Origin: an uncultured Clostridia bacterium
GTDB lineage: Bacteria > Bacillota > Clostridia > Christensenellales > Borkfalkiaceae
Length of the DNA stretch: 64,000 bases
Direction: 5' to 3'
NCBI GenBank assembly: GCA_944367465.1
Contig: CALVWO010000001.1
Span: forward strand, 6,758-70,757
Shown here: positions 1-64,000 of the stretch, one piece after another
Layout of the letters: each line of letters starts with the position of its first letter
Numbering within the stretch: position 1 is the stretch's first letter
Position numbers and translations under genes: made by a program
Notes under the pieces: generated by a model
Database searches by the model: none
What the model saw: the letters and a program-made list of their open reading frames with translations, nothing else
Told to the model about the DNA's origin: nothing

Positions 1-424
1 GCTGATTGGGTTTTTTATGAAGTTCCTCGCCCAGACCGACGCGGCGCAATGCCTCGGCAGCGCGACGGTGCCGCTCTTCACGATCCACACCGGCGATCGT
101 AAGCGCAAGCTCTACGTTGCCGAGCACAGTCTGGTGCGGGATCAGGTTATAGGACTGAAAGATAAAACCGATACGATGGTTGCGGTATACGTCCCAATCA
201 CGGTCTTTGAAATGAGTTGTGCTCGTGCCCTGTATTTCAAGATCGCCCGACGTGTAGTGATCGAGTCCTCCGATGATGTTGAGGAGCGTCGTCTTGCCGC
301 AGCCGGATGGACCGAGGATGCACACGAATTCGCTTTTGCGGAACTCGAGTGAGATACCCTTGAGCGCGTGAACGCTCCCGGACGTAACCTTGTATTCCTT
401 TGTGATGTCTGTCAGTCTGAGCAT
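1..424 (-). CDS. ABC transporter ATP-binding protein (MacB/LolD-like), N-terminal part only; gene runs off the window start
   Basis: Hand translation of the minus strand from ATG at 424-422 gives MLRLTDITKEYKVTSGSVHALKGISLEF... Walker A GPSGCGKTT and Q-loop FIFQSYNLIP are present. It is not in the ORF track because no stop lies inside the window. Confidence 0.85.
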   Translation of the reverse strand, partial: MLRLTDITKEYKVTSGSVHALKGISLEFRKSEFVCILGPSGCGKTTLLNIIGGLDHYTSGDLEIQGTSTTHFKDRDWDVYRNHRIGFIFQSYNLIPHQTVLGNVELALTIAGVDREERHRRAAEALRRVGLGEELHKKPNQ

Positions 425-489
425 TTACCTACCTCGTTTCCGATGAATTCGGGGCGCCCTTGCGGGCGCCCCGTTAATTTTATCTGCTG

Positions 490-942
490 TTATTGCCCCT
501 TCGCTTCTTTGATCGCCTTGTTGATCGCGTTGCTCAGTTCTTCGTACTGCGCAAAGAAGGACTTCATCTTTTCGTCGCCAAGAAGCTCGACCACGCGTGC
601 CATGATCGAATTTGCCTCCTTGCACTGATCTTCGAATACGGCGATCGTGTTCTCCGAAAGGCGGATATATGCAATTTTACGGTCTGTGGGAGAATCGACG
701 CGCTTGACGATCCCCTTCAGCTCGAGTTTTGTAACGATCTGAGAAATTGCCGAACGGGTAATGCCGAGGCGGCGGGCAAGCTCGGAAGAAATGATGCTCC
801 TGCCCTTTTCCTCTTCCATGATCACTTCTCTTAAAAGTCTGAACTCCGTCCTCGAAAGCTTCGCCACTCCTGCGAAGAAATCCATGTTCTCCATATCGCG
901 GACAACCTGGAAAAATTTTACGAGATATTCGTTGATTTCCAT
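490..942 (-). CDS. MarR-family transcriptional regulator
   Basis: 150 aa. Winged-HTH segment ELARRLGITRSAISQIVTKLELKGIVKRVDSPTDRKIAYIRLS. Lies directly upstream of the ABC ATPase on the same strand. Confidence 0.85.
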   Translation of the reverse strand: MEINEYLVKFFQVVRDMENMDFFAGVAKLSRTEFRLLREVIMEEEKGRSIISSELARRLGITRSAISQIVTKLELKGIVKRVDSPTDRKIAYIRLSENTIAVFEDQCKEANSIMARVVELLGDEKMKSFFAQYEELSNAINKAIKEAKGQ

Positions 943-1078
943 AAAAAACCTACACTCCTTTTGTTTTTTGCTCTTATTGGCAATCCCGTTTCTTATTATA
1001 ACATAAAAAACGTAATTGTCAACAAAATCGGATTAACTTTTTTATAAATTCACAATTCCTTCATAAAAGTTTCAGATT

Positions 1079-2197
1079 TTACTTAACAGGTCGTTTCCCC
1101 GCATACGTATACATACTACATGTTAACTTTGCGTTAAAAATATGCCTTTTTTTTGTTACTTTTCCGCCGAACGCGCGCTCGGCGCCGTCGTACGAGGAGA
1201 GAAAAACGCAACTCCAATCGGGCAGAGAACGATATACTTTTCCGAAATCTTTGTAGAGCGTGAAGAGGTCGCATCTGAGCCGTTCGCCATAGGGCGGATT
1301 GCTGATCAGAACGCCGTAGCGCTCAGCGGAGGAAAAACGGCGCATGTCCTGTACGGCAAAACGAATATCCTTTTCAACGCCCGCGCGTTTGGCGTGGAAC
1401 TGCGCGATCTCAATCGCCTGCGGGGAAATATCGGAGGCAAAGACCGGCGCGAGTTCCCCTCTCACTTCTTCCGCGGCAGCCTCCTCCCGAGCACGTGACA
1501 GCACTCCGGCTGGCGCGCATTTCCATTTTGTAAAATCGAAGTCTCGATATCTACCCGGCGCGATCCTGCGCATATAGAGCGCCGCCTCGATCGGGATCGT
1601 CCCGCTTCCGCAGAATAGATCGGCAAAGGGCTTCCCCGCATGAAAAAAGGAGCTCTCGACCATCGCCGCGGCAGTCGTCTCCCTGAGCGGCGCCTCATAA
1701 GTACGCACGCGATACCCGCGCTTATGCAGTCCGTCGCCCGAGGTATCGAGCGAGATCGTGGCGTTGTCGCGGTAAATTTCAAAATTGACGACGGCGCGCT
1801 CTCCACGCTCATCGAGTTCCGACACCCCGAGCTTTCTGCGCAGGCGTTCCACGATTGCTTTTTTGATCACGCCGCCCGTCGCTTTGATCGCCATAAGCGT
1901 ACTTTCGCGGCACTTTCCGTCCATCAGGATCTGTGTGTGCGGCGTGAAGTATTCTTCCCACGGGATCGCTGAAACGCCCTCGAACAGCGCATCGAAATCG
2001 GGCGCGCTGAACTGCTCCAGAACAAGGAGCACGCGTTCGCCCGCGCGCAGACGGACATTCAGCCGCGCAATATCTTCCCAATCCCCTTCCAGCGCGAGCC
2101 TGCCCTGTATGGCGGGACAATCGCCGTATCCGAGCGCGCGTAGCTCTCTCTTGACGGACGCCTCGACGCCCGACGCCGCGGGAATACTCAGTTTCAT
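1079..2197 (-). CDS. THUMP-domain class I SAM-dependent RNA methyltransferase (RlmL/YpsC-like)
   Basis: SAM motif I DLFCGSGTIPIEAA and motif IV NPPYGERL. Start moved to the ATG at 2197 (MKLSIPAASG), which is preceded by GGGAGGA; the track start at 2245 is less likely. Confidence 0.8.
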   Translation of the reverse strand: MKLSIPAASGVEASVKRELRALGYGDCPAIQGRLALEGDWEDIARLNVRLRAGERVLLVLEQFSAPDFDALFEGVSAIPWEEYFTPHTQILMDGKCRESTLMAIKATGGVIKKAIVERLRRKLGVSELDERGERAVVNFEIYRDNATISLDTSGDGLHKRGYRVRTYEAPLRETTAAAMVESSFFHAGKPFADLFCGSGTIPIEAALYMRRIAPGRYRDFDFTKWKCAPAGVLSRAREEAAAEEVRGELAPVFASDISPQAIEIAQFHAKRAGVEKDIRFAVQDMRRFSSAERYGVLISNPPYGERLRCDLFTLYKDFGKVYRSLPDWSCVFLSSYDGAERAFGGKVTKKRHIFNAKLTCSMYTYAGKRPVK

Positions 2198-2269
2198 ATA
2201 TCCTCCCATTTGTATCCGGGCGTAAAAAAGCGAACGCCCAGACAAGGCATCCGCATGATTACGCTCCTG

Positions 2270-2833
2270 TTATTGTTCCGATACGACGTCTGAGACCGTC
2301 GTCAGTTTTCGCCCGATCGTACAGATCCGCGTATCGCCCTTGCAGCCGCGCACGATGACATGCGGGCGCGGCCTGCCGTCATCCGACGGAACGGAAACCC
2401 GGGATCCTGCGCTTTCCGTTTCCGCCGGCAAAGTTTCCTGCGCGGGCGGGAGCGCATCGTCGGGTTCCGTCTTTTCTGTTTCGCTTGCGATCTGTTCCGC
2501 CTGCTCAGTTTTCTGCGGATTTTCCGGAGCCGTTTCCCGCTCCTCCGAAGGCGGTGCGGCGTCAGACGCGTCTTCCAACGCAACTTCTTCGCCGAACTGT
2601 TCCTTTACGGGCGGTTCCGGCAGGAGCCAGTCGGGGATATGGTCGGAAACGGGAGAAGATTGCACCTCGATGAGGCGGTTATGCGCCCGCGCGCACGGAA
2701 AGTCTTCCGTGCGGTTGCAATAGCGGCAGCGCGCGTACCGCCCGCACATATCCGCGCGGATCTTCTCGCTGTCCTTCCACTTTACAACGTCGAGATATTC
2801 CTGTAACGCCTGAAAAGTCATAACTTCCGCCAC
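2270..2833 (-). CDS. Hypothetical protein: N-terminal Cys cluster plus long acidic/Pro-rich low-complexity region
   Basis: 187 aa. Contains CGRYARCRYCNRTEDFPCARAH, then an E/P/A/T-rich stretch, then C-terminal RGCKGDTRICTIGRK. No family recognised. Confidence 0.5.
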   Translation of the reverse strand: MAEVMTFQALQEYLDVVKWKDSEKIRADMCGRYARCRYCNRTEDFPCARAHNRLIEVQSSPVSDHIPDWLLPEPPVKEQFGEEVALEDASDAAPPSEERETAPENPQKTEQAEQIASETEKTEPDDALPPAQETLPAETESAGSRVSVPSDDGRPRPHVIVRGCKGDTRICTIGRKLTTVSDVVSEQ

Positions 2834-2925
2834 CGCCTCGTCGATTTATATAGTTATATTATACGCTTTTCTGCGCTTTTTCGCAAGAGTCTTTTGGAAA
2901 AAATACAGAGAAATCAAAAAATAAT

Positions 2926-3747
2926 TCAATCTTCGTATTCATCGAGAAAGCTTCCGCGCCGCCCGCCCTTCCGCCATCCGACGATGCAGTCAAGGGCGAC
3001 GTTGTGCATGCTGCGGAAAACATTGTCCGCCGCGTCGGGATTGCTCTCCTCCATGTGCGCAAGCAGTTCCTTCATTTCGCGCCGCTTGCTCTCTTCCTCC
3101 TTGTTTGCAACGCGCTCGGTAAACCGACAGGCGCAATTGAGAAAAGAAAGATCGTTATACGCCGCCCACGCGACGATATCCCGTTCGCGGACAGCATACA
3201 GAGGCCGTATAAGCTCCATTCCCGCATGGCTTGTGGAGCGGAGTTTGGGCATCATCGTCTTGATCTCGGCGCCGTAGAACATGCTCAGGAGCGTTGTGCC
3301 GACAACATCGTCGAAATGATGCCCGAGCGCGATCTTGTTGCAGCCGCACTGTCGTGCAAATTCATAGAGGTATCCGCGGCGCATGCGGGCGCACAGGTAG
3401 CAGGGCGAGCCCGTATTCACGCTGTCGACCACAGCGAAAATATCGCTTCGGAAAATGCGGACGGGAACCTCCATGCGGGCTGCGTTTTCCTCGATGCGCG
3501 CGCGGTTCTGCGGCGCATAGCCGGGATCCATGACGATAAATTCAAGATCGAATTTCATTTCGCCGTGGCGTTGCAGTTCCTGCATGCACTTTGCAAGCAG
3601 GAAGGAATCTTTTCCGCCGGAGATGCAAACGGCGATCTTATCCCCTTCACTGACGAGATGATAGCGCTTCACGCTCTTGATAAAGGGACACCACAGTTCC
3701 TTCCGGTATTTTTTGATGATGGAGCGCTCGATTTCGGAAAAGCTCAT
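2926..3747 (-). CDS. ttcA: PP-loop ATPase, tRNA 2-thiocytidine synthase (TtcA) family
   Basis: 273 aa. PP-loop CISGGKDS. Cys motifs PCYLCARMRRG and FLNCACRF. ATGA overlap with the upstream gene. Confidence 0.75.
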   Translation of the reverse strand: MSFSEIERSIIKKYRKELWCPFIKSVKRYHLVSEGDKIAVCISGGKDSFLLAKCMQELQRHGEMKFDLEFIVMDPGYAPQNRARIEENAARMEVPVRIFRSDIFAVVDSVNTGSPCYLCARMRRGYLYEFARQCGCNKIALGHHFDDVVGTTLLSMFYGAEIKTMMPKLRSTSHAGMELIRPLYAVRERDIVAWAAYNDLSFLNCACRFTERVANKEEESKRREMKELLAHMEESNPDAADNVFRSMHNVALDCIVGWRKGGRRGSFLDEYED

Positions 3748-4604
3748 TTGCGCGCTCCGTTGAGAAAGGCATGCGCGGAATAGGCTGCCACGAGCCCTTC
3801 CCCGGCAGCCTTGACGTACTGATAGGGTCTGCCCGTCACATCTCCGGCGGCAAACAGCCCCGCAATATTCGTGGAACCGTCGCGCGCGGTCTTTACGGCG
3901 TCGCCTTCCGTCTCCAGTCCGCCCGCCAACGCAGCGGGAGGCGCCGAATTTTTCAGGAAAAAGACTCCGCTCACGGAGAGCGCGCCTTCGCCCGTGATCA
4001 GCCGCTCAACGCGCAGCCCGCCCTCGACGGCGCGCGGTTTCTCTTCATGAACGATGATGTTTTCTGACCGGAACGACGCGTTTTTATAGAGGCAGAACGC
4101 ATGGACTTTTTCGGCAAAGCCCGCGAGATACTCCACTTCCTCCCTGAACTTTTCGGAAGATACGACGGCGGCGATCGTTTTACCGCGGTAGAGTGCGCCG
4201 TCGCAAACGGCGCAATAGCTCACGCCGCGCCCGAGGAAATCGCGCTCCCCTTTTACGGCGCCCGCCGTCTCCACGCCCGTGGCGAGTATAACGGCTTTCC
4301 CCTGATACATTATGTCACCGACTGTGACGGTGAACGGATCGCCGGCATAAATGCCGTCTGCACGTCCCTGCGTAAAGGAGATATCCTCATGCTCCATCTG
4401 CGCTGCGAGACGGGCGGAAAATTCCTTTCCGTCGCCGATGAGTGCGGGAAAATTCCGAACATATTCCGCGCGGGTGAGCTTGTCGCCGAACAGCTCGGCG
4501 CCCAGCCAGAGACAGCTGCGTTTCAGACTTTTTAAGGTGAGCGCGGCGGTGTAACCTGCGATGCCGCCTCCCACAACGATCACATCGTATAGCGTATTTT
4601 TCAT
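3744..4604 (-). CDS. Thioredoxin-reductase-like FAD-dependent pyridine nucleotide-disulfide oxidoreductase
   Basis: 286 aa. FAD fold YDVIVVGGGIAGYTAA, redox CAVCDG, second dinucleotide motif, C-terminal GLFAAGDV. Confidence 0.8.
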   Translation of the reverse strand: MKNTLYDVIVVGGGIAGYTAALTLKSLKRSCLWLGAELFGDKLTRAEYVRNFPALIGDGKEFSARLAAQMEHEDISFTQGRADGIYAGDPFTVTVGDIMYQGKAVILATGVETAGAVKGERDFLGRGVSYCAVCDGALYRGKTIAAVVSSEKFREEVEYLAGFAEKVHAFCLYKNASFRSENIIVHEEKPRAVEGGLRVERLITGEGALSVSGVFFLKNSAPPAALAGGLETEGDAVKTARDGSTNIAGLFAAGDVTGRPYQYVKAAGEGLVAAYSAHAFLNGARK

Positions 4605-4635
4605 GCCGCAAGTATATCACGGCGCGGCACGCTTG

Positions 4636-5295
4636 TCAAGCGAGATCGACTTTTGCGAATCGTCTGACGCTCACGCGGTACGCAGCCAGATTGCACAGGA
4701 TATAGCAAACGACCCCTGCCGCAAGTACCGGAAGCTGTAAAAGCAGTTCGTGCGGGGAAATGCCGTCCCAGAATGAGAGCGCCGGAACGTGCGCCAACGT
4801 TTCCATAACGAGAACGACTGCAAGAACGGGCAAGATCGCCCTGACAAACGACGCGCCGACTTTGTACGCCGTTTTATAATATCCGGTAAAGAAAACGAGA
4901 TCGTACAGCGCAAAGGCGATCAGCATACAGCCGTAAAAAGCGATATTTGCATCGATGCCGGCGGCATTTCCGTACGGGAAAAGAAACGTACGCAGAACGG
5001 CAAACGGAAGAGAGACAACGATCTGGCTGAGCTGTGTGAAACACGCAAGGGCAAATTTCCCCTTCACGATCTCGTTCCGCGGGATCGGCAGAAGCGCGGA
5101 AAACAGCACATCGTTCGTCTCACGACCGTATTGGATCGTAAGCATGCTTGCAAGACATCCGAACAAAAATACGACTCCGTACGGATAGTTCGGAACGATG
5201 ACAAGCGCGCCGAGCGAGACAAAAATGTACAGAGTAGGATGCGCCGCAAGTCGCAATTCTTTATATATCAGGTTCTTTAACGACGCCCTCTTCAT
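4636..5295 (-). CDS. ABC-2 type transporter permease
   Basis: Polytopic hydrophobic protein immediately downstream of an ABC ATPase. Start set at ATG 5295 (MKRASLKNLIYKEL). Confidence 0.7.
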   Translation of the reverse strand: MKRASLKNLIYKELRLAAHPTLYIFVSLGALVIVPNYPYGVVFLFGCLASMLTIQYGRETNDVLFSALLPIPRNEIVKGKFALACFTQLSQIVVSLPFAVLRTFLFPYGNAAGIDANIAFYGCMLIAFALYDLVFFTGYYKTAYKVGASFVRAILPVLAVVLVMETLAHVPALSFWDGISPHELLLQLPVLAAGVVCYILCNLAAYRVSVRRFAKVDLA

Positions 5296-5992
5296 ACAGA
5301 AAATAGCCCTCCAACCCAGACATGGTACCATGTAAATTTGTGCAGTTACTTAAATACTCCGATTTCGGCGCGTTTCGTACGACGGAGCCGCCGCGGAGAT
5401 AGACAATGCTGTCGGCGCATTGCTCGAGGTCGGTAACGATCTGCGTGGAAAAGAGCACGCCGCATCCGTCGCGTTTCGCATGATCGCGGATCATACTGAG
5501 GATCTCCGCTCTCGCAACGGGATCGAGCCCGCTTGTCGGTTCGTCGAGCACAAGCAGTTTCGCCCTGTGCGAACATGCAAGCGCCAACAGAAATTTCACC
5601 TTCATGCCGTTGGAAAGTTCACGGAAACGCTTGCGTTCATCCAGAGAAAAATCATCGATAAAGCGTCGGTATGCCACGTCATCCCACATGCGGCAGAATC
5701 GTGCATAGACGCCTGCGATCATGCCGATCGGTTTATACGGATAGATTTCTGTTCCGCCGAATACGATACCGAGCTGTTCTCGGTCCGATTCGCTCTGTTT
5801 TCTGCCGCAGATGCGGACTGTTCCAGAGTCTGCGGCGGCGAGCCCCGCTATGATCCGGAGCAGCGTGCTCTTTCCGGCGCCGTTCCTGCCCATCAGTCCG
5901 ATGATGCGGCCCTGCGCAACGGAAAGAGAAACGTTATTCAAGGAAAAAGCGGGAAATTTTTTGCAGATCCCTTCTGCTTCAAGCAGATTCAC
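5261..5992 (-). CDS. ABC transporter ATP-binding protein
   Basis: 243 aa. Walker A GRNGAGKST, signature LSNGMKVK, Walker B LLVLDEPTSGLD. Confidence 0.9.
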   Translation of the reverse strand: MNLLEAEGICKKFPAFSLNNVSLSVAQGRIIGLMGRNGAGKSTLLRIIAGLAAADSGTVRICGRKQSESDREQLGIVFGGTEIYPYKPIGMIAGVYARFCRMWDDVAYRRFIDDFSLDERKRFRELSNGMKVKFLLALACSHRAKLLVLDEPTSGLDPVARAEILSMIRDHAKRDGCGVLFSTQIVTDLEQCADSIVYLRGGSVVRNAPKSEYLSNCTNLHGTMSGLEGYFLYEEGVVKEPDI

Positions 5993-6447
5993 TTCTCCTT
6001 CTCCTCCGCGTGTTCCATGATTTTTGCCGCGTAAGACAGCATGAGCTCGCTCTCCACGAGCGCGATGCCGCGTTCGCCCGCCGTCTCATTGCCGAGTACG
6101 ACGAGACGGCTTCCTGGGCTGAGACGGAATATCTCCCTTGCGCGTTTCGGAAGCACGATCTGCCCGCGCTCCCCCACCGTCGCAATTCCGAAGATGTGTT
6201 TCCCCTTGGGCGGAACGGGATATCCGAGCGCACGTTCGTCGTGCGAAACGAGCGCGTCCAGCGACGTTCCGTAAAATTCCGCAAGGGCAGCCGCATGTGC
6301 GAGGTCGGGCGTGCTTTCTCCCGTCTCCCATTTTCCCACCGCCTGCCGCGTTGCGCCCACGCGATCGGCGACCTCTTCCAGCGTGAGCCCCTTATCGCGG
6401 CGGAGGCGTGAAAGATTACAGGCGAGGTTGGACATACGATTTTTCAT
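5989..6447 (-). CDS. XRE-family HTH regulator fused to an AbrB/SpoVT-like domain
   Basis: HTH segment LTLEEVADRVGATRQAVGKWETGESTPD. C-terminal SpoVT/AbrB-like GERGQIVLPKRAREIF. Start at ATG 6447 is preceded by AAGGAG. Confidence 0.8.
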   Translation of the reverse strand: MKNRMSNLACNLSRLRRDKGLTLEEVADRVGATRQAVGKWETGESTPDLAHAAALAEFYGTSLDALVSHDERALGYPVPPKGKHIFGIATVGERGQIVLPKRAREIFRLSPGSRLVVLGNETAGERGIALVESELMLSYAAKIMEHAEEKEK

Positions 6448-6644
6448 ACTTGTTCTCCTTTTCATACATTGTATCATATTCCGCCCGGGCTTTCAACCAA
6501 CCGCCGCTTACAGGATATGTTTGCCACAGTTGCCTCTCATCTGTCCGGATTATACGTGATATTACTATAATTATATGGAAAGAATGTCCGTACGTATAAG
6601 ATTTATTTGACTTTCGCAGGTGCCAAAATTATAATATACTTTGT

Positions 6645-7193
6645 ATGGAGAACGGGAAAACAAAGAGCGCGGGGCGGAAGATTGCCGTGCTCGGCATACT
6701 GACAGGATGCGGGCTCGCCGCCTTTATGCTGGAGAGCCTTATTCCAATGCCCTTTTTACCCGGAGCCAAGCTCGGATTTGCGAACATTTTTTCGTTGCTT
6801 GCCCTGCTTTTATACGGGCTGCCCGAGGCGCTCATCGTCGTGCTTGTACGCACTTTTCTGGGAAGTCTGTTTGCGGGAAACCTCTCCATGCTGCTTTACA
6901 GCCTTACGGCGGGCGTCATTTCGACTGCCGTCTCCCGTATGCTGCTGTATGCGCTCCCCCGCGTCAGTTTTACAGCGATCTCCGTGGCGGGCGCGGTCGT
7001 TCACAATCTCGTACAGTTGTTCGTCTATTGCGGGCTCACGGGCACGATGCTTTTGTTCGTTTACGCACCCTATCTGTGCCTGATGGGCGCGGGTTCGGGC
7101 GTTATCATCGGTCTGATCGTCGCATGGACGCTGAAAGCGCTGCCGAAAAAGTTCTTTTCCGGGGCGCAGGACAGAAAGGAGGAAATCAAGTGA
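6645..7193 (+). CDS. Gx transporter family membrane protein (heptaprenyl diphosphate synthase component I-like)
   Basis: 182 aa with about 5 TM segments. Pattern LESLIPMPFLPGAKLGFANIFSLLAL. Its stop overlaps the rnfC GTG start. Confidence 0.65.
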   Translation: MENGKTKSAGRKIAVLGILTGCGLAAFMLESLIPMPFLPGAKLGFANIFSLLALLLYGLPEALIVVLVRTFLGSLFAGNLSMLLYSLTAGVISTAVSRMLLYALPRVSFTAISVAGAVVHNLVQLFVYCGLTGTMLLFVYAPYLCLMGAGSGVIIGLIVAWTLKALPKKFFSGAQDRKEEIK

Positions 7194-8482
7194 AGGCAAT
7201 CAAGGGCAAGCCCTTTTTCCGCGGCGTAAAACTTGCGGGGCATAAGGCGCCCACGGAGAACCTGCCCGTTGAACGGGCGGAGCCGCGCGGAGATGTCGCC
7301 ATTCCGCTTCGTCAGCATGCCGGCGCTCCGGCGGAGGCGATCGTCGCGGCGGGGCAGCACGTAATGCGCGGAGAACTCATCGCGAGAGCGGCGGGCGCCG
7401 TATCCGCGAATGTTCACGCCAGCGTTTCCGGCGAAGTCAAAGCGGTGGAAGAACGCGCGGACGGTCGCGGCGGACGCTGCGTACATATTGTGATCGCGCC
7501 CGACAAAGTGTGCGAGGATGCATTCCTGCCTCCCCTTTCCGCACCCGATGCGGAAGCGATCGTAGAGCGCATCGAGGCATGCGGCATCGTCGGGATGGGC
7601 GGCGCAGGATTTCCTGCGCACGTCAAACTCAGACCGCCCGTACCCGTCGATACGCTCATCGTGAACGGCGCGGAATGCGAACCTTATCTCACCTGCGACG
7701 ACGTTCTCATGAAGCACCGCAGTAAAGAGATCGTGCGCGGCGCAAAGTACATGGCGAAGGCGCTCGGCGTGAACAACATCATCGTTGCCATCGAGCGCAA
7801 TAAGCCCGAGGCGATCGCTCTGTTCGAGCAGACCGACCTTACCGTCGTCGCGCTGAAAAAACAATATCCGATGGGCGCGGAAAAACAGCTCATATACTGC
7901 TGTACCGGGCGGAAGGTCCCGCTCGGGAAACTTCCCGCTCATGCCGGCGTTATCGTACAGAACGCAGGCACCGCTTTTGCGGTATGCGAAGCGGTCGAAC
8001 GCGGAAAACCGCTCTTTGAGCGCATCGTCACCGTATCGGGCGGCGGGATCGCGTCTCCGAAAAATCTGATCTGTCCCGTCGGCATGCCCCTTTCCGATCT
8101 GATCGATGCGTGCGGCGGCGTAAAAGACGCCGTAAAGTTTGTTGCGGGCGGTCCCATGACGGGTACGGCGCTGACGGGTGCGGAAAGCGTCGTCACGAAG
8201 ACGACGAGCGGATTTTTGTTCCTGACCAGGGAAGAGACGAATGCCGACGCGCCCACGAACTGCATCAACTGCGGAAAATGTGCCGATGTATGCCCCATGA
8301 AACTCATGCCCATGCAGACGGAATTTTATACGAATGCAAAAGAGTATGAAAACGCCGATAAATACGGCGGCGTGCTGAGCTGCATCGAATGCGGCGCATG
8401 CACATATATCTGCCCTGCGCGCCGTCCGCTTGCTCAGGCGATCAAGACGGCGAAAGAGAATTTACGGAGGAAAAAAGCATGA
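7190..8482 (+). CDS. rnfC: Rnf electron transport complex subunit C
   Basis: GTG start at 7190 (VKAIKGKPFFRGVKL). Two ferredoxin motifs, CINCGKCADVCP and CIECGACTYICP. First gene of an rnfCDGEAB array. The 613-aa track ORF is a 5' over-extension. Confidence 0.9.
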   Translation: MKAIKGKPFFRGVKLAGHKAPTENLPVERAEPRGDVAIPLRQHAGAPAEAIVAAGQHVMRGELIARAAGAVSANVHASVSGEVKAVEERADGRGGRCVHIVIAPDKVCEDAFLPPLSAPDAEAIVERIEACGIVGMGGAGFPAHVKLRPPVPVDTLIVNGAECEPYLTCDDVLMKHRSKEIVRGAKYMAKALGVNNIIVAIERNKPEAIALFEQTDLTVVALKKQYPMGAEKQLIYCCTGRKVPLGKLPAHAGVIVQNAGTAFAVCEAVERGKPLFERIVTVSGGGIASPKNLICPVGMPLSDLIDACGGVKDAVKFVAGGPMTGTALTGAESVVTKTTSGFLFLTREETNADAPTNCINCGKCADVCPMKLMPMQTEFYTNAKEYENADKYGGVLSCIECGACTYICPARRPLAQAIKTAKENLRRKKA

Positions 8483-9489
8483 ATCTCATCGTATCTTCTG
8501 CGCCGCACATCCGTTCGCCGCGCACGACGAAACACATCATGCTTGATGTGCTCATCGCACTCCTCCCTGCCACAGCCGCGGGCATCGTGTTCTTCGGCTG
8601 GGTCGCCGCAGTCACCATTGTACTTGCAATGTTCACCGCCGTACTGACGGAATTCGTTTGGTATATCATCGAGCACAAGATCTGGCGGAACGGGAAAGAG
8701 ACGCTCGCAAACTTCGCCGCGCAGTTTGACTTTACCTCTCTCGTGACGGGGCTTTTGCTGGCGCTGTGCTGTCCTGCCTCGCTCGAGGCGCTCTATATGC
8801 CCGTACTCGGCGCAATCTTTGCGATCGCCGTTGTGAAAATGCTCTTCGGCGGAACGGGAAAAAATATCGTCAATCCTGCGATCGCCGGGCGCGTGTTCCT
8901 CTTTATCTCCTTTATGGCGATGGTTTCCTATCCCGAGGCAAATTTCGCCCCGCTCCTTTCTTATACAGACGGCGCGCTCTCTACGGGGGCAACGCAGCTC
9001 GGGAATTTTCTGAAAGGAACCGCAACGATCTCCGATCTCGACCTGTTCCTCGGAACGGGCGTGGCGGGATGCATCGGCGAAACGTGCAAACTTGCCCTTC
9101 TTGCAGGGTACGTCTATCTCTGCGTGCGCGGCGTTATCAAATGGTACCTGCCCCTCCTCTATATCGGCGTATGCGGTCTGTTTTCGGTCGCGCTGGAAGG
9201 TTTTGATTTTTCGGCGTTCCTGCCCTCCGTGCTTTCGGGCGGTCTCTTCCTCGGCGCGATGTTCATGGCGACAGATTATGTGACATCTCCGAAATCGAAA
9301 CTCGGCAATATCATTTACTTTGTTGCGCTCGGTCTGCTGACGGCAGGACTGCGAAAGGCTACTGGCATCGAGGTCGTTTCCTTCTGTATCCTGCTCATGA
9401 ATTTCCTCGTATTCCTCATCGATCTTGCGATCAAACCCCGTCCCTTCGGATTTGTGCGGGCAAAAAAGACGAAGGAGGCGAAAAAATGA
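8479..9489 (+). CDS. rnfD: Rnf complex subunit D
   Basis: Starts MNLIVSSAPHIRSPRTT. Polytopic. Overlaps the rnfC stop (ATGA). Conserved FMATDYVTSP. Confidence 0.9.
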   Translation: MNLIVSSAPHIRSPRTTKHIMLDVLIALLPATAAGIVFFGWVAAVTIVLAMFTAVLTEFVWYIIEHKIWRNGKETLANFAAQFDFTSLVTGLLLALCCPASLEALYMPVLGAIFAIAVVKMLFGGTGKNIVNPAIAGRVFLFISFMAMVSYPEANFAPLLSYTDGALSTGATQLGNFLKGTATISDLDLFLGTGVAGCIGETCKLALLAGYVYLCVRGVIKWYLPLLYIGVCGLFSVALEGFDFSAFLPSVLSGGLFLGAMFMATDYVTSPKSKLGNIIYFVALGLLTAGLRKATGIEVVSFCILLMNFLVFLIDLAIKPRPFGFVRAKKTKEAKK

Positions 9490-10106
9490 CCGTAAAACAA
9501 TTTTTCAAGAGCACGGCGTTCAAAAGTCTTGCGGTGCTCATCGTCATCGTCCTCGTTGCAGGCGCCCTGCTCGCCGTCTTCAACGATCTTTTGTATGTTT
9601 CCGATGAAGAACGGCTCGCGCGTTCGCTCGCAAAGATCTACGGAACGGAAGTGACCGCGGAGGAGATCGAACTTTCCGAAGAGGAACGCACCTACAACAA
9701 CGGCACGGTAGATGCCGTGTACTACGTTCAGGACGATGGCAATTACCTTTTTCAGACGACGGGCAAAGGCGGATATTCGAACGGCACCGTGACTTTGTGG
9801 ACGATCATTACCTGTACGGGCAGCCGCGAAGAAAACGATCTTATGCTCACGGGCATCGAAAAAGTCGTTTACGATTCCAACAGCGGACAGACCCTGATGG
9901 GAAACTTCGGCGAATCCTTCTATGCCTTGTTTGCTAATCAAGATGAACTCGTGGCAGGCGGCAAGGATTTTACGGCAAACGAGAACATGACGGGCGATCT
10001 CAACAACATTGTAGCGGGCGCAAGCATGACTTCGACGGCAATATGCAATGCCGTGAACACGGCGCTTGCATGTTTCCGAACCGTCTTTATGGGAGGCGAG
10101 GCATGA
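9486..10106 (+). CDS. rnfG: Rnf complex subunit G (FMN-binding)
   Basis: 206 aa with an N-terminal TM. Segment GKGGYSNGTVTLW and C-terminal SMTSTAICNAVN. Assigned from its position in the operon. Confidence 0.85.
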   Translation: MTVKQFFKSTAFKSLAVLIVIVLVAGALLAVFNDLLYVSDEERLARSLAKIYGTEVTAEEIELSEEERTYNNGTVDAVYYVQDDGNYLFQTTGKGGYSNGTVTLWTIITCTGSREENDLMLTGIEKVVYDSNSGQTLMGNFGESFYALFANQDELVAGGKDFTANENMTGDLNNIVAGASMTSTAICNAVNTALACFRTVFMGGEA

Positions 10107-10795
10107 ACGGTAAGATCAAACATTACGGAAAGATCGCGTACGACGGACTGATCACCAACAACGCGACCTTCAAACTCGTGCTCGGCACCTGTGCGACCCT
10201 CGGCATGTCCACCTCTGCCGTCAACAGTTTCGGCATGGGACTTTCCGTCACCGTCGTGCTCCTTCTGAGCAACGTCATCATTTCTCTTCTGCGCAAGGTC
10301 ATTCCCAACACGGTGCGCATCCCCGCATTCGTTGTCATCATTGCAACGATGGTCACGCTGCTCCGCATGGTGCTGGAAAAGTACATTCCGGATCTGTACG
10401 ATTCGATGGGCGTCTTTCTGCCGCTCATCGTCGTTAACTGCGTGATACTCGGGCGCGCCGAGGCATTTGCGAGCAAACAGCCCGTGCTTGACAGCGCCAT
10501 CGACGGTATCTTTACAGGGCTCGGGCTTACCTGCGCGCTCACCGTCATCGGTATCATCCGCGAATTTTTGGGAAGCGGTTCCTTCTTCGGGATCCAGGTC
10601 ATGGACTTTAAGATCGGATTCTTTACTAATTCCGCGGGAGCCTTCTTTGTATACGGGATCTGCATCGCCCTTTTCGTTCTGATCACAGATCAGGCAGATA
10701 AGGCAAGGCGCGCGAAACAGGCAAGGCTGCTGCGCGTTCCGGCAGGCGATCAGCCGCTGCCCGCCGTGGAAAGTTCTGCGGAGGAGGTGAAATAA
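10103..10795 (+). CDS. rnfE: Rnf complex subunit E
   Basis: Start MNGKIKHYG at 10103. Contains NNATFKLVLGTCATLG and LPLIVVNCVILGRAEAFA. Confidence 0.9.
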   Translation: MNGKIKHYGKIAYDGLITNNATFKLVLGTCATLGMSTSAVNSFGMGLSVTVVLLLSNVIISLLRKVIPNTVRIPAFVVIIATMVTLLRMVLEKYIPDLYDSMGVFLPLIVVNCVILGRAEAFASKQPVLDSAIDGIFTGLGLTCALTVIGIIREFLGSGSFFGIQVMDFKIGFFTNSAGAFFVYGICIALFVLITDQADKARRAKQARLLRVPAGDQPLPAVESSAEEVK

Positions 10796-10796
10796 T

Positions 10797-11411
10797 ATGG
10801 CTGCAACCATTTTCCTCATCATAATCTCCGCCGTTTTTTCGCAGAATTTTATTCTTGTGAAATTCCTCGGCATCTGTCCGTTTCTCGGCGTCTCCAAAAA
10901 GACGAACAGCGCGCTCTCGATGGGAATTGCCGTCACGCTCGTCATGATCCTGGCAACGCTGGTGACCTATCCCCTCTATACTTACATTATGGTTCCGCTC
11001 GGGATCGAATACCTCGAGATCATCTTCTTTATCTTTGTCATTGCGGCGCTGGTACAGATGCTCGAGAAGATCATCGAAAAACTTTCGCCCGCACTCTATC
11101 GTTCCATGGGCATCTATCTTCCGCTCATCACGACGAACTGCGCGATCCTCGGCGTTGCAGAGCTCCTGCTTGTAAACGATGTTTCCGAAATCGTATCGGG
11201 CGTTGCGGAAGGGATCTCCATGAATCTTGGGTTCGCGCTCCTTTATGCGCTGTTTGCGGGGATCGGTTTCACCGTTGCGATGGTACTCATGGGCGGTGTG
11301 CGGGAAAAACTGGAAAAACTTCCCGTGGCAAAGTGTATGAAGGGATTCCCCATCACGATGGTCGCGGCAAGTTTTATGGCGATGGCGTTCTACGTCTTCT
11401 CGCTGCTGTAA
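10797..11411 (+). CDS. rnfA: Rnf complex subunit A
   Basis: 204 aa. Contains NFILVKFLGICPFLGVS and LPLITTNCAILGVA. Confidence 0.9.
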   Translation: MAATIFLIIISAVFSQNFILVKFLGICPFLGVSKKTNSALSMGIAVTLVMILATLVTYPLYTYIMVPLGIEYLEIIFFIFVIAALVQMLEKIIEKLSPALYRSMGIYLPLITTNCAILGVAELLLVNDVSEIVSGVAEGISMNLGFALLYALFAGIGFTVAMVLMGGVREKLEKLPVAKCMKGFPITMVAASFMAMAFYVFSLL

Positions 11412-11423
11412 GGAGGTGCGGAA

Positions 11424-12242
11424 ATGAGTAATATGATCATGGCGTCCGTCAACTGGGCACAGGTCGGGATCGTGCTCGGTATCTTTGCAGCGATCGCGGT
11501 CATCCTCACCGTCTGTATTCTTCTCGTTGCAAAGTTTTGCAAGACCAACGCAGACGAAAAGGTAGAAAATATCCTTTCGCACCTCGCAGGCGCGAATTGC
11601 GGCGGCTGCGGCTGTACCGGCTGTGCCGGATTTGCCGAAAAACTCGCCAAAGGCGAGGCGACCCTTTCCGACTGTCATGTGACGGAGGCGTCGCAGAAGG
11701 CGATCATTGCAGAGGTTCTGGGCGTACCTTTTGCCGCAAGCAAGCCGACCGTCAGCGTATGCCGCTGTTCGGGCGGCGTAAATGCCAAAGACGCCTTTAC
11801 ATACTGCGGCGCGCAGGATTGCGCCGAGGACGCAAAGCTCTCGGGCGGTCATAAAGTGTGCAAATACGGCTGCCTCGGAGACGGAAACTGCATGCGCGTC
11901 TGCCCAGAGAATGCGATCTGCCTTAAAAATGAAAAGGCGGACGCCGATCCTGACAGATGCATTTCCTGCGGAGCGTGCATCCTCGCCTGTCCGAAAAAAC
12001 TATTTGACCGTATTCCCGCAGATGCGAAAGTATATGTGGCTTGCTCCTCGCATGAGCGCGGCAAGGCGGTCATGGACGCGTGCGCATACGGTTGTATCGG
12101 ATGCGGTAAATGCGCGCGTACCTGCCCGGAGGGTGCCATTACAATGCAGGATAACCTCCCCGTCATCGATTACGAAAAGTGCGTGAACTGCGGTAAGTGC
12201 GCGGACGCATGCCCGCGCAAAACGATAAAAGTGAGATATTAG
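11424..12242 (+). CDS. rnfB: Rnf complex subunit B (polyferredoxin)
   Basis: 272 aa. N-terminal [18 protein letters not shown], and several CxxCxxCxxxCP motifs. Confidence 0.9.
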
Positions 12243-12304
12243 ATCAATTCAAACCGTCTGTAAAAGTCTGAAAACGAAGAAGGTCTCTTAAATGAGGATC
12301 CGCC

Positions 12305-12808
12305 ATGAACATGAAGCGTACGGAAAACAGAAAGTGGCAATATAATTTTGATTTTGATACAAATTCCCGAACCTTTTTCACGATCACGACGGATCACTAT
12401 ATTGCAGAACTGAGCGGCGGCAGTGTACGGGTGTCGGATAGAACTACGAGAAAACTTCTCTTCCGAAAGAGCGGTTTTAACTACCTTTATACGGCAGACA
12501 TCTCCCCCGATGAAAAAACGCTGGCTGCCTTGGAGAACGGAAAACATTTCTACATATTTTCGCTGGAATTGTTTTCTCAGTGCAGGCGAATAACACTGCC
12601 GCGGGGATATGAGAGCATCGACGGTTATCCGTCCTTTTCGCCGTGCGGAAATGAAATTCTTATCCCGGTCAGCCGATACGAGCGCCGCGACCCCGGATAT
12701 CGATATTATATCTGCAGATACGACGCGAGTACCTATCAGATGCTTTCCATGACGGAAATCGATTATGACAGCTTTCCCGCCTGGCCGATTGCATTGCAGA
12801 CAAACTGA
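12305..12808 (+). CDS. Hypothetical protein with beta-propeller (PD40/WD40-like) repeat flavour
   Basis: 167 aa. Contains ISPDEKTLAALENGKHFYIF and FSPCGNEILIP. The local sequence is AT-richer than its surroundings. Confidence 0.45.
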   Translation: MNMKRTENRKWQYNFDFDTNSRTFFTITTDHYIAELSGGSVRVSDRTTRKLLFRKSGFNYLYTADISPDEKTLAALENGKHFYIFSLELFSQCRRITLPRGYESIDGYPSFSPCGNEILIPVSRYERRDPGYRYYICRYDASTYQMLSMTEIDYDSFPAWPIALQTN

Positions 12809-12837
12809 CGGGTCACATCAAGAATATCAGACGATGC

Positions 12838-12875
12838 GGCGGGCAGAGCGAAAAAACGCTCTGCCCGCCCTTTTC
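12838..12875 (+). terminator. Rho-independent terminator after the 12305-12808 gene
   Basis: 13-bp perfect stem GGCGGGCAGAGCG, loop AAAAAA, CGCTCTGCCCGCC, followed by CTTTTC. Confidence 0.75.
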
Positions 12876-12990
12876 ATGCGTTACCGTCTCCGCCGCGCAA
12901 ACCGTTTGCTCCCGCAAACGCCTCCACCCTCAATTCCTGTCGAATTCTCGGCCATGAAAAAAGACCCTGCACAACGCAGAGTCTTCTTTT

Positions 12991-13075
12991 TGGTGCGGTC
13001 GACAGGAATTGAACCTGCATGGTGTGAACCACAAGATCCTTAGTCTTGCGCGTCTGCCAGTTCCGCCACGACCGC
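12991..13075 (-). tRNA. tRNA-Leu (class II, long variable arm), hand-folded anticodon AAG
   Basis: Acceptor GCGGTCG/CGACCGC plus ACCA. Anticodon stem CAAGA/TCTTG with loop CUAAGGA. T-loop TTCAATT. Variable arm GGT..ACC. Confidence 0.8.
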
Positions 13076-13120
13076 ATCTCGCTGACAGCTTTGTTATTGT
13101 ACCGCAAACAAAATCAAAAG

Positions 13121-13651
13121 TCAAGTTTTTCCATAGAAAATTTCGTAATTTTTCCGAAATTTTGCAACTTTTTTTATATATTCCTCCGTCTCGGGATACG
13201 GGATCTTCCGAAGGACGATGCCATCCGCAGAAAAGTCGGAATTTTTCAGCCATGAACGTACCTTTCCCTCCCCCGCGTTGTATGCGGCGAGCGCAGTTTC
13301 GAGTACGGTAAACCGTTCGATCAGATATTTCAGATACATACACCCGACCGAAATATTATAACTCCCTTCCTTCAGCCGCGCACTTTCGAATGCGATCCCT
13401 TGTCTGGTGCAGATAAATTCCGCAGTCGCAGGTCTGATCTGCATGAGTCCGACGGCGCCCGCACGGCTCACGGCGTCCTCGCGGAAACTGCTTTCCGCTT
13501 TGATCACGGCATAGACGAGCGCGGAAGGCAGCCCGCTTTTCTGCACATCCTCCGCATACGGCCGCGGATATGTCGTCCGCACGAGGAGAAACCCGAACGC
13601 TGACGCAAAAAAGACGCAAATACAGACGATAACGGCGCGATAGACTTTCAT
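13121..13651 (-). CDS. Lytic transglycosylase (SLT domain), membrane-anchored
   Basis: 176 aa. N-terminal TM. SLT motif AESSFREDAVSRAGAVGLMQIRPATA ... AYNAGEG. Confidence 0.85.
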   Translation of the reverse strand: MKVYRAVIVCICVFFASAFGFLLVRTTYPRPYAEDVQKSGLPSALVYAVIKAESSFREDAVSRAGAVGLMQIRPATAEFICTRQGIAFESARLKEGSYNISVGCMYLKYLIERFTVLETALAAYNAGEGKVRSWLKNSDFSADGIVLRKIPYPETEEYIKKVAKFRKNYEIFYGKT

Positions 13652-13690
13652 ACTTTAGCAGTATGCGCCGATTGCGCCATTCTTTCTCTT

Positions 13691-14281
13691 TTATGACGAC
13701 TGCGGAAGAATTTGTTTGAGAATTATCCCGAGCTGACGGCTCAATGCCTCCCTATCCCCATTGTTTTCAATGATATGACAGGTTTTTTCGCTGAGCCGTT
13801 CCGGAGGGAACTGCTCTCTCATGCGGGCGGTCACCTCTTCGGGCGAAAGCCCGTCCCGTGCCGAAACGGCGGCGATCCGAGCCGACGCATCGCGCCGCAC
13901 GGCGATCACTTCGTCAAAGAGGCTCTCATATCCCCCTTCAAAAAGCAGAGGGACTTCGGCAAACGAAATCCCGCCCGCCTTTTCCATTTCCCCGATCAGG
14001 GTGCGCATGATACGCGGGTGAGAAAAATCGTTCAGGCGAGCAAGCGCGCTGCGGTCAGAAAAGACCTTTTTAGAAAGCAGTTCTTTCCTGATCCTGCCGT
14101 TTTCCGTACAATCGGGAAACAGTTTTCCCAAGGCGGCACAATACTCTGCGTTACGCCAAAGCGAACGACTGATCTCGTCACAGGAAAAGACGGCGTATCC
14201 GTATTCTCTGAGCAGCGTGCAGACAAAGGACTTCCCGCTCCCGATGCCGCCTGTTACGGCGATCTTTTTACTTTGCGTCAT
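13691..14281 (-). CDS. coaE: Dephospho-CoA kinase
   Basis: Start MTQSKKIAVTGGIGSGKS at 14281. P-loop present. The gene follows polA, as in many Firmicutes. Confidence 0.85.
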   Translation of the reverse strand: MTQSKKIAVTGGIGSGKSFVCTLLREYGYAVFSCDEISRSLWRNAEYCAALGKLFPDCTENGRIRKELLSKKVFSDRSALARLNDFSHPRIMRTLIGEMEKAGGISFAEVPLLFEGGYESLFDEVIAVRRDASARIAAVSARDGLSPEEVTARMREQFPPERLSEKTCHIIENNGDREALSRQLGIILKQILPQSS

Positions 14282-16811
14282 ACCAACTCTTTCCGACGGA
14301 AACATCCGCGATCAGCGGGACATCCAGCCTTATCGCCGCCTCCATTTCTTCTTTCAGCATATTTTTTGCGTACTCTGCCTCGCCTTCCGGAGCGTCGAGC
14401 ACAAGCTCGTCGTGCACCTGCAAGACAAGCTGCGCGCGGGAGCCGTCTTTTTTCAGCCTGTCGTGTACACGGAGCATGGCGATTTTAATGATGTCTGCAG
14501 CGCTGCCCTGCAAAGGCATGTTCATGGCGGCGCGCTCCCCGAACATCCGCTGGTTATAGTTTCCGGATTTGAGCTCCGGGATAAACCGTTTGCGTCCGAG
14601 CACCGTTGTAACGAACCCGTCCTCCTTGGCGCGGCGGACGTTCTCCTCCATATAAATCTTCACCTCGGGGTGCGCGGCAAAATAGGCGTCGATATACCGC
14701 TGCGCCTCATCGGGCGGGCAACCGAGATCCTTTGCCATACCGAAAGCGCTCATGCCGTAAATGATGCCGAAATTGATCGTCTTTGCCCGCCGGCGCATGG
14801 AGGGCGTAACTTCCGCAAGCGGCGTATGAAAAAGACGCGCCGCCGTTGCCGCATGGATATCTTCGCCCGCCCCGTATGCCTCGCGCAATGCCTTACACCC
14901 TGAAAAATGCGCCAGAAGACGCAGTTCGATCTGGGAATAGTCCGCGTCGATGAGGATATTTCCTTCGCGGGCAATAAAAAGTTTCCTCAGTTCCCTGCCC
15001 ATCTCCGTACGGACGGGGATATTCTGCAGGTTCGGATTCGCGCTCGAAAGACGCCCGGTCGTCGTCATCGTCTGATTGTACGTCGTATGCACGATGCCGT
15101 TTTTCACGAGGGGGCGGATGCCGTCCACATAGGTCGACTGAAGTTTCTGTACCTCTCTGTATTGCAGGATAAGCCGTGCGATCTCATGATCCTCGGCAAG
15201 TTTTTCCAGAACCTCCGCGCTCGTGGAATATCCGCCGCGAATGTTCTTTTTAACGCCTTTAGCGCTGTATCCAAGCTTTTCGAACAGCACTTCGGAGAGC
15301 TGGAACGGAGAATTCAGATTAAAGGGCGCAACGCCTGCAATTTCAAAAATGCGTGCGGAAAGCTCTGCCATCGCACCCTTGAATTTTTCCGAAAAAGCAG
15401 AGAATTTGTTGATATCCACCCTTACGCCCGTGCGCTCCATTTCAAAGAGCACCTGCGAGAGCGGAAGTTCCAGTTCACGGTAGAGTTTCTCCTCCGCCGT
15501 GCCGCGCGTCTGTTCCAGCGCATCGCGGTATGCGCGTGCAAGCGCACAGGCGCAGCAGTCCTCCGGCATGGAATAATCCTGCGCAAACGCCTTCGCTCCC
15601 GAAGGCCGCAGGTTGGAATCGATAAGATAACGCAGGAGCGTAACATCCTCCACGCGGCACGACATCGCGATCCCTGCCCCGTCAAGAAGGTGCGCGATTG
15701 CCTTGTAATCGGCAAGAACGGCGAGTTTATCCCGCTGAAAGAGGGCTGTCAGCAGCGGTTTGAGCTCTTCCAGGAAAAATCCGGGTTCAAGAAAGTTCGT
15801 ACGCAGCGGGAACAGATACTCTTTTCCGTCGATCGCAAGGTGCAGTCCGTCCGATTCCACACACAGAGAAAACTCCGTGCATGCCTCGGCATCCTTTACG
15901 CGGTCGTTGAACTCGTCCGACGTACAGGTATGACATGTCAGTTCGTATGCCTGCTCTTTCGGGAAATATTCACTTCCGACCAGCGAACGGAATTCAAGTT
16001 TTGCAAACGACCTGCGCGCCTCCTCGGGGAAGGGAATGCGAAGCATGCAGTTTTCCAGCGAAATATCGAGCGGGACATGCGTATCGATCGTCGCAAGCGT
16101 TTTTGAAAGACGCGCCTCCGCCTCGTGCTCCGTCAGTTTTGTTTTCAGCGACGCGGAACATTCGTCGAGATGGGCGTACACACCGTCAAGATCGCGGTAA
16201 GACTGCAGCAGCGAGAGCGCGCTTTTCGGACCGATCCCCTTCACGCCCGGGATATTATCGGAACTGTCGCCCATCAACGCCTTGAGCTCAATGACCTGCC
16301 ACGGTTCGATACCTTCGTGCTCCGTAAAATTATCCTTTGTAAGGCGTATAAGATCGCTCACGCCGCGCTTCGTAAAGCAAACGCTCACGTGTTCGCCGAT
16401 GAGCTGATAGGAATCTCTGTCGCCCGTATAGATAAGGGAATCGACGCCCTCGAATTTTTTAGAGAGCGTTCCGATGAGATCGTCTGCCTCGTACCCCTCT
16501 TTTTCAACGATACAGATATCCATCGAACGGAGCAGGTCTTTCAGAACGGGCACCTGTACGACAAGTTCTTCCGGCATAGGTTTACGCGTACCCTTGTAAT
16601 CAGGATATAATTTATGGCGGAAGGTCGGAGCATGCAGGTCAAACGCGACGGCGATGTATTTCGGATTTTCGTCGTCGATGATCTTTAAGAGCAGTTTGAC
16701 GAAACCGAAAATGCCGTTCGTCGGGAGTCCGTCTTTTGTAGTAAACACGCTCATTGCATAAAATGCGCGGTTCAAAAGGCTGTTGCCGTCGATGAGAACA
16801 AGTTTATCCAT
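14268..16811 (-). CDS. polA: DNA polymerase I
   Basis: Start MDKLVLIDGNSLLNRAFYA (5'-nuclease domain). Polymerase motifs DYSQIELRLLAH and QVHDELVLD. Confidence 0.95.
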   Translation of the reverse strand: MDKLVLIDGNSLLNRAFYAMSVFTTKDGLPTNGIFGFVKLLLKIIDDENPKYIAVAFDLHAPTFRHKLYPDYKGTRKPMPEELVVQVPVLKDLLRSMDICIVEKEGYEADDLIGTLSKKFEGVDSLIYTGDRDSYQLIGEHVSVCFTKRGVSDLIRLTKDNFTEHEGIEPWQVIELKALMGDSSDNIPGVKGIGPKSALSLLQSYRDLDGVYAHLDECSASLKTKLTEHEAEARLSKTLATIDTHVPLDISLENCMLRIPFPEEARRSFAKLEFRSLVGSEYFPKEQAYELTCHTCTSDEFNDRVKDAEACTEFSLCVESDGLHLAIDGKEYLFPLRTNFLEPGFFLEELKPLLTALFQRDKLAVLADYKAIAHLLDGAGIAMSCRVEDVTLLRYLIDSNLRPSGAKAFAQDYSMPEDCCACALARAYRDALEQTRGTAEEKLYRELELPLSQVLFEMERTGVRVDINKFSAFSEKFKGAMAELSARIFEIAGVAPFNLNSPFQLSEVLFEKLGYSAKGVKKNIRGGYSTSAEVLEKLAEDHEIARLILQYREVQKLQSTYVDGIRPLVKNGIVHTTYNQTMTTTGRLSSANPNLQNIPVRTEMGRELRKLFIAREGNILIDADYSQIELRLLAHFSGCKALREAYGAGEDIHAATAARLFHTPLAEVTPSMRRRAKTINFGIIYGMSAFGMAKDLGCPPDEAQRYIDAYFAAHPEVKIYMEENVRRAKEDGFVTTVLGRKRFIPELKSGNYNQRMFGERAAMNMPLQGSAADIIKIAMLRVHDRLKKDGSRAQLVLQVHDELVLDAPEGEAEYAKNMLKEEMEAAIRLDVPLIADVSVGKSWYDAK

Positions 16812-16906
16812 ATTCTTATTGTAACACGCCGCGCAGTTTTTTGCAAGGAAATCGCAAAAATCGCTTGCCTTTTCCATATAATTATACTATACTAATATAG
16901 CATTTT

Positions 16907-16993
16907 GCCGCTGTGGTGGAATTGGCAGACGCGCTGGACTCAAAATCCTGTGGTAGTGATACCGTATCGGTTCGACCCCGATCAGCGGCACCA
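16907..16993 (+). tRNA. tRNA-Leu(CAA), intact; its 3' 55 nt lie inside the attL repeat
   Basis: Acceptor GCCGCTG/CAGCGGC plus ACCA. Anticodon loop CTCAAAA. Long variable arm. T-arm GGTTCGACCCC. Confidence 0.85.
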
Positions 16994-17031
16994 TCTAAAT
17001 TCGGTCATTTTTGAGCTGTTTCGCTTAAAAA
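16939..17031 (+). repeat. attL: 93-bp direct repeat (tRNA-Leu from the anticodon loop to the 3' end, plus 38 nt downstream)
   Basis: Identical to 35248-35340 by base-by-base comparison. Imperfect similarity continues for about 55 nt further (…TTTCAGC[A/G]AATTGAAATATATAGCAT). Confidence 0.9.
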
Positions 17032-17467
17032 TGGTCGTTTTTTTTCTTTTTTTCAGCAAATTGAAATATATAGCATAATTCACATTTCCCCAATTTTCCC
17101 CAATCACCGAAAATCCGTTTTTGCTCCCGCACCTTTCCTTGGGTGCGGTTTTGATTTTCTGCGCCGGCACCGCGCCCTGGAAGAACCGCGGCGCGGCGGG
17201 CGGCGCCGCTCCCCTCTCTTCCTGATCGGCGCCATAGGGATAACCGCTTGCAGGACATTCCGCGACCCTCGGGCGCAGTCCTGATCTATCCGCTTGCGCG
17301 GGCGCGCCCGCGCCGTGCTGCAAATCCAAGCCGCCCGCCGATCGGACGATTCCGGGGGAACGCAGCGAGCACATAACACGCCCTGCGGGCGGCTTCCGAT
17401 CTTTCCTTCGTACGGACGGGGGCGGAGCGCCGTCCTATGATTACAGAATACTTAGATACTATACTTA

Positions 17468-17514
17468 TAGTGTCTGTTTTTGATTGCTTTTTCAAAGAGT
17501 AGTGTCTGCTTTTG
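17468..17514 (+). repeat. Direct 15-mer repeat pair TAGTGTCTG(T/C)TTTTG (iteron-like)
   Basis: Copies at 17468-17482 and 17500-17514 match at 14 of 15 positions. They lie in a 650-bp non-coding stretch next to the rep-like gene. Confidence 0.6.
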
Positions 17515-17579
17515 CGCGCGTTAGCGGCGAATCGTGAGCGCGCGAAAAGTATCAAATTCGGACAGTAATCAGGACATAG

Positions 17580-17610
17580 GAAACGGCGCTCCGATGCGGA
17601 GCGCCGTTTC
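17580..17610. repeat. Perfect 14-bp stem hairpin with no flanking T-run
   Basis: GAAACGGCGCTCCG, loop ATG, CGGAGCGCCGTTTC. Confidence 0.7.
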
Positions 17611-17698
17611 TCAAAAACCCGGGTCAGATCACACGACGATAAGCGCGATCGCTCGCGCTTTTCTTTTTATTCAGTTCGCCTGCACTTTCTTATATCCG

Positions 17699-18742
17699 TC
17701 ATGTTCGCCGCCTCCCCCTTTTCTCGGGATAGCAGTCGCACAAATGACCGTCCGGAAGATAGCCTGTATCAGAGCACTTCGGACATATATATTTCGGCTC
17801 CAGATCTTCGAACGTCATGTTCATGGCTGTCAGACGCTCGGCTTTGACGGCAGCGGCGATCTTCTGCTTTCGGATCAGCTCCTGCAAGCCCGGAAGCGAG
17901 AACGCCTCCGCTTTGCCGATTCGGATATCCAGACTGCGATACTCCCGTTCTGCGTCTGCAAAGCGGGCGTCCTCCATAGCCCGTGCCCGCATTTCCTCCG
18001 CGCGGCTTGTGGCGGCGTTTCGGCGCAAAGCATAGAATCTCTCTCGCTCCGCTCTCGCATCCGCGTTCCGCGTTCTTTCGTCTTTGCCTTTTGCGCGCCT
18101 GACGATCTCCTCGCGCTTTGCGCGCAGGAGCTTTCCGTTGACATGGAATTTTGCCCGTTGGTAGTTGTTTCTTGCCGCGCCCTCAACGTATACGAGCCCC
18201 ATCGCCTTCAGGCGGTCGATACTCTTGATGACGGTATCCTTCCCGAACGGCAGGCGGCGCGCGATCCCGCGGCAGGATCCCGACCATGCCTTTTTGTTCT
18301 TGGAGAATGAAATGAGATAGCTTAGCACAAGGACTTCGTTCTTCGTCAGATAGCGCAGCACGCCGTCCGCCTCGAATTGCGCATGATAGAGCCACTCCTC
18401 GATGTATAAATACGGCTCGTCCTCTTTGATCCCTTTGCTCTGATACTCATGCACGTTATCCCCGCGCTCGGCGAGATCGTTATCCAGGACGACGCGGATG
18501 GCACGCGATACAGACGCGCGGGAGATGCGGTATCGCTTGTTGAGCTCGGAATATGTAAAATCGCTCTTATGTCCATCGGCGGAAAAACTGAAAATGGCAG
18601 AGCACACCAAAAGCGCGGCACCGCAGAGCTTTCGCTCGCGCCCGTTCCGCATGACCGTGCGTCCCATAAGACTGTACGGGACGCGCACAAACCCGCTGTG
18701 CGAGCCTCCCGCCCGATTTAATTTTTCCGCCGTATTCATCAT
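17699..18742 (-). CDS. Replication initiator/organizer-like DNA-binding protein (two wHTH-like segments plus a C-terminal zinc ribbon)
   Basis: 347 aa. Contains YRISRASVSRAIRVVL and CRGIARRLPFGKDTVIKSIDRLKAMGLVYVEG. An R/A/E-rich coiled stretch is followed by CPKCSDTGYLPDGHLCDC, which resembles the N-terminal zinc ribbon of DnaI/DnaC-type loaders. No AAA+ motifs. Confidence 0.5.
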   Translation of the reverse strand: MMNTAEKLNRAGGSHSGFVRVPYSLMGRTVMRNGRERKLCGAALLVCSAIFSFSADGHKSDFTYSELNKRYRISRASVSRAIRVVLDNDLAERGDNVHEYQSKGIKEDEPYLYIEEWLYHAQFEADGVLRYLTKNEVLVLSYLISFSKNKKAWSGSCRGIARRLPFGKDTVIKSIDRLKAMGLVYVEGAARNNYQRAKFHVNGKLLRAKREEIVRRAKGKDERTRNADARAERERFYALRRNAATSRAEEMRARAMEDARFADAEREYRSLDIRIGKAEAFSLPGLQELIRKQKIAAAVKAERLTAMNMTFEDLEPKYICPKCSDTGYLPDGHLCDCYPEKRGRRRT

Positions 18743-18871
18743 AGCATTTTCCTCTCAATATCCCTTGCTGCGGGGCTTTCCCGCCCCGCGCGGGATATTT
18801 CGTTCGTTCCCGTTTCTGGGAATGGGGCGGGTCTTACGCGCCCGCTATACGCTTTTTTTCAAAGTCCGCGA

Positions 18872-19264
18872 TTACGAAAGTATTCTGCGGAGCGTTTGTT
18901 CGACGTCGGCGCGATACGCGCTTTGCAAGCGATAGACTGCCGACTGATCTTCAAACCGTTCCGCTACTTCCGCGACCCTCTCCGCGATCCATTGCACCGC
19001 GTCCGCATAACTCGTTTTGCCGCTGAACTCCACTTCTCGAAAATAAGCTTCGGGATCGATAGTCTCGCCGCATACTTTCCGCACGAAGAACTCCGTTTTT
19101 ACCTCGTCTATCGTGCTTTGGATGCGAATCTGATATCCGACATGCTCATACCAAAGCGATATCCATGTTTCAAACCTCTGCCCGTTGAACGTCCAATTAT
19201 GGTTGTTCCTGTCCACCGTCTTGATAATCTGCCTCGTGAGCTTCGCCCTTGCCTTTTCCGTCAT
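18872..19264 (-). CDS. Hypothetical protein (element)
   Basis: 130-aa ORF co-directional with and upstream of the rep-like gene. No recognisable motif. Confidence 0.5.
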   Translation of the reverse strand: MTEKARAKLTRQIIKTVDRNNHNWTFNGQRFETWISLWYEHVGYQIRIQSTIDEVKTEFFVRKVCGETIDPEAYFREVEFSGKTSYADAVQWIAERVAEVAERFEDQSAVYRLQSAYRADVEQTLRRILS

Positions 19265-19286
19265 ATTCGCATCTCCTTGTTTTATT

Positions 19287-19349
19287 CGTTTTGAATAATT
19301 ATATTACTCATTTTGAATAAAGTCAAGTATTATTTTTCATTTTGAATAA
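19287..19349 (+). promoter_or_regulatory. Three direct copies of (C)(A/G)TTTTGAATAA, putative operators in a divergent promoter region
   Basis: Copies at 19287-19298, 19309-19320 and 19338-19349. They lie between the minus-strand gene starting at 19264 and the plus-strand XRE gene. Confidence 0.55.
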
Positions 19350-19350
19350 A

Positions 19351-19569
19351 ATGAATTTTATGAATACTTTTTCGGAAAGGCTCACCGAACTGAGAAAAGA
19401 ACGCGGACTTACCTTAAAACAAGTATCAGCTGCGTTGTCTATTCCGCTTCAAACGTATGCTAATTATGAGCATGGAACCCGACAACCGCCAATCGAACTT
19501 ATTGTGGAAATCTGCAAATTTTATTGTGTTACATCCGATTATTTAATCGGGCTGTCTGACAGCTATTAA
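19351..19569 (+). CDS. XRE-family HTH regulator (Cro/CI-like)
   Basis: Contains FSERLTELRKERGLTLKQVSAALSIPLQTYANYEHGTRQP. The track start at 19342 is TTG; the first ATG is at 19351. No clear SD, so the mRNA may be near-leaderless. Confidence 0.8.
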   Translation: MNFMNTFSERLTELRKERGLTLKQVSAALSIPLQTYANYEHGTRQPPIELIVEICKFYCVTSDYLIGLSDSY

Positions 19570-19765
19570 TCTGCGCTTTAATAATCTCTTCGGCGGTTTC
19601 CCCGTATATATTTGCAAGGACAAGAACTTGTTCTATCCCAATTTTTCTGTTGCCATTCTCATAATTTGAAAATCCCGAGACGCTCACACCCAAAGCGGCG
19701 GCGACGTCGGCACGGGTCTTTCCGCTCTGTTCCCGCAACTCTCGCAAAGTCATCCCATCGTTCAT
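19529..19765 (-). CDS. XRE-family HTH regulator
   Basis: 78 aa. Contains MTLRELREQSGKTRADVAAALGVSVSGFSNYENGNRK. Convergent with the previous gene; their 3' ends overlap by 41 nt. Confidence 0.8.
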   Translation of the reverse strand: MNDGMTLRELREQSGKTRADVAAALGVSVSGFSNYENGNRKIGIEQVLVLANIYGETAEEIIKAQINSCQTARLNNRM

Positions 19766-19794
19766 ACTCCTACCTCAAACGCCTGTACGGACGT

Positions 19795-20010
19795 TTATTC
19801 TTTTTTCAAGTACAGCTTGCCGTCGGTGCAGCCGATCACGCCGGCGGACATCAGTTTTCCGACATTATAGGTGACCGTGGATCGGGAACAACCCAGGCGG
19901 CGCGCGATATCCTCAAAGTCCACGCGGCGCGCGCCCTCCGCAAGCTCGTCCGCAAGCAGACAATACAGCCGCGTTTCGTAGTTCTCCAGCCTCGTGATCG
20001 CGCCATCCAT
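19795..20010 (-). CDS. Small winged-helix DNA-binding protein
   Basis: Start MDGAITRLE at 20010, preceded by GGAGGGG. Contains FEDIARRLGCSRSTVTYNVGKLMSAGVIGCTDGKLYL. The longer track ORF is probably a 5' over-extension. Confidence 0.65.
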   Translation of the reverse strand: MDGAITRLENYETRLYCLLADELAEGARRVDFEDIARRLGCSRSTVTYNVGKLMSAGVIGCTDGKLYLKKE

Positions 20011-20187
20011 CGTTCCCCTCCTTCCGGCGGCTCCACCGCCGTTTTTTGCCGATTTTTCCCGATTTTCGCCCCCTCCTTCGGGGCGGCTCGAAAATCCGCT
20101 ATTCAGCGGATTTTCGAGAAATTCCATGCGGTACCTTCGCTTTCTCAGCACCCGCGCGACAAAGCCGCGCGGGATTTAGTACCGCCG

Positions 20188-20338
20188 TCCGTTTATTTTC
20201 TGCGCGATTTTGAAAGTAATGACAAAATTTTCAAACGAATTTCGCCCCATCGGGCGAAATTCGCCTTCGGTTCGTCTCGAATTTGAAAATTTTTAATGTC
20301 ATTCCTTCTTTTCAAAATCGCGCAAATACAAATAAACG
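20188..20338. repeat. 151-nt long imperfect inverted repeat (compound hairpin) in the intergenic region after the Zot-like ATPase gene
   Basis: Hand pairing found these stems: 20188-97 with 20329-38 (10 bp), 20201-14 with 20309-22 (14 bp), 20217-22 with 20297-302 (6 bp), and 20223-34 with 20281-92 (12 bp). There is also an inner perfect 11-bp hairpin, GAATTTCGCCC, loop CATC, GGGCGAAATTC (20236-20261). Confidence 0.85.
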
Positions 20339-20390
20339 GATAACAACACCGCTGCGCCGTTGATGCAGCCATGCTCCGCGTTACGCAATC

Positions 20391-21671
20391 TTACGCCGTG
20401 CGCCGTTTGGGCTTGTCGTCCTGATCGCGGACGCGCACTTCATCTTCGCCCACCAAAAGCGTTTCCCACGTCGCAAGATCGATGGGTTTATCCTTCGCCT
20501 GATACATTTTCCACCACGTTCTGCCATCGTAGTCCGCCATACCGCGGCGCGGAAAAATGTATGTACCGCGATCGAACACGGTACCCTGCCCGTTTGCTCC
20601 GCCATGCGTATACGGAATTTTCCGAAATCCGATCGTTTCAAGATATTTCTCTCGATAAAAATACTTTTCACCGATATACTGCGCCTTTTCACGGCTGATT
20701 TTGCCCTCTTGCAGCCGCCGAAAATAGCGATTTTTCTGCTTTTGAAAGATCTTCCACGCAAAATTCGGTGCCATGATCGTTTCCTGCCGCTGCAAATTGA
20801 TGTTATAATCCGTCACGCCGCGTATCTGGACGGCGTTTCCCGTCTCCCGCTGATCGGTATTGATCAACGTAAAGTCGCCGAAATGACGGATAAAACGATA
20901 TGTTGCCTGTTCTGCGAGCGACATATCCCGCGAACGGGACGCGCCGCTATCCAATCCCGATTCGTCCTTAAAAAGCACGGAATATTCGGGTACCCTCGTG
21001 ACCTGCGCCTCTACCTCGGGCGTCATAACGTAACTGAACCGCCCGAGAAGGTCGCGGAGCGGGATCGTAGAGACAAGACATGGAATATACCGCGCCTCCC
21101 GTTCTGCGTAGTAAATGTAGCTCTCTTCCAATGCCGCAAACTTTTCGATGGCGTCCGTGTTGCCCTCGAGCTTCCAGCGCGTCACCATGCCGTGTTGCAG
21201 GAAATAGTCGCTTTTCAGCTTCGCCCAACGGCTTGCAGCCACGGCGATCGCGATGTTTGCGCCACCAGAAAACGTCTTGCCACACCCCGGAACGCCCGTA
21301 AGCGTTACCACGCGCGCCGATCCGAGATAGTCCATCGCCTGAACGCGCGCGACGTTCTCGTAATATTTGCATCGGACAACGTTGACGAATGTTTTGATGA
21401 AAAACACCAGCGCGACGATCTGCACCACCAATGCGACGAGCCACAATACCACGTCCGCAATGAAGGAGACTTCCCACCGCCAACGGAAAAAGATCGAGAC
21501 ATCGAGAAAGGAATAGAGAAGATTCTGCCAGCCGTGATAATAATCCTTCGTCACGAAGTACGCTGCCACAAAAACCACGGCGGGAATGTAGTTATACCGC
21601 CTCGTGTTCTTGTACGGCTCCAAAAGCCGGGCTTGTTGCCGTGCAAACCACTCATCGCTGTGCGTTTTCAT
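20391..21671 (-). CDS. Zot/pI-like P-loop NTPase with an N-terminal transmembrane region
   Basis: 426 aa from ATG 21671. Two or three TM helices at roughly residues 30-100. Motifs in order: GVPGCGKT, STIPLRD, VLFKDESG, FIRHFGDFTLINTDQ. This order parallels the Zot/pI motifs GxxGxGKT, TN.., hhhDE, HRxxGxDhhhhTQ. Confidence 0.55.
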   Translation of the reverse strand: MKTHSDEWFARQQARLLEPYKNTRRYNYIPAVVFVAAYFVTKDYYHGWQNLLYSFLDVSIFFRWRWEVSFIADVVLWLVALVVQIVALVFFIKTFVNVVRCKYYENVARVQAMDYLGSARVVTLTGVPGCGKTFSGGANIAIAVAASRWAKLKSDYFLQHGMVTRWKLEGNTDAIEKFAALEESYIYYAEREARYIPCLVSTIPLRDLLGRFSYVMTPEVEAQVTRVPEYSVLFKDESGLDSGASRSRDMSLAEQATYRFIRHFGDFTLINTDQRETGNAVQIRGVTDYNINLQRQETIMAPNFAWKIFQKQKNRYFRRLQEGKISREKAQYIGEKYFYREKYLETIGFRKIPYTHGGANGQGTVFDRGTYIFPRRGMADYDGRTWWKMYQAKDKPIDLATWETLLVGEDEVRVRDQDDKPKRRTA

Positions 21672-21811
21672 AACCTTACCCCGACGAATACCCCGAGAAG
21701 GAATATGATCGCCGCGCACACCGCGATCAATACGACGACGTTGACCTTACGATCTGCGATCTTTTCCTTCTTTTTCGGTTGTTCCTGTTCCTTCTGTTCC
21801 CTGGTTTCCAT
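21668..21811 (-). CDS. 47-aa single-TM peptide, translationally coupled (ATGA) to the Zot-like ATPase
   Basis: Hand translation gives METREQKEQEQPKKKEKIADRKVNVVVLIAVCAAIIFLLGVFVGVRL. It is below the ORF-track size cutoff and fills the gap between neighbouring genes exactly. Confidence 0.55.
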   Translation of the reverse strand: METREQKEQEQPKKKEKIADRKVNVVVLIAVCAAIIFLLGVFVGVRL

Positions 21812-21814
21812 ATA

Positions 21815-23029
21815 TCACAAGTATTTTTCGTAGCGGTCATCGATGGATGCGACAAATTCCTTGTCGTACTTATCGATGGGAACGCTCCAAGCGCTTTCCA
21901 ATGCGTTCCAATGCCATCCGCGTTTCTTCAACGCGTAAATGAGCTGCGGTTTCGGGCGTGTGGTGAACTTGATGAATACGCGCTCGCCCGCGTCGATCCG
22001 CTTGCGGTAAGCGTTCAGATTGTCCGTTTCGAGGAGTTTCTGCGCCTTCGGCGCGCCCTGATAGGTGCCCGCCTTGATCTTGTCGTAGATCTTCGCCGCC
22101 GTCGTGTTCTTGCGGAAACGGTATTTTTTATCCATTTCGTCGTAAAGTTCGACAAACCGCGCGGGATCGTACTGCGCGATGGGCGTCAAAGCGTTTGCGA
22201 TCGTCGTGGGCGATGTGAACCACCCGCGCGCGAGAGCTTCTTTGAAATGCTCTTCTGCCCGTTTCGCATCCTTTGCGCTCGTATCCTCATATTGACGCTT
22301 GCTTTCTCTAACGCTCTCTTCGATCTTTTCGAACCACGTCACAAAATCATGCGCGTCGCGGAGGATCTGTTCGCTCTTGTCGTATTTTTTCGCATTGTAT
22401 CGCGCCGGTCCCGCAACCGTGATGGGAACATGCTGTGCTTCGAGCGAAAGTTTACGCGTCCAACGCTTATGGATCTGATCGATGATCTGCTGTTTTTTGC
22501 TGTCTGCAATATCCCAGCCCAAAACCCGATTAACGTAACGCTGATAATCCCGCGCGGAATTATCGCCGCGATTGAACATGCTGTTCCCGTTTGCCGTTTC
22601 AATGTCCCGCCGGTTCAGCTCGGGGATCACGACGGTGCTTTTCTGTTCGGCGGGCTGTGTCTCCCGTTTCATCGGCGCGGTGAGTTCCGTTTTTCCCCCG
22701 CTCACGACCGGAACGAGCAAAGCAGATACTGCTTTCGGGAGCGCCGCCTGCGGCTTTCTCGGCTCCAAAATGGGGCGCATAGGAGCGGAGGCAGTCTTTT
22801 TCTTCGAGGACTTCTTGCCCTTTGACTTCCCTTCTTTCCGGCGAGCACGCTCCTCCTTGCGATACGCGTTCCACGCCGCCCATGCCTCGCGCGGGCTCAT
22901 ACCGGATGTACTCATCCCGACACCCTCCAAAAGCCCGTACGGACGGCGCCTTAGGTCGCTTTTGACTTGCAGCATGCGGAGCTGCGTCGCCTGCTCCTCT
23001 TTTTCCTCCTCTTTAATGACTTTTCTCAT
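21815..23029 (-). CDS. Hypothetical 404-aa protein: Lys-rich N-terminal region plus a helical C-terminal domain
   Basis: Start ATG at 23029 (MRKVIKEEEKEE), preceded by GGAGGGG; the track start at 23065 is TTG. Contains KEGKSKGKKSSKKK and C-terminal LKKRGWHWNALESAW. Confidence 0.6.
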   Translation of the reverse strand: MRKVIKEEEKEEQATQLRMLQVKSDLRRRPYGLLEGVGMSTSGMSPREAWAAWNAYRKEERARRKEGKSKGKKSSKKKTASAPMRPILEPRKPQAALPKAVSALLVPVVSGGKTELTAPMKRETQPAEQKSTVVIPELNRRDIETANGNSMFNRGDNSARDYQRYVNRVLGWDIADSKKQQIIDQIHKRWTRKLSLEAQHVPITVAGPARYNAKKYDKSEQILRDAHDFVTWFEKIEESVRESKRQYEDTSAKDAKRAEEHFKEALARGWFTSPTTIANALTPIAQYDPARFVELYDEMDKKYRFRKNTTAAKIYDKIKAGTYQGAPKAQKLLETDNLNAYRKRIDAGERVFIKFTTRPKPQLIYALKKRGWHWNALESAWSVPIDKYDKEFVASIDDRYEKYL

Positions 23030-23058
23030 GGATATGCCCCTCCGTTTTTCAAATTCTA

Positions 23059-23087
23059 TTGACAAACTTACAGAAATTGCGTATAAT
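23059..23087 (+). promoter_or_regulatory. Perfect sigma-70 consensus promoter (TTGACA, 17-nt spacer, TATAAT) pointing against the minus-strand operon
   Basis: TTGACA at 23059-23064, 17-nt spacer, TATAAT at 23082-23087. No credible plus-strand ORF lies downstream. Confidence 0.6.
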
Positions 23088-23178
23088 GCTTATAGAAAGG
23101 TTTGTGTCTCCCTCAATATCGGGGTTGCAGACGCGGGGCTATGGACGAATCAGGTTTCGGGCAGCCGCCTTTCTTTTT

Positions 23179-23514
23179 TTATTGCCCTTTTTTCCGCAGC
23201 CGTTCGATAAGTTCCCACACGACAGCTTTATCTTCCGCCGATAAGCCAAGACCATCCAGCTGTTTTCCGTATAATTTTGCCTGTTCCTGCGTAATTTTCG
23301 GGCGCACGTATGCCTGTTTTTCGTCCTTCGGGTTCGGATTCTTTTTCAAAGGAATATTATTGACTCCTTTCGTCCGTTTTCCGTGAGTCACGCCCAGACT
23401 TTGTAATTTACTGCCCGTCATGCCGAAAACATATTGCAAATGACCTTTGGCTTCTTTGGTGTTCAGCTTTCGGAACTCATCCAGATTTTTTGTTTTTTTC
23501 CTTCGCTTGCTCAT
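23179..23514 (-). CDS. Small highly basic protein (element)
   Basis: 111 aa, K/R-rich (MSKRRKKTKNLDEFRKL...). No motif recognised. Confidence 0.6.
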   Translation of the reverse strand: MSKRRKKTKNLDEFRKLNTKEAKGHLQYVFGMTGSKLQSLGVTHGKRTKGVNNIPLKKNPNPKDEKQAYVRPKITQEQAKLYGKQLDGLGLSAEDKAVVWELIERLRKKGQ

Positions 23515-23556
23515 TTTTGCATCCCCCCTGCCTTCATTTCCGCTGGCAGGGTTTTC

Positions 23557-23979
23557 CTATTTCTTTTTGGAGACAGGCTTTTCGGCGAATCTTGTGCGTT
23601 TTGCCTTAGCCTTTTTCGCTGCTTCCTCTCGGTTCATGGCGTCGTACTCTCGTGCGACAAGGTGCCGATACACCTCATGCCGCTTTTCCCCATCCCATTT
23701 TTTGACCTTATCTTTGCCATAGATCTTGCCGAGCATATCGCCCTGCGTAGCGATATTCATATAGGCTCCGTCCACGACCCGCAAAGCGTCCGTATAGTTG
23801 CTTCTCTTCCACTTCGGAATATCGTGCGACGCGCTGTTTGCGGCTTCTCTCATATTGTCGAGAGAGCTTTTCCCATAGCCGCGCACCTTGGGCGCAAAAC
23901 ACCAGCGGATCTCTTGGCGGATGATCTCCTTTGCCTTCTTCGTATTCGATCTTACGGGTTTACTTGCCATTTCCCTCAC
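23557..23979 (-). CDS. Small basic protein (element)
   Basis: 140 aa, K/R-rich at both ends (..SKPVRSNTKKAKE.. and ..AAKKAKAKRTRFAEKPVSKKK). Confidence 0.6.
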   Translation of the reverse strand: MREMASKPVRSNTKKAKEIIRQEIRWCFAPKVRGYGKSSLDNMREAANSASHDIPKWKRSNYTDALRVVDGAYMNIATQGDMLGKIYGKDKVKKWDGEKRHEVYRHLVAREYDAMNREEAAKKAKAKRTRFAEKPVSKKK

Positions 23980-24302
23980 CTCTTGCCTTCGATTTTTCTG
24001 ACGGTAATACCGCTTTTCGCAATCCTGCGCATATTCTCGGGGGTCTGATCGTAATACAGCCGCTCTTCTGTTCGGACATAGCGCCCGGGCGCGTTCTCGG
24101 ATGTCACACGCGTCACGACGATCTTATTCTTCGTCGCCCCCACGGCAGTAGCGTTCGCCAACGCCGTTCCGATGGGGACGGCTGCTTCGTTCCTCCGCTT
24201 CTTCGGGGCGGGTGCTGCACTGCCCTTCTTGTTCACGGGAACCGTAACGGCTTTTGCAGCCTTGCTCCCCACATTGCACTTTCTGCTCTTCGTCTTATCC
24301 AT
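23976..24302 (-). CDS. Small basic protein (element)
   Basis: 108 aa. Contains MDKTKSRKCNVGSKAAKAVTVPVNKKGSAAPAPKKRRNE. ATGA overlap with the next gene. Confidence 0.6.
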   Translation of the reverse strand: MDKTKSRKCNVGSKAAKAVTVPVNKKGSAAPAPKKRRNEAAVPIGTALANATAVGATKNKIVVTRVTSENAPGRYVRTEERLYYDQTPENMRRIAKSGITVRKIEGKR

Positions 24303-24332
24303 ATTTCACCTCTTATCCCTTTTCAGGGTTTT

Positions 24333-24710
24333 TTACTTTTTCTTGATCTCCAAAATTACTTTCACGACAATAAATACGACCATGATCACGGCAAATCCTA
24401 TGAGCGAATAGCCGATCCACGGCACGAACGGCGCGCAGACTGCATATTTTTCGCCCAGCCAACGGAATAGAACGTATACCGCGCCCGTGATCGCCGTCGC
24501 AATGATGGGCGCCACGATGGATACATTCCCAGTGCGGAACGCCTTCACGACCTTCACGATCACCATGACCGCCTCCACCGCAAGCAACGCGTACATAACA
24601 TAGTTGCACCACGGGAGCGCCGCCGTCAGATTCTCGTACTCCTTCGAAAGATATTCCAGCAATACGCGCACCGCAAGCGCCAACACCGTTAAACATACAG
24701 ACCAGATCAT
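24333..24710 (-). CDS. Polytopic small membrane protein (about 4 TM)
   Basis: 125 aa, almost entirely hydrophobic helices, ending in KKK. Starts 1 nt after the stop of the 652-aa gene. Confidence 0.7.
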   Translation of the reverse strand: MIWSVCLTVLALAVRVLLEYLSKEYENLTAALPWCNYVMYALLAVEAVMVIVKVVKAFRTGNVSIVAPIIATAITGAVYVLFRWLGEKYAVCAPFVPWIGYSLIGFAVIMVVFIVVKVILEIKKK

Positions 24711-24711
24711 C

Positions 24712-26670
24712 TTACTTCTCCTTTGCCGCTCCGAGCCCGATCCCTACAAGGCTCACCAATGCCACCCCGGCGAGGATCGCAACCAATGCCCAATCAAAAT
24801 TCCCCGAAATCACAGGAGGCGTATAAGGATTTATGATATCGATGGGGTCGGCTACGACGGGAATGACCGTTAAATTTCCACCATCATTAAACGTTAGTTG
24901 GATAATATCAAAATTCAGGAATATCGTCTGCTGGGCAATATAAGCATTATTTGTAGATGACTTTATACTATCATTTCCCAACGCACTTCTTTTTTCCCAT
25001 TCGCGCAACTGAGCTGATTCGCTGCGATAATCTGTTACTGCAAATCGAAAAAATACCAGCGTTTTTTCCTGTCTTTTCGCTTCGTTGTATGCCGCCCTGA
25101 TTTTTTCGACGTCTGCAACCTGACACATCAGATTGTCCGAAATATTTTCCGGTGTCCCTGCAAAATCCGATTCTTTCGGGAAATAGATCGGTGCAAATTC
25201 TCGTCCCGTTTCGTCTGGAATCTTTCCAAATAACGTATTCCACAGTCCAAAATCTTTTACATTATCCCACCATGAGGGATCCGTATCGTCCCATGAGACC
25301 ATTTCCTGAATATCGGCGTCGATATCGAAGTCATAGCGGGAAATTCCGTCAAAACCGCTTTGCACAATGCCACTTGCATTATTCACTTTGCGGCTCCCGT
25401 CGATATCCCGTTCGAACAAATCGGCGCTGATCGCCTTTTCTTTCACGTTCACTGTACCGTTTTCAAATGAGCGGTCATAGCTGTATATGTAATTTTCGAT
25501 AGCGTTCCGCATGATCCCGCCCTGAGATTGAATATCGGCATACGGGTCATACGAATCTATATCTACTCCATTGGTATTAAAAATTAAATATAATGCTTCC
25601 ATAGGAGTATCTACCGGATCTTCCGGATCATAAGTAGCATTCCATACAAACCCATCCATTTTGCTGCTCACATAGCTACCAAACGACCAAAGAATACTCT
25701 CGTCAAAATATCCTTCGCGTCCAACACCGTAACTCTGAAACCATTCAGATATCCACGGTAATTGTTTTCCAATATAGTTGCTAATCCCATTATAAAATGA
25801 ATCTTCACTTGTTATTAAAGCGGGCTTGAGCTTGAACTCGTACCATTCTGCCATAATACGTTGGAGTTTCCCGTACTCCTCGAAATATCGGTCAGGCACG
25901 GTAAAATACACGGTATCCAACTGATTTTGATGTCCTGAACCAAGAGAGGACGACATTGTCCTCCAAAATGTATGCTCTACATCGAGGCTGATCGTATCGA
26001 GCTTTTCCTCCGCGATTTGAAGCGTGCTTTCTGCCTCTTTATCCGCTCCGCAGCCCTTGCTGTATCCCGTGCAGCGGTATGTCCTGCCCTTCTCTTCGTT
26101 TGCCGAATTGGAATCCGTTGCGTTTGCATCGCCCGAAAACCAAAGCTGGATCCCCGCGATATCGTAGCGGCGTACGCCATCATGCGCGGCAGCATATACC
26201 TTTGCGCGGTCGTATGCGCCCGCGCTGTTCGTCAGCTTGAATTTATAGATCAGATGATCGTCCGTATAATCCAGGATCGTGATCGCGCAGTTTGCATACT
26301 CTGTCGGTTCGCCCTCCGTATCGTATGCCACCGCCATATTCACGACATTCGCGCCCGTACGGGAAGATACTTCCCGCCCCGTGGGGTTGTACACATAGAA
26401 ATAGATCCCGAAATAATCCTCCGCCACCGACGCGTCGCTGCTGTATGCGTACTCCATGAATCCCGCCTCGTCGATCAGGCGATGCCGCCCGTTCCCGTCT
26501 TTGGCATATACGGAGAGATCCACCGAGGCGAGATCCTGCTCGATTGTCGTCTGATCGTATTGTGTGAGCGCATCCGTGAGCGTGGCGGTTGCGGGCGCGG
26601 CGCCCACGCCGAACCCGATCCCCGCCGATAAAATACACGCCGATGCAGTTTTGAAAATTTGTTTTATCAT
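24712..26670 (-). CDS. Large exported protein with an N-terminal signal peptide and a C-terminal TM anchor (spike/adsorption-protein-like topology)
   Basis: 652 aa. N-terminus MIKQIFKTASACILSAGIGFGVGAAPATA. C-terminus NFDWALVAILAGVALVSLVGIGLGAAKEK. Rich in D/Y/W/N; no family recognised. Confidence 0.65.
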   Translation of the reverse strand: MIKQIFKTASACILSAGIGFGVGAAPATATLTDALTQYDQTTIEQDLASVDLSVYAKDGNGRHRLIDEAGFMEYAYSSDASVAEDYFGIYFYVYNPTGREVSSRTGANVVNMAVAYDTEGEPTEYANCAITILDYTDDHLIYKFKLTNSAGAYDRAKVYAAAHDGVRRYDIAGIQLWFSGDANATDSNSANEEKGRTYRCTGYSKGCGADKEAESTLQIAEEKLDTISLDVEHTFWRTMSSSLGSGHQNQLDTVYFTVPDRYFEEYGKLQRIMAEWYEFKLKPALITSEDSFYNGISNYIGKQLPWISEWFQSYGVGREGYFDESILWSFGSYVSSKMDGFVWNATYDPEDPVDTPMEALYLIFNTNGVDIDSYDPYADIQSQGGIMRNAIENYIYSYDRSFENGTVNVKEKAISADLFERDIDGSRKVNNASGIVQSGFDGISRYDFDIDADIQEMVSWDDTDPSWWDNVKDFGLWNTLFGKIPDETGREFAPIYFPKESDFAGTPENISDNLMCQVADVEKIRAAYNEAKRQEKTLVFFRFAVTDYRSESAQLREWEKRSALGNDSIKSSTNNAYIAQQTIFLNFDIIQLTFNDGGNLTVIPVVADPIDIINPYTPPVISGNFDWALVAILAGVALVSLVGIGLGAAKEK

Positions 26671-27704
26671 ATTTCATTCAGCATTTCAAAAAGTGTATTG
26701 ATCTCTGCCCGCGTCAATCCGTCCTGACGATTGCTTTCGGCATAATCCAAAATTGCTTTTATTGCATTCACGGTCGGATGCTGACGATCCGTTTCCGACA
26801 ACTCCGGATACCGCTCGTTTCCGATTTCTATCAACATTCTAAATTGAGCCATTGCTATCCCATCGGGATCCCCGGTTACAACAGCAAGTTCATCATCCGA
26901 CAAATCGGAATATATTTTCAAGATGCCGGTCATCAATTCCTTGATCGAGGAGACAAACTCCTGCGCATCTTGCGACATTGCAGGCACTTCCGGTTCCTCG
27001 GGTTCCTCGGGTTCCTCAGGTTCCTCAGGTTCCTCCGGCTCTTCCGGTTCCTCGGGCTCTTCCGGTTCTTCCGGCTCCTGCCCGCTGCCGTCTCCGAAAA
27101 TGATATGATCCGGATCGAGAATAATACTCTCCGGCGCGGTGGAGAACGTGACCGTAATGCTGTACCCGTTCGCTGCCGTCACCGTCATGGCGAACTTGTC
27201 TGCGACCGTGTCCGAGACACCGTCCTCAAGCGTGACCGTGTTCCCCTTTGCCCCAGCGATGATCTCATCCAGCGCACCGTATTCCACTGTAAATCCCGTC
27301 GCCGCGCGCGTGATCGTAAATCCCGCCGTGAAATCATCTCCCACAACGTTGCTCCACTTATACGGTTCCGCCCCGAGCGTGAACCCGAAATCCTCTGCCG
27401 CCGCGCGGGCGGTCATCGTCACGGTATAATCCGTACCAAAATCCGCTCCCACGGCGTATGTGATTCCGGAGGAAAGTCCCGTCACGCCGCCGTCGCCGTA
27501 TTTCATGCCGTCCAGCTCGATATAATAATTCCCCGTGATCGTGCCGGGATCCTTTCCGGGGGTCTCCGGGTCTTCCTTCTGCCACGGGAACTTCGTGAAT
27601 CCGTCCGTATAATACCATGCCGCATAGATCCCCCCTGCCAATGCCCCAAGCATTACAAGGATCAGCACGATGAGAAAAAATTTCCTGCCGCCGTTCTTTG
27701 CCAT
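26667..27704 (-). CDS. N-terminally anchored membrane protein with a (PEE)n linker
   Basis: 345 aa. N-terminus MAKNGGRKFFLIVLILVMLGALAGGIYAAWYY. Contains EPEEPEEPEEPEEPEEPEEPEEPEEPE and an alpha-helical C-terminal domain. Confidence 0.65.
   Translation of the reverse strand: MAKNGGRKFFLIVLILVMLGALAGGIYAAWYYTDGFTKFPWQKEDPETPGKDPGTITGNYYIELDGMKYGDGGVTGLSSGITYAVGADFGTDYTVTMTARAAAEDFGFTLGAEPYKWSNVVGDDFTAGFTITRAATGFTVEYGALDEIIAGAKGNTVTLEDGVSDTVADKFAMTVTAANGYSITVTFSTAPESIILDPDHIIFGDGSGQEPEEPEEPEEPEEPEEPEEPEEPEEPEEPEVPAMSQDAQEFVSSIKELMTGILKIYSDLSDDELAVVTGDPDGIAMAQFRMLIEIGNERYPELSETDRQHPTVNAIKAILDYAESNRQDGLTRAEINTLFEMLNEI
26987..27079 (-). repeat. About 10 tandem 9-bp units encoding the (PEE)n tract
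   Basis: The plus strand reads TTCCTCGGG, TTCCTCAGG and CTCTTCCGG variants in tandem. The repeat is coding low-complexity sequence. Confidence 0.85.
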
Positions 27705-27767
27705 CTTTCCACCTCTCGTCTTTTCGTCTGGAGCGGGACTTCCGGCGCCCGCTATACCTTCCTTGTC

Positions 27768-28814
27768 TTAAAAAACCAAAGAGCTATCCGAAAGAGAAAC
27801 ATCCTCGACAGGAGTATAAAGATGCCCTACGGAATACGACATCGTTTTTGTGAATTTATCCGAACTCATGATAACGCCGTCATATTTCAGATTAAATGAA
27901 ACGCTTACATAAATTGCATCCGAGTTATCCGGAATATTCAGAACGTTATATGCCGTGGAATCATATTCAAAAGTGAACAAACGTGTATGTAAATCTTCAA
28001 AACTGCAATTCGCATAATAGCCGCCGTTCTTTTCAAAAATATGTGATTCCTCGATTACAGGCCTCTCATAGTAAGCAGCTATATCAGAATGTGCCTCAAG
28101 AAATTCCTCTGTTAATCCAACTTCAAATCTGGTCACCTCGATTTCAGGATCAACAGTCCCGTCGGTATATTTAAAATCCCGAAACTCAAATGTTGTCGGA
28201 TAACCAGGCGAATCGGTAAATCCAAAAAGAACCTTATCAAAACCGGGACCATCAGTCCTTGAAAATCCAAAATTTAACTCGGAAGTAATGCGTTTCATAT
28301 AATCCACAAAACAATTTGCTTTTATTTCAAGATTTTCATCGCACGCAACAGTTACAACAATGGGCTCACTAAATGCTCCTTTGCACTCTACGTTTGCCGT
28401 ACGCGAACCTTCAGCCGTTGGAGTAACCGTCACATAGTTCGTGACCGATTTACCCGTTGCCCACGATGAAGATGGATTAGAAAACGCCACCGTCCAAACC
28501 ACCGCTTGATTTTCTGCATCTGAAGGCGTGATCGTCGCCGTAATCTGATATGCGCTTTCCGCCATGGGAGAAATGCCATTTTCCTCGTAGTCCTCCGCGG
28601 CGATCTTCGTCGACATCATTTCAATGCCGTTGCTTTCGCCTTCACCGATAATCGCTCCGCCCGTTTCGGGAGTTTCTGTCTGTTCTCCGCTGCCGAACCA
28701 ATTCCGGGCATGCGCGAACCAGCCGACCAGCCCACCGCCGACACCGATCGCAAGTGCCAAAAGAATACAGCCGATCGCCTTCACCGCCGTCTTTCCGTTA
28801 CTTTTCGTTTTCAT
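27768..28814 (-). CDS. N-terminally anchored membrane protein with a bacterial Ig-like (Big_2-type) segment
   Basis: 348 aa. N-terminus MKTKSNGKTAVKAIGCILLALAIGVGGGLVGWFAHARNWF. Contains YQITATITPSDAENQAVVWTVAFSNP...VTVTPTAEGSRTANVECKG. Confidence 0.6.
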   Translation of the reverse strand: MKTKSNGKTAVKAIGCILLALAIGVGGGLVGWFAHARNWFGSGEQTETPETGGAIIGEGESNGIEMMSTKIAAEDYEENGISPMAESAYQITATITPSDAENQAVVWTVAFSNPSSSWATGKSVTNYVTVTPTAEGSRTANVECKGAFSEPIVVTVACDENLEIKANCFVDYMKRITSELNFGFSRTDGPGFDKVLFGFTDSPGYPTTFEFRDFKYTDGTVDPEIEVTRFEVGLTEEFLEAHSDIAAYYERPVIEESHIFEKNGGYYANCSFEDLHTRLFTFEYDSTAYNVLNIPDNSDAIYVSVSFNLKYDGVIMSSDKFTKTMSYSVGHLYTPVEDVSLSDSSLVF

Positions 28815-28840
28815 CTTCCAGATCCTCGCTTATGATTGAT

Positions 28841-29173
28841 TCATTCCGATCTCACGGCATCACACGCAGCTTCGTCCGCAGGTTCCTGTCCGTCGTCCGG
28901 CGTCTGTTGTTCGCCCTCTTCCCCGTCCGGCGTTTCGTCTGGGAGCTGCTCTTCCTGCCCGTCGTCCGGCGTCTGCTGTTCGCCCTCTTCCCCGTCCGGT
29001 GTTTCGTCCGGGAGCTGTTCTTCCTGCTGCTCTCCACCGATCCCGAACCGCGTCCAATCCCGATACCAGTTCGTACAGAACCCCAGAATCACCGCGATCA
29101 TTGCCGCAAGAATCAGGATCCCGAGTACAATCAGAACCCCGTTCCCGCCGTTCGTCTTTCTGCCTTGTGCCAT
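28841..29173 (-). CDS. N-terminally anchored small acidic-repeat protein
   Basis: 110 aa. N-terminus MAQGRKTNGGNGVLIVLGILILAAMIAVILGFCTNWYRDW. A 23-aa unit, EEQLPDETPDGEEGEQQTPDDGQ, occurs twice. Confidence 0.65.
   Translation of the reverse strand: MAQGRKTNGGNGVLIVLGILILAAMIAVILGFCTNWYRDWTRFGIGGEQQEEQLPDETPDGEEGEQQTPDDGQEEQLPDETPDGEEGEQQTPDDGQEPADEAACDAVRSE
28883..29026 (-). repeat. 69-bp tandem duplication (2.1 copies, 5 mismatches) inside the acidic-repeat gene
   Basis: Unit 1 is 28883-28951 and unit 2 is 28952-29020, aligned by hand. A third unit starts with TTCCTG. Confidence 0.85.
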
Positions 29174-29243
29174 TGTTCTCTCCTTCCCGTCTGATACGGT
29201 TCTTATATTTTTCCGCTATGCGCCTCTTTTCCCCTGCGCGTTC

Positions 29244-29348
29244 CTATACGATCCATCCCAGGATGACCGCCGCGTATGCAATGCCGCACGCTGCCAGCAC
29301 CGCACATACGCCCACCCACTTCATTACCGCTCTCCACGTCTCTCGCAT
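29244..29348 (-). CDS. Very small single-TM peptide (start uncertain: 34 or 26 aa)
   Basis: MRETWRAVMKWVGVCAVLAACGIAYAAVILGWIV. The 62-aa track version overlaps the upstream gene by 47 nt, so an internal ATG (29348 or 29324) is preferred. Confidence 0.4.
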   Translation of the reverse strand: MRETWRAVMKWVGVCAVLAACGIAYAAVILGWIV

Positions 29349-29385
29349 CTCCTTCAGGGCGGGATTCCGCTCATATCTCACCTCC

Positions 29386-29613
29386 TCACAGATACTTCCC
29401 TGCGAGCCGCAGCAGCTCGCGCGCCGCTTCAAAATTTACTTTGATGTTCCCGCAGTCATCGCTGATCGCCTCGTTCACCGCTGCCGCAAGTTCGCTCAAC
29501 GCCTCGTCCAACCGCTTGGCGGTCGTCACAAGCTGCGGACGCTCCTTTTGGAAATTCACGAACGCGATAAACTCCTCCTGCCCCATCTCTACCGTCACGC
29601 GCATGCCGTTCAT
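29386..29613 (-). CDS. Small hypothetical protein, paralog of 30115-30345
   Basis: 75 aa from ATG 29613, with an ATGA overlap on the upstream stop. N-terminus MNGMRVTVEMGQEEFIAFVNF resembles MITVQMTREEYERFQAF. Confidence 0.55.
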   Translation of the reverse strand: MNGMRVTVEMGQEEFIAFVNFQKERPQLVTTAKRLDEALSELAAAVNEAISDDCGNIKVNFEAARELLRLAGKYL

Positions 29614-29879
29614 CCGCTCACCTCTCCCCGCATGCGGGGATCTGCCTCTGCGGATCCGCACGCCTGCAAGATCTCTCCGTCCCCGTTTCCGGGGATAACG
29701 TTCGGAAGCCGATACAGCAGATACACATAGCGCCGATCTCTCATGAATGCGGCACCGTGTGCATGCAATACCGTAATTGTCTGCGTCAGCTTGTCGTACC
29801 GTAAAACGGGAAACCCATCGGGCAGCGCCGCGATATCCTTTTCGTCAAGTTCCCACAATAAAATGCTGATCGTTTTCAT
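29610..29879 (-). CDS. Small hypothetical protein (element)
   Basis: 89-aa ORF with 4-nt overlaps at both ends with its neighbours. Confidence 0.5.
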   Translation of the reverse strand: MKTISILLWELDEKDIAALPDGFPVLRYDKLTQTITVLHAHGAAFMRDRRYVYLLYRLPNVIPGNGDGEILQACGSAEADPRMRGEVSG

Positions 29880-30103
29880 CGTCCGCCGAGACCTCCGTCT
29901 ACAGCGACCTGGAATATGATGGAGTATGCTCCGTTCATGATATCCGCTACTTCCGGCTCACCCTTCTGGGCGGCGAGCGCCGCAAGATGTACAAGCACCA
30001 ACGACGCATGCGCCAGATCCGTGCTCCCGAACCCGATCCTTCTCACCTGTTCCATCCGCAATTCCGTACTCGGTATGTCCCGCAGCATATCTGTTACTTT
30101 CAT
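29876..30103 (-). CDS. Small hypothetical protein (element)
   Basis: 75 aa, MKVTDMLRDIPSTELRMEQV..., preceded by GGGGGCGAAGAA. This is the 3' part of a 210-aa track ORF; the upstream part of that ORF overlaps better ORFs. Confidence 0.5.
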   Translation of the reverse strand: MKVTDMLRDIPSTELRMEQVRRIGFGSTDLAHASLVLVHLAALAAQKGEPEVADIMNGAYSIIFQVAVDGGLGGR

Positions 30104-30114
30104 TTCTTCGCCCC

Positions 30115-30345
30115 CTATGCAAGTATCTCCGCGGCGCAATCGATCGCACGGCGCGCCGCCACCGTATTTTTCAATGAGATCCCTTCCAGATCGGAACTCA
30201 TCGCCGCCAATACCGCTTCGGAGAGCTCCTCCGCCTGCTTGCGAAAGAGCTTGTCCTGCGTTCGGATGCTCTCGATCGTCCGTTCCGCACCGCGGAACGC
30301 CTGGAACCGCTCGTACTCCTCTCTTGTCATTTGCACCGTGATCAT
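30115..30345 (-). CDS. Small hypothetical protein, paralog of 29386-29613
   Basis: 76 aa, MITVQMTREEYERFQAFRGAE...AARRAIDCAAEILA. Confidence 0.55.
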   Translation of the reverse strand: MITVQMTREEYERFQAFRGAERTIESIRTQDKLFRKQAEELSEAVLAAMSSDLEGISLKNTVAARRAIDCAAEILA

Positions 30346-30536
30346 TGCTTTCCTCCCGTCTGCGAACGGTTAATTTCGATTTCCGCATATACCCGCTCGT
30401 ACTTGCTGTTCCCGCGGTTGGCATACGGGTCGGAAACGGAAAGAATTTCGATTTCGCCTCGGCGCTCACAGGCATCCAAAAATTTTTTCGCCTGCTCGTT
30501 CTCTTCACGCGTGCCTTGAATCCTGATTTTTACCAT
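30342..30536 (-). CDS. Small hypothetical protein (element)
   Basis: 64 aa, MVKIRIQGTREENEQAKKFLDACERRGEIEILSVSDPYANRGNSKYERVYAEIEI. ATGA overlap with the next gene. Confidence 0.55.
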   Translation of the reverse strand: MVKIRIQGTREENEQAKKFLDACERRGEIEILSVSDPYANRGNSKYERVYAEIEINRSQTGGKQ

Positions 30537-30701
30537 GTTGCTTCTCCTATTTTCTCACCTTGCGGCGGTTTTCCCGACTTCTCCTGAACGGCTGCCTCCG
30601 AACTGCGGCGGCAGCCGCCCATAGGAGAATGCTTTCGCCGATGCGGAGGTGCGCCCTCCCGTCAAGGGGTAACGCCGCCGCTTGCGGACATCGGCATATC
30701 T

Positions 30702-31520
30702 TCAAGAACCGTCGCTCAGGCGATTCGTTCCGCCTTCCGGCAGGACATCTGCCGCGGTCAGTTCCGTTCCCTGCGTTCCTTCGTCACGAACGTACAGCGC
30801 CCACTCGCGCCCGAATTTCTCTTCGAGACGGCGGGCAGCGTTCCATCGCTTGATCTCCTCCTCGTTTTGCCATGCGCAGACGCAGATCTCGCCGTTCTCC
30901 CTGAGCCCGCTGCCGCCGCAGAACGGGCATTTTTGTACGGGCTCGAATATCCTGACGTCGATCCCCGCCCGCTCGCACGCCTTCTTGCGCTCGCCGAGAA
31001 TCTGCATATATTCACGGATCAGCTTGCTCACGCGCACATGATCTTCTGCGGCTTCCGCATCGGCAAGCGCTGCCTCCGCCTCTTTTTTTGCCTTTTCGTT
31101 TCCTGCGAACGCGGGATAGGTTTCCGCCAGCTTTATGCGCGCCGCCGCAGCGTCGCGTTTGCGCTTGCTTTCCATCCCCTTGTAGTAGGCTGTCACTTCC
31201 GATTTCAGAAGCGGGATCTCCTCCGCCTTCCCGGGCATGACCTCCTGCGCCCGACAGAATGAAAAATGAGCGGAAAGGCGCTCCAACGTGACGGGGCGCT
31301 CCGTAAAGATGTTCTTCTTCCCGCCGAGCGTCTCGACCGCGTACAGCTCCCCTCTCCGCTCAGAGTAGTCGCATGCTGAAATTGTCACTTTGCCGATCTC
31401 TTCTTCGGCTGTTCCGTAAAGGGCATACACCGCGCCGACACCATAGTTAAAGTACAGCCGTCCATCGTTCCCCACGATAGGCTGTAACCCACTGCTTTTC
31501 TTCGCTCGCGATGCTGCCAT
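30702..31520 (-). CDS. Hypothetical protein with a coiled A/E/K-rich region and a CPFCGGSG..C.C zinc ribbon
   Basis: 272 aa. Contains QKCPFCGGSGLRENGEICVC, the same ribbon type as the C-terminus of the rep-like protein at 17699-18742. Confidence 0.55.
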   Translation of the reverse strand: MAASRAKKSSGLQPIVGNDGRLYFNYGVGAVYALYGTAEEEIGKVTISACDYSERRGELYAVETLGGKKNIFTERPVTLERLSAHFSFCRAQEVMPGKAEEIPLLKSEVTAYYKGMESKRKRDAAAARIKLAETYPAFAGNEKAKKEAEAALADAEAAEDHVRVSKLIREYMQILGERKKACERAGIDVRIFEPVQKCPFCGGSGLRENGEICVCAWQNEEEIKRWNAARRLEEKFGREWALYVRDEGTQGTELTAADVLPEGGTNRLSDGS

Positions 31521-31534
31521 ACTTCGCTCCCCTA

Positions 31535-31780
31535 TTATTCTTGGAAATTCGCTGCCCGAAGAGTTCTGACGATCTCCTCGAAGCTCTCGCGGACGGGGAT
31601 CCCGACCCTGATCCTTCCGTTCCTGGCTCGCTCCATTTGGATAAAAACAGCTCCTTCTAATTCGACAACCGAGATGATCTCCCTGATGGCGATCATGTGC
31701 GGAATATCTGCCCGCCCCTTTTTACTGATTTGATGAACTAAGATAAATCCCGCGCGTTCTGCACACTCTCCCGAAAGCAT
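31535..31780 (-). CDS. Small hypothetical protein, first gene of the long minus-strand operon
   Basis: 81-aa ORF preceded by AAGGAGGAAAAA. Confidence 0.55.
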   Translation of the reverse strand: MLSGECAERAGFILVHQISKKGRADIPHMIAIREIISVVELEGAVFIQMERARNGRIRVGIPVRESFEEIVRTLRAANFQE

Positions 31781-31863
31781 TTTTTCCTCCTTAAAATCTC
31801 TTCGTGCTGTCTTACGATATCGGCATGTGAAAATATATTTGCACTCCTTTCACAATTGTTTCA

Positions 31864-31892
31864 TTGAAGATAATTGTTATTCGTGATATAAT
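31864..31892 (+). promoter_or_regulatory. Near-consensus promoter: TTGAAG, 17-nt spacer, TATAAT with TGn extension
   Basis: TTGAAG at 31864-69, 17-nt spacer ending in TGA, TATAAT at 31887-92. The downstream gene has the RBS AAAGGAGGTGAAGAA. Confidence 0.65.
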
Positions 31893-31945
31893 TTATATGG
31901 CGTACAATCCGCCCTTGTACGACTACCTGAAAAGGAGGTGAAGAA

Positions 31946-32203
31946 ATGAAAATTGCGGTCAAGATAACCTTGATTTTGTGTGAGTATGCAGTCTTGCTGT
32001 TGCTATTCATTCCATATCTCTTTCTTGTTTGTTGCGCTTCTATTGTGTACAACGTTATTGACCTGATTTCGGATGTACAAGATGAAAAGCATATTAAAAA
32101 CAAACAGACACGCGCCACCCGTCAAATTGATAGAGATAACAAACGCAGGCATACCATTGCAAACATGGTTTTCGGATATTGGAAAGAGCGCTTATTCTCG
32201 TAA
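31946..32203 (+). CDS. Small membrane protein (one or two TM plus a basic tail), AT-rich
   Basis: 85 aa, MKIAVKITLILCEYAVLLLLFIPYLFLVCCASIVYNVI... Strong RBS and promoter. Confidence 0.65.
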   Translation: MKIAVKITLILCEYAVLLLLFIPYLFLVCCASIVYNVIDLISDVQDEKHIKNKQTRATRQIDRDNKRRHTIANMVFGYWKERLFS

Positions 32204-32488
32204 AACCCAACTTCTTTCGTCATAGTCTGTGTTTTTAGAAGTAATCAGCTCAATTGTTTCAATTACGCCCAATATCTCCGCCGCACATTCCGTTAATTTT
32301 ATTTTTATTTGCCATCCCGCTTTAAGCCCGCTCGCTTTCGAGCGGGCTTTATACTGCACGTCAAGAAACTCTCTGTAAAACTCCCGCAGCAATTTCAGCA
32401 ATTTATCAAGAGAAAGTTCCTTAAACACATTGTCAAGGAGCTTTTTTTCTTTTATCTCTTGAAATGTCTTCCTGCGAACTCTATCCAT
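32192..32488 (-). CDS. Small hypothetical protein, divergent from the XRE repressor-like gene
   Basis: 98 aa with RBS GGAGCGAAGT. Lys/Glu-rich and helical. Confidence 0.5.
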   Translation of the reverse strand: MDRVRRKTFQEIKEKKLLDNVFKELSLDKLLKLLREFYREFLDVQYKARSKASGLKAGWQIKIKLTECAAEILGVIETIELITSKNTDYDERSWVLRE

Positions 32489-32576
32489 ACTTCGCTCCTT
32501 TATGGAATCAATCCCGTATCCTTGAAATCTTGCTCGTCTCGATATTATACAAGTTAGTTTATTCTAAAAATTCCAT

Positions 32577-32639
32577 ATTTGCATTTTTCTTGAGATTATA
32601 TCATGCATTTTTGGATTTGTCAACACAAAAAATGCAAAT
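32577..32639. promoter_or_regulatory. Three copies (two direct, one inverted) of a TTGCATTTTT-like motif, putative operators
   Basis: ATTTGCATTTTT at 32577-88, TCATGCATTTTT at 32601-12, and AAAAAATGCAAAT (inverted) at 32626-39. They lie between the divergent genes at 32488(-) and 32669(+). Confidence 0.5.
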
Positions 32640-32668
32640 TTGTATAAAATGTTTTTGAGGAGGCTGAT

Positions 32669-33022
32669 ATGAGATTGAAAGATCTTCGCGAAGAACATAA
32701 TCTTACTCAGAAAGAACTTGGCGCTCTTGTAGGCGTTGCGCAGTCTAATATCAACCGTTGGGAAAATGGAACCGTCTGCCCTTCCGCAGATTTTGTTGTT
32801 AAACTTGCTGATTATTTCGATGTCTCAACCGACTATCTTCTCGGGCGTACGGACGAACTCGGCGCAGTCATCACCCCTTTCCCCCCTTCAGATGATTACA
32901 CAGATGAGGAGAAAAAGCTGATCGCGGACTACCGCGAGCTCACGCCCCCTTTGAAACGTATGATCCAGGAGACCCTCAAAACATGGAAAAGCTCAGAGAT
33001 CAACACGAAAAAACTTTCTTGA
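32669..33022 (+). CDS. XRE-family HTH regulator (repressor-like)
   Basis: 117 aa. Contains MRLKDLREEHNLTQKELGALVGVAQSNINRWENGTVCP. RBS GAGGAGG. Confidence 0.85.
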   Translation: MRLKDLREEHNLTQKELGALVGVAQSNINRWENGTVCPSADFVVKLADYFDVSTDYLLGRTDELGAVITPFPPSDDYTDEEKKLIADYRELTPPLKRMIQETLKTWKSSEINTKKLS

Positions 33023-33324
33023 TGAAATCGGATCCCGTTCTGCTTGCGCTTGTCGCGCTTTTCTCCCGCTGCGAGCATGTGGAACGAGCCGCACTCTTCG
33101 GCTCCCGTGCCCGCGGCGACTTTTCTGAACGGAGCGATTACGATATTGCCGTGTTCGGAACGATTCCCGAAAGCGCCAAACTGCAGCTGCGCAGCGCCTG
33201 CCGCGAAGGGCTCCCCACCCTGCACAAGATCGATCTTATCTTTGCAGATGAGGTCACGGACGAAAAATTTATGCAAAGCATTCTGAAGGAGGGCGTTACG
33301 TTCTATGACAAAACTGCAAAATAA
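33022..33324 (+). CDS. Nucleotidyltransferase-domain protein (MNT-type, HI0073-like)
   Basis: Contains GSRARGDFSERSDYDIAVFG (the GS-x10-DxD NTase motif). Start ATG at 33022 overlaps the XRE stop. Confidence 0.8.
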   Translation: MKSDPVLLALVALFSRCEHVERAALFGSRARGDFSERSDYDIAVFGTIPESAKLQLRSACREGLPTLHKIDLIFADEVTDEKFMQSILKEGVTFYDKTAK

Positions 33325-33709
33325 ATACGAAAACTATTCTGCCGCAGTAAAACGGCTGAACGAGGCAAACATTGCCTACAAGAAAAACGCCGACAACGAT
33401 ATCTATCAGGACGCGCTCATCAAACGTTTTGAATTTACCTTTGAGCTTTGCTGGAAAACGCTGCGTGAATTTATGCTCGATCAGGGCTACCTTTTGGAGA
33501 TCGCTTCCCCCAAGGGCGTTTTCGCGCTCGCCTATCAGGAAGGCATCCTCAGTGATGAGGCGCTCTGGTTGGACATGTTGGAATCGCGCAATCTGACTTC
33601 GCACGATTACGGACGAAAAACTGCCGAAGTGATCGCCGAAAAGATCAGCAACCGCTATGCAAAAGCACTTACGGAACTGAGCAAATACATCTCTTCCGCA
33701 CTCAAATAA
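33305..33709 (+). CDS. HI0074-family nucleotidyltransferase substrate-binding (HEPN-like) protein
   Basis: 134 aa. Contains ALIKRFEFTFELCWKTLREFM and RNLTSHDY. Overlaps the MNT gene by 20 nt. Confidence 0.8.
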   Translation: MTKLQNKYENYSAAVKRLNEANIAYKKNADNDIYQDALIKRFEFTFELCWKTLREFMLDQGYLLEIASPKGVFALAYQEGILSDEALWLDMLESRNLTSHDYGRKTAEVIAEKISNRYAKALTELSKYISSALK

Positions 33710-34115
33710 AAACGCGCTCGCTTTTTTCTTTGAAAAAAGTGAGCGAAATTCTACTTTTGTTTTGTTATAAAATTAACTCCGAGGGCGCACTTGCCCGAAA
33801 GGAGTATTTTATGACGTTTCAAGAACAAACCGAGCTGTTAATGACAGCCATCCAAAGCCTGATGGCACTTTACAGGGATATTACAGAAATTGACCGCCCC
33901 TTCGTGCGCGTGTCTTTTTCTGAACTAAAAAAAATCCCGAGCCATCGACTGCGGCTGACGCCGCGCAGAGTGCCCAGGCGGTTTTGCTCGACTTCACCGC
34001 CGAGCTGGAAAAGCGGAAAAGCCGCATGGAGCAAAACTCCATGCAGCCGATCGCGCCGCCGGATCATACGGCAAAAACGGAATTTTTGGAATTTACACCA
34101 AAGGAGATTTCAAAA

Positions 34116-35117
34116 ATGCCGACATTTTTTAGAAAAGAATTTCGCTTAAAAGGAGGTACCGTCGCACACATAAGAGTAAAGCCAAACGGAAGTTACGAGA
34201 TCAGATACCGCCGCGGCGGTATCAATCTCAGTGTATCGGCAAAAACAGTTGAAGCAGCCAAAGAACGATTTATCGAAAAACTCTGTGAGGCAAAAACGGA
34301 CAGCCTAAATAGCCGTACCCTTTTCGGGCAATATGCAACGCAGTGGCTTGAAGTTGTCAAAAAACCACAAGTAAAAGAAACGACTTACGAAGATTATAAG
34401 GTCATGTTCCGCGTTCATATATTTCCGAAATTCGGAAAAATGAGGATGCGCGACATAAAGCCCATCGATGTGCAGAAGCTCATTAACTTCATCTGCGAAA
34501 AGAAAACATTTCGTAACGCTGAAAAAGTCTATGTTCTCTTGAACGCCGTATTCAATTTTGCTGTTGCAGAAAATGTAATAGCGAAATCACCCATGGCACT
34601 CATTAAAAAGCCCGTCCATGAGCCGAAGCACGGACAGGCTTTTACGGTAGACGAGGAGCGGCGTCTCGTAGAAAAATGTCTTGCGGAAAACACACTCTAC
34701 GGTTACGCATTTATCTTTATGCTTTATACGGGGCTGCGTCGTTCAGAGCTATCGTCTGTTACGATCCAATCACAATGGATCACGCTGTATACCGCCAAGA
34801 ACAGACAAGGAACAAACCCAAAAATGCGTAAAATTCCGATCTCCCCCATGCTGCGACCATTTATTCCATTGATGAATCAAAAGATTTTTCAGTTAGACAT
34901 GGGGAATATGTCACGCACCTTCGCGAAATATTTCCCTGGGAGGCATCTTCACGAACTGCGCCATACGTTTATCACAAGATGTCAGGAATGTGGGATCTCT
35001 CGTGAATTGACTTCCCTTTGGGCGGGACACAAGGCAGACAACACGATGACGTCTAATGTCTATACGCATTTTTCCGAAGAGTTCCAACTTGGAGAAATTC
35101 AAAAGCTGCGATACTAA
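34116..35117 (+). CDS. int: Tyrosine recombinase/phage integrase
   Basis: Start MPTFFRKEF is preceded by AAGGAG. The frame is open from 33924. Catalytic region GLRRSEL ... HELRHTFITRC ... NVYTHF. Lies 130 nt from attR. Confidence 0.9.
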   Translation: MPTFFRKEFRLKGGTVAHIRVKPNGSYEIRYRRGGINLSVSAKTVEAAKERFIEKLCEAKTDSLNSRTLFGQYATQWLEVVKKPQVKETTYEDYKVMFRVHIFPKFGKMRMRDIKPIDVQKLINFICEKKTFRNAEKVYVLLNAVFNFAVAENVIAKSPMALIKKPVHEPKHGQAFTVDEERRLVEKCLAENTLYGYAFIFMLYTGLRRSELSSVTIQSQWITLYTAKNRQGTNPKMRKIPISPMLRPFIPLMNQKIFQLDMGNMSRTFAKYFPGRHLHELRHTFITRCQECGISRELTSLWAGHKADNTMTSNVYTHFSEEFQLGEIQKLRY

Positions 35118-35247
35118 GAGAATGTTTTCCCCATAATTTCCCCGTATTTATAAAACGAGGATGAATTTATTATGAATATTCTGCTTTTTTATGTTGATTT
35201 TATGCGGAAAATCACAAAATTCAATGAATAAATGCAGAACGACACAT

Positions 35248-35340
35248 CTCAAAATCCTGTGGTAGTGATACCGTATCGGTTCGACCCCGATCAGCGGCAC
35301 CATCTAAATTCGGTCATTTTTGAGCTGTTTCGCTTAAAAA
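35248..35340 (+). repeat. attR: second copy of the 93-bp repeat (contains a non-functional 55-nt 3' fragment of tRNA-Leu)
   Basis: Identical to 16939-17031. The sequence 5' of 35248 does not match the tRNA. Confidence 0.9.
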
Positions 35341-35403
35341 CGACCGTTTTTTTCTTCTTTTCAGCGAATTGAAATATATAGCATCATTGAAATTATTTTT
35401 TGC

Positions 35404-36360
35404 ATGGAGCAGAACATGATCATAAATGTCGGTGCAAGAACGGATATTGTAAACCATTATGGCGCGTGGTTGTTGGAACGGTTCCGCAAGGGCTTCGTCT
35501 TTACGCGCAATCCCCTCTTTCCCAATCGCGTTACGCAATACGAGCTCTCTCCCGACAAAGTTGACGCCGTAATATTCTGTTCCAAAAATTATGCTCCGAT
35601 GCTCGGTACTCTGCACGAAATAACCGATAGCTACCGCACGTACTTTCATTATACGATCACTGCCTACGGGAAGGATGTGGAACCGAATGTTCCCGATATC
35701 GACGCGAGCATACGAACGCTGAAAGAACTCTCCTCCCTCATAGGCAGAGAAAAACTCGCCTGGCGGTACGATCCCGTCCTGCTTACGCACGCCTATACCG
35801 TCGAACGGCATATTCAGACGTTCTCTTACCTCTGCGAGCACATCGCTCCGTACGTCTCGCGCTGCATTTTCAGCTTTGTGGAGATGTATGCAAAACTCGC
35901 GCACAATATGCCGGAACTCATCCCTTTAACACATGAACAGAAAAATGCGCTTGCAAAAGCCTTTGCGGAGACCGCAAAGAGATATAACCTGCCCATCCAG
36001 ACTTGTTCCACGCGCGATACGTTCCCGCAGTATGGGATCGCGGCGACGGGATGTATCACATTAAAGACGCTCGGCGAGGCAAACCGCTGCATCTTCCGCG
36101 ACGTAAAACATAACGGACTGCGGCGCGGCTGCCTTTGCATCGAAAGCCGAGACGTAGGCTGGTATGATACCTGCCCGAACTTCTGCAAGTATTGCTACGC
36201 CAACAAATCGGAGGCGGCGGTGCGGGAGAATATGCGCCAACACGACGTACATTCCCCGTTGCTGATCGGGCATCTTAACGACGACGATGTGCTGATCAAG
36301 GGAAACCAGGTGAGCTTTTTGAAGAGCGACGGTCGGCAGATCTCTCTTTTCGATCTGTAA
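35404..36360 (+). CDS. DUF1848-family protein
   Basis: 318 aa. Contains IINVGARTDIVNHYGAWLLERFRKGFV and the C-terminal Cys cluster CLCIESRDVGWYDTCPNFCKYCYAN. Confidence 0.7.
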   Translation: MEQNMIINVGARTDIVNHYGAWLLERFRKGFVFTRNPLFPNRVTQYELSPDKVDAVIFCSKNYAPMLGTLHEITDSYRTYFHYTITAYGKDVEPNVPDIDASIRTLKELSSLIGREKLAWRYDPVLLTHAYTVERHIQTFSYLCEHIAPYVSRCIFSFVEMYAKLAHNMPELIPLTHEQKNALAKAFAETAKRYNLPIQTCSTRDTFPQYGIAATGCITLKTLGEANRCIFRDVKHNGLRRGCLCIESRDVGWYDTCPNFCKYCYANKSEAAVRENMRQHDVHSPLLIGHLNDDDVLIKGNQVSFLKSDGRQISLFDL

Positions 36361-36391
36361 AAAAGCTGCGGACAAGATTTGTCCGCAGCTT

Positions 36392-37279
36392 TTATTTTGT
36401 GAGTTTTGCTACAAAGAATCCCTCGTAGACCTGCGTAGGAAGGATCGTCGCCGTACCTTCACGTGAAGGCAGACGGGGTATTTCCGAAGGTATATCCGCT
36501 GTAAGAAGTTTTGCGCCGAGACGGAGCGCTTCGTCGACCGCGCCCTCGTTTTCCTCTTTGAGCAGCGAGCAGGTCGAATAAACGAGCGTACCGCCTTTTT
36601 TCAGGAGACGGATCGCTTTCCCGATCAGTTTTTTTTGCGCTCTGACGCATTTTGCAAGATAATCTGCGGAGAACCGTATGCGCGCCCCTTCCGTGATCGT
36701 ACCCGTTCCCGTACAGGGCGCATCGAGCAGGATCTTATCGAACCGCAGGAAATCGTCGAGCATGAGCGCGTCTGTTCTGACGGCATTGACGCGCGAAGCC
36801 CCCTGACGGGACAGATTGAACTGCATGCGCGCAAAGCGGGCGCCGTCACGCTCACATGCCGTGATAAGCGCCTTTCCGCCGGAGAGCGCCAGAAGTTCCG
36901 TCGTCTTCCCGCCGGGAGCGGCTGTCATATCCAGAACGTTTTCGCCCGCCTGCGGATCCAGCACCAGAGGCGGCAGCATGGATGAAAGACTCTGCAGATA
37001 GAGTCCGCCGTCCGCATAGAGCAGCAGGTGCCGTACGTCCTCCTCGTCGGCAGACGGGAGAATAAAGGCATCCGAATACCATGCGGGGCGCTCGAATACA
37101 ATTTCGTTACCTGTAAGCACCGCTGCAACTTGCTCCGCAGTCGTTTTAAGCGTGTTGGCACGCAGCGTGACGGCACGTTTTGCGCCATATCCATGCAAAA
37201 TATCGGAAAAAAGCGTCCCGTAGGACGCTTCAAGTCTGTTTTTCAGCTCTTCGGGAATCATTTGATCTCTGCGACCCAT
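36392..37279 (-). CDS. RsmB/RsmF (NOL1/NOP2/Sun) family rRNA m5C methyltransferase
   Basis: Contains DMTAAPGGKTT, LLDAPCTGTGT and YSTCSL. Confidence 0.85.
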   Translation of the reverse strand: MGRRDQMIPEELKNRLEASYGTLFSDILHGYGAKRAVTLRANTLKTTAEQVAAVLTGNEIVFERPAWYSDAFILPSADEEDVRHLLLYADGGLYLQSLSSMLPPLVLDPQAGENVLDMTAAPGGKTTELLALSGGKALITACERDGARFARMQFNLSRQGASRVNAVRTDALMLDDFLRFDKILLDAPCTGTGTITEGARIRFSADYLAKCVRAQKKLIGKAIRLLKKGGTLVYSTCSLLKEENEGAVDEALRLGAKLLTADIPSEIPRLPSREGTATILPTQVYEGFFVAKLTK

Positions 37280-37731
37280 TCTTTTACGTCGCTCTCCTCC
37301 GTCACCTGAACGCCCTCGTTAAAACGTATGCTCAGGACAGGCGAAACTACTGCGCCTCGGAGCGCCTTTCTGAAATCGCTGGGCGTGTGACCGAGTTCGC
37401 CGCCGTTCGTCGTAAACGGATAAACTTTTTTACCTTTCCACCTGACGGTCGACATAAATTTTTTGACGGCGGGTGCGTAAGTATACCACCAGACGGGAGT
37501 GCCGATGATGATCGTATCGTATTCGTTTGCATCGTAAGTGAGCGGCGCGATCTGCGGCATATAACCGCTTTTCACTTCCTTTTCTCCGAGTCCGACAAGC
37601 ACGTCGTAGTCATCGGGATACGTCTTTATCGTGCGGATCTCCATCAGATCTGCCCGCAGAGTCTGCGCAATGCGCTTTGCGACTGCGCGCGTGTTCCCGC
37701 TCAGCGAATAATATACGACCAGCTTTTTCAT
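37258..37731 (-). CDS. Flavodoxin
   Basis: Start MKKLVVYYSLSGNTRAVAKRIA at 37731, preceded by GGGAGG. Contains IIIGTPVWWY. Confidence 0.8.
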   Translation of the reverse strand: MKKLVVYYSLSGNTRAVAKRIAQTLRADLMEIRTIKTYPDDYDVLVGLGEKEVKSGYMPQIAPLTYDANEYDTIIIGTPVWWYTYAPAVKKFMSTVRWKGKKVYPFTTNGGELGHTPSDFRKALRGAVVSPVLSIRFNEGVQVTEESDVKEWVAEIK

Positions 37732-37875
37732 CACTCCGCCTCCCAACTGTTCTGATATTATTATATCATGGATCTGCGAAATTGTAAATATCGAAAAAAG
37801 AAAAAATGCCGCCTGAAACGACATTTTTTATAAATATACAAAAAATATGCGATAACTTCGCGAGACATCGCCCGA

Positions 37876-38826
37876 TCAGTAGAACGTTGCAAGTTCCTGT
37901 TCGGGCGGGGCGCTGTATTCGATCTTGCTCGCCCTGAGAACAGGCCCCTTCTGCCCGTAGATCGGGTGATAAGCGATCTCGATTTTTGCCGTAAGTTTGA
38001 CCCAGTCGCGCGTACGGAAAGGCAGATTCACATTGTGCAGACATACAAGCCCGCTGTAAGCGATATCCGCCTCGCAGCAAGTCATGATATGCCTCCCGAC
38101 GACGATCGTGCCCGGTTTCATCTTCTTGTCGACGGCAACAAGCCCCTTGAAGCGGACTGTCTTGCCGCGATATTTCTCCGTCTCCTCCACAAGATCGCGG
38201 TAAAAGAAGGCGTAATCCTTATCCTCGATCTCAATGACGGGAGCGTCGATATCGTACGGGAGCGGATCGACGATCTCATCGTATTCAGCCTTCCCGCCGA
38301 GATATTCATAGACGATACCGGGACGGCGCGTCATACCGCGGACGATCTTGTGATACTCCTCTTTCGAATATTCCCCGCGAAAACGGTTAAAGACGACCAT
38401 ATCTGCGTACTGTACCTTGTCGAATACGAGCTGGCGCATATTCTTGTTATATTGCAGAAATGTCGTTGCGTCAAAGAACGTCATTACCTGCGCGATCGCC
38501 CAGCCCTCAGGCATTGCGTCGAAAAATTTCTGCAATTCCAGCATGCCGTTATATTCGACGCACACGCGCTCCACGCGGTACTTTTCCTGCAATTCTTCCA
38601 GTTTTTCGGGCGTCATTTCCTCGGGATCGAGAAAAGCGACCTCAAAATCGCGTACGGCAAAACGGGAGGTGTCATACTCCTCCTCGCCCTCCTCCAATAC
38701 GAGCAGCAGCGTGCGTTCGCCCGAATCGAACCGCTCGTCCTCAAAGGTCTCCTGTATGAACTTCGTCTTTCCGGATTCCAGAAATCCTAAAAAGAGATAG
38801 ACGGGAATTTCCTGTTGTTCCTGCAT
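37876..38826 (-). CDS. G3E/CobW-like P-loop domain fused to a DUF1980 (TIGR03943)-like C-terminal domain
   Basis: 316 aa. Contains GFLESGKTKFIQ but no CxCC motif. The C-terminus, GRHIMTCCEADIAYSGL...DWVKLTAKI, resembles the DUF1980 CC.aD motif. Confidence 0.6.
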   Translation of the reverse strand: MQEQQEIPVYLFLGFLESGKTKFIQETFEDERFDSGERTLLLVLEEGEEEYDTSRFAVRDFEVAFLDPEEMTPEKLEELQEKYRVERVCVEYNGMLELQKFFDAMPEGWAIAQVMTFFDATTFLQYNKNMRQLVFDKVQYADMVVFNRFRGEYSKEEYHKIVRGMTRRPGIVYEYLGGKAEYDEIVDPLPYDIDAPVIEIEDKDYAFFYRDLVEETEKYRGKTVRFKGLVAVDKKMKPGTIVVGRHIMTCCEADIAYSGLVCLHNVNLPFRTRDWVKLTAKIEIAYHPIYGQKGPVLRASKIEYSAPPEQELATFY

Positions 38827-38829
38827 AAT

Positions 38830-39894
38830 TTAACCCAAAAACAAAGTTTGCAGCGCATCTTCATCGAGTTTGCAGCCGATCACACAGAGCCTTCCCGTAA
38901 CGGCGGCAGAGCCTGTGCGCACATCCGGTTCCCCGGGAACATAGTCAAAGTGATACCAGACGTCTCCGCCGTCTACAATACCCTTTGCACGGAGCACCTG
39001 ACCGAATTTTCCGGAAGCGAGCGCCGCAAGTTTCTTCTCGAGATCTTCTCTGGTGAAAGATTTACCCGTCTCGACGCCCCAGCTCGTGAAAACTTCATCG
39101 GCATGATGATGGTGCTCATGTTCGTCGCCGTCGTGGTGATGGCAGCAGTGCTCGCGCTCTTCGTCGTCGTGATGGTGATGGCAGTGCTCATGCTCTTCGC
39201 CATCATGATGATGGCAATGCTCATGCTCTTCACCGTCGTGGTGATGGCAGCAGTGCTCGTGCTCTTCATGCGTTTCGTGCGCAAGACGTTCAAGCTCCGC
39301 GGCAAGACTGTCTTTCTTCTCGATCGCGGCAAGGATATCCGCGCCTTTAAGCTCCGTCCAGTCCGTCGTGACGATAGTCACATCTGTATGCTCGCGCAGC
39401 AACGATACCGCCTCTGCAACTTTTTTCTCGTCGCCCGTATGCGAAAGGACGATGCAGCTTGCATTTTCCACCTGATCGAGGAAAAATTCGCCGAAATTTT
39501 TCAGATACATCTTGCATTTTTTCGCATCGACAACGGTGCAGAACGCATTGAGCTGCGCATCCTCCACGCCCGCGCGCTGAACGGCGCGGATGACATCGGA
39601 GAGCTTTCCGACGCCGGAAGGTTCTATGACAATGCGGTCGGGCGCGTATTTTGACGCCACTTCCTTGAGCGCTTTTGCAAAATCACCCACGAGCGTACAG
39701 CAGATGCACCCGGAATTCATCTCGGTGATCTGGATCCCGGCGTCCTGCAAAAAGCCGCCGTCCACGCCGATCTCGCCGAATTCGTTCTCGATAAGAACGA
39801 CCTTCTCGCCCTTGTAAACTTCCTGAATGAGTTTTTTGATGAGCGTCGTCTTGCCTGCGCCCAGAAATCCGGAAAAAATATCTACCTTGATCAT
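38830..39894 (-). CDS. CobW/COG0523-family metallochaperone GTPase with a His/Cys-rich insert
   Basis: Contains GFLGAGKTTLIKKL and GCICCTL. About 60 aa of HETHEEHEHCCHHHDGEEHEHCHHHDGEEHEHCHHHHDDEEREHCCHHHDGDEHEHHHH. Confidence 0.85.
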   Translation of the reverse strand: MIKVDIFSGFLGAGKTTLIKKLIQEVYKGEKVVLIENEFGEIGVDGGFLQDAGIQITEMNSGCICCTLVGDFAKALKEVASKYAPDRIVIEPSGVGKLSDVIRAVQRAGVEDAQLNAFCTVVDAKKCKMYLKNFGEFFLDQVENASCIVLSHTGDEKKVAEAVSLLREHTDVTIVTTDWTELKGADILAAIEKKDSLAAELERLAHETHEEHEHCCHHHDGEEHEHCHHHDGEEHEHCHHHHDDEEREHCCHHHDGDEHEHHHHADEVFTSWGVETGKSFTREDLEKKLAALASGKFGQVLRAKGIVDGGDVWYHFDYVPGEPDVRTGSAAVTGRLCVIGCKLDEDALQTLFLG

Positions 39895-39984
39895 GAAAAA
39901 GCACCTCTTGTTTTCTATCCTACATTATATACCCGCGTACGCATAAAATCAAACGCACGCGGGTAAAAATTATATTCCGTTAAC

Positions 39985-41211
39985 TCAGAACGCCCAGTTT
40001 CCGTTTTTGAAGATCGCGACGCGCTCTCCCTTTGCGGTTACGCCCGTGATCTCAAGATCTTTGCAGCCGATCATGAAATCGACGTGGATCATGCTGTCGT
40101 TGATCCCCATGGCATGCAACTCTTCCTGCGTTTTGTTTTCATATCCGCGGACAAGATTTGTGAACCCGCGGCCGAGCGCAAGATGGCAGCTTGCGTTTTC
40201 ATCGAACAGCGTATTGTAAAAGAGGATCCCGGCATTGCTGATGGGAGAATCGTCGGCGATCAGCGCACATTCGCCCAGCATGCAGGCGCCCTCGTCCATG
40301 GAGATCATCTTTTCAAGAAGATGCTGATTCTTTTTCGCCTTTACCTCGACGACTTTGCCGCCCTCGAAACGTACGGAAAAGTCTTCGATGAGTTCGCCCT
40401 GATAGGAGAGCGGCTTCGTCGCATAGACGATCCCCTCCGCCTCGCCCGCTTTGGGGGAGGTGAAGATCTCCTCCGAGGGAATATTCGGATTGAAGTAGCG
40501 ACCACTCAGCGTATTCTCACCGCCGCCGGCAAAGAGACCTTCCGGAATGAGCCCCACTTTGAAATCTGTGCCGTTTCCCGCCTTGTACTCGAGAGAGACA
40601 AGCCCGAGTCGGTTCAGATAATCGCATCTTCCGCCGATCGTATCGTTATGGCGCGCCCACTCGCGGACAGGATCGGGTCCGTCGGCGCGCGACGCCTTCA
40701 GGATCGCATCCCACAGCGCCTCGACTGCACGATTGACCTGCATGGACGGGAACACCTTTTTCGCCCACGCCTTTCCGGGAACGGCGGCAATGCACCACTG
40801 ATACCTGTTTTCCATTGCGTCGTTATAAGGTTTGAGCACCTTCATCCTGCCGATGCGTGCGCGGGTGAATTTTTCCTGGTCGATCCCCGCAAGTCCGTCG
40901 GGATCCTCGGAGATGATGTGGAGCATTGCGGGAAGTTCCTTCGTATAGGTCTCCATGCGCTCGACTTCCCACTTCATGACGTTGGAAAGCACCTCTTCCT
41001 TCTCATATTTATATTTGAGCTTGGTGACGGGCTGATGCGACCATTCCACTGTGACTTTGCCTGCTCCGGCGCGATAGAGCTCCTCGACCACCCACTCGAC
41101 GAACTCTGGCTGATCGAGCGCCGCGTTGACGATGACCCACTGTCCGCGCTTTACGTTGATGCCCGTCTTTGCCAGAAGTTTTGCATAGCGCTTCAGCTGC
41201 AATTTATTCAT
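39985..41211 (-). CDS. M29-family aminopeptidase (AmpS/PepS-like)
   Basis: 408 aa. Contains LAKTGINVKRGQWVIV and HLALGRGF. Confidence 0.8.
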   Translation of the reverse strand: MNKLQLKRYAKLLAKTGINVKRGQWVIVNAALDQPEFVEWVVEELYRAGAGKVTVEWSHQPVTKLKYKYEKEEVLSNVMKWEVERMETYTKELPAMLHIISEDPDGLAGIDQEKFTRARIGRMKVLKPYNDAMENRYQWCIAAVPGKAWAKKVFPSMQVNRAVEALWDAILKASRADGPDPVREWARHNDTIGGRCDYLNRLGLVSLEYKAGNGTDFKVGLIPEGLFAGGGENTLSGRYFNPNIPSEEIFTSPKAGEAEGIVYATKPLSYQGELIEDFSVRFEGGKVVEVKAKKNQHLLEKMISMDEGACMLGECALIADDSPISNAGILFYNTLFDENASCHLALGRGFTNLVRGYENKTQEELHAMGINDSMIHVDFMIGCKDLEITGVTAKGERVAIFKNGNWAF

Positions 41212-41386
41212 ATTATGTTTTCCTCCGTTTGTTTTATCGTTCCCATTATAGCACAGTTCCCGCCGTCCGTCAATTTTTTGACCGTGAGAAAGCGTAATCC
41301 CTTATACAAGGACCGTGCAAAAAGGGCAGACGATTTTTTATACAAAAAAACGGGTCTCCCCTGTTTTTTTGAAAGTCAGAACAGTA

Positions 41387-41908
41387 TTATGTCAGATATA
41401 GTACTACGTTATTCTCCGATAAACTGCGCTTTACATCGATCACGCGCTGATTGGAAGAGCCGCGGAATTTGAGGCGTATATCCTTGAGTTCCTCGACAAA
41501 GCGTCCGTCGACAAGCACATCGAAGAGCGCAATCAGTTCTCGCGTCACTTCGCAATTTGCTGATTGTTCCTCGATCGCCCCGTCTTTATAGGTATATCCC
41601 GTATAGCACCAGATGTTTTTGCGCGGCAGACGGGCGCGCACCTTTTTTACGAACGGCAGAAGCGCGCGCTGATTCTCCGGCTCCATCGGATCCCCGCCGA
41701 GGAGCGTGAGCCCCGCGATATAATCGGGAGAGAGCGCGGCGATGAGCTCTTCTTCCACCTCTTCGGTAAACGGTTTACCGTAGGAAAAATCCCACGCCAC
41801 TTTATTGAAGCAGTTTTTGCAACCGCGCCTGCAACCGGAAACGAAGAGGGAGACGCGAACCCCCTCTCCGTTTGCGATATCTGTTTTTTTGATCTCTGCG
41901 TAATTCAT
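41387..41908 (-). CDS. nrdG: Anaerobic ribonucleoside-triphosphate reductase activating protein (radical SAM)
   Basis: Start MNYAEIKKTDIANGEGVRVSLFVSGCRRGCKNCFN at 41908 overlaps the nrdD stop (TAATG). Confidence 0.9.
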   Translation of the reverse strand: MNYAEIKKTDIANGEGVRVSLFVSGCRRGCKNCFNKVAWDFSYGKPFTEEVEEELIAALSPDYIAGLTLLGGDPMEPENQRALLPFVKKVRARLPRKNIWCYTGYTYKDGAIEEQSANCEVTRELIALFDVLVDGRFVEELKDIRLKFRGSSNQRVIDVKRSLSENNVVLYLT

Positions 41909-44082
41909 TAAAGGTGCAACACCCTGTCTTTGATTTCCTGCGTTCTGCCCTGATTCCAGAACTGCGTTCCGATGTAGCCGCAGGTACGGCGGGCAACGTT
42001 CATCTTCGTCTGATCGCGGTTGTGGCAGTGCGGGCATTCCCAGACGAGCTTTCCGTCCTCGTCTTCCACGATCCGGATCTCGCCGTCATAGCCGCACACC
42101 TGGCAATAATCGCTCTTGGTATTGAGCTCCGCATACATGATATTGTCGTAGATATACTGCATCACGGCGAGCACGGCGGGAATGTTGTCCTGCATGTTTG
42201 GCACTTCGACATAGGAGATCGCACCGCCGGGAGAGAGCTGCTGGAATTCGCTCTCGAATTTGAGTTTCGTGAAGGCGTCGATCGGTTCGGAAACGTGAAC
42301 GTGATAGCTGTTCGTGATATAATTCTTGTCCGTCACGCCCTCGATCACGCCGAAACGCTTTTGCAGGCACTTTGCGAATTTATACGTCGTGCTCTCGAGC
42401 GGCGTACCGTACAGCGAGAAATCGATGTTCTCCTTCGCTTTCCACTCCTTGCATTTGTCGTTCATGTGCTGCATGACGGAGAGCGCGAAAGGTTTTGCCT
42501 CCTCGTCGGTATGGCTCTTGCCCGTCATATATTTGACGCACTCATACAGTCCGGCATAGCCGAGGGAGATGGTCGAATAGCCGCCGTAGAGAAGTTTATC
42601 GATGGTCTCGCCCTTCTTGAGACGCGCAAGCGCACCGTACTGCCAGAGGATGGGAGCTGCATCGGAGAGCGTGCCCTTCAGACGGTTATGACGGTACATC
42701 AGCGCCTTATAGCACAACTCGAGGCGCTCATCGAAGATCTTCCAGAATTTCTTTTCATCCTTTCCGGAGGAGAGCGCCACGTCGACCAGATTGATGGTGA
42801 CGACGCCCTGATTGAATCTGCCGTAATATTTGGGCTTTCCGTTCTCATCCACATAGGGCGTAAGAAAACTGCGGCAGCCCATGCAGGTATAGCAATGCCC
42901 TTCGCCGTTCTTGTCGATCTTATACTCGAGCATCTTCTTCTCGGAGATATAGTCGGGAACCATACGCTTTGCCGTGCATCTGGCGGCAAGCTCCGTAAGA
43001 TACCAGTACTTGCTCCCTTCGCGGACGTTGTCCTCTTCGAGCACATAGATGAGCTTGGGGAACGCGGGCGTGACCCAGACGCCGGACTCGTTCTTGACGC
43101 CCTTGATACGCTGATTGAGCGTTTCCTCGATGATGAGCGCAAGGTCGGCTTTCTCCTTTTCGCTCCGCGCCTCGCCGAGATACATGAACACCGTAACGAA
43201 GGGCGCCTGACCGTTCGTGGTGAGGAGCGTGACGACCTGATACTGAATGGTCTGAATGCCCTTTGCGATCTCCGCTTTCAGGCGCTTCTCCGCAACGGCG
43301 GCAATATGCGCCTCGTCGTTGATGCCGACGCTTGCAAACTCTTCGCGTACGTCCTTTAAGATCTTCTGACGGCTGATATCGACGAACGGCGCAAGATGCG
43401 TGAGCGAGATGCTCTGCCCGCCGTACTGATTGGAGGCGACCTGCGCAATGATCTGCGTTGCGATATTGCAAGCCGTCGAGAACGAATGCGGCTTTTCGAT
43501 AAAAGTACCGGAAATAACCGTGCCGTTCTGGAGCATATCCTCGAGGTTGACGAGGTCGCAGTTATGCATGTGCTGAGCAAAATAGTCCGCATCATGGAAA
43601 TGGATGAGCCCCTCGTCGTGCGCCTGAACGATGTCGGGCGGCAGCAGGATGCGGCGCGTGAGGTCTTTGGAGACTTCGCCCGCCATATAGTCGCGCTGCA
43701 CCGAATTGACGGTGGGATTCTTGTTGGAGTTTTCCTGCTTGACTTCCTCGTTGTTGCACTCGATGAGCGTGAGGATCTGTGCGTCCGTCGTGTTCGACTT
43801 TCTGACAAGCGCACGGGAATAGCGGTAAGTGATGTACTTCCGCGCGACGGCAAACGCCTTCTGATCCATGATCTGGTTTTCGACGAAGTCCTGGATCTCC
43901 TCGACGTTCACCGCACGGTTGAGGTCGTTGGCGAGCGCCGTGACCTTGTTTGCGATGAGCTCGATCTGCTTCTCCTTGAGACGGTTGCCCTCACTGACTT
44001 CGTTGTTTGCCTTGCGGATCGCGTTCAGGATCTTTTCGATATCGAATGCGACTTCCGTACCGTTACGCTTGATGATTTTCAT
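41908..44082 (-). CDS. nrdD: Anaerobic ribonucleoside-triphosphate reductase
   Basis: Start MKIIKRNGTEVAFDIEKI (ATP-cone) at 44082. C-terminal zinc site CQVCGYDG..CPHCHN and glycyl-radical tail RRTCGYIG. Confidence 0.95.
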   Translation of the reverse strand: MKIIKRNGTEVAFDIEKILNAIRKANNEVSEGNRLKEKQIELIANKVTALANDLNRAVNVEEIQDFVENQIMDQKAFAVARKYITYRYSRALVRKSNTTDAQILTLIECNNEEVKQENSNKNPTVNSVQRDYMAGEVSKDLTRRILLPPDIVQAHDEGLIHFHDADYFAQHMHNCDLVNLEDMLQNGTVISGTFIEKPHSFSTACNIATQIIAQVASNQYGGQSISLTHLAPFVDISRQKILKDVREEFASVGINDEAHIAAVAEKRLKAEIAKGIQTIQYQVVTLLTTNGQAPFVTVFMYLGEARSEKEKADLALIIEETLNQRIKGVKNESGVWVTPAFPKLIYVLEEDNVREGSKYWYLTELAARCTAKRMVPDYISEKKMLEYKIDKNGEGHCYTCMGCRSFLTPYVDENGKPKYYGRFNQGVVTINLVDVALSSGKDEKKFWKIFDERLELCYKALMYRHNRLKGTLSDAAPILWQYGALARLKKGETIDKLLYGGYSTISLGYAGLYECVKYMTGKSHTDEEAKPFALSVMQHMNDKCKEWKAKENIDFSLYGTPLESTTYKFAKCLQKRFGVIEGVTDKNYITNSYHVHVSEPIDAFTKLKFESEFQQLSPGGAISYVEVPNMQDNIPAVLAVMQYIYDNIMYAELNTKSDYCQVCGYDGEIRIVEDEDGKLVWECPHCHNRDQTKMNVARRTCGYIGTQFWNQGRTQEIKDRVLHL

Positions 44083-44191
44083 AACTCTCTGCTCCTTATC
44101 GTACCTCTTCCCCGGGACGGGAAAGAAAAGCGCTCCCTCAAGAGGGAACGCTACCATCATACACCATATATATGGATTTGTCAAGGGTCTG

Positions 44192-44207
44192 CCACAAGAT
44201 TTTGGGA
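44192..44207 (-). promoter_or_regulatory. Weaker second NrdR-like box, 32 bp from the first
   Basis: CCACAAGATTTTGGGA matches about 10 of 16 positions. The 32-bp phasing is typical of tandem NrdR boxes. Confidence 0.4.
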
Positions 44208-44223
44208 AAAAATTTTTTTCGTA

Positions 44224-44239
44224 ACACTATATCTTGTGG
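44224..44239 (-). promoter_or_regulatory. NrdR box upstream of nrdD
   Basis: ACACTATATCTTGTGG matches 14 of 16 positions of the published NrdR consensus acaCwAtATaTwGtgt. Confidence 0.6.
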
Positions 44240-44322
44240 TCGTGGCGGATTGTGTCACTTTTTGCGCGTGAAACGCGGGGGCGCGGTTTTTTCACGCAGA
44301 AACACCCTGCGGACGCACGCGC

Positions 44323-44988
44323 TTACAGCAGCGCAACGCCGTTGATGACGAGCGAGAACTTACACCCGAGGAACTCCGCAGCCTTGCGCGAGAGCTGCAT
44401 CCTGCCGAAATAGATCTCGAAATAATCCATGACGGAACAGATGGCGGTATCGATCTCGATATGAAGCGCGATCGTCTTTCCCCCATCCTCCACCTTCACG
44501 AACGAACGTTCCGCCGCAAGGTTGACGCGGTCGTGGATGTTCGCTTTGAACACGTCGTTGATGGTATTTTTGACACGGCTCTTATGAACGTCCGCCTTAT
44601 CCGCAATGATGAGCGCGGAAGAGACATCGGATACGGGCTGTCCGTATTGCTCGTCGTGATTGCCGATCGCCATCATGATCTCGGCAGCGTCGGAAAAAGG
44701 CATGCCGAGCCGCGTAAGGATCTTATAAGCGAGGATCGCTCCCGACTGCGCGTGATCTTTGCGGTTGATACAGTTGCCGATATCGTGCAGATACCCTGCG
44801 ATCTCTGCAAGGCGGATGCGCGATTCGTCCTTTCCGAGCTCACGCAGAAGTTCACCCGACCACTTGCTCACGATACCGGCATGGCGGCGGGAATGCTCCG
44901 TAAAGCCGAGCGCCTCGATCTGTTTTTCGGACATCTCCATGATCGCCTCGACTTCGGCGTCGCGGCGGAGCGTCCCCATCTCGATCAT
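44323..44988 (-). CDS. HD-domain phosphohydrolase
   Basis: 221 aa. Contains HSRRHAGIV and AGYLHDIGN. Confidence 0.75.
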   Translation of the reverse strand: MIEMGTLRRDAEVEAIMEMSEKQIEALGFTEHSRRHAGIVSKWSGELLRELGKDESRIRLAEIAGYLHDIGNCINRKDHAQSGAILAYKILTRLGMPFSDAAEIMMAIGNHDEQYGQPVSDVSSALIIADKADVHKSRVKNTINDVFKANIHDRVNLAAERSFVKVEDGGKTIALHIEIDTAICSVMDYFEIYFGRMQLSRKAAEFLGCKFSLVINGVALL

Positions 44989-44989
44989 A

Positions 44990-45913
44990 TCAGAACTCCG
45001 TGACGTTCAGACTCTGCAGGATCTCCTCGTATTTGTTCTTCGTAAAGGAAATGGTCTCAAACGTCGTGACTGTTGCCGTGCCGGCTGCAACGCCCGCACG
45101 CAGGATATCGGGAAGATCTGCCCCCTGCTGGAGCATGACGGCAGCCGCGGCGACCATGCCGTCGCCCGCGCCGACCGTGGAATTGACTGCAACATTGATG
45201 CTCTTGCAGTAATAATTTTTCGTGCCGTTCGTGATGACTGCGCCGTCCTTCCCGAGCGAAAGGAGAACGATCTTTGCGCCGCGGTCAAGGATCTCGCGGC
45301 AGCCTGCAAGCATATCGTCTTTATCGCGGAACTCTCTGCCGAGCGTCTCTTCAAGCTCTTCTAGATTGGGCTTTACGAGATCGATGCCTGCCTCGAGCGC
45401 GGCGAACATCTTTGCGCCCTCGGTGTCGGCGATGCGGAGCGATTTGGGATCGACGCAGCGGAAGATCTCACGGTAAAAACTTGCGTCGACGCCGCGCGGC
45501 AGTCCGCCCGAGATCACCGTGACGTCTGACCGCGAAGAGAGATTGCGGATCATGTGCGAGAGTTCGCCGAGCTTTTCGGCGGCGACCTGTCCGCCGACGT
45601 CGTTGATCTCTGTGAGCATGGAGCGCTTGTCGATGCACTTGTAATTTTCGCGCACACGGCCGCTGTTCCAGACAAATGCAAACGGAACGCCCTCTTTATC
45701 GAGCGCACGTTCGAACATCGCGCCGTTTTCGTTGTACATAAATCCCGTAGCGTAGGCGTCCGCACCCAGCCGCGAAATACCGATCGCCACATTGAGCGCT
45801 TTTCCCGTAAAGGAAAGCGTCTTGTTTTTGACGATGTTCACCTTTCCGACGTTCAGCTGATCAAGCTCGATGGTGACGTCAACGCTCGGACTCATGCAAA
45901 CTGTTAAAATCAT
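44990..45913 (-). CDS. PfkB-family hexose-phosphate kinase (1-phosphofructokinase/tagatose-6-P kinase type)
   Basis: 307 aa. Contains MILTVCMSPSVDVTIELD, GKALNVA and C-terminal VNSTVGAGDGMVAA. Confidence 0.8.
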   Translation of the reverse strand: MILTVCMSPSVDVTIELDQLNVGKVNIVKNKTLSFTGKALNVAIGISRLGADAYATGFMYNENGAMFERALDKEGVPFAFVWNSGRVRENYKCIDKRSMLTEINDVGGQVAAEKLGELSHMIRNLSSRSDVTVISGGLPRGVDASFYREIFRCVDPKSLRIADTEGAKMFAALEAGIDLVKPNLEELEETLGREFRDKDDMLAGCREILDRGAKIVLLSLGKDGAVITNGTKNYYCKSINVAVNSTVGAGDGMVAAAAVMLQQGADLPDILRAGVAAGTATVTTFETISFTKNKYEEILQSLNVTEF

Positions 45914-46109
45914 CTTAACCAGGTCCCCCTATGCCTCTCCGCGGCAAGCGGAAGAGGGTCGATCAGATCAATGGATCTCCCCGCCGCATGGGCGGATCTT
46001 TCACATTGTAAAATTATTATAGTATCTTTTCGGGAAAAATTCAAGAGGCGAGGCAGAAAATTTTGCAGAAAATTCGCTCTTTTTTACTTCGGAATGCCGG
46101 AACAGACGA

Positions 46110-47072
46110 TCACATGGAGATCATCTGAAGCGTTTCGTACAGTTCGTAATTGAACTTCTTCTTCATGGAAACGGCTTCGATGATGTCCATATCGATGATC
46201 TCGTTTTTGTGGATGCCGACGACGCGGTTGCCGATGCCGTCTTTGAGGAGACGCACTGCCTTGTTGCCGAACTGTGCGGCGAGCATTCTGTCCGCCATCG
46301 AAGGAGATCCGCCGCGCTGCATGTGTCCGATGCAGGAGGAACGCACGGAATACGTTGTGACTTCCTGCAATTCGCGGGCAAATTTCTCCGCCGTCGTCAC
46401 GCCTTCCGCGACGATGATGATGTTCGAATGCTTGCCGTTCGCGCGGGAACGGTTGATGCGCATGACGATGTCGTCCATGTTATAGGCGATCTCGGGAACG
46501 ACGATGATCTCCGCACCCGAGGCGATGCCCGCGTAGAGCGCGATGTCGCCGCAATGGCGCCCCATGACTTCCACGACGGAAATGCGCTCGTGCGAGTTCA
46601 TGGTGTCGCGCAGTTTGTTGATGACCTCGAGACAGGTATTCACCGCCGTATCGAACCCCAGCGTATAATCGGTATACTCAAGATCGTTGTCGATGGTGCC
46701 GGGGATGCCGATGGTCGGGATGCCGTAATCCTCCGTAAGGCACTTCGCCCCGCGGAAGGAACCGTCGCCGCCGATGACGACAAGCCCTTCGATGCCGCGG
46801 CGTTCCAGCGTTGCGACCGCCTGTTTCTGCCCGTCTACCGTGAGCATTTCGAGGCATCTCGCCGTTCTGAGTTTGGTGCCGCCGCGCTGGACGATATCGG
46901 AGACGGAGCGCATCTCCATGGGCATCATCTGATCTTCGATGAGTCCCGCGTAACCGCGCTCGACGCCGTACACTTCCATCCCGAAATAGATCGCCGTTCT
47001 GACGACCGCGCGGATCGCCGCATTCATGCCGGGCGCGTCGCCGCCGCTCGTCAAAAGTCCGATTCGTTTCAT
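46110..47072 (-). CDS. pfkA: ATP-dependent 6-phosphofructokinase
   Basis: Contains MKRIGLLTSGGDAPGMNAAIRAVVR, GGDGS, IPGTIDND and MGRHCGD. Confidence 0.95.
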   Translation of the reverse strand: MKRIGLLTSGGDAPGMNAAIRAVVRTAIYFGMEVYGVERGYAGLIEDQMMPMEMRSVSDIVQRGGTKLRTARCLEMLTVDGQKQAVATLERRGIEGLVVIGGDGSFRGAKCLTEDYGIPTIGIPGTIDNDLEYTDYTLGFDTAVNTCLEVINKLRDTMNSHERISVVEVMGRHCGDIALYAGIASGAEIIVVPEIAYNMDDIVMRINRSRANGKHSNIIIVAEGVTTAEKFARELQEVTTYSVRSSCIGHMQRGGSPSMADRMLAAQFGNKAVRLLKDGIGNRVVGIHKNEIIDMDIIEAVSMKKKFNYELYETLQMISM

Positions 47073-47264
47073 TCAACAACCTCCGCTTATGCAAATCGTT
47101 TTTGCGTTCTGTGCCATTATATCAAAAAATTTCCGAAAAGAAAAGAGGTTTTCCGCACTTTTTTCGGGAAATATTTTGTTACCCTCTGTTTCCCTGCAGG
47201 ATGTGCTTTTTTCGGCTCCTTTACCCCTCTTACGCGCACCGCCGAAACAAGAAAAAACGTGTAT

Positions 47265-50200
47265 TTATACCAGTTTCATACATTCTTCGGGCAGGAACGT
47301 CCGCAATTCTGCCGTGAGCGCGCGCGAAAGGCGGACGGAGAACTCGTATCGCTTTCCGCCGTGCAGGATCTTTGTACGGACGTCGCCCTCGTATGCAGAG
47401 ACCGTTTCGAGCAGTTCCCCGAAGTCCTCGTCGGACAGCGCGCGCGCGTCCAGCCAGAAGACCTGCGGGCGCTCGACGGGCGCCTCCTCCGCCGCGGCGG
47501 GTTTTTCTTCGGGCGGAACGAACGCCTCGAGGCGGTCGAGAATGATGCTGGGAAGTTTTTCGGATGGAATATCGATCTTCCCCGAGAGCCGTACGACGGC
47601 GTCCTGACGAAGAAAGGGCTTGATCTTTTCGTAGATGCGCGGGAAGGCAAGACATTCCACGCTCCCGTAAAGATCTTCGATCGTAATGAACGCCATGATC
47701 GCCCCTGCGCGGGTATTGATTTTTTTGACTCCAGCAACGATCCCTCCCATCGTCACCTGATCGCCCGCTTTGATCTGGTGATAGGTCCTGTCGCCCGTCT
47801 CCTCGTCCTCTTCAAAGTCCGCAAGGAGACCCGTATGGAAGGTGCAATCGGTAAAATGGGAGGCATAGGCGCCGAACGGATGTCCGCTGACGTACACGCC
47901 GAGCACGGATTTTTCCTTGGAAAGAAGTTCCGCGGTGCTCCATTCGGGAATATCGGGATAGGATGCTTTGGGCGCCTCCTCGGCAATGATGTCGCCGAAC
48001 AGAGACATCTGCGCGCTCGCCTTCTGCTTGTCGATGGCGGCGATGCGGCGCATGAGCTCTTCGTAGACGGCATGATACTGCGCGCGTTTCATGCCCATGG
48101 AATCGAACGCACCGCCGAAGATGAGGCTCTCGACCATCTTTTTGTTGATGAACTTGGTGCAGCGCATGAGGAAATCCTCAAAATTCCTGAACTTCCCGTT
48201 CTGCTCGCGCTCTTCAATGACCTTTTCCATCGCGCCGATGCCCACGCCGCGGAGAGCGCAGAGTCCGAAACGGAGCCCCTTCCCCTGCACCGAAAAGTAC
48301 GCCTTGGAGGCATTGACGTCGGGCGGGTAGACGGCAATGTTCTTTTCCTTCATGTAGACGACGTACTTTGCGATCTCGTCGATCTTATCGATGCGGTTGT
48401 TCAGAACGCCCGCCAGGAACTCCTTCGGGTAGTATTTTTTCAGAAACGCCGTCTGATATGTGACGACCGCATAGGCAGCGGCATGCGATTTGTTGAACGC
48501 ATAGGACGCGAAACTCTCCATCTGCGCGAAGAGTTCGGCGCTGATCTCGGGCGGGATCCCGCGCGAGATGCACCCTGCGATGTTGCCGCCCTTGTCGATA
48601 TCGCCGTAGATGAATTTATCCTTCTGCGCCATCAGCTCGGAGCGGTGCTTTTTTGCCATGGCGCGGCGCACGAGGTCTGCCTGCCCCAGGGAGTAGCCTG
48701 CAAGATTCTGGAAGATCTGCATGACCTGCTCCTGATAGATGATGACGCCGTACGTCTTTTCGAGGATGGGAATGAGCTGCGGCGTGAGATAACTGATGTG
48801 TGCGGGATCCGCCCTGTTCTTGAGATATGTAGGGATGAAGTCCATGGGCCCCGGACGGTAGAGCGAGATCCCTGCGATCAGATCTTCGAGACAGTTGGGC
48901 TGAAGCTGTTTCATGAACCGCTTCATCCCCCCTTGTTCAAGCTGGAACACTGCGTCGGTATCCCCTTCCGCGATCAGCTGATAGGCGCCCTGATCGTTGC
49001 ACTCCTGTCCGAATACGATATCCTCGCCCGTATCTTCCTTGATGTAATCGAGCGTCTTTTTGATATCGGTGAGCGTTGTGAGCGCCAGGAAGTCCATTTT
49101 GAGCATGCCGATGGACTCCACTTCCTTCATGTCGAACTGCGTTGTCACATCCTCGCCGTTGCGGGAAAGCGGAACGTTATCGGCAATCTTTTTGCGGCAG
49201 ATGACGACGCCCGCGGCGTGCATGGAAGTATTGCGCGGCATGCCTTCGAGCTTGAGCCCCATATCGATGACGCGCTTAAGCTGTTCGTCCGACTCGTAGA
49301 TCTGGATAAATTCCGTGTTGCGCTTGCTCTCCTGATCGGCGAGTTTTTTCACCGCCTCGTCGTGCGCGTCGGGGTCGTTCTCCGTTTCGGCGACCTTTTT
49401 GCGGCATTTTTCAATATTCAGCCCGAGAAGCTCGCGGATGGTGGATTTTCCGTCCATGAGCTTTGTGACGCGGTCGGTGTCCGAATACGGCACGCTCATG
49501 ACGCGCCCCACGTCCTTGATGACGGCGCGCGACGCGAGCGTACCGAACGTGACGATCTGCGCGACGTTTTCGGGGTGATAGCGGCGGCGGACATACTCGA
49601 TCGTCTCACCCCTGCGCGCCGTACAGAAGTCGACGTCGAAGTCGGGCATGGAGACGCGGTCTGGATTGAGGAATCGCTCGAAAAGCAGGTCGTAGCGGAG
49701 CGGATCGACGTTCGTGATGCCGATGGCGTACGCGACGATGCTCCCGACACCCGACCCGCGCCCCGGACCGACGGGAATGCCGTTCAGGCGAGACCAGTTG
49801 ATATAGTCCCACACGATGAGGAAGTAGTCGGCGAATCCCATTTTGATGATGATACCGAGCTCGTATTCCGCGCGCTGCATGATCTCGTCGGTGACGGGAT
49901 CGTAGCGCCTGGGGAGCCCCTCCATCGTGAGTTTTCTCAGATATTCGGGCGAAGGCGTACCGTCGTCCGCCGTGTAGAGCGGAATGAGAGATTTATCGTA
50001 GACGGGCGAGCCGTTATCTTTAAGATTGAACGGCGTATCCGTTTCGGAGACCTTATTGGCAATGACGCGCGTGTTGGCAATCGCATCGGGCAGATTGGGA
50101 AAGAGCGCCGCCATCTCGTCGCCCGATTTCATATAAAATTCGTGCGTCTGCATCTTCATGCGGGAGGGATCGTCGAGCGTGCGTTTCGTCTGGATGCACA

Positions 50201-50849
50201 TCAGAACGTCCTGCATCTCCCAGTCCTCTTTTTTGAGGTAATGCACGTCGTTGGTGGCGACAAGCTCGATGCCCGTTTCGCGCGCCAGCCGTACAAGGAG
50301 CGGCAGGATCTGCTTTTGTTCGGGGATCCCGTGATCCTGGATCTCGATATAGAAATCTTCCCCGAACGCCTCCTTCATTTCCAGCGCGAACGCTTTGGCT
50401 TTATCGTACTCCCCCGCCATGAGATAGCGCGGGATCCGCCCCGCAAGGCATGCGGAAAGGCAGATGACGCCGTCCGTATGTTCCTTGAGAACGGTATAGT
50501 CGATGCGCGGACGGTAATAGTACCCGTCTACGAACGCGAGCGAATCGAGCTGAACAAGGTTGACGTAACCTGCCTTATTTTTTGCAAGGAGAATGAGATG
50601 ATCGGCGTGCTGATCGATGTGCTCGCGGTAATCGTCCACCACATAAAACTCACACCCGATAATATATTTGATGCCGTTCTTCTTGCATTTTTCTGCGAAT
50701 TTCAGCGAGGAATACATGTTGCCGTGATCGGTGACCGCCACGGTATCGATGCCGTTTTCCTTGCAATGGCGGACGAGATCGTCCACTTTCACCGCGCCGT
50801 CGAGCAGGCTGTATTCGGTATGAAGATGGAGATGCACAAAATCCGTCAT
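47265..50849 (-). CDS. dnaE: DNA polymerase III alpha subunit
   Basis: 1194 aa. PHP domain FVHLHLHTEYSLLDG. Contains GSGVGSIVAYAIGIT and FNKSHAAAYA. Confidence 0.95.
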   Translation of the reverse strand: MTDFVHLHLHTEYSLLDGAVKVDDLVRHCKENGIDTVAVTDHGNMYSSLKFAEKCKKNGIKYIIGCEFYVVDDYREHIDQHADHLILLAKNKAGYVNLVQLDSLAFVDGYYYRPRIDYTVLKEHTDGVICLSACLAGRIPRYLMAGEYDKAKAFALEMKEAFGEDFYIEIQDHGIPEQKQILPLLVRLARETGIELVATNDVHYLKKEDWEMQDVLMCIQTKRTLDDPSRMKMQTHEFYMKSGDEMAALFPNLPDAIANTRVIANKVSETDTPFNLKDNGSPVYDKSLIPLYTADDGTPSPEYLRKLTMEGLPRRYDPVTDEIMQRAEYELGIIIKMGFADYFLIVWDYINWSRLNGIPVGPGRGSGVGSIVAYAIGITNVDPLRYDLLFERFLNPDRVSMPDFDVDFCTARRGETIEYVRRRYHPENVAQIVTFGTLASRAVIKDVGRVMSVPYSDTDRVTKLMDGKSTIRELLGLNIEKCRKKVAETENDPDAHDEAVKKLADQESKRNTEFIQIYESDEQLKRVIDMGLKLEGMPRNTSMHAAGVVICRKKIADNVPLSRNGEDVTTQFDMKEVESIGMLKMDFLALTTLTDIKKTLDYIKEDTGEDIVFGQECNDQGAYQLIAEGDTDAVFQLEQGGMKRFMKQLQPNCLEDLIAGISLYRPGPMDFIPTYLKNRADPAHISYLTPQLIPILEKTYGVIIYQEQVMQIFQNLAGYSLGQADLVRRAMAKKHRSELMAQKDKFIYGDIDKGGNIAGCISRGIPPEISAELFAQMESFASYAFNKSHAAAYAVVTYQTAFLKKYYPKEFLAGVLNNRIDKIDEIAKYVVYMKEKNIAVYPPDVNASKAYFSVQGKGLRFGLCALRGVGIGAMEKVIEEREQNGKFRNFEDFLMRCTKFINKKMVESLIFGGAFDSMGMKRAQYHAVYEELMRRIAAIDKQKASAQMSLFGDIIAEEAPKASYPDIPEWSTAELLSKEKSVLGVYVSGHPFGAYASHFTDCTFHTGLLADFEEDEETGDRTYHQIKAGDQVTMGGIVAGVKKINTRAGAIMAFITIEDLYGSVECLAFPRIYEKIKPFLRQDAVVRLSGKIDIPSEKLPSIILDRLEAFVPPEEKPAAAEEAPVERPQVFWLDARALSDEDFGELLETVSAYEGDVRTKILHGGKRYEFSVRLSRALTAELRTFLPEECMKLV

Positions 50850-51736
50850 GATCTGGTTTCCTCGTAAAGTTTCATGAGTTTTCTCATCCTGTGATTGAGC
50901 CCCCCTTTGCTCATGCCGAGAAGGGAGGCAAGTTCAGAGAGCGAGAGCGTGGGATGGGTGAGCCGCGCCTCTGCGCTCTCGCGCAATTCGGGGGAAAGCG
51001 CAGCGAGCCTGCCCTCCTCTTTAAGCGCCGACATCGCAAGCGTCTGCGCGGCGGAGGCGATCGCGGCTTTATCCGCATTGCCCGCGATGCAGTTCTGGAT
51101 GCGGTTCTCGTTATTGTTTGCCTCGCGGCGGGCGGAAACAGCGTCCAGTTTTTTCAGCGCGCTCTCCGCGCCGAGCACGGAGAGAAGATCGGAGATCGCC
51201 TCGCGGCTCTTGACGTAACATACGTACTTCTCGCCGCGCGGCACAAGTTTGCAGAAAAGTTCGAATGCAGAGAGCAGTTCGCAGTATTCCTCCGCGCGCA
51301 CACGGGAGGAAAAGACGCATTCAAAGTGATAGCCCGTGGAGGAGCCGTCCTTCGGGAGGGTACAGCTCCCGCCGCCCAGAAAGGCGGCACGAAGATAGCA
51401 GAGCGCCGCCTGCTCGTCCTCCGAAAGGTGTTCCCGCAGCGAGCGCGTCATGGAGATGATGCGGCGCGCATCTTCGCCGCCGCAGGAAAACGCCAGCTTG
51501 TCCCGCTTGCGCTTCGGATCCTGCGAAACGCCCGTCAGCTCCGGGCGCACGCCGAACATCTCAAGAAGGCGCAAAAAATATTCGGCAACCTTTTCATTTT
51601 CGCTGACGACCTCAAATCCGTCCCCTTTCAGGCTCCCGCACGTTGAAAGAATCGCCGCGAGCGCCGCTGCCGCGCCCGCCTTTCCGGCGGGGAAATGCGC
51701 GAGAAGGTCGCGCTTGATCTCACCCGTAAAGTTCAA
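50846..51736 (-). CDS. whiA: DNA-binding protein WhiA
   Basis: 296 aa. Contains FTGEIKRDLL and FLGGGSC. C-terminal HTH LSLSELASLLGMSKGGLNHRMRKL. Confidence 0.85.
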   Translation of the reverse strand: MNFTGEIKRDLLAHFPAGKAGAAAALAAILSTCGSLKGDGFEVVSENEKVAEYFLRLLEMFGVRPELTGVSQDPKRKRDKLAFSCGGEDARRIISMTRSLREHLSEDEQAALCYLRAAFLGGGSCTLPKDGSSTGYHFECVFSSRVRAEEYCELLSAFELFCKLVPRGEKYVCYVKSREAISDLLSVLGAESALKKLDAVSARREANNNENRIQNCIAGNADKAAIASAAQTLAMSALKEEGRLAALSPELRESAEARLTHPTLSLSELASLLGMSKGGLNHRMRKLMKLYEETRS

Positions 51737-51747
51737 TGCGCGCCCCC

Positions 51748-52521
51748 TTAAGCGTGTTCTTTTTTCCAGCGCGCGAGCCGGAAATCGGGCAGGCGACCGT
51801 CGATATTGTCTATCCGGTCGAGCGGGATCCCCACGCGTGCGATCTGCTCCTCGGCGAGGCGGGTATCCCCGATGCGGTCAATGGAGTGCGCGTCGGAATT
51901 GACGACGAACCGCACGCCCGTATCCGCAACGGCGGCGAGCTCCTCATCGGTGAGATGTTGTTTTTTGGAGCTGATCTCGAGATAGGTACCGTAATCGCGG
52001 CATGCCTTTGCCACCTCGACGGGATCGGAAAAACAACAGTAATTGATGTGCGCGAGCACATCGATCGGGTTGCGTTTGATGGCGTTGATGTACGCCTTCG
52101 TCGTAAATTTTACAAGGCTTTTCGAAGGTCTGGCATGCAGTTTGGTGCGCATGAGACTGCCCAACCCCAGCTTGCTGTCGCGCATTTTTTCAAAGTCGAC
52201 GAGCACATGGATCCCCATGACGTAAAGATCGAACAGCTCAAGATCTTTCTCCGTATAATCGCACAGGCCGGACATGCCGCGGAGGTTGTTTTCCAGCCCC
52301 AAGAGCCCCTTCACGCCCGTCTCTGCCTCCGCCGCGCGCAATTCTCTGATATACTGCGGCAGTTTTTTGCGGCGAAGTCCGAAAAAGACATGCGAAAAGC
52401 CGTGCTCCGTGCAACCGATGGCGCTGAGCCCGACTTTTTTTGCCTGCATGAAGTTTTCCATCAGCGTGTTTTTTCCGTCGGAATAGACGGTGTGCGTATG
52501 GTAGTCAGCTGTGAGTTTCAT
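51748..52521 (-). CDS. PHP-domain (histidinol-phosphatase-family) phosphoesterase
   Basis: Contains MKLTADYHTHTVYSDG and VVNSDAHS. Confidence 0.8.
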   Translation of the reverse strand: MKLTADYHTHTVYSDGKNTLMENFMQAKKVGLSAIGCTEHGFSHVFFGLRRKKLPQYIRELRAAEAETGVKGLLGLENNLRGMSGLCDYTEKDLELFDLYVMGIHVLVDFEKMRDSKLGLGSLMRTKLHARPSKSLVKFTTKAYINAIKRNPIDVLAHINYCCFSDPVEVAKACRDYGTYLEISSKKQHLTDEELAAVADTGVRFVVNSDAHSIDRIGDTRLAEEQIARVGIPLDRIDNIDGRLPDFRLARWKKEHA

Positions 52522-52558
52522 ATCGACCTTCTCATGTATATATGTATAAATTAAAATC

Positions 52559-53440
52559 CTATGGAATTTTGCGGAATTCCTCTTTCAGAAGGATGCCCGT
52601 CTGCATTTGTACGCGCGCCTTGACAAGTTCTGCAAGCGCGAGCACGTCGTCGGACGTCCCTCCCTCGTTGAGGAGAAAGTTCGCGTGGAGTTCCGAGACG
52701 CGCGCCCCGCCCACGCGCGTATCTTTGAGTCCGCACCGTTCGATGAGTTCGCCCGCGGAGCATTCCGCCGGATTGACGAACGCACAGCCCATGCTGCGCC
52801 CCTTGGGAAGACATGCGCGCCGCCTGCGGTAAAAACACGCCCGTGAGGCGATCGACGCGGCATCGGAGCGCCTCCCGATGAGATATGCGCCGAGAACGGC
52901 GATGCCTGATTGGAATATGCTCGTCTTTTCGCCGAATCCGCAGTCCGCATGCGAGAGAACGCGAAGTTTCCCGTTCTCGGCGGCAAGCACGCGCGCCGTG
53001 ACGTCGCCAAAATGCAGATCGGCGATCCCGGCGTTCATTGTTATGCCCCCGCCGACGGATGTCGGGATCCCGGAAAGCGGTTCGAATCCGCCGATGCCGT
53101 TCGCCGCAGCAAAAGAGAGCAGTCTGCCCCCCGTCACGCCAGCGCCGGCATAGATCGTCGTTCCCGTCGAGAAAAGCGCACCGAGCGCGCGAAAACGGAC
53201 GACGACGCCCTCAAACCGCCCTTCCGCGGGCAGCACATTCGCCCCCGCGCCGAGAAAGCAATACGGGATCTTCTCTGTAAAGAGATATGCCAGCAATCCT
53301 GCGGCCTGTTCTGCGGATGCCGGCTCTGCGGCAACGGCGGCAGTCCCTCCGCATCCGATCGTGGTGTGCCGCGCGAAAGGAAAATCCTTGGTGAGAGTAA
53401 GTCCGGAAAAATGTTCCCGAAGACGGTCTGCGATATTCAA
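52559..53440 (-). CDS. murB: UDP-N-acetylenolpyruvoylglucosamine reductase
   Basis: 293 aa. Contains TIGCGGTA, GAGANVL, GIPTSVGGGITMNAG and FVNP. Confidence 0.9.
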   Translation of the reverse strand: MNIADRLREHFSGLTLTKDFPFARHTTIGCGGTAAVAAEPASAEQAAGLLAYLFTEKIPYCFLGAGANVLPAEGRFEGVVVRFRALGALFSTGTTIYAGAGVTGGRLLSFAAANGIGGFEPLSGIPTSVGGGITMNAGIADLHFGDVTARVLAAENGKLRVLSHADCGFGEKTSIFQSGIAVLGAYLIGRRSDAASIASRACFYRRRRACLPKGRSMGCAFVNPAECSAGELIERCGLKDTRVGGARVSELHANFLLNEGGTSDDVLALAELVKARVQMQTGILLKEEFRKIP

Positions 53441-53480
53441 AATTTCTCCTATATTATCTTATCATACTTCCAGGTATATT

Positions 53481-54371
53481 TCAAACAGTTTTCAAAAAAT
53501 TCTCTATATTTTTTCGCGGAGCACCCGCGCGCACTGCGGCAAGCAGAGCGGAGAGCGTGCCCTCCTCCGCAAACGCCCCCGTCGTGAACCCCTCCGCGCC
53601 CGCATAAGTGAGCATGCCGATATCGGAAAGCTGGCATTGCACGGCACCCGAACGCAGCGTCTGCACAAAAAATATCGCGTCATCGTAATTCTCCCGCGAG
53701 AGCACCGCAACATACTCGTACAGGTCGCAGAAATTGCCGAGCGCTCTCTCACAGACGGACGCCCCGCGCGCCGCAAAACGGCATTTATCCCGCTGCGTTC
53801 CGAGAAGATACCGATAATCGCCGCCCAGAAAATTCACGTACGCGGAGAGCGAAGCGACCTCCTCGCCCTGTACGTCCGCAAAGTACGCTGCTACGGACGG
53901 AAGATTGTTCCCCCCGACGGAAACCGCGGTCTTCCCCTCCGCATCAAAATCGTCTGTGAGCGAAAACAGGTAGTATTGCCCGCGGCACCACGGGAGCGCG
54001 CGGTCGTCCCCTGCAAACCGTTCGCCGAGGGGAAGGCAGAACTCTGCAAATTCCGCCAGTCCCGTACCGAAGGAAAGCACATCGGGCAGCTCACCGCGAC
54101 TGAGCGCATCGAGCGCTCCTTCCCGCGTGACGCTTTTGACGAGATAGCGTACGTCCTCCAGCTCCCGTTCCGCAAACGCGGCGGCGCGTTTCAGAAAGTT
54201 AGTGCGGGAGCCCTTTCCGCCCTCGAACGTATCGACGTTCCATACCTGCAGGACGCGGATCGCGCCGCTCTCCTCCGCATCCGCGCGCGGATAACAGATC
54301 ACCGCAACGAAAACGGCAATCAGCAAGAGAAACGGGACTGCACGGCGCAGAAAAACAAAAACACCCTTCAT
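53481..54371 (-). CDS. Hypothetical exported/anchored protein
   Basis: 296 aa with an N-terminal hydrophobic segment, AVPFLLLIAVFVAVICY. No family recognised. Confidence 0.5.
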   Translation of the reverse strand: MKGVFVFLRRAVPFLLLIAVFVAVICYPRADAEESGAIRVLQVWNVDTFEGGKGSRTNFLKRAAAFAERELEDVRYLVKSVTREGALDALSRGELPDVLSFGTGLAEFAEFCLPLGERFAGDDRALPWCRGQYYLFSLTDDFDAEGKTAVSVGGNNLPSVAAYFADVQGEEVASLSAYVNFLGGDYRYLLGTQRDKCRFAARGASVCERALGNFCDLYEYVAVLSRENYDDAIFFVQTLRSGAVQCQLSDIGMLTYAGAEGFTTGAFAEEGTLSALLAAVRAGAPRKNIENFLKTV

Positions 54372-54613
54372 CTGTTTAATATATGCTCGGTCGCCCGAGC
54401 GCTATTCCCGCCGAGTTTCCCGCAAAAAACAGTTCGGGAGGAGCGACAGCCCCTCCCGCAGTCCTTCCGTACGCACGGCGCGCGAAAAGACCTATATCGT
54501 AAAGCGCGCCGCGCATAGTGCTGCGACACACTGCAAAAGCAGTCTTTGCCATGTACGGAGGATTATGCGCGCTGCAAAAAAAAGAGAGGGTCACCCCTCT
54601 CCCGTCTGCACGT

Positions 54614-54769
54614 TCAGGAACGCTTGCAGAAGCTGTCGCAGCAAGTGCAGTGCTCGCAGTCGCAGGTGTTTCCGACGTGAATGGTCGTGAGCTCGCAGTG
54701 CATGCCGTCGCGGTTGTACTTGCAGTCAGTCACCCCGCAGGAGACGCCGCTGTTGATTGCGTTTTGCAT
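54614..54769 (-). CDS. DUF1540-like small Cys-rich protein (51 aa), not in the ORF track
   Basis: Hand translation gives MQNAINSGVSCGVTDCKYNRDGMHCELTTIHVGNTCDCEHCTCCDSFCKRS. Strong RBS GGAGGTAACAAT lies before the ATG at 54769. Confidence 0.7.
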   Translation of the reverse strand: MQNAINSGVSCGVTDCKYNRDGMHCELTTIHVGNTCDCEHCTCCDSFCKRS

Positions 54770-54882
54770 ATTGTTACCTCCTTATCTGCCGTCAGTATGC
54801 GTAAAAATCACGAAAATATCGGAAACGCCATTGACAAACCGCTTTTTTCCCTGTAAAATAGAGGTATCCAAGGAGGTCATAT

Positions 54883-55329
54883 ATGAAAGTTATTTTAAAG
54901 GCGGACGTGAAAGGCAGCGGCAAAAAGGGAGACATCATCGAAGTCTCGGACGGCTACGCCAGAAATTTCCTCCTCAAAAAAGGGCTTGCGGAGATCGCAA
55001 CCGCGGGCGGCATCAATGAAGCGCAGCAGCGCCGCACGGCGGACGCTTACCATAAAGCGGAAAACGAGAAAGCACTCCGCGAGCAGGCGAAAGAACTCAA
55101 CGGAAAACAGGTGACGCTTTCCATCCGTACAGGCGAGAACGGGCGCGTATTCGGCTCGGTCACGACGGCGCAGATCGCCGCAGCCCTCTCCGAAATGGGC
55201 TATGAAGTCGATAAGAAAAAGATCTCGACGAAGGAAGCCATCAAGACGGTCGGTCTGTTCGACGCGGAGATCCGTCTGATGGAGGGCGTTACGGCAAAAG
55301 TTATCGTGAACGTTGTTCCGATGGCATGA
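54883..55329 (+). CDS. rplI: 50S ribosomal protein L9
   Basis: [36 protein letters not shown]. Confidence 0.95.
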
Positions 55330-55375
55330 CCGCTACATTTTATATGAATCAGATTATATGAATCAGAAATCATAA

Positions 55376-55411
55376 AAACCCACCCGCTTTATTAGCGGAT
55401 GGGTTTTTTCT
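55376..55411. terminator. Bidirectional Rho-independent terminator between rplI and the hydrogenase gene
   Basis: AAAAACCCACCCGC, loop, GCGGATGGGTTTTTT. An A-run precedes it and a T-run follows. Confidence 0.7.
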
Positions 55412-55489
55412 ATGCTTTTCCCTATAATATGACAGAATTAGTCCTATTATTTCAGACATAGTACATTGTACGATGCCTAAAAACGCATT

Positions 55490-56998
55490 TTATGGCAACT
55501 GGATCTCGTAAAGATCCTTCTCGGGAAGTTTCTTGGTGGAATCCGAAACGAAGCGACGGAGTTCCGAAGCACCCTTTTCGGGAGCAGCATTCACGCCGGC
55601 GCCTGCGACGCATCCGCCGGGGCAGCCCATGCCCTCGATCAGGCAGCCGTTCTTCTTCCCGAGTTTGGCGAGCAGCAGGATCTTCTTGCACTCCTCGAGC
55701 CCTTCCGCATGTTCGATCTTGACTTCCACATCGGGATAATACTCCTGAATGCACGCGCCGACCGCTGCCGCAACGCCGCCTGCAACGCCGTAACCGCGCC
55801 CGGCTGCTGTTGCGTCGTGGATGGGATCCTCTTTACCGTAGGTTGTAAAATCGATCCCCTTCGCCTCGAAAATCGCAGCGAGTTCCTCGAACGTGATGAC
55901 AAAATCGACGTCGCTGCGCACGGTGCGCCGGCGCGCTTCGAGCTTCTTGGCGGCACAGGGTCCGATAAAGACGACACGGGAATTGGGACGGAGCTGCTTA
56001 ATGGAACGCGAGGTCGCTACCATGGGCGTAAGCGCGCTGGAAACCTTGTCCACCATATCGGGGAACTGCAACTTTGCGAGCATGCTCCATGCGGGGCAGC
56101 AGGACGTGAGCAGGAACGGAAGTTTACCCGTTGCGACTTCCGTGGCATAGTGATGCGCCTCGGTCGCCGCGCCGACGTCTGCGCCGTGCGCAACTTCATA
56201 GACTTCCTTGAAACCGATATCTTTGAGCGCCGCCTTGATCTTCCAGAGCGTTACGTTGGGGCCGAACTGACCGACGATGGAAGGCGCAACTTCCGCAACG
56301 ACTTCGTCGCCCTTTTTGATCGCGCGGATCAGCTGGAAGATCTGCGATTTATCGGCGATCGCGCCGAACGGACAGCTGACCATGCACTGACCGCACCCGA
56401 CGCACTTTTTGGGATCGATGCTCGCACGCCCGAGACCGTCGCTCGAGATCGCCTTTACGCCGCACGCCTGCGCGCACGGACGCGTTCTGTGCGCGATCGC
56501 CTCGTAAGGGCAAGCTGCCTTGCACTTGCCGCACTTGATGCACTTGTTCTGGTCGATGACGGCTTTTCCCGTTTTGCTGTCCACGGAGATCGCGCCCTTG
56601 GGGCAGACCGTCATGCAATAGCGCGCAACACAGCCGCGGCACTGATCGCTGACTTCGTACTTATTTTCTTCGCATCTGTCGCATGCCGAAGGAATGACCT
56701 GCATGAGCGGCGGTTCGTAATAACTGTCGGAAATGTTGCTCGCATTCAGCCCGTTCGTGATATGGGCGGGACGATCCTGCGGATTGAGCGACATACCCAT
56801 CGCAAGGCGGACACGTTCGGAGGCGATGGCGCGCTCACGATAAATGCTCTCGCGGTACATCGGCGTCTCCGTCGGCGTGATCTTGTAAGGGATCTCTTCC
56901 AGATCGCTCGCCACATTTTCCGATTCGAATGCAACTTTTGCGACCTCGACGAAGACCTGCCGTCTCAGCTTTTTGACAGAAGTTTCCAGACCTCTCAT
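55490..56998 (-). CDS. [FeFe]-hydrogenase-family protein with an N-terminal ferredoxin-like cluster domain
   Basis: H-cluster motifs TSCCPAWS (L1), GPCAAKKLE (L2) and GMGCPGGCVAG (L3). Several CxxCxxCxxxCP motifs. Confidence 0.8.
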   Translation of the reverse strand: MRGLETSVKKLRRQVFVEVAKVAFESENVASDLEEIPYKITPTETPMYRESIYRERAIASERVRLAMGMSLNPQDRPAHITNGLNASNISDSYYEPPLMQVIPSACDRCEENKYEVSDQCRGCVARYCMTVCPKGAISVDSKTGKAVIDQNKCIKCGKCKAACPYEAIAHRTRPCAQACGVKAISSDGLGRASIDPKKCVGCGQCMVSCPFGAIADKSQIFQLIRAIKKGDEVVAEVAPSIVGQFGPNVTLWKIKAALKDIGFKEVYEVAHGADVGAATEAHHYATEVATGKLPFLLTSCCPAWSMLAKLQFPDMVDKVSSALTPMVATSRSIKQLRPNSRVVFIGPCAAKKLEARRRTVRSDVDFVITFEELAAIFEAKGIDFTTYGKEDPIHDATAAGRGYGVAGGVAAAVGACIQEYYPDVEVKIEHAEGLEECKKILLLAKLGKKNGCLIEGMGCPGGCVAGAGVNAAPEKGASELRRFVSDSTKKLPEKDLYEIQLP

Positions 56999-57078
56999 TC
57001 TCTTCTTTCCTCTCTCCTTGAATTATATCGGAATAAGGGCAAGGTTTCGCCCTGCCCTCATCCCTATTTTTTTGTATC

Positions 57079-59706
57079 TTATTTCTTCTTGCGGTTGGAA
57101 CGGCCGTAGTATGCGTTAAGGTACATCTCCTTGATCTCGCTCATGAGCGGATAACGAGGGTTCGCACCCGTGCACTGATCGTCGAACGCGTCCTCGGTCA
57201 TCTGATCGAGACGGGCAAGGAACTGCTCTTCCGTGACCTTGTCGCGGAGGGCTTCCTTGATCGTCTTGGGCTGACCGATCGCCTCCTGGAGCTCCTTGAG
57301 CTTCTTGATGAGCGCTTCGACAAGCTCGTCGTCGTTCTTGCCCTTGAGCCCGACGTAACGGGCAACATCGGCATAGCGCGCCTTGCACTGAGGATAAGCA
57401 TACTGCGGGAAGGTACCCATCTTGGTAGGCTGCTCGGCGCTATTGAAGCGGATGACCTCTTCAAGCATGAGCGAGTTCGCCATACCGTGAGGGATGTGCC
57501 AGTAAGAACCGAGCTTGTGCGCCATGGAGTGGCAGACGCCGAGGAATGCGTTTGCGAACGCCATACCTGCCATCGTTGCCGCATTTGCCATGCGCTCACG
57601 CGCCTCTGCATCATGCGCGCCCTTCTCGTATGCAGCGGGCAGATACTCGAAGATAAGTTTTGCCGCTTCCTTCGCGATGCCGTTGGTGAAGTCGGTCGCC
57701 ATGACAGACGCGATCGCCTCGAGCGCGTGGCTCATAGCGTCGATACCCGAGCAGGATGTAAGTCCCTTGGGGATGTTCATCATGAGGTCGGAATCGACGA
57801 TCGCCATATCGGGCATGAGCTCGTAATCTGCAAGCGGATACTTCGTACCCGTCTTTTCATCGGTGATGACCGCGAAAGGCGTAACTTCCGAACCGGTACC
57901 TGCCGTCGTGGGGATCGCAACGAAGAGCGCCTTGTCGCCCATGTGCGGGAAGGTATAGACGCGCTTACGGATATCCATGAAGCGCATTGCCATATCCTGG
58001 AAGTCCACTTCGGGGTGCTCATACATCACCCACATGATCTTTGCAGCGTCCATAGGAGAACCGCCGCCGATCGCAATGATGACGTCGGGTCCGAAATCGC
58101 GCATCTGCTTGACGCCCTCGTTCGCGCATGCGAGCGTAGGATCGGGCGTGACGTTGAAGAAAGTGGAGTGCATGATGCCCTCTGCATCGAGAATATCGGT
58201 GATCTTCTTGGTGAAGCCGCTCTGATACAGGAAACCATCCGTAACGATGAAAGCCTTCTTCTTGTTATAGACCTGCTTGCCCAGCTCTTTGAGAGCGACG
58301 CCGAGGCAGCCGCGCTTGAAATAAACCTTTTCGGGTGCTCTGAACCACAACATATTTTCCTTCCTCTCCGCAACAGTCTTGATATTGATGAGGTGCTTGA
58401 CGCCGACGTTCTCGGAGACGGAGTTGCCGCCCCACGAACCGCAGCCCAGCGTGAGTGACGGGGGCATCTTGAAGTTGTAAAGATCGCCGATGCCGCCCTG
58501 CGAGGAAGGCGTGTTGATAACGATACGGCAGGTCTTCATGATGGAGCGGAAGTACGCAATCTTGTCTGCGCCCGTCTCGACGTTGATATAGAGCGAGGAG
58601 GTATGACCCAGACCGCCGTCTTTGATGAGCCTGTCCGCCTTGGAGACAGCCTCTTCGAACGTCTCCGCCTTGTACATTGCAAGGACGGGAGAGAGTTTCT
58701 CGTGCGCGAACTCCTCGGAAAGTTCGACGGACTCCACTTCACCGACGAGAACTTTGCTGCCGGCGGGCGCCTTGAATCCGGAGAGCTCCGCGATCGTGCA
58801 TGCGCTCTGACCGACGATCTTGGCGTTGAGCGCGCCGTTGATGATGATGGTCTTTCTGACTTTTTCCGTCTCTTCGGGAGTCAGGAAGTATGCGCCGCGA
58901 AGCTGCATCTCCTTCTTGAACTCGTCGTACACGTCCGCGAGAACAATGGTCGACTGCTCGGACGCGCAGATCATGCCGTTATCGAACGTTTTGGAGTGCA
59001 GGATGGACGAAGCCGCGAGCTTGATATCCGCGGAGGAATCGATGATCGCGGGCGTGTTGCCGGCACCGACGCCGAGCGCGGGTTTGCCGGACGAATAAGC
59101 CGCCTTGACCATGCCGGGACCGCCCGTAGCAAGGATCATATCCGCCTCGCGCATGATCATGCCGGAGAGCGGAACGGTGGGCTGATCGATCCAGCCGATG
59201 ATATCTTCGGGTGCGCCCGCCGCAACGGCAGCCTCGAGGACGACCTTTGCCGCCTCAATGGTGCACTTCTTCGCGCGGGGGTGAGGCGAGATGATGAGAC
59301 CGTTTCTCGTCTTTAAGCAGATGAGCGATTTGAAGATCGCCGTGGACGTGGGATTGGTCGTAGGAATGACCGCAGCAAGCACGCCGACGGGCTCCGCAAT
59401 GCGCGTAAGGCCGAAACCTTCGTCGCGCTCGATGACGCCACAGGTCTTGGTGTCCTTATAGGCGTTGTAGATATACTCTGCCGCATAGTGGTTCTTGATG
59501 ACCTTGTCTTCGACGACGCCCATGCCCGTCTCTTCCACTGCCATCTTTGCGAGAGGAATACGCATCTTGTTCGCAGCGACTGCCGCTGCAAAGAAGATCT
59601 TGTCGACCTGCTCCTGCGTGTAGGTCGCAAACTTCTCCTGTGCCGCTCTGACGCGTGCAAGCATCTTGGCGAGCGATTCCTCATCGTTGACGATGAAATC
59701 CTTCAT
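57079..59706 (-). CDS. adhE: Bifunctional acetaldehyde-CoA/alcohol dehydrogenase
   Basis: 875 aa with an ALDH N-terminal half and an Fe-ADH C-terminal half (GGGSPMDAAK, HSMAHKLG). Confidence 0.95.
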   Translation of the reverse strand: MKDFIVNDEESLAKMLARVRAAQEKFATYTQEQVDKIFFAAAVAANKMRIPLAKMAVEETGMGVVEDKVIKNHYAAEYIYNAYKDTKTCGVIERDEGFGLTRIAEPVGVLAAVIPTTNPTSTAIFKSLICLKTRNGLIISPHPRAKKCTIEAAKVVLEAAVAAGAPEDIIGWIDQPTVPLSGMIMREADMILATGGPGMVKAAYSSGKPALGVGAGNTPAIIDSSADIKLAASSILHSKTFDNGMICASEQSTIVLADVYDEFKKEMQLRGAYFLTPEETEKVRKTIIINGALNAKIVGQSACTIAELSGFKAPAGSKVLVGEVESVELSEEFAHEKLSPVLAMYKAETFEEAVSKADRLIKDGGLGHTSSLYINVETGADKIAYFRSIMKTCRIVINTPSSQGGIGDLYNFKMPPSLTLGCGSWGGNSVSENVGVKHLINIKTVAERKENMLWFRAPEKVYFKRGCLGVALKELGKQVYNKKKAFIVTDGFLYQSGFTKKITDILDAEGIMHSTFFNVTPDPTLACANEGVKQMRDFGPDVIIAIGGGSPMDAAKIMWVMYEHPEVDFQDMAMRFMDIRKRVYTFPHMGDKALFVAIPTTAGTGSEVTPFAVITDEKTGTKYPLADYELMPDMAIVDSDLMMNIPKGLTSCSGIDAMSHALEAIASVMATDFTNGIAKEAAKLIFEYLPAAYEKGAHDAEARERMANAATMAGMAFANAFLGVCHSMAHKLGSYWHIPHGMANSLMLEEVIRFNSAEQPTKMGTFPQYAYPQCKARYADVARYVGLKGKNDDELVEALIKKLKELQEAIGQPKTIKEALRDKVTEEQFLARLDQMTEDAFDDQCTGANPRYPLMSEIKEMYLNAYYGRSNRKKK

Positions 59707-59732
59707 GTTCTACCTCCGTTTTGATCTCCCTG

Positions 59733-60371
59733 CTATATTTGATCTCCGGCACTCTCGCCGCACAGAGCGGCGAGCGATACCGCCAAATCCTCATATCTTA
59801 CCGTGACCCCTTCCGGCACGTGCAGATGCACGGGCGCGAAATTCAGGATCGCCTTTATCCCCACCGCCACGATCTCATCGCATGCCTCCTGCGCGGCAGC
59901 GCGCGGCACCGTAAGGATGGCGACGCGAATGCCGTTGCGCCTGGCAATATCCGGCAGCTGCTCCATGGGATAGACGGGCTTTCCGCCCACCGCCCCCACT
60001 TTTGCAGGCGACGCGTCGAACGCCGCGATGACGTGGATCCCGTAATTTTCAAATCCTTCGTAGGCAAGGATCGCCCTGCCGAGCCCGCCGGCGCCGATGA
60101 TGACGGCATTCGTCCAGCGGTGGTACCCTAAAAATTTCTCGATATCTTCGATGAGAAGCCTGATCTCGAACCCGAACCTCGGTTTCCCGGGACGGGAAGA
60201 CACGAGCGCAAGATCTTTGCGGACGCCGACTGCCGAGAGCCCCAGATCTTTTGCGATCGCCGCAGAGGAAACGTACTCGACGCCTTTGCCCGCCTCTCCT
60301 TTGAGATAGCGAAGATACGCGGGCATGCGGGAAACGGTCGCTTTGGATACCGCTGTTTCACCGTTTTTCAT
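59733..60371 (-). CDS. rex: Redox-sensing transcriptional repressor Rex
   Basis: Contains VSRMPAYLRYL and IIGAGGLGRAI. Lies 26 nt upstream of adhE. Confidence 0.9.
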   Translation of the reverse strand: MKNGETAVSKATVSRMPAYLRYLKGEAGKGVEYVSSAAIAKDLGLSAVGVRKDLALVSSRPGKPRFGFEIRLLIEDIEKFLGYHRWTNAVIIGAGGLGRAILAYEGFENYGIHVIAAFDASPAKVGAVGGKPVYPMEQLPDIARRNGIRVAILTVPRAAAQEACDEIVAVGIKAILNFAPVHLHVPEGVTVRYEDLAVSLAALCGESAGDQI

Positions 60372-60560
60372 GCCGCCCCTCTTCCGACTGCCGCGGCAAC
60401 ATTGCCGTCCGCATAATCGATAAATTTTTATCGATTATTATTTTACCAAATTTTCGGCCGTATGTCAACTGTTTGAAAGCATTTTTTTCGGCTGCGGAAC
60501 TTTTTCGCCGGCGCCCCTTATATACATTATAATATAAAAGAAAAATTTTTCAAGAGGTAT

Positions 60561-60592
60561 GAAAAAAATTCCGCGCAATGCGCGGAATTTTT

Positions 60593-60596
<4 letters not shown>
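60561..60596 (-). terminator. valS terminator (symmetrical, A-run/T-run on both sides)
   Basis: AAAAAAATTCCGCGC, loop AAT, GCGCGGAATTTTTTT, immediately after the valS stop. Confidence 0.75.
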
Positions 60597-63223
<2,627 letters not shown>

Positions 63224-63401
63224 GATCTTCTCTTCTTACAAAAATATCGCGTGCAGTCAAGTTCCGCGACCGGACAGCCGATTTTCTGCCCATTTTATAC
63301 GGAAGCATTATAAACGATTTTTCCCGCGTTGTCAATTATTCCTCGCCGGGCATAACATATATTATTCCCTAAATTTTGATCAGGAGGTCATGGTCATTAC
63401 C

Positions 63402-64000
63402 ATGAAAAAAATTTTGGCATCTCTGGGAGCGGCGGTATTCGCCCTTCTCCCCCTCTCCGCCTGCGGCGGAAACGACGACGGCACGGTCACGCTGAAGATA
63501 AACGAAGTGACCCACTCCGTCTTTTATGCGCCCATGTATCTTGCGGATTCCCTCGGTTATTTTGAGGAAGAAGGCATCTACGTCGAGCTGACGAACGGCG
63601 GAGGCGCGGACGCCGTGATGGCGGCAGTGCTCTCGGGCGACGCGGACATCGGCTTCTGCGGCCCCGAGGCGGCGATCTATGTACAGCTCGGCGGTTCGAA
63701 CGATCTTCCGACCGTATTCGGCCAGCTCACCAAACGCGACGGTTCCTTTCTCGTCGGGCGCGAACCCGAACCGGATTTCACATGGGAGAGCCTCAAAGGC
63801 AAGGAGATCCTTGCAGGCAGGAAGGGCGGCGTCCCCGCGATGACCTTCGAATACATCCTCCGCGAACACGGGTTCCGTGACGAGGACATCGACCTCAACT
63901 TCGACGTTGCCTTCAATCTGATGACGGGCGCCTTCGAGGCGGGCACTGCGGATTACTGCACGATGTTCGAGCCCGTCGCGTCCGAATATCAGGCGGCGGG
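63402..64000 (+). CDS. ABC transporter substrate-binding lipoprotein (NMT1/THI5-like, nitrate/sulfonate/bicarbonate type), 5' part; runs off the window end
   Basis: MKKILASLGAAVFALLPLSACGG lipobox. Contains THSVFYAPMYLA. An alternative in-frame ATG lies at 63390. Confidence 0.75.
   Translation, partial: MKKILASLGAAVFALLPLSACGGNDDGTVTLKINEVTHSVFYAPMYLADSLGYFEEEGIYVELTNGGGADAVMAAVLSGDADIGFCGPEAAIYVQLGGSNDLPTVFGQLTKRDGSFLVGREPEPDFTWESLKGKEILAGRKGGVPAMTFEYILREHGFRDEDIDLNFDVAFNLMTGAFEAGTADYCTMFEPVASEYQAA

Follow-up and report, generated by a model that had tools for sequence, protein, structure and literature searches.

The window, the whole stretch of 64,000 nucleotides analysed here, carries an element of 18,309 bp (17032-35340, including one repeat copy) inserted at a tRNA-Leu(CAA) gene. 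Genes for polA, coaE and an SLT protein lie on the left flank, and DUF1848, RsmB/F and flavodoxin genes lie on the right. The features of the locus are as follows.

16907-16993, plus strand: intact tRNA-Leu(CAA) gene, the integration target (ARAGORN; Rfam tRNA, 48 bits)
16939-17031, plus strand: attL core, the left copy of a 93-bp perfect direct repeat
17002-17045, plus strand: tRNA terminator hairpin and T-run, spanning the end of the core (terminator scan)
17032-17086, plus strand: element-borne degenerate copy of the host sequence 3' of the tRNA, attP arm
17087-17698, no strand: G+C-rich non-coding 0.6 kb from att to the replication gene
17699-18742, minus strand: replication initiator or organiser, 347 aa (Pfam HTH_36 9e-12, DnaD_N weak)
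18872-19264, minus strand: replication-module protein, 130 aa
19280-19355, no strand: three 25-nt repeats with the core TTTTGAATAA, overlapping an 11/12 promoter on the minus strand
19529-19765, minus strand: XRE-type HTH regulator, 78 aa (Pfam HTH_31 1e-14)
19795-20010, minus strand: winged-helix regulator, 71 aa from an internal ATG (Pfam HTH_24)
20391-21719, minus strand: P-loop ATPase with N-terminal membrane helices, a putative divergent Zot/pI-like morphogenesis ATPase
21815-23065, minus strand: 416-aa protein (404 aa from 23029), adjoining the ATPase
23179-24302, minus strand: three small, very basic proteins of 111, 140 and 108 aa (pI 10.1-10.7)
24333-24710, minus strand: 125-aa protein with four hydrophobic helices (gene calls of L002, L031 and L032)
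24712-26670, minus strand: beta-rich protein of 652 aa, exported, with a signal-like segment at its N-terminus and a membrane anchor at its C-terminus (residues 627-651)
26667-28814, minus strand: two acidic, N-terminally anchored surface proteins, 345 and 348 aa
28841-29173, minus strand: 110-aa protein with one membrane helix
29386-30536, minus strand: five small genes, 75, 89, 75, 76 and 64 aa (gene calls of L002 and L031)
30702-31520, minus strand: 272-aa conserved protein with a coiled coil and a CxxC...CxC Zn ribbon (NCBIfam PRK06835 N-terminal region, 1e-3)
31535-32488, minus strand: first genes of the leftward operon, 81 and 98 aa
31946-32203, plus strand: hydrophobic ORF, 85 aa
32489-32668, no strand: divergent switch region (promoter scan, inverted repeat)
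32669-33022, plus strand: XRE/CI-type repressor candidate, 117 aa (Pfam HTH_3 1e-18, Phage_CI_repr weak)
32983-33709, plus strand: MNT nucleotidyltransferase and HEPN-like pair, overlapping genes of 113 and 134 aa
34041-35117, plus strand: tyrosine integrase, 358 aa (Pfam Phage_int_SAM_3 8e-19, Phage_int_M, Phage_integrase; PHROG_1 4.5e-49)
35248-35340, plus strand: attR core, the right 93-bp copy, a tRNA 3' fragment without the 5' half

A sequence-only reading of the window had described a perfect 93-bp direct repeat running from the anticodon loop to 38 nt past the tRNA gene. Base-by-base comparison bears this out. Positions 16939-17031 equal 35248-35340 at all 93 bp, and the exact match grows by no base in either direction. 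From the anticodon loop on, the left core comprises the rest of the tRNA gene and the 38 nt that follow it. Its first base is tRNA position 33, two nt ahead of the anticodon (16941-16943), and its last base lies 38 nt beyond the encoded CCA, past the terminator hairpin. An exact match of 93 nt cannot have arisen by chance within 64 kb. The 5' half of the tRNA gene (16907-16938) is purely host DNA, and the right copy lacks these 32 nt, as had been claimed; tRNA calling, which the same reading had proposed for both copies, returns with ARAGORN a tRNA on the left and none at 35248-35340. Between the end of the integrase ORF (35117) and the right copy lie 130 nt, and both flanks carry the housekeeping genes named earlier (polA/coaE on the left, DUF1848 and the rRNA methyltransferase RsmB/F on the right). 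Degenerate similarity had been reported for about 55 nt past the core. It amounts to 83% identity between 17028-17086 and 35336-35394 with a 1-nt offset (repeat family D4), and the attR core is followed by host-type sequence up to about 35394. The element thus does carry a longer host-like stretch, and this stretch covers the tRNA terminator. Comparison of the two copies shows that the 3' arm of the terminator hairpin, TGGTCG, is element-derived and that pairing is kept through G-U pairs. In L022-type strains, the stretch from 17032 onward matches the host for 44 further nt.

The same junctions occur in independent assemblies (L001, L022, L024-L026, L035 and L042), so the insertion is not an assembly artefact. 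Site-specific integration into the tRNA 3' end, the central proposal of the sequence-only reading, is supported by empty sites, which that reading had suggested seeking. In metagenome contigs of strains about 98.5% identical, polA, tRNA-Leu and DUF1848 are contiguous, with one repeat copy. One such contig, L018 (ERZ1090879, 11.7 kb), was found with a search pattern that joins the 5' half of the tRNA through 88-98 N to the right flank; the contig is collinear with window positions 12880-17080 and then passes straight to 35248-42843 at about 98.5% identity; it has a single repeat copy and an intact tRNA. The site is also empty, with a single repeat copy, in L020, a 94-kb contig, and in three similar places. 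Contigs with the identical PolA allele are occupied in L021, L022 and L024-L026, and strains sharing this allele have the site empty, or carry the same element, or carry a mosaic variant. With both empty and occupied sites the locus is polymorphic, which refutes a fixed remnant. The genes of the element are all open and 97-99% identical to copies from other samples, and modules have been exchanged between variants. One relative (L015) is flanked by 62-nt repeats of tRNA-Ser(CGA) that enclose 13,059 bp, and another (L004) abuts the 3' end of tRNA-Tyr. The proposed search for a circular form had a divided outcome: no excised circle of the exact element with its own integrase was found, whereas close relatives have joints of attP type, attP being the attachment site on the free form. 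In L032, the replication gene is joined to the integrase over 800 nt with only a 23-nt tRNA 3'-end fragment inside, an attP-type joint. The 20,514-bp contig L008 wraps round: the replication gene is followed by the integrase and then by the first structural gene, the overlap being predicted at about 30 nt, and this wrap points to a joint of the same type. Insertion and mobility in the population are demonstrated, and the element is intact, integrative and recently mobile.

The ends of the element are ordinary, with a tyrosine integrase, an MNT/HEPN pair, an XRE switch and a DnaD-like initiator; it is the 11-kb core that is unusual. The integrase ORF opens at TTG 33984, the 358-aa form is already on record, and the catalytic set is complete (R233, H304-x-x-R307, H330 and Y341). 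The MNT/HEPN pair matches Pfam Polbeta (7e-14) and NTase_sub_bind (1e-33) as well as PADLOC PDC-S09, and by these matches is a predicted type VII toxin-antitoxin or defence cargo. The switch promoter is a 12/12 consensus with an extended -10 on the minus strand, from 32623 to 32595, bracketed by the inverted repeat 32574-32588/32628-32642. At the replication end, the non-coding stretch 17087-17698 has hairpins and a palindrome that is perfect over 14 nt (17580-17610); ORFs within it resemble out-of-frame junk, and the stretch is a candidate origin or integrase arm-site region. The 347-aa initiator, kept across relatives, matches PHROG replication initiation and DnaD-like families and the NCBIfam PRK06835 N-terminal region (4e-8). 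It has a DnaD-like winged helix-turn-helix (wHTH) followed by a C-terminal coiled coil and Zn ribbon, and its C-terminal part resembles the N-terminus of clostridial DnaC-type helicase loaders. The 272-aa protein likewise resembles a helicase-loader N-terminus. The three repeats at 19280-19355, upstream of the replication genes, are a candidate operator or iteron. The ORF of the winged-helix regulator runs on to 20151, and the gene calls of L002 and L031 give 70-71 aa.

Nothing in Pfam or PHROG matches the 11-kb core. For its five small genes, the calls of L002 and L031 were preferred to a long ORF at 29876-30508, which is mostly an artefact. The 110-aa protein, a candidate small structural membrane protein, has a basic N-terminus and an acidic repeated C-terminus from a 69-nt tandem duplication (28883-29020). 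A (PEE)n linker occurs in the first of the acidic surface proteins, an Ig-like segment in the second. No marker of the element family is more widespread than the 652-aa protein, which occurs in at least 407 clusters, has no Pfam domain and is a candidate adsorption or envelope protein. Its AlphaFold2 (AF2) model (pLDDT 86, pTM 0.84) has no match in BFVD, and a sequence profile finds none in the PDB. That so confident a model is unlike any known viral protein counts against a viral reading. The start of the 125-aa gene overlaps the stop of the 652-aa gene, and its product is pVI-like by position; a 127-aa ORF in another frame (24313-24696) was replaced by this gene on the calls of L002, L031 and L032. 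The three basic proteins are candidate DNA-binding or condensing proteins. The 416-aa protein, whose N-terminus is basic and of low complexity and whose C-terminal domain is helical, is kept beside the ATPase in relatives.

The ATPase counts 426 aa from the ATG at 21671 and carries the motifs GVPGCGKT (Walker A), FKDESG (Walker B) and RHFGD..INTDQ. In BFVD, its model (pLDDT 82) resembles Zot proteins of viruses and the 37-kDa protein of Acholeplasma phage L2 (E 3e-9 to 3e-4). In the PDB, the STIV B204 ATPase and the N-terminal domain of Zot match it only weakly, and FtsK, HerA and RecA folds are among the Foldseek matches as well (E ~1e-2). A profile search retrieved 316 representative proteins. 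In the alignment A3, with 37 other family members, Zot is the commonest Pfam family (8 of the 38 sequences scanned, best E 3e-5), and hhalign pairs A3 with the Zot protein of L021 at 94% probability (E 1e-7) across Walker B and the RHF motif. The L021 variant holds a true Zot gene in the position of the ATPase (Pfam 28.6 bits, cutoff 20.3; PHROG 'Zot-like toxin' 1e-16). The close ATPase family itself stays below the Pfam Zot threshold, with one of 25 members matching at E 0.029. Fold, profile and gene swap suggest a link, transitive and structural, between this ATPase and the Zot/pI assembly ATPases of filamentous phages. The order of anchored exported protein, 4-helix membrane protein and ATPase mirrors the gIII-gVI-gI order of Ff phages.

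Searches with Pfam, PHROG and NCBIfam recognized no capsid, terminase, tail, lysis or conjugation genes in the element, nor other tailed-phage or satellite genes. The element family is absent from deposited phages and almost absent from IMG/VR, a scarcity that weighs against a viral nature. We suggest that the element is probably the provirus of an undescribed temperate, tail-less and non-lytic virus lineage of gut Clostridia. The integrase recombined attP on the element with the 3' portion of tRNA-Leu(CAA) in the host, the exact crossover probably lying in the anticodon loop. As attP bears a tRNA copy from the anticodon loop on and the tRNA terminator, the tRNA stays functional, and both ends show the 93-bp duplication. 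The XRE repressor, facing the consensus promoter, might keep the single leftward operon silent. Induction would lead to excision and replication as double-stranded DNA with the DnaD-like initiator and the host replisome. The element might then leave the cell across the membrane, aided by the membrane-anchored Zot/pI-like ATPase, in a particle made of the 652-aa anchored, 4-helix and N-anchored proteins together with the small basic DNA-binding proteins. These lifestyle and particle steps draw on gene content and analogy; they suggest an exit by extrusion or budding, different from that of an ordinary prophage. To our knowledge, budding is unprecedented for walled Clostridia, the hosts, and this too weighs against the reading.

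A non-viral integrative element, which might be an integrative plasmid or else an unknown type of mobilisable or conjugative element, is the less likely but still plausible alternative. The membrane ATPase would then pump DNA between cells, with the surface proteins mediating cell contact. In actinomycete integrative and conjugative elements (AICEs), a single FtsK-like TraB moves DNA in this manner. Any integrative element could have such an integrase, tRNA target, replication module and circular form, and the N-terminal membrane helices of the ATPase recall coupling proteins and TraB, in line with its FtsK/HerA/RecA fold matches (E ~1e-2). The presence of several large proteins anchored at the surface, one of them with an Ig-like segment, and the near-absence of the family from viral catalogues point the same way. 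However, Pfam, NCBIfam and PHROG recognize no relaxase, VirB4, coupling protein or FtsK domain, and among named families Zot, not FtsK, comes closest to the ATPase superfamily. The ATPase is also interchangeable with a true Zot gene and has viral proteins as its best structural matches, and the small basic proteins and gIII-gVI-gI-like order are unparalleled in conjugation systems.

A phage satellite resembling a PICI island, without particle genes of its own and hijacking a helper phage, appears improbable. No PICI-typical small terminase, capsid-redirecting, primase or packaging-site genes are present, and over half of its length is taken up by a conserved block of membrane proteins with an assembly-type ATPase, foreign to satellites. 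A range of 13-20 kb, an integrase, a repressor, a replication initiator and no capsid genes would nevertheless suit one, and IME1, discussed below, was initially read in this way. Least credible is a decayed, fixed island bearing the mere scar of an old integration. The excised form of the exact element was not found and most genes have no assigned function, but the repeat is perfect, the genes are open and nearly identical across samples, identical-PolA strains have the site empty, variants exchange modules and relatives show attP joints. The presence/absence polymorphism already contradicts this explanation.

P4-, HP1- and mv4-type integrases are those of classical tRNA-integrating prophages and islands. 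There as here, attP carries the tRNA 3' part, so that integration rebuilds the tRNA gene; the identity block starts in the anticodon loop and the integrase gene adjoins att. Unlike in those systems, the block is as long as 93 nt here and 137 nt in other strains and takes in the tRNA terminator and further downstream host-like sequence, and the integrase lies at the end distant from the intact tRNA. With inoviruses and 'cryptic inoviruses' (Tubulavirales) the element shares a Zot/pI-like ATPase with a membrane segment, and N-terminal membrane segments have been accepted for inovirus ATPases (Roux et al. 2019, PMC6813254). It also shares an exported C-terminally anchored protein and a small multi-helix protein followed by the ATPase, a tyrosine integrase acting on a tRNA with direct repeats, toxin-antitoxin cargo and the lack of lysis genes. 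In contrast to inoviruses, the close ATPase family lies under the Pfam Zot threshold, no rolling-circle Rep, ssDNA-binding protein or 30-90-aa major coat protein was recognized in the element, and the three basic proteins and the 416-aa protein separate the pVI-like gene from the ATPase. The genome is about twice that of characterised inoviruses, with replication genes of double-stranded DNA type; 18 kb and a DnaD-type initiator are unlike classical inoviruses and speak against the viral reading.

Plasmaviridae, represented by Acholeplasma virus L2 (PMC12662186), resemble the element in being temperate circular dsDNA with tRNA integration and host-replisome dependence, in a long one-strand operon with a large exported 'envelope' protein, and in a P-loop ATPase encoded upstream of both integrase and attP. 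Structural matches of the ATPase in BFVD include the ORF3 protein of L2 (E 1.3e-4), and the basic proteins would fit a condensed nucleoprotein core by analogy. The sequence similarity to the L2 ATPase is nevertheless confined to Walker A, the one part aligned by hhalign, the 652-aa protein matches no L2 protein in BFVD, and L2 hosts are wall-less whereas the present hosts are walled. IME1 of Dehalococcoides is enriched in viromes, was at first taken for a satellite and is regarded by its authors as restricted to Chloroflexota (Nesbo et al. 2026, bioRxiv 10.64898/2026.09.15.751708). Both elements occur integrated and circular, have no tailed-phage hallmark genes and place the repressor on the opposite strand. 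Both are built of three modules, namely integrase and regulation, a central block of a pI-like ATPase with several membrane or signal-peptide proteins, and replication. The hosts differ (Chloroflexota versus Bacillota/Clostridia), as do size (21-28 kb versus 13-20 kb for the present family) and replication genes, with an archaeal-type primase-helicase and serine resolvase in IME1 versus the DnaD-like initiator here. Judged on gene layout rather than protein sequence, the Clostridia element may best be read as an analogue of Dehalococcoides IME1. If the viral reading is true, it represents an undescribed tail-less virus lineage in gut Clostridia.

The 18.3-kb element (17032-35340; 18,309 bp counting one repeat copy) has direct repeats at both ends, one of them inside an intact tRNA gene over its 3' part. 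The sequence-only reading had described the repeat as perfect over 93 bp and placed in tRNA-Leu(CAA). A repeat search and direct string comparison confirmed the identity, with no extension on either side, and ARAGORN and Rfam alike called the tRNA.

16907-16993, + strand: tRNA-Leu(CAA), anticodon at 16941-16943
16939-17031: left copy of the repeat (attL core)
35248-35340: right copy of the repeat (attR core)
17002-17045 and 35311-35354: tRNA terminator hairpin, spanning the end of the perfect repeat
34041-35117, + strand: integrase

The first base of the repeat is tRNA position 33, which lies in the anticodon loop two bases ahead of the anticodon; the last lies 38 nt beyond the encoded CCA. 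The right copy lacks the 32-nt 5' half of the tRNA and no tRNA is called there; the Rfam scan returned tRNAs only. Between the stop of the integrase ORF, 35117, and the right copy lie 130 nt. To the left of the element are polA, coaE and an SLT gene, to its right DUF1848, RsmB/F, flavodoxin and CobW-like genes, in line with the earlier description. The degenerate similarity noticed past the core was recovered as well, with 17028-17086 matching 35336-35394 at 83% identity and a 1-nt offset. Site-specific integration into the tRNA 3' end holds, since the integrase catalytic set, attL, attR and the empty site attB were all found. The earlier observation and its interpretation, taken together, are almost certainly correct.

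The integrase has 358 aa from the ATG at 34041, a form also on record elsewhere. It contains SAM-like and central domains with the catalytic residues R233, H304-x-x-R307, H330 and Y341, and its gene adjoins att. The anticodon loop is the classical crossover location of tRNA-targeting integrases, and crossover likely occurs there, where the identity block begins. A terminator scan showed that the tRNA terminator, a hairpin with a T-run behind it, has its 5' arm and its loop within the 38 nt past the tRNA. The core ends within the 3' arm of this terminator, where the element has TGGTCG and the host CGACCG; several bases differ, and both versions are still able to pair. The element thus supplies the 3' half of the tRNA along with a terminator of its own, and this accounts for the length of the repeat. 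In strains of the L022 type (an occupied locus), attL is identical to the host over 137 nt, hence attP alleles vary. The attP-joint pattern of the exact window element had no match in IMG/VR. In the relative L032, 95-98% identical across replication and structural genes and equipped with another integrase module, the replication gene and the integrase are joined by 800 nt that contain a 23-nt tRNA 3' fragment only, without a full tRNA. This junction is an attP-type joint. The same contig (ERZ27280756 k141_415814, 18,711 bp; its first 1.6 kb lie outside the stretch read) has a Zot gene at its start and a membrane-anchored ATPase near its end, with the joint between them. The assembly probably walks through two variants that co-exist, which would put the circle at about 13.4 kb. 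In another relative, L008, gene order wraps from the replication gene through the integrase to the first structural gene. This suggests a 20.5-kb circle, with a predicted overlap with the contig start of about 30 nt and 2.7 kb of the contig outside the stretch read. The point at which L007 and L008 diverge was considered as an att junction and dropped, as it looks like a variable region.

Empty sites exist among close relatives. An attB pattern, in which the last 23 nt of the tRNA 5' half and right-flank sequence are separated by any 88-98 bases, was run against public metagenome contigs; the match was L018 (ERZ1090879, 11,746 bp). The reverse complement of L018 follows window 12880-17080 at 98.7% and then runs straight into 35248-42843 at 97.7-98.5%. 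It holds a single 93-nt core copy, an intact tRNA-Leu(CAA) and host-type downstream sequence. The same pattern had no match in one-genome-per-species contigs. A second survey covered contigs coding a common PolA allele in the same 90%-identity cluster as the window PolA, and the 22 contigs read fall into four groups. The first is empty, with DUF1848 beside polA in L020 (a 94-kb contig) and three similar places; together with L018, these show the contiguous polA-tRNA-Leu-DUF1848 arrangement that the sequence-only reading had proposed to look for. The second carries the same element at 98.7% identity (L022, L024, L025, L026 and similar places), the third is represented by a mosaic variant in L021, and the fourth comprises four short contigs terminating in or beside the tRNA. 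The tRNA-Leu(CAA) site is polymorphic among very close strains and the insertion is real and recent, which excludes both a fixed remnant and an assembly artefact.

Other features of this chromosomal region are worth recording. A second leucine tRNA, tRNA-Leu(AAG) (12991-13075, - strand), lies 3.8 kb left of the target; the window, L018 and the longer loci with the polA allele (L020-L022) all have it unoccupied. Small indels beside it separate L018 and L020 from the window (alignment breaks at 12880-13011). Five further loci (L036, L037, L038, L043, L044) cease to match the window precisely at 35302, where the tRNA ends 3', and beyond the equivalent position lies another gene set including an ArdA anti-restriction gene. 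Some strains thus have another mobile element, unrelated to the first, which follows the tRNA fragment in tandem at this tRNA-Leu(CAA) site.

The cargo is organized around a 12/12 consensus promoter with an extended -10, located opposite an XRE repressor and flanked by an inverted repeat. Nearly all genes run leftward from it, and GC skew is strongly negative over the element.

Genes of the element, with numbers giving the leftward order
31946-32203, + strand: 85-aa hydrophobic ORF
1: small proteins
2: 272-aa Zn-ribbon protein
3: 110-, 348- and 345-aa acidic proteins, N-terminally anchored
4: 24712-26670, - strand, 652-aa exported protein with C-terminal anchor
5: 125-aa four-helix membrane protein
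6: three small, very basic proteins
7: 416-aa protein
8: 20391-21719, - strand, 442-aa P-loop ATPase with N-terminal membrane helices
9: two HTH regulators
10: 130-aa protein
11: 17699-18742, - strand, 347-aa DnaD-like initiator, its C-terminus resembling the N-terminus of clostridial helicase loaders

The integrase end additionally holds the XRE repressor and an MNT/HEPN toxin-antitoxin pair. The latter consists of overlapping MNT nucleotidyltransferase and HEPN-like genes beside the integrase (32983-33709), candidate cargo of the type VII toxin-antitoxin or defence kind; it also occurs in the relatives L003, L009 and L035, with a ParE/Phd pair instead in L004. Across 16 related loci, the conserved core comprises the 272-, 348-, 345-, 652-, 111- and 416-aa proteins, the ATPase, a winged-helix regulator and the initiator. 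Searches of 20391-31520 against Pfam and PHROGs matched nothing, bar one weak Ig-like match. PDB sequence searches with the ATPase, the 652-, 416- and 348-aa proteins and the replication protein returned P-loop noise only. Two coding repeats were observed, an in-frame 9-nt unit coding (PEE)n in the 345-aa surface protein (26965-27079) and, in the 110-aa protein, an in-frame tandem duplication of 69 nt within the acidic tail (28883-29020). These regions are also the most variable between the window and L002, a relative with 93-98% identity in mosaic blocks that terminates in another tRNA-like T-arm.

Relatives occupy other tRNA genes. L015 is a 13,059-bp element flanked by 62-nt repeats of tRNA-Ser(CGA), and L004 abuts the 3' end of tRNA-Tyr. 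The hosts in genome records are uncultured Clostridia, Christensenellaceae, Christensenella and Candidatus Scatosoma. In a Christensenella MAG, a relative that is far smaller, about 7.5 kb (L016:6463-13894), adjoins tRNA-Glu; a direct repeat was looked for there and none was found. The minimal gene set may be the one seen here, which comprises an integrase, an XRE regulator, the ATPase, the initiator and a 558-aa protein related to that of 652 aa. In some relatives a C5 DNA methylase gene separates the 130-aa gene from that of the initiator (L031:14768-15865, L007:15080-16297); it is absent from the window element.

The ATPase appears distantly linked to Zot. Its close family spans 27 clusters with no Pfam domain, and one of 25 members matched Pfam Zot (E 0.029). 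A profile search of 1.84 billion representative proteins retrieved 316 relatives, with none in IMG/VR. In the broader alignment, composed of the window ATPase and 37 other family members (mostly distant representatives), Zot was the commonest Pfam family (8 of the 38 sequences scanned, best E 3e-5). The AlphaFold model (pLDDT 82) gave weak Foldseek matches in PDB to RecA, the Zot N-terminal domain, the STIV B204 packaging ATPase and HerA (E about 6e-3 to 1e-2). Its best match in BFVD was an unnamed viral protein (E 3e-9), along with Zot of metagenomic Inoviridae (E 2e-5 to 3e-4) and the 37-kDa protein of Acholeplasma phage L2 (E 1.3e-4). AAA, STAND and IstB families matched only at the Walker A level. 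In the membrane part, residues 81-117 are hydrophobic and the model shows long helices at the N-terminus; shorter relatives retain one segment. Proteins of the pI-like kind with N-terminal membrane segments were accepted by Roux et al. 2019 (PMC6813254).

The most telling evidence on the ATPase comes from the mosaic variant L021. It shares with the window the att site, the end of the 652-aa gene and the initiator, the latter two about 98-99% identical. In place of the window's 416-aa gene and ATPase (20391-23065), L021:2083-2880 encodes a true Zot of 265 aa (Pfam 28.6 bits vs cutoff 20.3; PHROG 'Zot-like toxin', 1e-16). The replacement block contains different basic proteins, this Zot and a 220-aa acidic coiled-coil protein. 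L021 and the window represent a natural module swap between ATPase types. With hhalign, the broader ATPase alignment matched the L021 Zot at 94% probability (E 1e-7) over Walker B and the RHF..(T/D)Q motif; the close alignment without the distant members was uninformative.

The 652-aa protein belongs to a family of at least 407 clusters, all unannotated and together much larger than the close ATPase family. Its model, a confident one (pLDDT 86, pTM 0.84), has a beta-rich ectodomain and a C-terminal membrane helix; BFVD held no match for the model and PDB none for the sequence. The profile had one distant match in IMG/VR, on an 84-kb contig. Gene order in Ff (M13) is gIII-gVI-gI. By analogy only, the 652-aa gene takes the gIII place, with a small multi-helix protein next and the ATPase later.

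Judged from its genes, we consider it more likely than not that the element is a temperate, tail-less and probably non-lytic virus-like element exporting via a Zot/pI-like ATPase. An integrative element of non-viral nature would also use a tRNA site, and no capsid, terminase, tail or lysis genes are recognizable in the element; neither are relaxase or type IV secretion genes, and searches for ICE/IME genes (relaxase, coupling protein, VirB4, FtsK-like translocase) by Pfam, NCBIfam and PHROG found none. We regard this reading as unlikely. An actinomycete-type AICE was rejected for the wrong host and the missing FtsK domain. Dependence on a helper, as a phage satellite, is improbable. As for a tailed prophage, the whole element contains no Caudoviricetes genes (terminase, portal, HK97-fold capsid, tail) by Pfam/PHROG, and neither megablast of the whole element nor tblastn of the ATPase matched any of 50,697 phage records. 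Decay to a remnant can be given hardly any weight, and the same element recurs in several of the contigs surveyed. A membrane-containing icosahedral virus was dismissed as well, with no jelly-roll candidate and with mid-size proteins that appear N-terminally anchored or helical. Beyond the virus-like reading of this one element, a wider proposal falls slightly short of an even chance. The element may represent a widespread, unrecognized lineage of temperate dsDNA viruses that lack tails, are released chronically and infect gut Clostridia (Christensenellales and relatives), a lineage built on a divergent N-anchored pI/Zot-like ATPase and a structurally novel 652-aa envelope/adsorption protein.

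Integration into a tRNA is ordinary and textbook, here documented as a clean case with attL, attR, attB and population polymorphism. The element family is out of the ordinary, and the cargo matters more than the integration. Standard virus and plasmid detection tools miss the family. Its core lacks Pfam/PHROG matches, and the family is nearly absent from IMG/VR and absent from GenBank phages; it is nonetheless common in gut metagenomes, with active module exchange. If these are viruses, gut virome surveys overlook a class that infects Christensenellales-like bacteria without lysis and is shed chronically. At least two bacterial phyla would in that case harbour large dsDNA elements with a pI-type ATPase, which bears on the kinship of filamentous, plasma-like and archaeal budding viruses. 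The interchangeable ATPase modules (membrane-anchored vs classical Zot) and the empty and occupied strains are ready experimental material.

Among known systems, inoviruses have a pI/Zot ATPase that may be related to that of the element. Two further genes expected of them, for a rolling-circle Rep and for a small major coat protein with a single helix, were looked for and not found. Its proteins had no match to HUH or Rep_trans, the initiator being DnaD-like, and the smallest candidate membrane protein has 110 aa and the reverse polarity. The likeness to plasmavirus L2 lies at the fold level of the ATPase only, without shared sequence beyond Walker A (the sole hhalign match to L2 ORF3), and the 652-aa model had no L2 match. 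Two failed inovirus expectations and L2 sequence shared at Walker A alone place the element in no named family. The closest described analogue, likened by description, is IME1 of Dehalococcoides. IME1 is 21-28 kb, integrated and episomal, with a pI-like ATPase and membrane proteins; it is without tailed-phage genes, abundant in viromes and associated with filaments, and its authors confine the lineage to Chloroflexota (bioRxiv 10.64898/2026.09.15.751708). Its 14 conserved orthologous groups include an archaeal-type primase-helicase and a serine resolvase (bioRxiv 10.64898/2026.09.15.751708), and neither domain was found in the element proteins. The architecture is common to both, whereas replication genes and host phylum differ in the Clostridia family. 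If the wider proposal is true, the recently proposed IME1 lineage of Chloroflexota would have a counterpart in Bacillota in the form of this family, which might also link inoviruses with plasmaviruses.

Follow-up and report, generated by a model that had tools for sequence, protein, structure and literature searches.

The window analysed here, the whole 64-kb stretch of 64,000 nucleotides, carries an 18.3-kb integrase-bearing element at tRNA-Leu(CAA), bounded by a 93–114-bp direct repeat that overlaps this tRNA gene. The left attachment repeat (16939–17052) overlaps the 3′ half of tRNA-Leu(CAA) (16907–16993), the right one lies at 35248–35361, and a tyrosine integrase gene (33984–35117, + strand) is located just inside the latter. 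Along the − strand, the element reads as a promoter, ~19 genes, an ATPase gene, a 380-nt gap containing a large hairpin, a winged-helix gene, a convergent pair of XRE genes, and a replication protein gene. The promoter (32595–32623, − strand; TTGACA-17-(TG)TATAAT) matches the consensus at 12/12 positions, includes an extended −10 TG, leads into an 11-kb late operon of which the ATPase gene is the last member, and is divergent from an XRE repressor-like gene (32669–33022). Together, this promoter and the divergent XRE gene look like the main lytic switch of the element, and the transcript closed by the hairpin probably starts at this point.

About 70% of the proteins encoded by the element are without annotation. 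None of the ~19 late-operon genes had a Pfam or PHROG match, and no capsid, tail, terminase, or transfer genes were recognisable in the element. The replication protein consists of a winged-helix and a DnaI/DnaC-N-terminal-like part, and no HUH, rolling-circle Rep, or relaxase match was obtained among the ORFs tested against Pfam, PHROGs, and NCBIfam. The coding-sense strand is A/G-rich with 21% T, compared to 35% in M13, a base composition that speaks weakly against a single-stranded genome. In one metagenome, an 18,073-nt contig (L048) has overlapping ends and a gene order (rep, integrase, xre, late operon) that is a circular permutation of that of the prophage, from which we conclude that the element occurs as a free circle; the integrase/att segment of this contig differs from that of the window. 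Several near-identical copies (see L039, L045, L046, and L049) carry a ~1.07-kb insert at the position equivalent to 18872 of the window, with a C5 DNA methyltransferase gene that is absent from the window copy. The element is an unclassified tail-less prophage of gut Christensenellales (Clostridia) whose family is seen only in uncultured gut Clostridia, and its host here belongs to a lineage of uncultured metagenome-assembled genomes.

The last gene of the late operon (20391–21671, − strand) encodes a 426-aa P-loop NTPase with the Walker A motif GVPGCGKT and N-terminal hydrophobic helices, which was assigned to no protein family. Its exact sequence was found in 140 blocks of a public assembly collection, and no relatives were found in IMG/VR, INPHARED, or PLSDB. 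This ATPase had been labelled “Zot-like” in an earlier note on this DNA, a label for which we found no support: six members of the ATPase family yielded no match to Pfam Zot at E ≤ 10, the ATPase had no match in PHROGs and no Zot match in NCBIfam, a PDB profile search returned generic P-loop matches only, and a direct hhalign comparison to M13 pI gave a probability of 1.8%. Likewise, an AF2 model of the protein (pLDDT 67) compared to BFVD by Foldseek retrieved nothing significant, with the best Zot match at rank 12 and an E-value of 0.32. One 46.7-kb contig (G025:C1) harbours two identical related ATPase genes (L007 and L020) 35,983 nt apart, which may reflect a tandem or concatemeric arrangement of the element, or the double assembly of a circular contig.

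The non-coding gap downstream of the ATPase gene spans 380 nt (20011–20390) instead of the 240 bp initially proposed, with the next gene most likely starting at ATG 20010, a start favoured because of its GGAGGGG ribosome site and of public gene calls (71 aa) on near-identical contigs. This gene (19795–20010, − strand), the first after the hairpin cluster, encodes a 71-aa winged-helix DNA-binding protein, and homologues of it lie downstream of the hairpin in 10 related loci. Besides the large hairpin, the gap includes a second small GC hairpin (20151–20173, − strand; CCCGCGCG, 7 nt, CGCGCGGG), which is kept in relatives L010 and L023, and a perfect palindrome with 13-bp arms (20087–20118; CTCGAAAATCCGC, 6 nt, GCGGATTTTCGAG) organised as an A-tract, a stem, and a T-tract, ~70 nt downstream of the large hairpin. 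An equivalent A-tract/T-tract palindrome with 13–15-bp arms was identified between the large hairpin and the winged-helix gene in every subgroup having this gene, and the one in relatives L004 and L037 is almost identical to that of the window even though their ATPase is only 53% identical, with a loop-closing pair that is C-G there and T-A here. Bidirectional termination and operator function are both conceivable roles for this palindrome. Further on, a canonical terminator (20025–20048, + strand; CGGCGG CTCCA CCGCCG then TTTTTTG) faces the convergent XRE gene. Finally, 6 of the 16 matches to AAAATCSSS in the 64-kb window fall within the 275 nt from 20048 to 20322, two of them in the hairpin stems; four of these boxes make up two inverted pairs, and the other two lie 10 nt apart as direct repeats. 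The cluster may be a protein-binding array. No DnaA boxes were found in the window.

The large hairpin itself is an imperfect inverted repeat of 153 nt (20188–20340), with the − strand as its sense strand. The structure had previously been described as a 151-nt hairpin ending at 20338, and while a repeat search of the window confirmed that it is real, it placed the end two bases further. This search delineated a perfect basal stem of 11 bp (20188–20198/20330–20340), 22-nt arms with 86% complementarity (20201–20222/20303–20324), a perfect 12-bp stem (20224–20235/20282–20293), and an apical hairpin (20236–20263, − strand; CGAATTTCGCCC/GGGCGAAATTCG) with a 4-nt CATC loop and a perfect stem of 12 bp, one more than the 11 bp paired by hand before. 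The 5′ arm, as read on the sense strand, has an asymmetric side branch (TTCGAGACGAACCGAAGG; 20264–20281, − strand), and a small side hairpin of the CCG-AAA-CGG type occupies the matching spot in two groups of relatives (groups B and C).

Folding of both strands with DNA and RNA parameters, the check suggested for this structure at the outset, indicated that it is strongly structured (z about −10 to −11). With DNA parameters, the predicted energies were −52.4 kcal/mol for the + strand and −56.1 kcal/mol for the − strand (z-scores of −10.4 and −11.2), and with RNA parameters −66.1 and −71.7 kcal/mol, respectively (z-scores of −11.2 and −10.6), with none of the 200 dinucleotide shuffles against which these scores were computed folding equally well. 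As RNA, the − strand is predicted to form coaxial stems of 11, 16, 6, 10, and 13 bp. Apical loops across the collected hairpins are mere palindrome centres, with no preference for GNRA or UNCG. A search of positions 16500–36000 with Rfam 15 covariance models at E ≤ 1 returned a tRNA as the sole match, hence the hairpin falls into no Rfam family.

An ORF across the hairpin (20193–20372, 59 aa) was rejected as coding, given the loss of its start codon and a frameshifting indel in L023 and L010, and a promoter within the hairpin would be represented by a single 9/12 match (TTGAAA-16-CAAAAT, 20234 to 20207), the recurrence of which was not seen by eye in the relatives inspected. Compared to 10 other copies that are ~99% identical, the window hairpin displays three clustered substitutions on the 3′ arm of the sense strand (20213, 20217, and 20225), which move the pairing register of the middle stem rather than break the pairing.

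The hairpin is present in a single copy in its own genome (G000), and a survey of 201 family genomes detected full copies only in G000 and G104, one each and within the same element, the remaining matches being chance matches of 19–50 nt. Searches of phage, plasmid, and IMG/VR databases with the hairpin and the ATPase matched nothing. When the 81 contigs of the 1.59-Mb assembly were all scanned with a crude seed-based method, this hairpin ranked first among inverted repeats; the other candidates were branched GC-rich folds and not hairpins, and no comparable inverted repeat was found. The single copy, the 201-genome survey, and the assembly-wide inverted-repeat scan rule out a MITE, an alternative raised in the earlier note: the copy-number check gave one copy per genome, and none dispersed.

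We then considered related loci, collected through their ATPase (24–97% identical), and identified a hairpin of 93–250 nt at the matching place in 22 of 24 loci. As the lineages are related to each other, counts across loci overstate the number of independent observations. For close relatives, a 170-nt window was slid and folded across each ~13-kb locus (n = 17, window included), with the sense strand alone folded in this first scan. The locus-wide minimum starts between −30 and +225 nt from the ATPase stop codon in 11 of these 17 loci. In five Borkfalkia-type loci, where the gene order is ATPase, o416, and a small basic ORF, the minimum lies 1.2–2.7 kb further on, the hairpin again being directly after the last ORF and 150–300 nt before a winged-helix homologue, and in L035 the hairpin is the second-best window, at offset 0. 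L025 is the sole close relative without a hairpin, and in its region 7113–8017 the winged-helix gene begins 9 nt after the ATPase stop codon, with a second winged-helix copy found after an o111-like gene; L025 may be a rearranged or defective element. Seven distant relatives (ATPase identity 24–30%) carry 93–200-nt hairpins that start 14–59 nt before the end of the ORF, such that the stop codon sits inside the 5′ arm, and no convincing hairpin was found at the ORF end of an eighth, L019. In L052 (4605–4760), homology to the element ends at the equivalent of position 20160 of the window and is followed by homopolymer-rich sequence and host genes; this junction has the appearance of an assembly error at the GC hairpin and was left out of the analysis.

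Position and shape are thus kept across these loci, and sequence is not. The hairpins cannot be aligned between subgroups, yet four subgroups unrelated in hairpin sequence share a common hairpin length of 153–154 nt, a hint that the hairpin may have a structural role or serve as a ruler. The only significant motif common to the subgroups is A-tracts, and AATAGC/TAGCG, present on the sense strand in 5–6 lineages, is not above a shuffle null. Within subgroups, pairing is maintained through compensatory changes: 13 of 45 pairs are changed on both sides in group DE, where 95.8% of cells remain paired (0 of 500 shuffles as good; 34–47% for slid controls), 13 of 43 pairs are compensated in group B, and one apical pair in group A is A:T in the window, T·G in L010, and C:G in L023. 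The conservation of the structure in syntenic relatives, proposed earlier as a test of function, is hence borne out, with compensatory pair changes where the sequence differs. Compared to L004 and L037, the window includes ~210 extra nucleotides between ATCCGTTTATTT and CTCGAAAATCC, indicating that this region turns over by insertion and deletion.

The hairpins also differ between their two strands. Because the first hairpin scan had folded the sense strand alone, each hairpin was aligned strand-symmetrically to its own reverse complement, and G·T and A·C pairs were counted in 13 hairpins that are roughly independent of each other. The coding-sense strand showed 28 G·T against 7 A·C pairs (binomial p = 5e-4), when base composition predicts a ratio of about 1:1. 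Similarly, in 19 of the 20 hairpins scored, it is the sense 5′ arm that carries the extra or bulged nucleotides, which are mostly A-rich; the window hairpin has 31 on this arm versus 2 on the 3′ arm. Both the G·T bias and the one-arm bulges argue against a symmetric duplex-DNA site. The G·T bias does not separate RNA from single-stranded DNA, however, since the DNA hairpin of the M13 packaging signal, hand-paired from its fold, likewise contains G·T pairs (5) but no A·C pair.

At its base, the hairpin does not resemble a terminator. At or after the 3′ base, T-runs do not exceed 1 nt in the window hairpin and 3 nt in the 15 others scored outside of L014–L017, four distant relatives which alone display T-runs of 5–7 nt and an A-run/T-run stem base. 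On both strands of the window, the 5′ side of the stem base is T-rich and the 3′ side A-rich, the reverse of a terminator. A terminator scan does not call the hairpin, and found canonical T-run terminators elsewhere in the element, on the + strand. With no U-tract, this hairpin is thus no canonical terminator, and the initial impression that it is far larger than a normal one holds.

Taken together, a hairpin that is real, single-copy, and kept in shape in almost all relatives points to a functional signal read on one strand. These sequence patterns are best explained by a conserved cis-acting signal that closes the late operon, an operon for particle and membrane proteins, on its 3′ side; the signal would operate in a single-stranded form of the coding-sense strand. 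As to the nature of this form, the reading we favour, with confidence somewhat short of even, is a hairpin in the 3′ UTR of the late polycistronic mRNA, functioning as a barrier, a processing site, or an insulator. We infer that the hairpin would then be transcribed and exert its effect at the RNA level, by forming a barrier or a site of processing. Several observations lead us to prefer this RNA reading: the hairpin tracks the end of the operon (i.e. the last stop codon) across gene-order changes rather than one particular gene, its structure is kept without sequence conservation and with covarying pairs, it is sense-strand specific (G·T bias and 5′-arm bulges), and the replicon looks double-stranded, based on the lack of a rolling-circle Rep, a sense strand that is not T-rich, and the C5 methylase of some copies. 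In silico, the 3′ region of the putative transcript includes a sense-strand duplex of at least 20 bp with internal loops.

Under this RNA reading, the late mRNA initiated at the promoter at 32595–32623 would end in the hairpin as a 3′-untranslated structure, the ~60-bp coaxial duplex of which would block 3′-to-5′ exonucleases and form a natural substrate for a double-strand RNase (RNase III). In this way, the hairpin may set and protect the 3′ terminus of the late message and keep this message insulated from the downstream co-directional regulator and replication genes, while the palindrome at 20087–20118, ~70 nt on, would supply the actual termination point. Such an insulator would be useful because the promoter, the 19 genes, the hairpin, the regulators, and rep are all co-directional. 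Stems of 45–70 bp, however, far exceed to our knowledge those of known bacterial mRNA 3′ stabilisers and terminators, which counts against an RNA role, as do the lack of a U-tract, loops without GNRA or UNCG preference, and the common length of 153–154 nt.

The main rival, which we regard as possible and tentative, is a signal in single-stranded DNA, on the same coding-sense strand, serving as a packaging signal for the adjacent membrane ATPase machinery, as in Ff phages, and/or as a complementary-strand priming site (an origin of the ssoA/palA type, for instance, or a site of primosome assembly). In its favour, a U-tract is absent, a length of 153–154 nt is shared by four unrelated subgroups, the hairpin is always beside the ATPase or late module, its size and form match ssoA (~160 nt, with a large strand-specific fold; PMC5703833), and an 18-kb circle of the element occurs in one metagenome. 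The structure also resembles the long DNA hairpins of filamentous phages, and its sense-strand specificity includes G·T pairs as in the M13 packaging signal. The positional analogy to Ff phages drawn in the earlier note gains from the same sliding-fold scan run on M13, where the genome minimum is the packaging-signal region, directly after the last morphogenesis gene (gene IV). An Ff-like nature of the element is not supported, as we found no Zot/pI match and no rolling-circle initiator, and the strand is not T-rich (21% T, against 35% for M13). Also against a single-stranded DNA signal are the lack of a relaxase, of ssoA motifs, and of relatives in IMG/VR or the phage database, together with a position that closely follows the last stop codon whatever the gene order, which a DNA signal would not need. 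With ~70% of the proteins unannotated, an unrecognised initiator is possible, and a packaging signal or minus-strand origin is accordingly a live minority reading, though not the best one. Its most specific version, namely the packaging signal of an undescribed, tail-less, and probably membrane-associated temperate virus family in which one DNA strand is recognised by the membrane ATPase machinery, seems unlikely to us. If true, it would mean that a functional analogue of the Ff packaging signal arose outside of the Inoviridae, and would imply DNA export by these elements, in single-stranded or hairpin-marked form.

A double-stranded DNA site, either a cruciform or an extended palindromic platform bound by the winged-helix protein for replication, partition, or packaging, is in our view improbable. 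It would account for the concentration of 6 of the 16 AAAATCSSS boxes in 20048–20322, with two in the stems, for the winged-helix gene being next in 10 loci, and for the second perfect palindrome conserved nearby. A symmetric duplex would not, however, be expected to display a 4:1 excess of G·T over A·C pairs or to have its bulges on one arm, as do 19 of the 20 hairpins scored; no DnaA boxes are present, and the hairpin sequence is unconserved between subgroups even where the winged-helix proteins are 40–70% identical. Quite improbable as well is a very strong, possibly bidirectional, intrinsic terminator, which would be consistent with a location directly after the last stop codon and with the A-run/T-run stem base of L014–L017, as in bidirectional terminators, but leaves aside the lack of a T-run in the window hairpin and 15 others, their reversed base composition, the canonical T-run terminators available elsewhere in the element, and a stem 4–10 times the length needed. 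A selfish or decaying palindromic insertion, i.e. a MITE-like relic without function for the element, could draw on the ~210 extra nucleotides relative to L004 and L037 as a sign of insertion/deletion turnover and is nonetheless highly improbable for a structure that is single-copy in its genome and dispersed in none of 201, syntenic down to 24% ATPase identity, and built of covarying pairs, with the 59-aa ORF across it unconserved.

Single, under strong constraint, strand-specific, and beside the only ATPase of the element, the hairpin provides the best experimental handle on the expression or packaging of such elements. If it acts as RNA, it would be a candidate for a new RNA motif, with a length unusual for a 3′ barrier or processing hairpin, and if it acts as DNA, it would represent the signal by which a new virus family is packaged or primed, and a single-stranded stage would be predicted. 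Either way, it can serve as a structural marker to recognise more members, as the strongest hairpin of the locus located directly after the last late gene.

Among known systems, ssoA is a strand-specific imperfect palindrome of ~160 nt (PMC5703833), to which the 153-nt imperfect and strand-specific palindrome described here is close in size, and the two occur in the same host phylum (Firmicutes). In ssoA/palA of rolling-circle plasmids and in sso1 of ICEBs1, activity is limited to one strand and one orientation, and structure outweighs sequence (PMC5703833, PMC4595007). The motifs that characterise ssoA, namely RSB (e.g. TTATGCCGAGAAAATTT) and CS-6 (TAGCGT) (PMC4598088), were both looked for: RSB had 0 matches in the window with up to 3 mismatches allowed, and CS-6 is absent from 20188–20340 as read from the sequence. 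Unlike for ssoA/palA, no rolling-circle initiator or relaxase was found here, and the hairpin is tied to the end of an operon whereas the position of sso is described as flexible.

In the Ff phages (M13/f1/fd) and other Inoviridae, the non-coding region that directly follows the last morphogenesis gene similarly holds a hairpin that is long and imperfect, strand-specific with G·T pairs, and unconserved in sequence between phages; by the same scan, it is the most stable fold of the M13 genome. The hairpin studied here is twice as long, however, and belongs to an 18-kb element in which no pI/Zot domain, pII-type Rep, or T-rich strand could be detected. Packaging signals of Xanthomonas inoviruses are only 20–26 nt (bioRxiv 10.1101/2023.12.30.573655).

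Integron attC sites offer another parallel, as imperfect hairpins located directly after an ORF in which structure matters over sequence and one strand is read. They differ in that attC sites come one per cassette when there is one hairpin per element here, and in that this element has no integron integrase, its own integrase using the 93–114-bp tRNA-Leu repeat.

Finally, mRNA 3′ ends can carry hairpins with a barrier or processing function, which include the RNase III sites of T7, the sib/tI retroregulation of lambda, the “positive retroregulator” of Bacillus thuringiensis cry, and REP/BIME elements. The ~60-bp stem described here is several times longer than these and has no match in Rfam, but shares with them a stable stem-loop placed past the last gene of an operon, interrupted by internal loops or bulges, and with no need for a U-tract.

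Follow-up and report, generated by a model that had tools for sequence, protein, structure and literature searches.

An 18-kb mobile element integrated in an uncultured gut Clostridia bacterium related to Christensenellaceae is probably the representative of a virus family, as yet undescribed, whose members exit the cell without lysing it, because it lacks known capsid, tail and conjugation genes but encodes a membrane-anchored ATPase distantly akin to the assembly motors of filamentous phages and of the enveloped mycoplasma virus L2 (Acholeplasma phage L2). In the window, the whole 64,000-nt stretch of DNA that was analyzed, this island of ~18.3 kb occupies positions 16939-35361 and is flanked by a 114-nt direct repeat (copies 95% identical, spacing 18,309 nt, found by repeat search) that begins within the anticodon loop of tRNA-Leu(CAA). 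These boundaries, set by the 114-nt repeat at this tRNA gene, are sharper than the earlier note stated. That note had suggested a candidate non-tailed temperate virus or a new transfer system, and every testable part of the suggestion survived. We favor reading the island as the provirus of an unclassified temperate virus that is non-tailed and assembled at the membrane, most readily into a plasmavirus-like particle; this reading is rated slightly below an even chance.

Features of the island, with positions in the window
Position	Strand	Feature	Basis
16907..16993	+	tRNA-Leu(CAA), integration target	ARAGORN; Rfam tRNA
16939..17052	.	attL, left 114-nt repeat copy	Repeat search, family D2; sequences read
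17699..18742	-	Putative replication initiator, 347 aa; winged HTH and C-terminal Zn ribbon	Profile searches
18872..19264	-	Function-unassigned protein, 130 aa; upstream partner of initiator	ORF with RBS; homologues in L004-6
19277..19349	.	Three 22-nt direct repeats, TTATTCAAAATGA core, overlapping 11/12 promoter (19326-19298)	Repeat search D7; promoter search; sequence
19360..19569	+	XRE-type HTH protein, 69 aa; not in the earlier note's list	Translation; equivalent divergent XRE pairs in L004, L031
19529..19765	-	XRE-type HTH protein, 78 aa	Pfam HTH_31 1e-14
19795..20010	-	Winged-HTH protein, 71 aa; directly downstream of hairpin	Pfam HTH_24
20156-20176	.	Short GC hairpin	Beside long hairpin
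20185..20345	.	Long imperfect hairpin, ~64 bp	DNA fold -79.5 kcal/mol, z = -12 versus shuffles
20391..21671	-	Membrane-anchored P-loop ATPase, 426 aa; N-terminal hydrophobic helices	Alignment; AF2; Foldseek; family profile matches
21668..21811	-	Single-TM peptide, 47 aa; translationally coupled to ATPase	ORF calls; membrane prediction
21815..23029	-	Basic soluble protein, 404 aa, pI 9.8	ORF calls; homologues in four lineages
23179..24302	-	Three small, very basic soluble proteins (111, 137, 108 aa; pI 10.1-10.7)	ORF calls; charge
24333..24710	-	4-TM protein, 125 aa	Membrane prediction; family comparison
24712..26670	-	Acidic secreted protein, 652 aa; N-terminal signal-like helix, C-terminal anchor helix (residues 627-651)	Membrane prediction; AF2
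26667..29173	-	Three N-terminally anchored acidic ectodomain proteins (345, 348, 110 aa)	Membrane and charge prediction
29386..30536	-	Five small soluble proteins (75, 89, 75, 76, 64 aa), translationally coupled, function unassigned	ORF calls
30702..31520	-	272-aa protein; N-terminal domain, coiled coil, CxxC...CxC Zn ribbon	Alignment
31535..31780	-	First gene of the train, 81 aa	ORF calls; overlap reading
32595..32623	-	Promoter, extended -10, perfect 12/12; faces gene train, divergent from repressor gene	Promoter search
32669..33022	+	cI-like XRE repressor, 117 aa	Pfam HTH_3 1e-18, weak Phage_CI_repr
32983..33709	+	MNT/HEPN-type toxin-antitoxin pair (nucleotidyltransferase and NTase_sub_bind)	Pfam
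33984..35117	+	Tyrosine integrase, 377 aa	Pfam Phage_int_SAM_3, Phage_int_M, Phage_integrase
35248..35361	.	attR, right 114-nt repeat copy	Repeat search; sequences read

All RBS-bearing ORFs between 31780 and 20391 lie on the minus strand, and the stretch is 94% coding. The count of 19 genes given earlier is fair, since 18 genes of the train are well supported and a further two short ORFs, at 30547-30705 and 29203-29337, are doubtful. Of the six ATGA overlaps reported, those at 30342, 29876, 29610, 26667, and 21668 are exact and that at 23976-79 reads GTGA; the gene concerned more likely starts at the ATG at 23970, leaving a 5-nt gap. The 272-aa protein is kept in every lineage and its family alignment contains no HUH motif, and the 64-aa protein has a weak Pfam match to DUF3970.

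Beyond the train, the putative initiator matches Pfam HTH_36 (9e-12) and, weakly, DnaD_N, as well as PHROG replication initiation, O-like and DnaD-like families (4e-7 to 9e-6); comparison with L2 ORF11 gave an hhalign probability of 89%. The 22-nt repeats between the divergent XRE and rep genes are candidate operators or iterons. The 71-aa winged-HTH gene, which starts at 20010 with a GGAGG RBS, is found in nearly all related loci.

Profile searches of all ORFs against Pfam, PHROGs, and NCBIfam gave no match to capsid, portal, terminase, tail, holin, or endolysin/lysis families, nor to relaxase, T4SS, VirB4, VirD4/TcpA, or FtsK; FtsK gamma-domain and cell-wall hydrolase profiles were likewise unmatched, and no particle protein was recognized by homology. 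The earlier claim that tailed-phage and conjugation hallmarks are missing is thereby upheld, and the capsid, portal, terminase, and T4SS components that the note had named as evidence against its proposal are among the families for which these searches found nothing.

The ATPase motifs pointed out from the sequence were confirmed and lie at positions that are invariant in the family alignment (G126, G131, K132, D236, E237, R259/R262, and Q274); Walker A, Walker B, and an RHxG...Q motif are kept across the family, which in its wider sense comprises 313 clusters. In Foldseek searches of BFVD, the AF2 model (pLDDT 79) matched L2 ORF3 (E 2.2e-5) and inovirus Zot models (1.5e-4 and 4.4e-4). In the PDB, the Zot N-domain (2R2A) was a weak match in the top five, with Zot scores not separable from those of RecA, AAA+, B204, and FtsK, and with FtsK and HerA scoring similarly to Zot. 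The profile-profile comparison with the L2 ORF3 family gave an hhalign E value of 4.9e-5 over 142 columns (probability 68%), and the structural link to L2 scores moderately (TM 0.29-0.38); the L2 ORF3 family itself has no Zot match. As for the Zot profile, the island's own ATPase matches neither Pfam Zot nor any PHROG family and reaches no Pfam threshold, its P-loop region giving a weak IstB/AAA-type match, but 6 of 35 distant family members match PF05707 (best 3e-5) or phrog_197 "Zot-like toxin" (best 1.6e-7). Zot is the only named family recurrently matched by the relatives, and distant homologues lie in inovirus-like gene cassettes, which, with the BFVD matches, supports the Zot-like assignment; sequence and model together lead us to lean toward a distant relative of inovirus pI/Zot and L2 ORF3.

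The inventory of membrane and basic proteins also held, comprising three anchored ectodomain proteins, the 652-aa protein, the 4-TM protein, three basic proteins, and the anchored ATPase, except that a single TM peptide below 50 aa was confirmed where two had been claimed. The anchored ectodomain proteins form a paralogous, cassette-swapping family, their region being swapped out between elements otherwise 95 to 99% identical, and such swapping is host-recognition-like. The AF2 model of the 652-aa protein (pLDDT 86, pTM 0.83) matched no viral model in BFVD, L2 and pleolipovirus proteins included, and its sequence matched none in the PDB; the protein, whose family comprises more than 407 unannotated clusters, is a candidate adsorption or fusion protein. 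The 125-aa protein is a tandem duplication of a conserved 60- to 78-aa 2-TM module with a basic tail, and in one relative (L007) this module and the large protein are a single fused gene. Families of the 108- and 111-aa basic proteins are kept beside the ATPase in most lineages; these two and the 137-aa protein are candidate DNA-condensing proteins. The 404-aa basic protein matched no family in Pfam, PHROGs, or NCBIfam profile searches.

A large anchored protein, a small 2-TM protein, and the ATPase form a triad that is conserved across the family, and the likeness to the gIII-gVI-gI-hairpin order noticed earlier is real and found in all family lineages. DNA folding confirmed the intergenic hairpin after the ATPase gene, with 64 pairs retained in three close relatives. 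Hairpins of 100 to 160 nt (z -6 to -18) occur 3' of the ATPase gene in 14 of the 15 related loci tested, the exception being L015; their position is conserved and their sequence is not. Candidate roles for the hairpin are those of a packaging signal, an origin, or a strong terminator.

An unlikely but serious alternative is a filamentous phage of giant size and inovirus-like build (Tubulavirales, broadly taken) whose pI-like ATPase extrudes ssDNA through the membrane. The 652-aa protein would then play the role of pIII, the 2-TM protein that of pVI, and the hairpin that of a packaging signal or minus-strand origin, with a coat made from a small hydrophobic, basic-tailed protein. The Zot leanings of the ATPase family suit this reading, although the membrane segment is N-terminal here, in contrast to pI/Zot, a topology reversed relative to pI. 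The conserved gene order, with the large and small proteins once fused, and the absence of lysis genes from the matches fit as well. The basic tail after the hydrophobic helix of the small 2-TM protein recalls major coat proteins, but the module is duplicated here and fused elsewhere and thus better fits a pVI-like partner; the subfamily has no conserved single-TM protein of 30 to 90 aa, the 47-aa peptide being kept only in near-identical elements. Distant ATPase homologues do lie in compact inovirus-like cassettes, namely L026 (adjoining an RCR Rep_1), L027 (with three 41- to 53-aa TM ORFs), and L028 (whose other products are an OB-like, a basic, and a 719-aa protein and a TM protein of 84 aa), yet this subfamily has no RCR/HUH Rep, its only replication-like gene being the O/DnaD-type winged-HTH initiator. 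The strand compositional skew, three times that of same-strand host genes, speaks for a filament; against it, the 18-kb element is about twice the Inoviridae range (5.5 to 10.6 kb according to the ICTV, PMC8491893), and inoviruses offer no counterpart to its large ectodomain proteins with anchors, of which there are three to five, or to its soluble basic ones, three or four in number.

The same ATPase, identical in protein sequence, is listed for 140 assembly blocks. Near-identical copies are integrated beside polA (L031, L032, and L035) or at another site (L033), and in L034, a scaffold that is circularly permuted, rep is joined to int and the ends overlap by 137 nt, for a period of 17,450 nt; L005, from another lineage, has the same rep-to-int junction. 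Across lineages with ATPases of only 34 to 56% identity, the module as a whole keeps its gene order and is under conservation; relatives carry methylases, and a minimal 10-kb relative (L009) has exactly this module and little else. Neither 50,697 phage records nor 72,556 plasmids contain a match to the family, and IMG/VR has one contig only, in support of the view that this is not a known prophage type.

That near-absence from IMG/VR could also mean that the family is simply not viral, and a non-viral integrative element that exports its DNA by a new type of device, dependent on contact or mediated by vesicles, is less probable again than the filament. In such an element, most closely paralleled by the FtsK-type transfer of actinomycetes and the plasmid vesicles of archaea, the ATPase would be a DNA translocase, the hairpin an oriT-like site, and the ectodomain proteins adhesins or mating-pair proteins. 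An ICE or plasmid would account just as well for the integrase, the replication initiator, and the circular forms, but relaxase, VirB4, VirD4/TcpA, FtsK gamma-domain, and cell-wall hydrolase are all unmatched, and so is the entire plasmid set. N-terminal-TM ASCE ATPases include coupling proteins and FtsK, consistent with the similar PDB scores, whereas the nearest named relatives of this ATPase, Zot and L2 ORF3, are viral. Many products of the module are membrane or surface proteins, yet a cI-type switch with a single long late operon, basic DNA-condensing proteins, and receptor-like cassette swapping are virus-typical. A satellite or decaying island without a particle of its own, in which membrane and surface genes are cargo for lysogenic conversion and the ATPase is some unrelated NTPase (e.g., defense or IstB-like), would accommodate the toxin-antitoxin pair, the methylases of relatives, the weak IstB/AAA-type match, and the lack of a recognizable capsid, but is very improbable given intact, tightly coupled ORFs, synteny at such low ATPase identity, the 140 assembly blocks, circular forms, and the minimal relative.

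For the favored membrane-assembled virus, a cycle can be proposed. Lysogeny, most of which is documented, would have the tyrosine integrase insert the element in tRNA-Leu and the cI-like repressor act opposite the consensus promoter of one long translationally coupled operon. Excision would yield a circle of ~17.5 to 18.3 kb, as the circularly permuted relative suggests, and profile matches point to replication by the O/DnaD-type winged-HTH initiator. The N-anchored acidic ectodomain proteins and the C-anchored 652-aa protein with its small 2-TM partner would be inserted in the membrane, the DNA may be condensed by three or four soluble and very basic proteins, and the ATPase may couple ATP hydrolysis to moving or packaging DNA at the assembly site, with the long hairpin as its likely recognition element. 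Release would be chronic, since the searches gave no genes for lysis. As members of the class Clostridia the hosts presumably have walls, and we know of no precedent for enveloped particles budding through a cell wall. A plasmavirus-like particle, a nucleoprotein core in a protein-studded membrane, is favored, with a very long filament a close second.

Plasmaviruses integrate at tRNA genes, carry their ORFs on one strand with translational coupling, and enclose a nucleoprotein core within a proteinaceous lipid vesicle that leaves the cell without lysis (ICTV profile, PMC12662186). The island resembles them in its tRNA integration, one-strand coupled ORFs, and lack of lysis functions; its initiator resembles ORF11 of the plasmavirus L2, and its ATPase is distantly similar to L2 ORF3. 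M13, phage B5, and L2 share with the island the gene order in which a large protein is followed by a small TM protein and then the ATPase.

The island, about 18 kb long, integrates and excises, and it belongs to a common but unannotated family. Its attachment sites are 114-nt direct repeats, 95% identical, which start in the anticodon loop of a tRNA-Leu(CAA) gene and delimit 18.3 kb between host polA on the left and a DUF1848 gene on the right. The right arm contains a tyrosine integrase gene and a phage-type lysogeny switch, in which a cI-like XRE repressor is encoded opposite an extended −10 promoter directed into a long minus-strand gene train. Between repressor and integrase lies an MNT/HEPN-type toxin-antitoxin pair (a Polbeta nucleotidyltransferase and an NTase_sub_bind protein), which is also carried by two related elements, L006 and L034. 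The tRNA was the sole Rfam match in the sequence.

Features of the element and their positions in the window
Feature	Position	Remarks
attL	16939-17052	
347-aa initiator gene	17699-18742	
22-nt direct repeats	19277-19349	three copies, core TTATTCAAAATGA
69-aa XRE gene	19360-19569	plus strand
Hairpin	20185-20345	stem of ~64 bp
ATPase gene	20391-21671	minus strand
652-aa protein gene	24712-26670	minus strand
Repeat regions	26965-27079, 28883-29020	9-nt periodic repeats encoding the (PEE)n linker of the 345-aa protein; acidic segment of the 110-aa protein repeated through a 69-nt tandem duplication (93% identical)
Ectodomain cassette	27007-28924	110/348/345 aa; in L001, L031 and L034, e.g., 122/343/266 aa
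272-aa protein gene	30702-31520	
Gene train	31780-20391	minus strand
Extended −10 promoter	32623-32595	perfect, 12/12
cI-like XRE repressor	32669-33022	
MNT/HEPN-type pair	32983-33709	
Tyrosine integrase	33984-35117	
attR	35248-35361	

Coding sequence makes up 94% of the gene train, all on one strand, in 18 ORFs with Shine-Dalgarno sequences and 2 doubtful short ORFs. Five of the six ATGA stop/start overlaps claimed in the earlier note are exact, while the one at 23976 reads GTGA, the likelier start being the ATG at 23970. The inventory of membrane and charged proteins in that note is borne out by hydropathy and charge. The train encodes three very acidic ectodomain proteins with N-terminal anchors (110, 348, and 345 aa) and an acidic 652-aa protein that has a signal-like helix at its N terminus and an anchor at its C terminus. 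Four TM segments are present in a 125-aa protein. Also encoded are three soluble basic proteins (pI 10.1 to 10.7), a 404-aa protein with a pI of 9.8, a 47-aa TM peptide found only in near-identical copies of the element, and a P-loop ATPase with hydrophobic helices at its N terminus. None of these proteins, nor the products of the small upstream genes, gave a significant match in Pfam, PHROGs, or NCBIfam.

The train has no tailed-phage or conjugation hallmarks. No significant match to a terminase, portal, capsid, tail, holin, or endolysin was found in Pfam, PHROG, and NCBIfam searches and with structure models of two proteins, and the sole tail- or decoration-like matches are Ig-like segments with E values of ~0.003 or weaker. 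Likewise, no island ORF has a Pfam or NCBIfam match to a relaxase, VirB4, VirD4, TcpA, or FtsK, the last of which turns up solely among many weak P-loop fold matches of the ATPase. The 652-aa protein was modeled by AF2 with confidence (pLDDT 86, pTM 0.83, 37 homologues) as a mainly beta structure with a C-terminal TM helix. Since this model has no match among the BFVD viral structures (best E value 0.012, negligible TM-score) and the profile of its family none among PDB sequences, the protein is not recognizably a pIII, an L2 envelope protein, a pleolipovirus spike, or a tail fiber.

Beyond the ATPase gene come, in order, the hairpin, a gene for a 71-aa winged-HTH protein, a divergent XRE pair, the three 22-nt repeats with an 11/12 promoter, a 130-aa ORF, and the 347-aa protein gene. 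The 69-aa XRE gene was missing from the list of the earlier note. The repeats overlap the promoter between this gene and the replication operon formed by the 130-aa and 347-aa genes, and they are candidates for either a second regulatory switch or origin iterons. The 347-aa protein has matches in the replication-initiation, O-like, and DnaD-like families of PHROG. It has in common with the 272-aa protein a C-terminal CxxC-x(8-12)-CxC Zn ribbon following a coiled coil, and this region is similar to the N-terminal region of the DnaC-like PRK06835 (NCBIfam E values of 1e-3 and 4e-8). The 272-aa protein was also considered as a hidden RCR Rep and ruled out; it consists of an N-terminal domain, the coiled coil, and the Zn ribbon, and it carries neither an HUH nor a catalytic Tyr pattern.

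Relatives of the element are abundant. A word-indexed search retrieved 27 relatives of the ATPase, all unnamed, from Clostridia metagenome-assembled genomes (MAGs) and gut metagenomes, and an exhaustive profile search yielded 313 clusters at an E value of ≤1e-3; the GTDB genomes that encode it belong to Christensenellaceae or to unclassified Clostridia. The family of the 652-aa protein comprises >407 clusters at 90% identity, none of them annotated. Comparison of 20 related loci defined a recurrent core, which includes an integrase, an XRE repressor, a Zn-ribbon protein of the 272-aa type, and an initiator of the 347-aa type. The membrane genes of the core encode one to four paralogous N-anchored acidic proteins and a signal-peptide and C-anchor protein of ~550 to 740 aa, which is directly followed by a 60- to 78-aa protein with two TM segments and a basic tail. 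A tandem duplication of this small protein gives the 125-aa protein of the window, and in L007 the two-TM module is fused to the C terminus of the large protein. One to three very basic soluble proteins and the ATPase, followed by the hairpin and a small wHTH protein, complete the core. Family members range from ~10 to 20 kb, and the smallest, L009 (~10 kb), contains little beyond the core.

Several relatives reveal mobility. The assembly collection lists a protein identical to the window ATPase in 140 blocks, and near-identical elements lie beside polA, as in the window, in L031, L032, and L035. The 18,073-nt scaffold L034 is circularly permuted, with the initiator gene running into the integrase/toxin-antitoxin/repressor arm. 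The 137 nt at its end duplicate positions 402 to 538, giving a period of 17,450 nt. The same rep-to-int junction is found in a second lineage on the 20.5-kb contig L005, whose sibling L004 lies within a 46-kb MAG contig. In other loci, the 114-nt repeat was found only at a tRNA-Leu in L011 and L012, and other lineages adjoin different tRNA genes. Copies that are otherwise 95 to 99% identical have exchanged their N-anchored ectodomain genes and integrase as cassettes and differ in the presence of a methylase, which is the modular behavior of temperate phages; by sequence, the ectodomain exchange would look like that of receptor-binding modules. In L031, L032, and L035 (at ~12813-13913), a DNA cytosine methylase gene stands between the 130-aa and initiator genes, where the window has none. 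L034 (14512-16362), L001 (14955-15550), and L033 combine an identical ATPase with a different cassette of integrase (352 aa) and 34-aa ORF at another chromosomal site, which is a swap of the integration module.

Among viral data sets the family is nearly absent. Neither the whole island (by megablast) nor the ATPase and the 652-aa protein (by tblastn) matched anything in 50,697 phage genomes or a plasmid collection, and tblastn of a distant ATPase homologue, P0050, gave no phage match either. One weak tblastn match of another distant homologue, P0040, to MT837170 proved unrelated, with no family HMM match. IMG/VR was likewise scanned with the ATPase, both as the family alignment and as two distant members taken singly, and yielded nothing. 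Only one of its 2.9 million contigs (IMGVR_UViG_3300027374_000002, our L029) carries relatives of the 348-, 345-, and 652-aa families, at 8220-14626, where a 742-aa protein is followed by a 97-aa TM protein and a 696-aa N-anchored protein; no ORF of this contig matches the ATPase profile or has a canonical Walker A motif. Being common in metagenomes, unannotated, and nearly absent from phage sets, these recurring temperate elements are counted as host DNA.

The conserved module of the family is morphogenesis-like and is built around a membrane ATPase that distantly resembles Zot and ORF3 of Acholeplasma phage L2. In the family alignment, Walker A (G-x-PG-x-GKT), Walker B (DE-x-G), and an R-x-x-RH-F-G...N-T-[DE]-Q segment are conserved, with invariant G126, G131, K132, D236, E237, R259/R262, and Q274. 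The window ATPase has an ASCE P-loop core with both Walker motifs and a downstream RHxG...Q motif, which is, by eye, common to M13 pI (FLHARKLGWDIIFLVQD) and L2 ORF3 (LLRHQG..LLSQ). In hhalign, this segment of a wider ATPase profile aligns with M13 pI at an E value of 1.4e-3 and a probability of just 18%. The AF2 model (pLDDT 79) consists of N-terminal helices (19-41 and 68-113, with a TM segment at ~74-92 preceding the P-loop), the ASCE core, and a beta-rich soluble C-terminal domain. This topology is the reverse of that of pI/Zot, in which the ATPase is N-terminal and cytoplasmic and is followed by one TM segment and an extracytoplasmic domain.

By the family's own test, the window ATPase does not belong to PF05707: it stays under every Pfam threshold and has no family match by sequence. 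Among 35 distant homologues, however, Zot is the only family matched repeatedly, by six of them (best Pfam E value 3.1e-5; best PHROG E value 1.6e-7, to “Zot-like toxin”). In one of these homologues, P0129, the match covers Zot positions 83-155 with 15.9 bits against a cut-off of 20.3, and this is the segment that hhalign aligns to M13 pI. ATPase profiles searched against PDB gave generic P-loop matches or nothing. Foldseek found no PDB structure below 1e-3, with RecA, spastin, the Zot N-domain 2R2A (E value 0.015, TM-score 0.40 to 0.45 on target), the STIV2 B204 packaging ATPase, and FtsK scoring alike. Eight BFVD models do match below 1e-3. The best, A0A894JLK1, is an unnamed viral protein (E value 1.4e-6, TM-score 0.61 on target). 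The matches also include L2 ORF3 (2.2e-5; TM-scores 0.29/0.38), two inovirus “Zonular occludens toxin” models (1.5e-4 and 4.4e-4), and RecA (1.8e-4). A model with a neighboring accession, A0A894JLK4, also matches.

The L2 protein was annotated as “unknown” (37.2 kDa; accession L13696, our L013, 2278-3216). It is a P-loop ATPase with the same architecture as that of the window: an N-terminal hydrophobic region precedes LPGGGKS, LILDEF, and LLRHQG...LLSQ. ORF3 comes after a 591-aa protein and an 81-aa protein with two TM segments, the same triad as gIII-gVI-gI of filamentous phages. A 21-member ORF3 profile aligns with the ATPase family in hhalign over 142 columns (E value 4.9e-5, probability 68%), the similarity spanning only the core between Walker A and RHxG. 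The ORF3 family has no match to Pfam Zot. We place the window ATPase on a divergent branch within the pI/Zot-like ATPases, to which L2 ORF3 probably belongs as well.

As the genomic contexts of three distant ATPase homologues show, members of the wider family are encoded in compact cassettes of inovirus-like type. P0038 (in L026) is followed by an RCR Rep_1 gene, seen only here beside a distant homologue, and an integrase. P0040 (L027) comes after an integrase/XRE arm, a 929-aa protein, three single-TM ORFs of 41 to 53 aa, and a 207-aa anchored protein; one of the small TM ORFs has a basic C-terminal tail, which we take to resemble a Pf3-type coat protein. P0050 (L028) comes after a 92-aa OB-like protein, a basic 74-aa protein, a 719-aa signal-peptide and anchor protein, and an 84-aa TM protein. 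The subfamily of the window is an enlarged derivative whose replication module differs.

The hairpin has a folding energy of −79.5 kcal/mol (z −12), and stems this long are not ordinary terminators. A comparable hairpin (z −6 to −18) is found just 3′ of the ATPase gene in 14 of 15 related loci, L015 being the exception, and the hairpin sequences are unrelated between lineages. Three close relatives retain all but a few pairs and show one compensatory pair, which is too little variation for covariation, so the argument relies on positional conservation across lineages. The position corresponds to that of the Ff intergenic region, which holds the packaging signal and origins, and to L2 ori1, just after ORF3-ORF4; by this analogy the hairpin may act as a packaging signal or origin. 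Plus-strand GC skew averages −0.17 over 19000-32000, compared with ~−0.05 in host genes on the same strand (polA, 36392-44184), and AT skew is likewise stronger across the operon than in host genes. Such skew may have been left by a single-stranded phase or may reflect no more than codon or protein composition.

We infer that the element makes a particle at the membrane and exits without lysis. This particle may be a plasmavirus-like nucleoprotein vesicle, as suggested by the dsDNA-type initiator, which is similar to L2 ORF11, by the several soluble basic proteins and many anchored acidic ectodomain proteins, by integration at a tRNA gene, by the coupled one-strand operon, and by the ATPase topology common with L2. 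It could also be an inovirus-like filament, to which the inovirus-like context of the ATPase family, the conserved gIII-gVI-gI-hairpin order, and the strong strand skew point. Both forms face the same difficulties, namely, that no structural protein has a recognizable relative and that the Clostridia hosts are presumed walled. A non-viral export or transfer device, which the earlier note had proposed beside a non-tailed virus, is possible. A PICI-type satellite was set aside because the minimal relatives retain the whole membrane/ATPase module.

We rate the element as fitting the non-lytic, membrane-assembled viruses that depend on a pI/Zot-class ATPase, with a real chance of its being more. 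It is conceivable, if rather unlikely, that the family represents the first enveloped plasmavirus-like viruses of Clostridia-class gut bacteria, which are presumably walled, and that its ATPase shows Plasmaviridae and Tubulavirales to share an ancestral export module of large anchored protein, small TM protein, and ATPase. If true, this would define a new virus family, or a higher taxon, that escapes the viral detection pipelines now in use. The family has no annotation and no Pfam or PHROG family. To our knowledge, hardly any non-tailed and non-lytic viruses have been described from Gram-positive gut anaerobes. Should the particles prove real, their structural proteins are new, the 652-aa protein being a confident model without viral match, and release through the presumed cell wall of Clostridia without lysis genes would need explanation.

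Pleolipoviruses, which encode a conserved spike with signal peptide and C-terminal anchor, small membrane proteins, and a putative NTPase on integrable genomes of 7 to 17 kb and are released without lysis (PMC7547991), and archaeal plasmid vesicles resemble the element in overall logic only. No sequence or fold match to pleolipovirus proteins was found, the search of the 652-aa model against BFVD included, and their hosts are archaeal, while that of the element belongs to the Clostridia.

The likeness to the inovirus morphogenesis module is closer. Both have a P-loop ATPase with Walker A, Walker B, and RHxG...Q, both arrange an acidic signal-peptide and C-anchor protein, a small polytopic protein, the ATPase, and a long hairpin, and both follow a chronic, lysis-free logic, as in Tubulavirales with gIII-gVI-gI, including the monoderm-infecting Paulinoviridae such as phage B5. 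The differences are several. The TM region of the element's ATPase is N-terminal rather than C-terminal to the core, and ATPase profiles gave no HMM or hhalign match to M13 and B5 proteins but for the weak pI segment. Inovirus criteria include single-TM structural proteins of 30 to 90 aa (Roux et al. 2019, PMC6813254), whereas the element has no conserved small single-TM coat protein, its candidates being the 47-aa peptide and the 60- to 78-aa protein with two TM segments, and it adds basic and anchored proteins. Inoviruses also have an ssDNA genome with a rolling-circle initiator. No island ORF matches an RCR Rep or HUH protein, the O/DnaD-like initiator standing in its place, and 18.3 kb is about twice the usual size, given as 5.5 to 10.6 kb for Inoviridae by the ICTV (PMC8491893). 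By its initiator, size, ATPase topology, and Pfam score, and less clearly by its candidate coat proteins, the element falls outside the Inoviridae.

Clostridia-class bacteria are presumed to be walled, whereas L2 infects a wall-less mollicute, the kind of host from which the enveloped, pleomorphic virions of plasmaviruses bud. L2 and the element are alike in several respects: both are temperate and integrate at tRNA genes by a tyrosine recombinase, with circular genomes of 12 kb (dsDNA) in L2 and 10 to 20 kb in the family. Plasmaviruses have their morphogenetic ORFs on one strand, translationally coupled, and no lysis genes (PMC12662186), and the tRNA-Leu attachment site, circularly permuted relative, coupled one-strand operon, and lack of a lysis-gene match of the element are traits of this type. 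L2 and the family also share an order of membrane or secreted proteins, large protein, small two-TM protein, P-loop ATPase with N-terminal hydrophobic region, and non-coding replication/structure region. Judged by initiator type only, the DNA of the element would be double-stranded. When every island family was compared with all L2 proteins by HMM and hhalign, the sole match was that of the winged-HTH initiator to ORF11 (hhalign probability 89%). The envelope and large proteins have no detectable similarity to those of L2. Additional in the family are three to four basic proteins that are soluble and a paralogous set of several N-anchored ectodomain proteins. The element may or may not belong to the Plasmaviridae. 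According to the 2018 ICTV profile, plasmaviruses have only the integrase in common with other viruses (PMC12662186). The likeness of the ATPase to both L2 ORF3 and Zot/pI offers a testable link for the orphan Plasmaviridae that, if confirmed, would change this statement, and ORF3 within its gIII-gVI-gI-type triad may be an unreported link of plasmaviruses to other viruses. The closest known systems are the Plasmaviridae, represented by L2, and the inovirus morphogenesis module.
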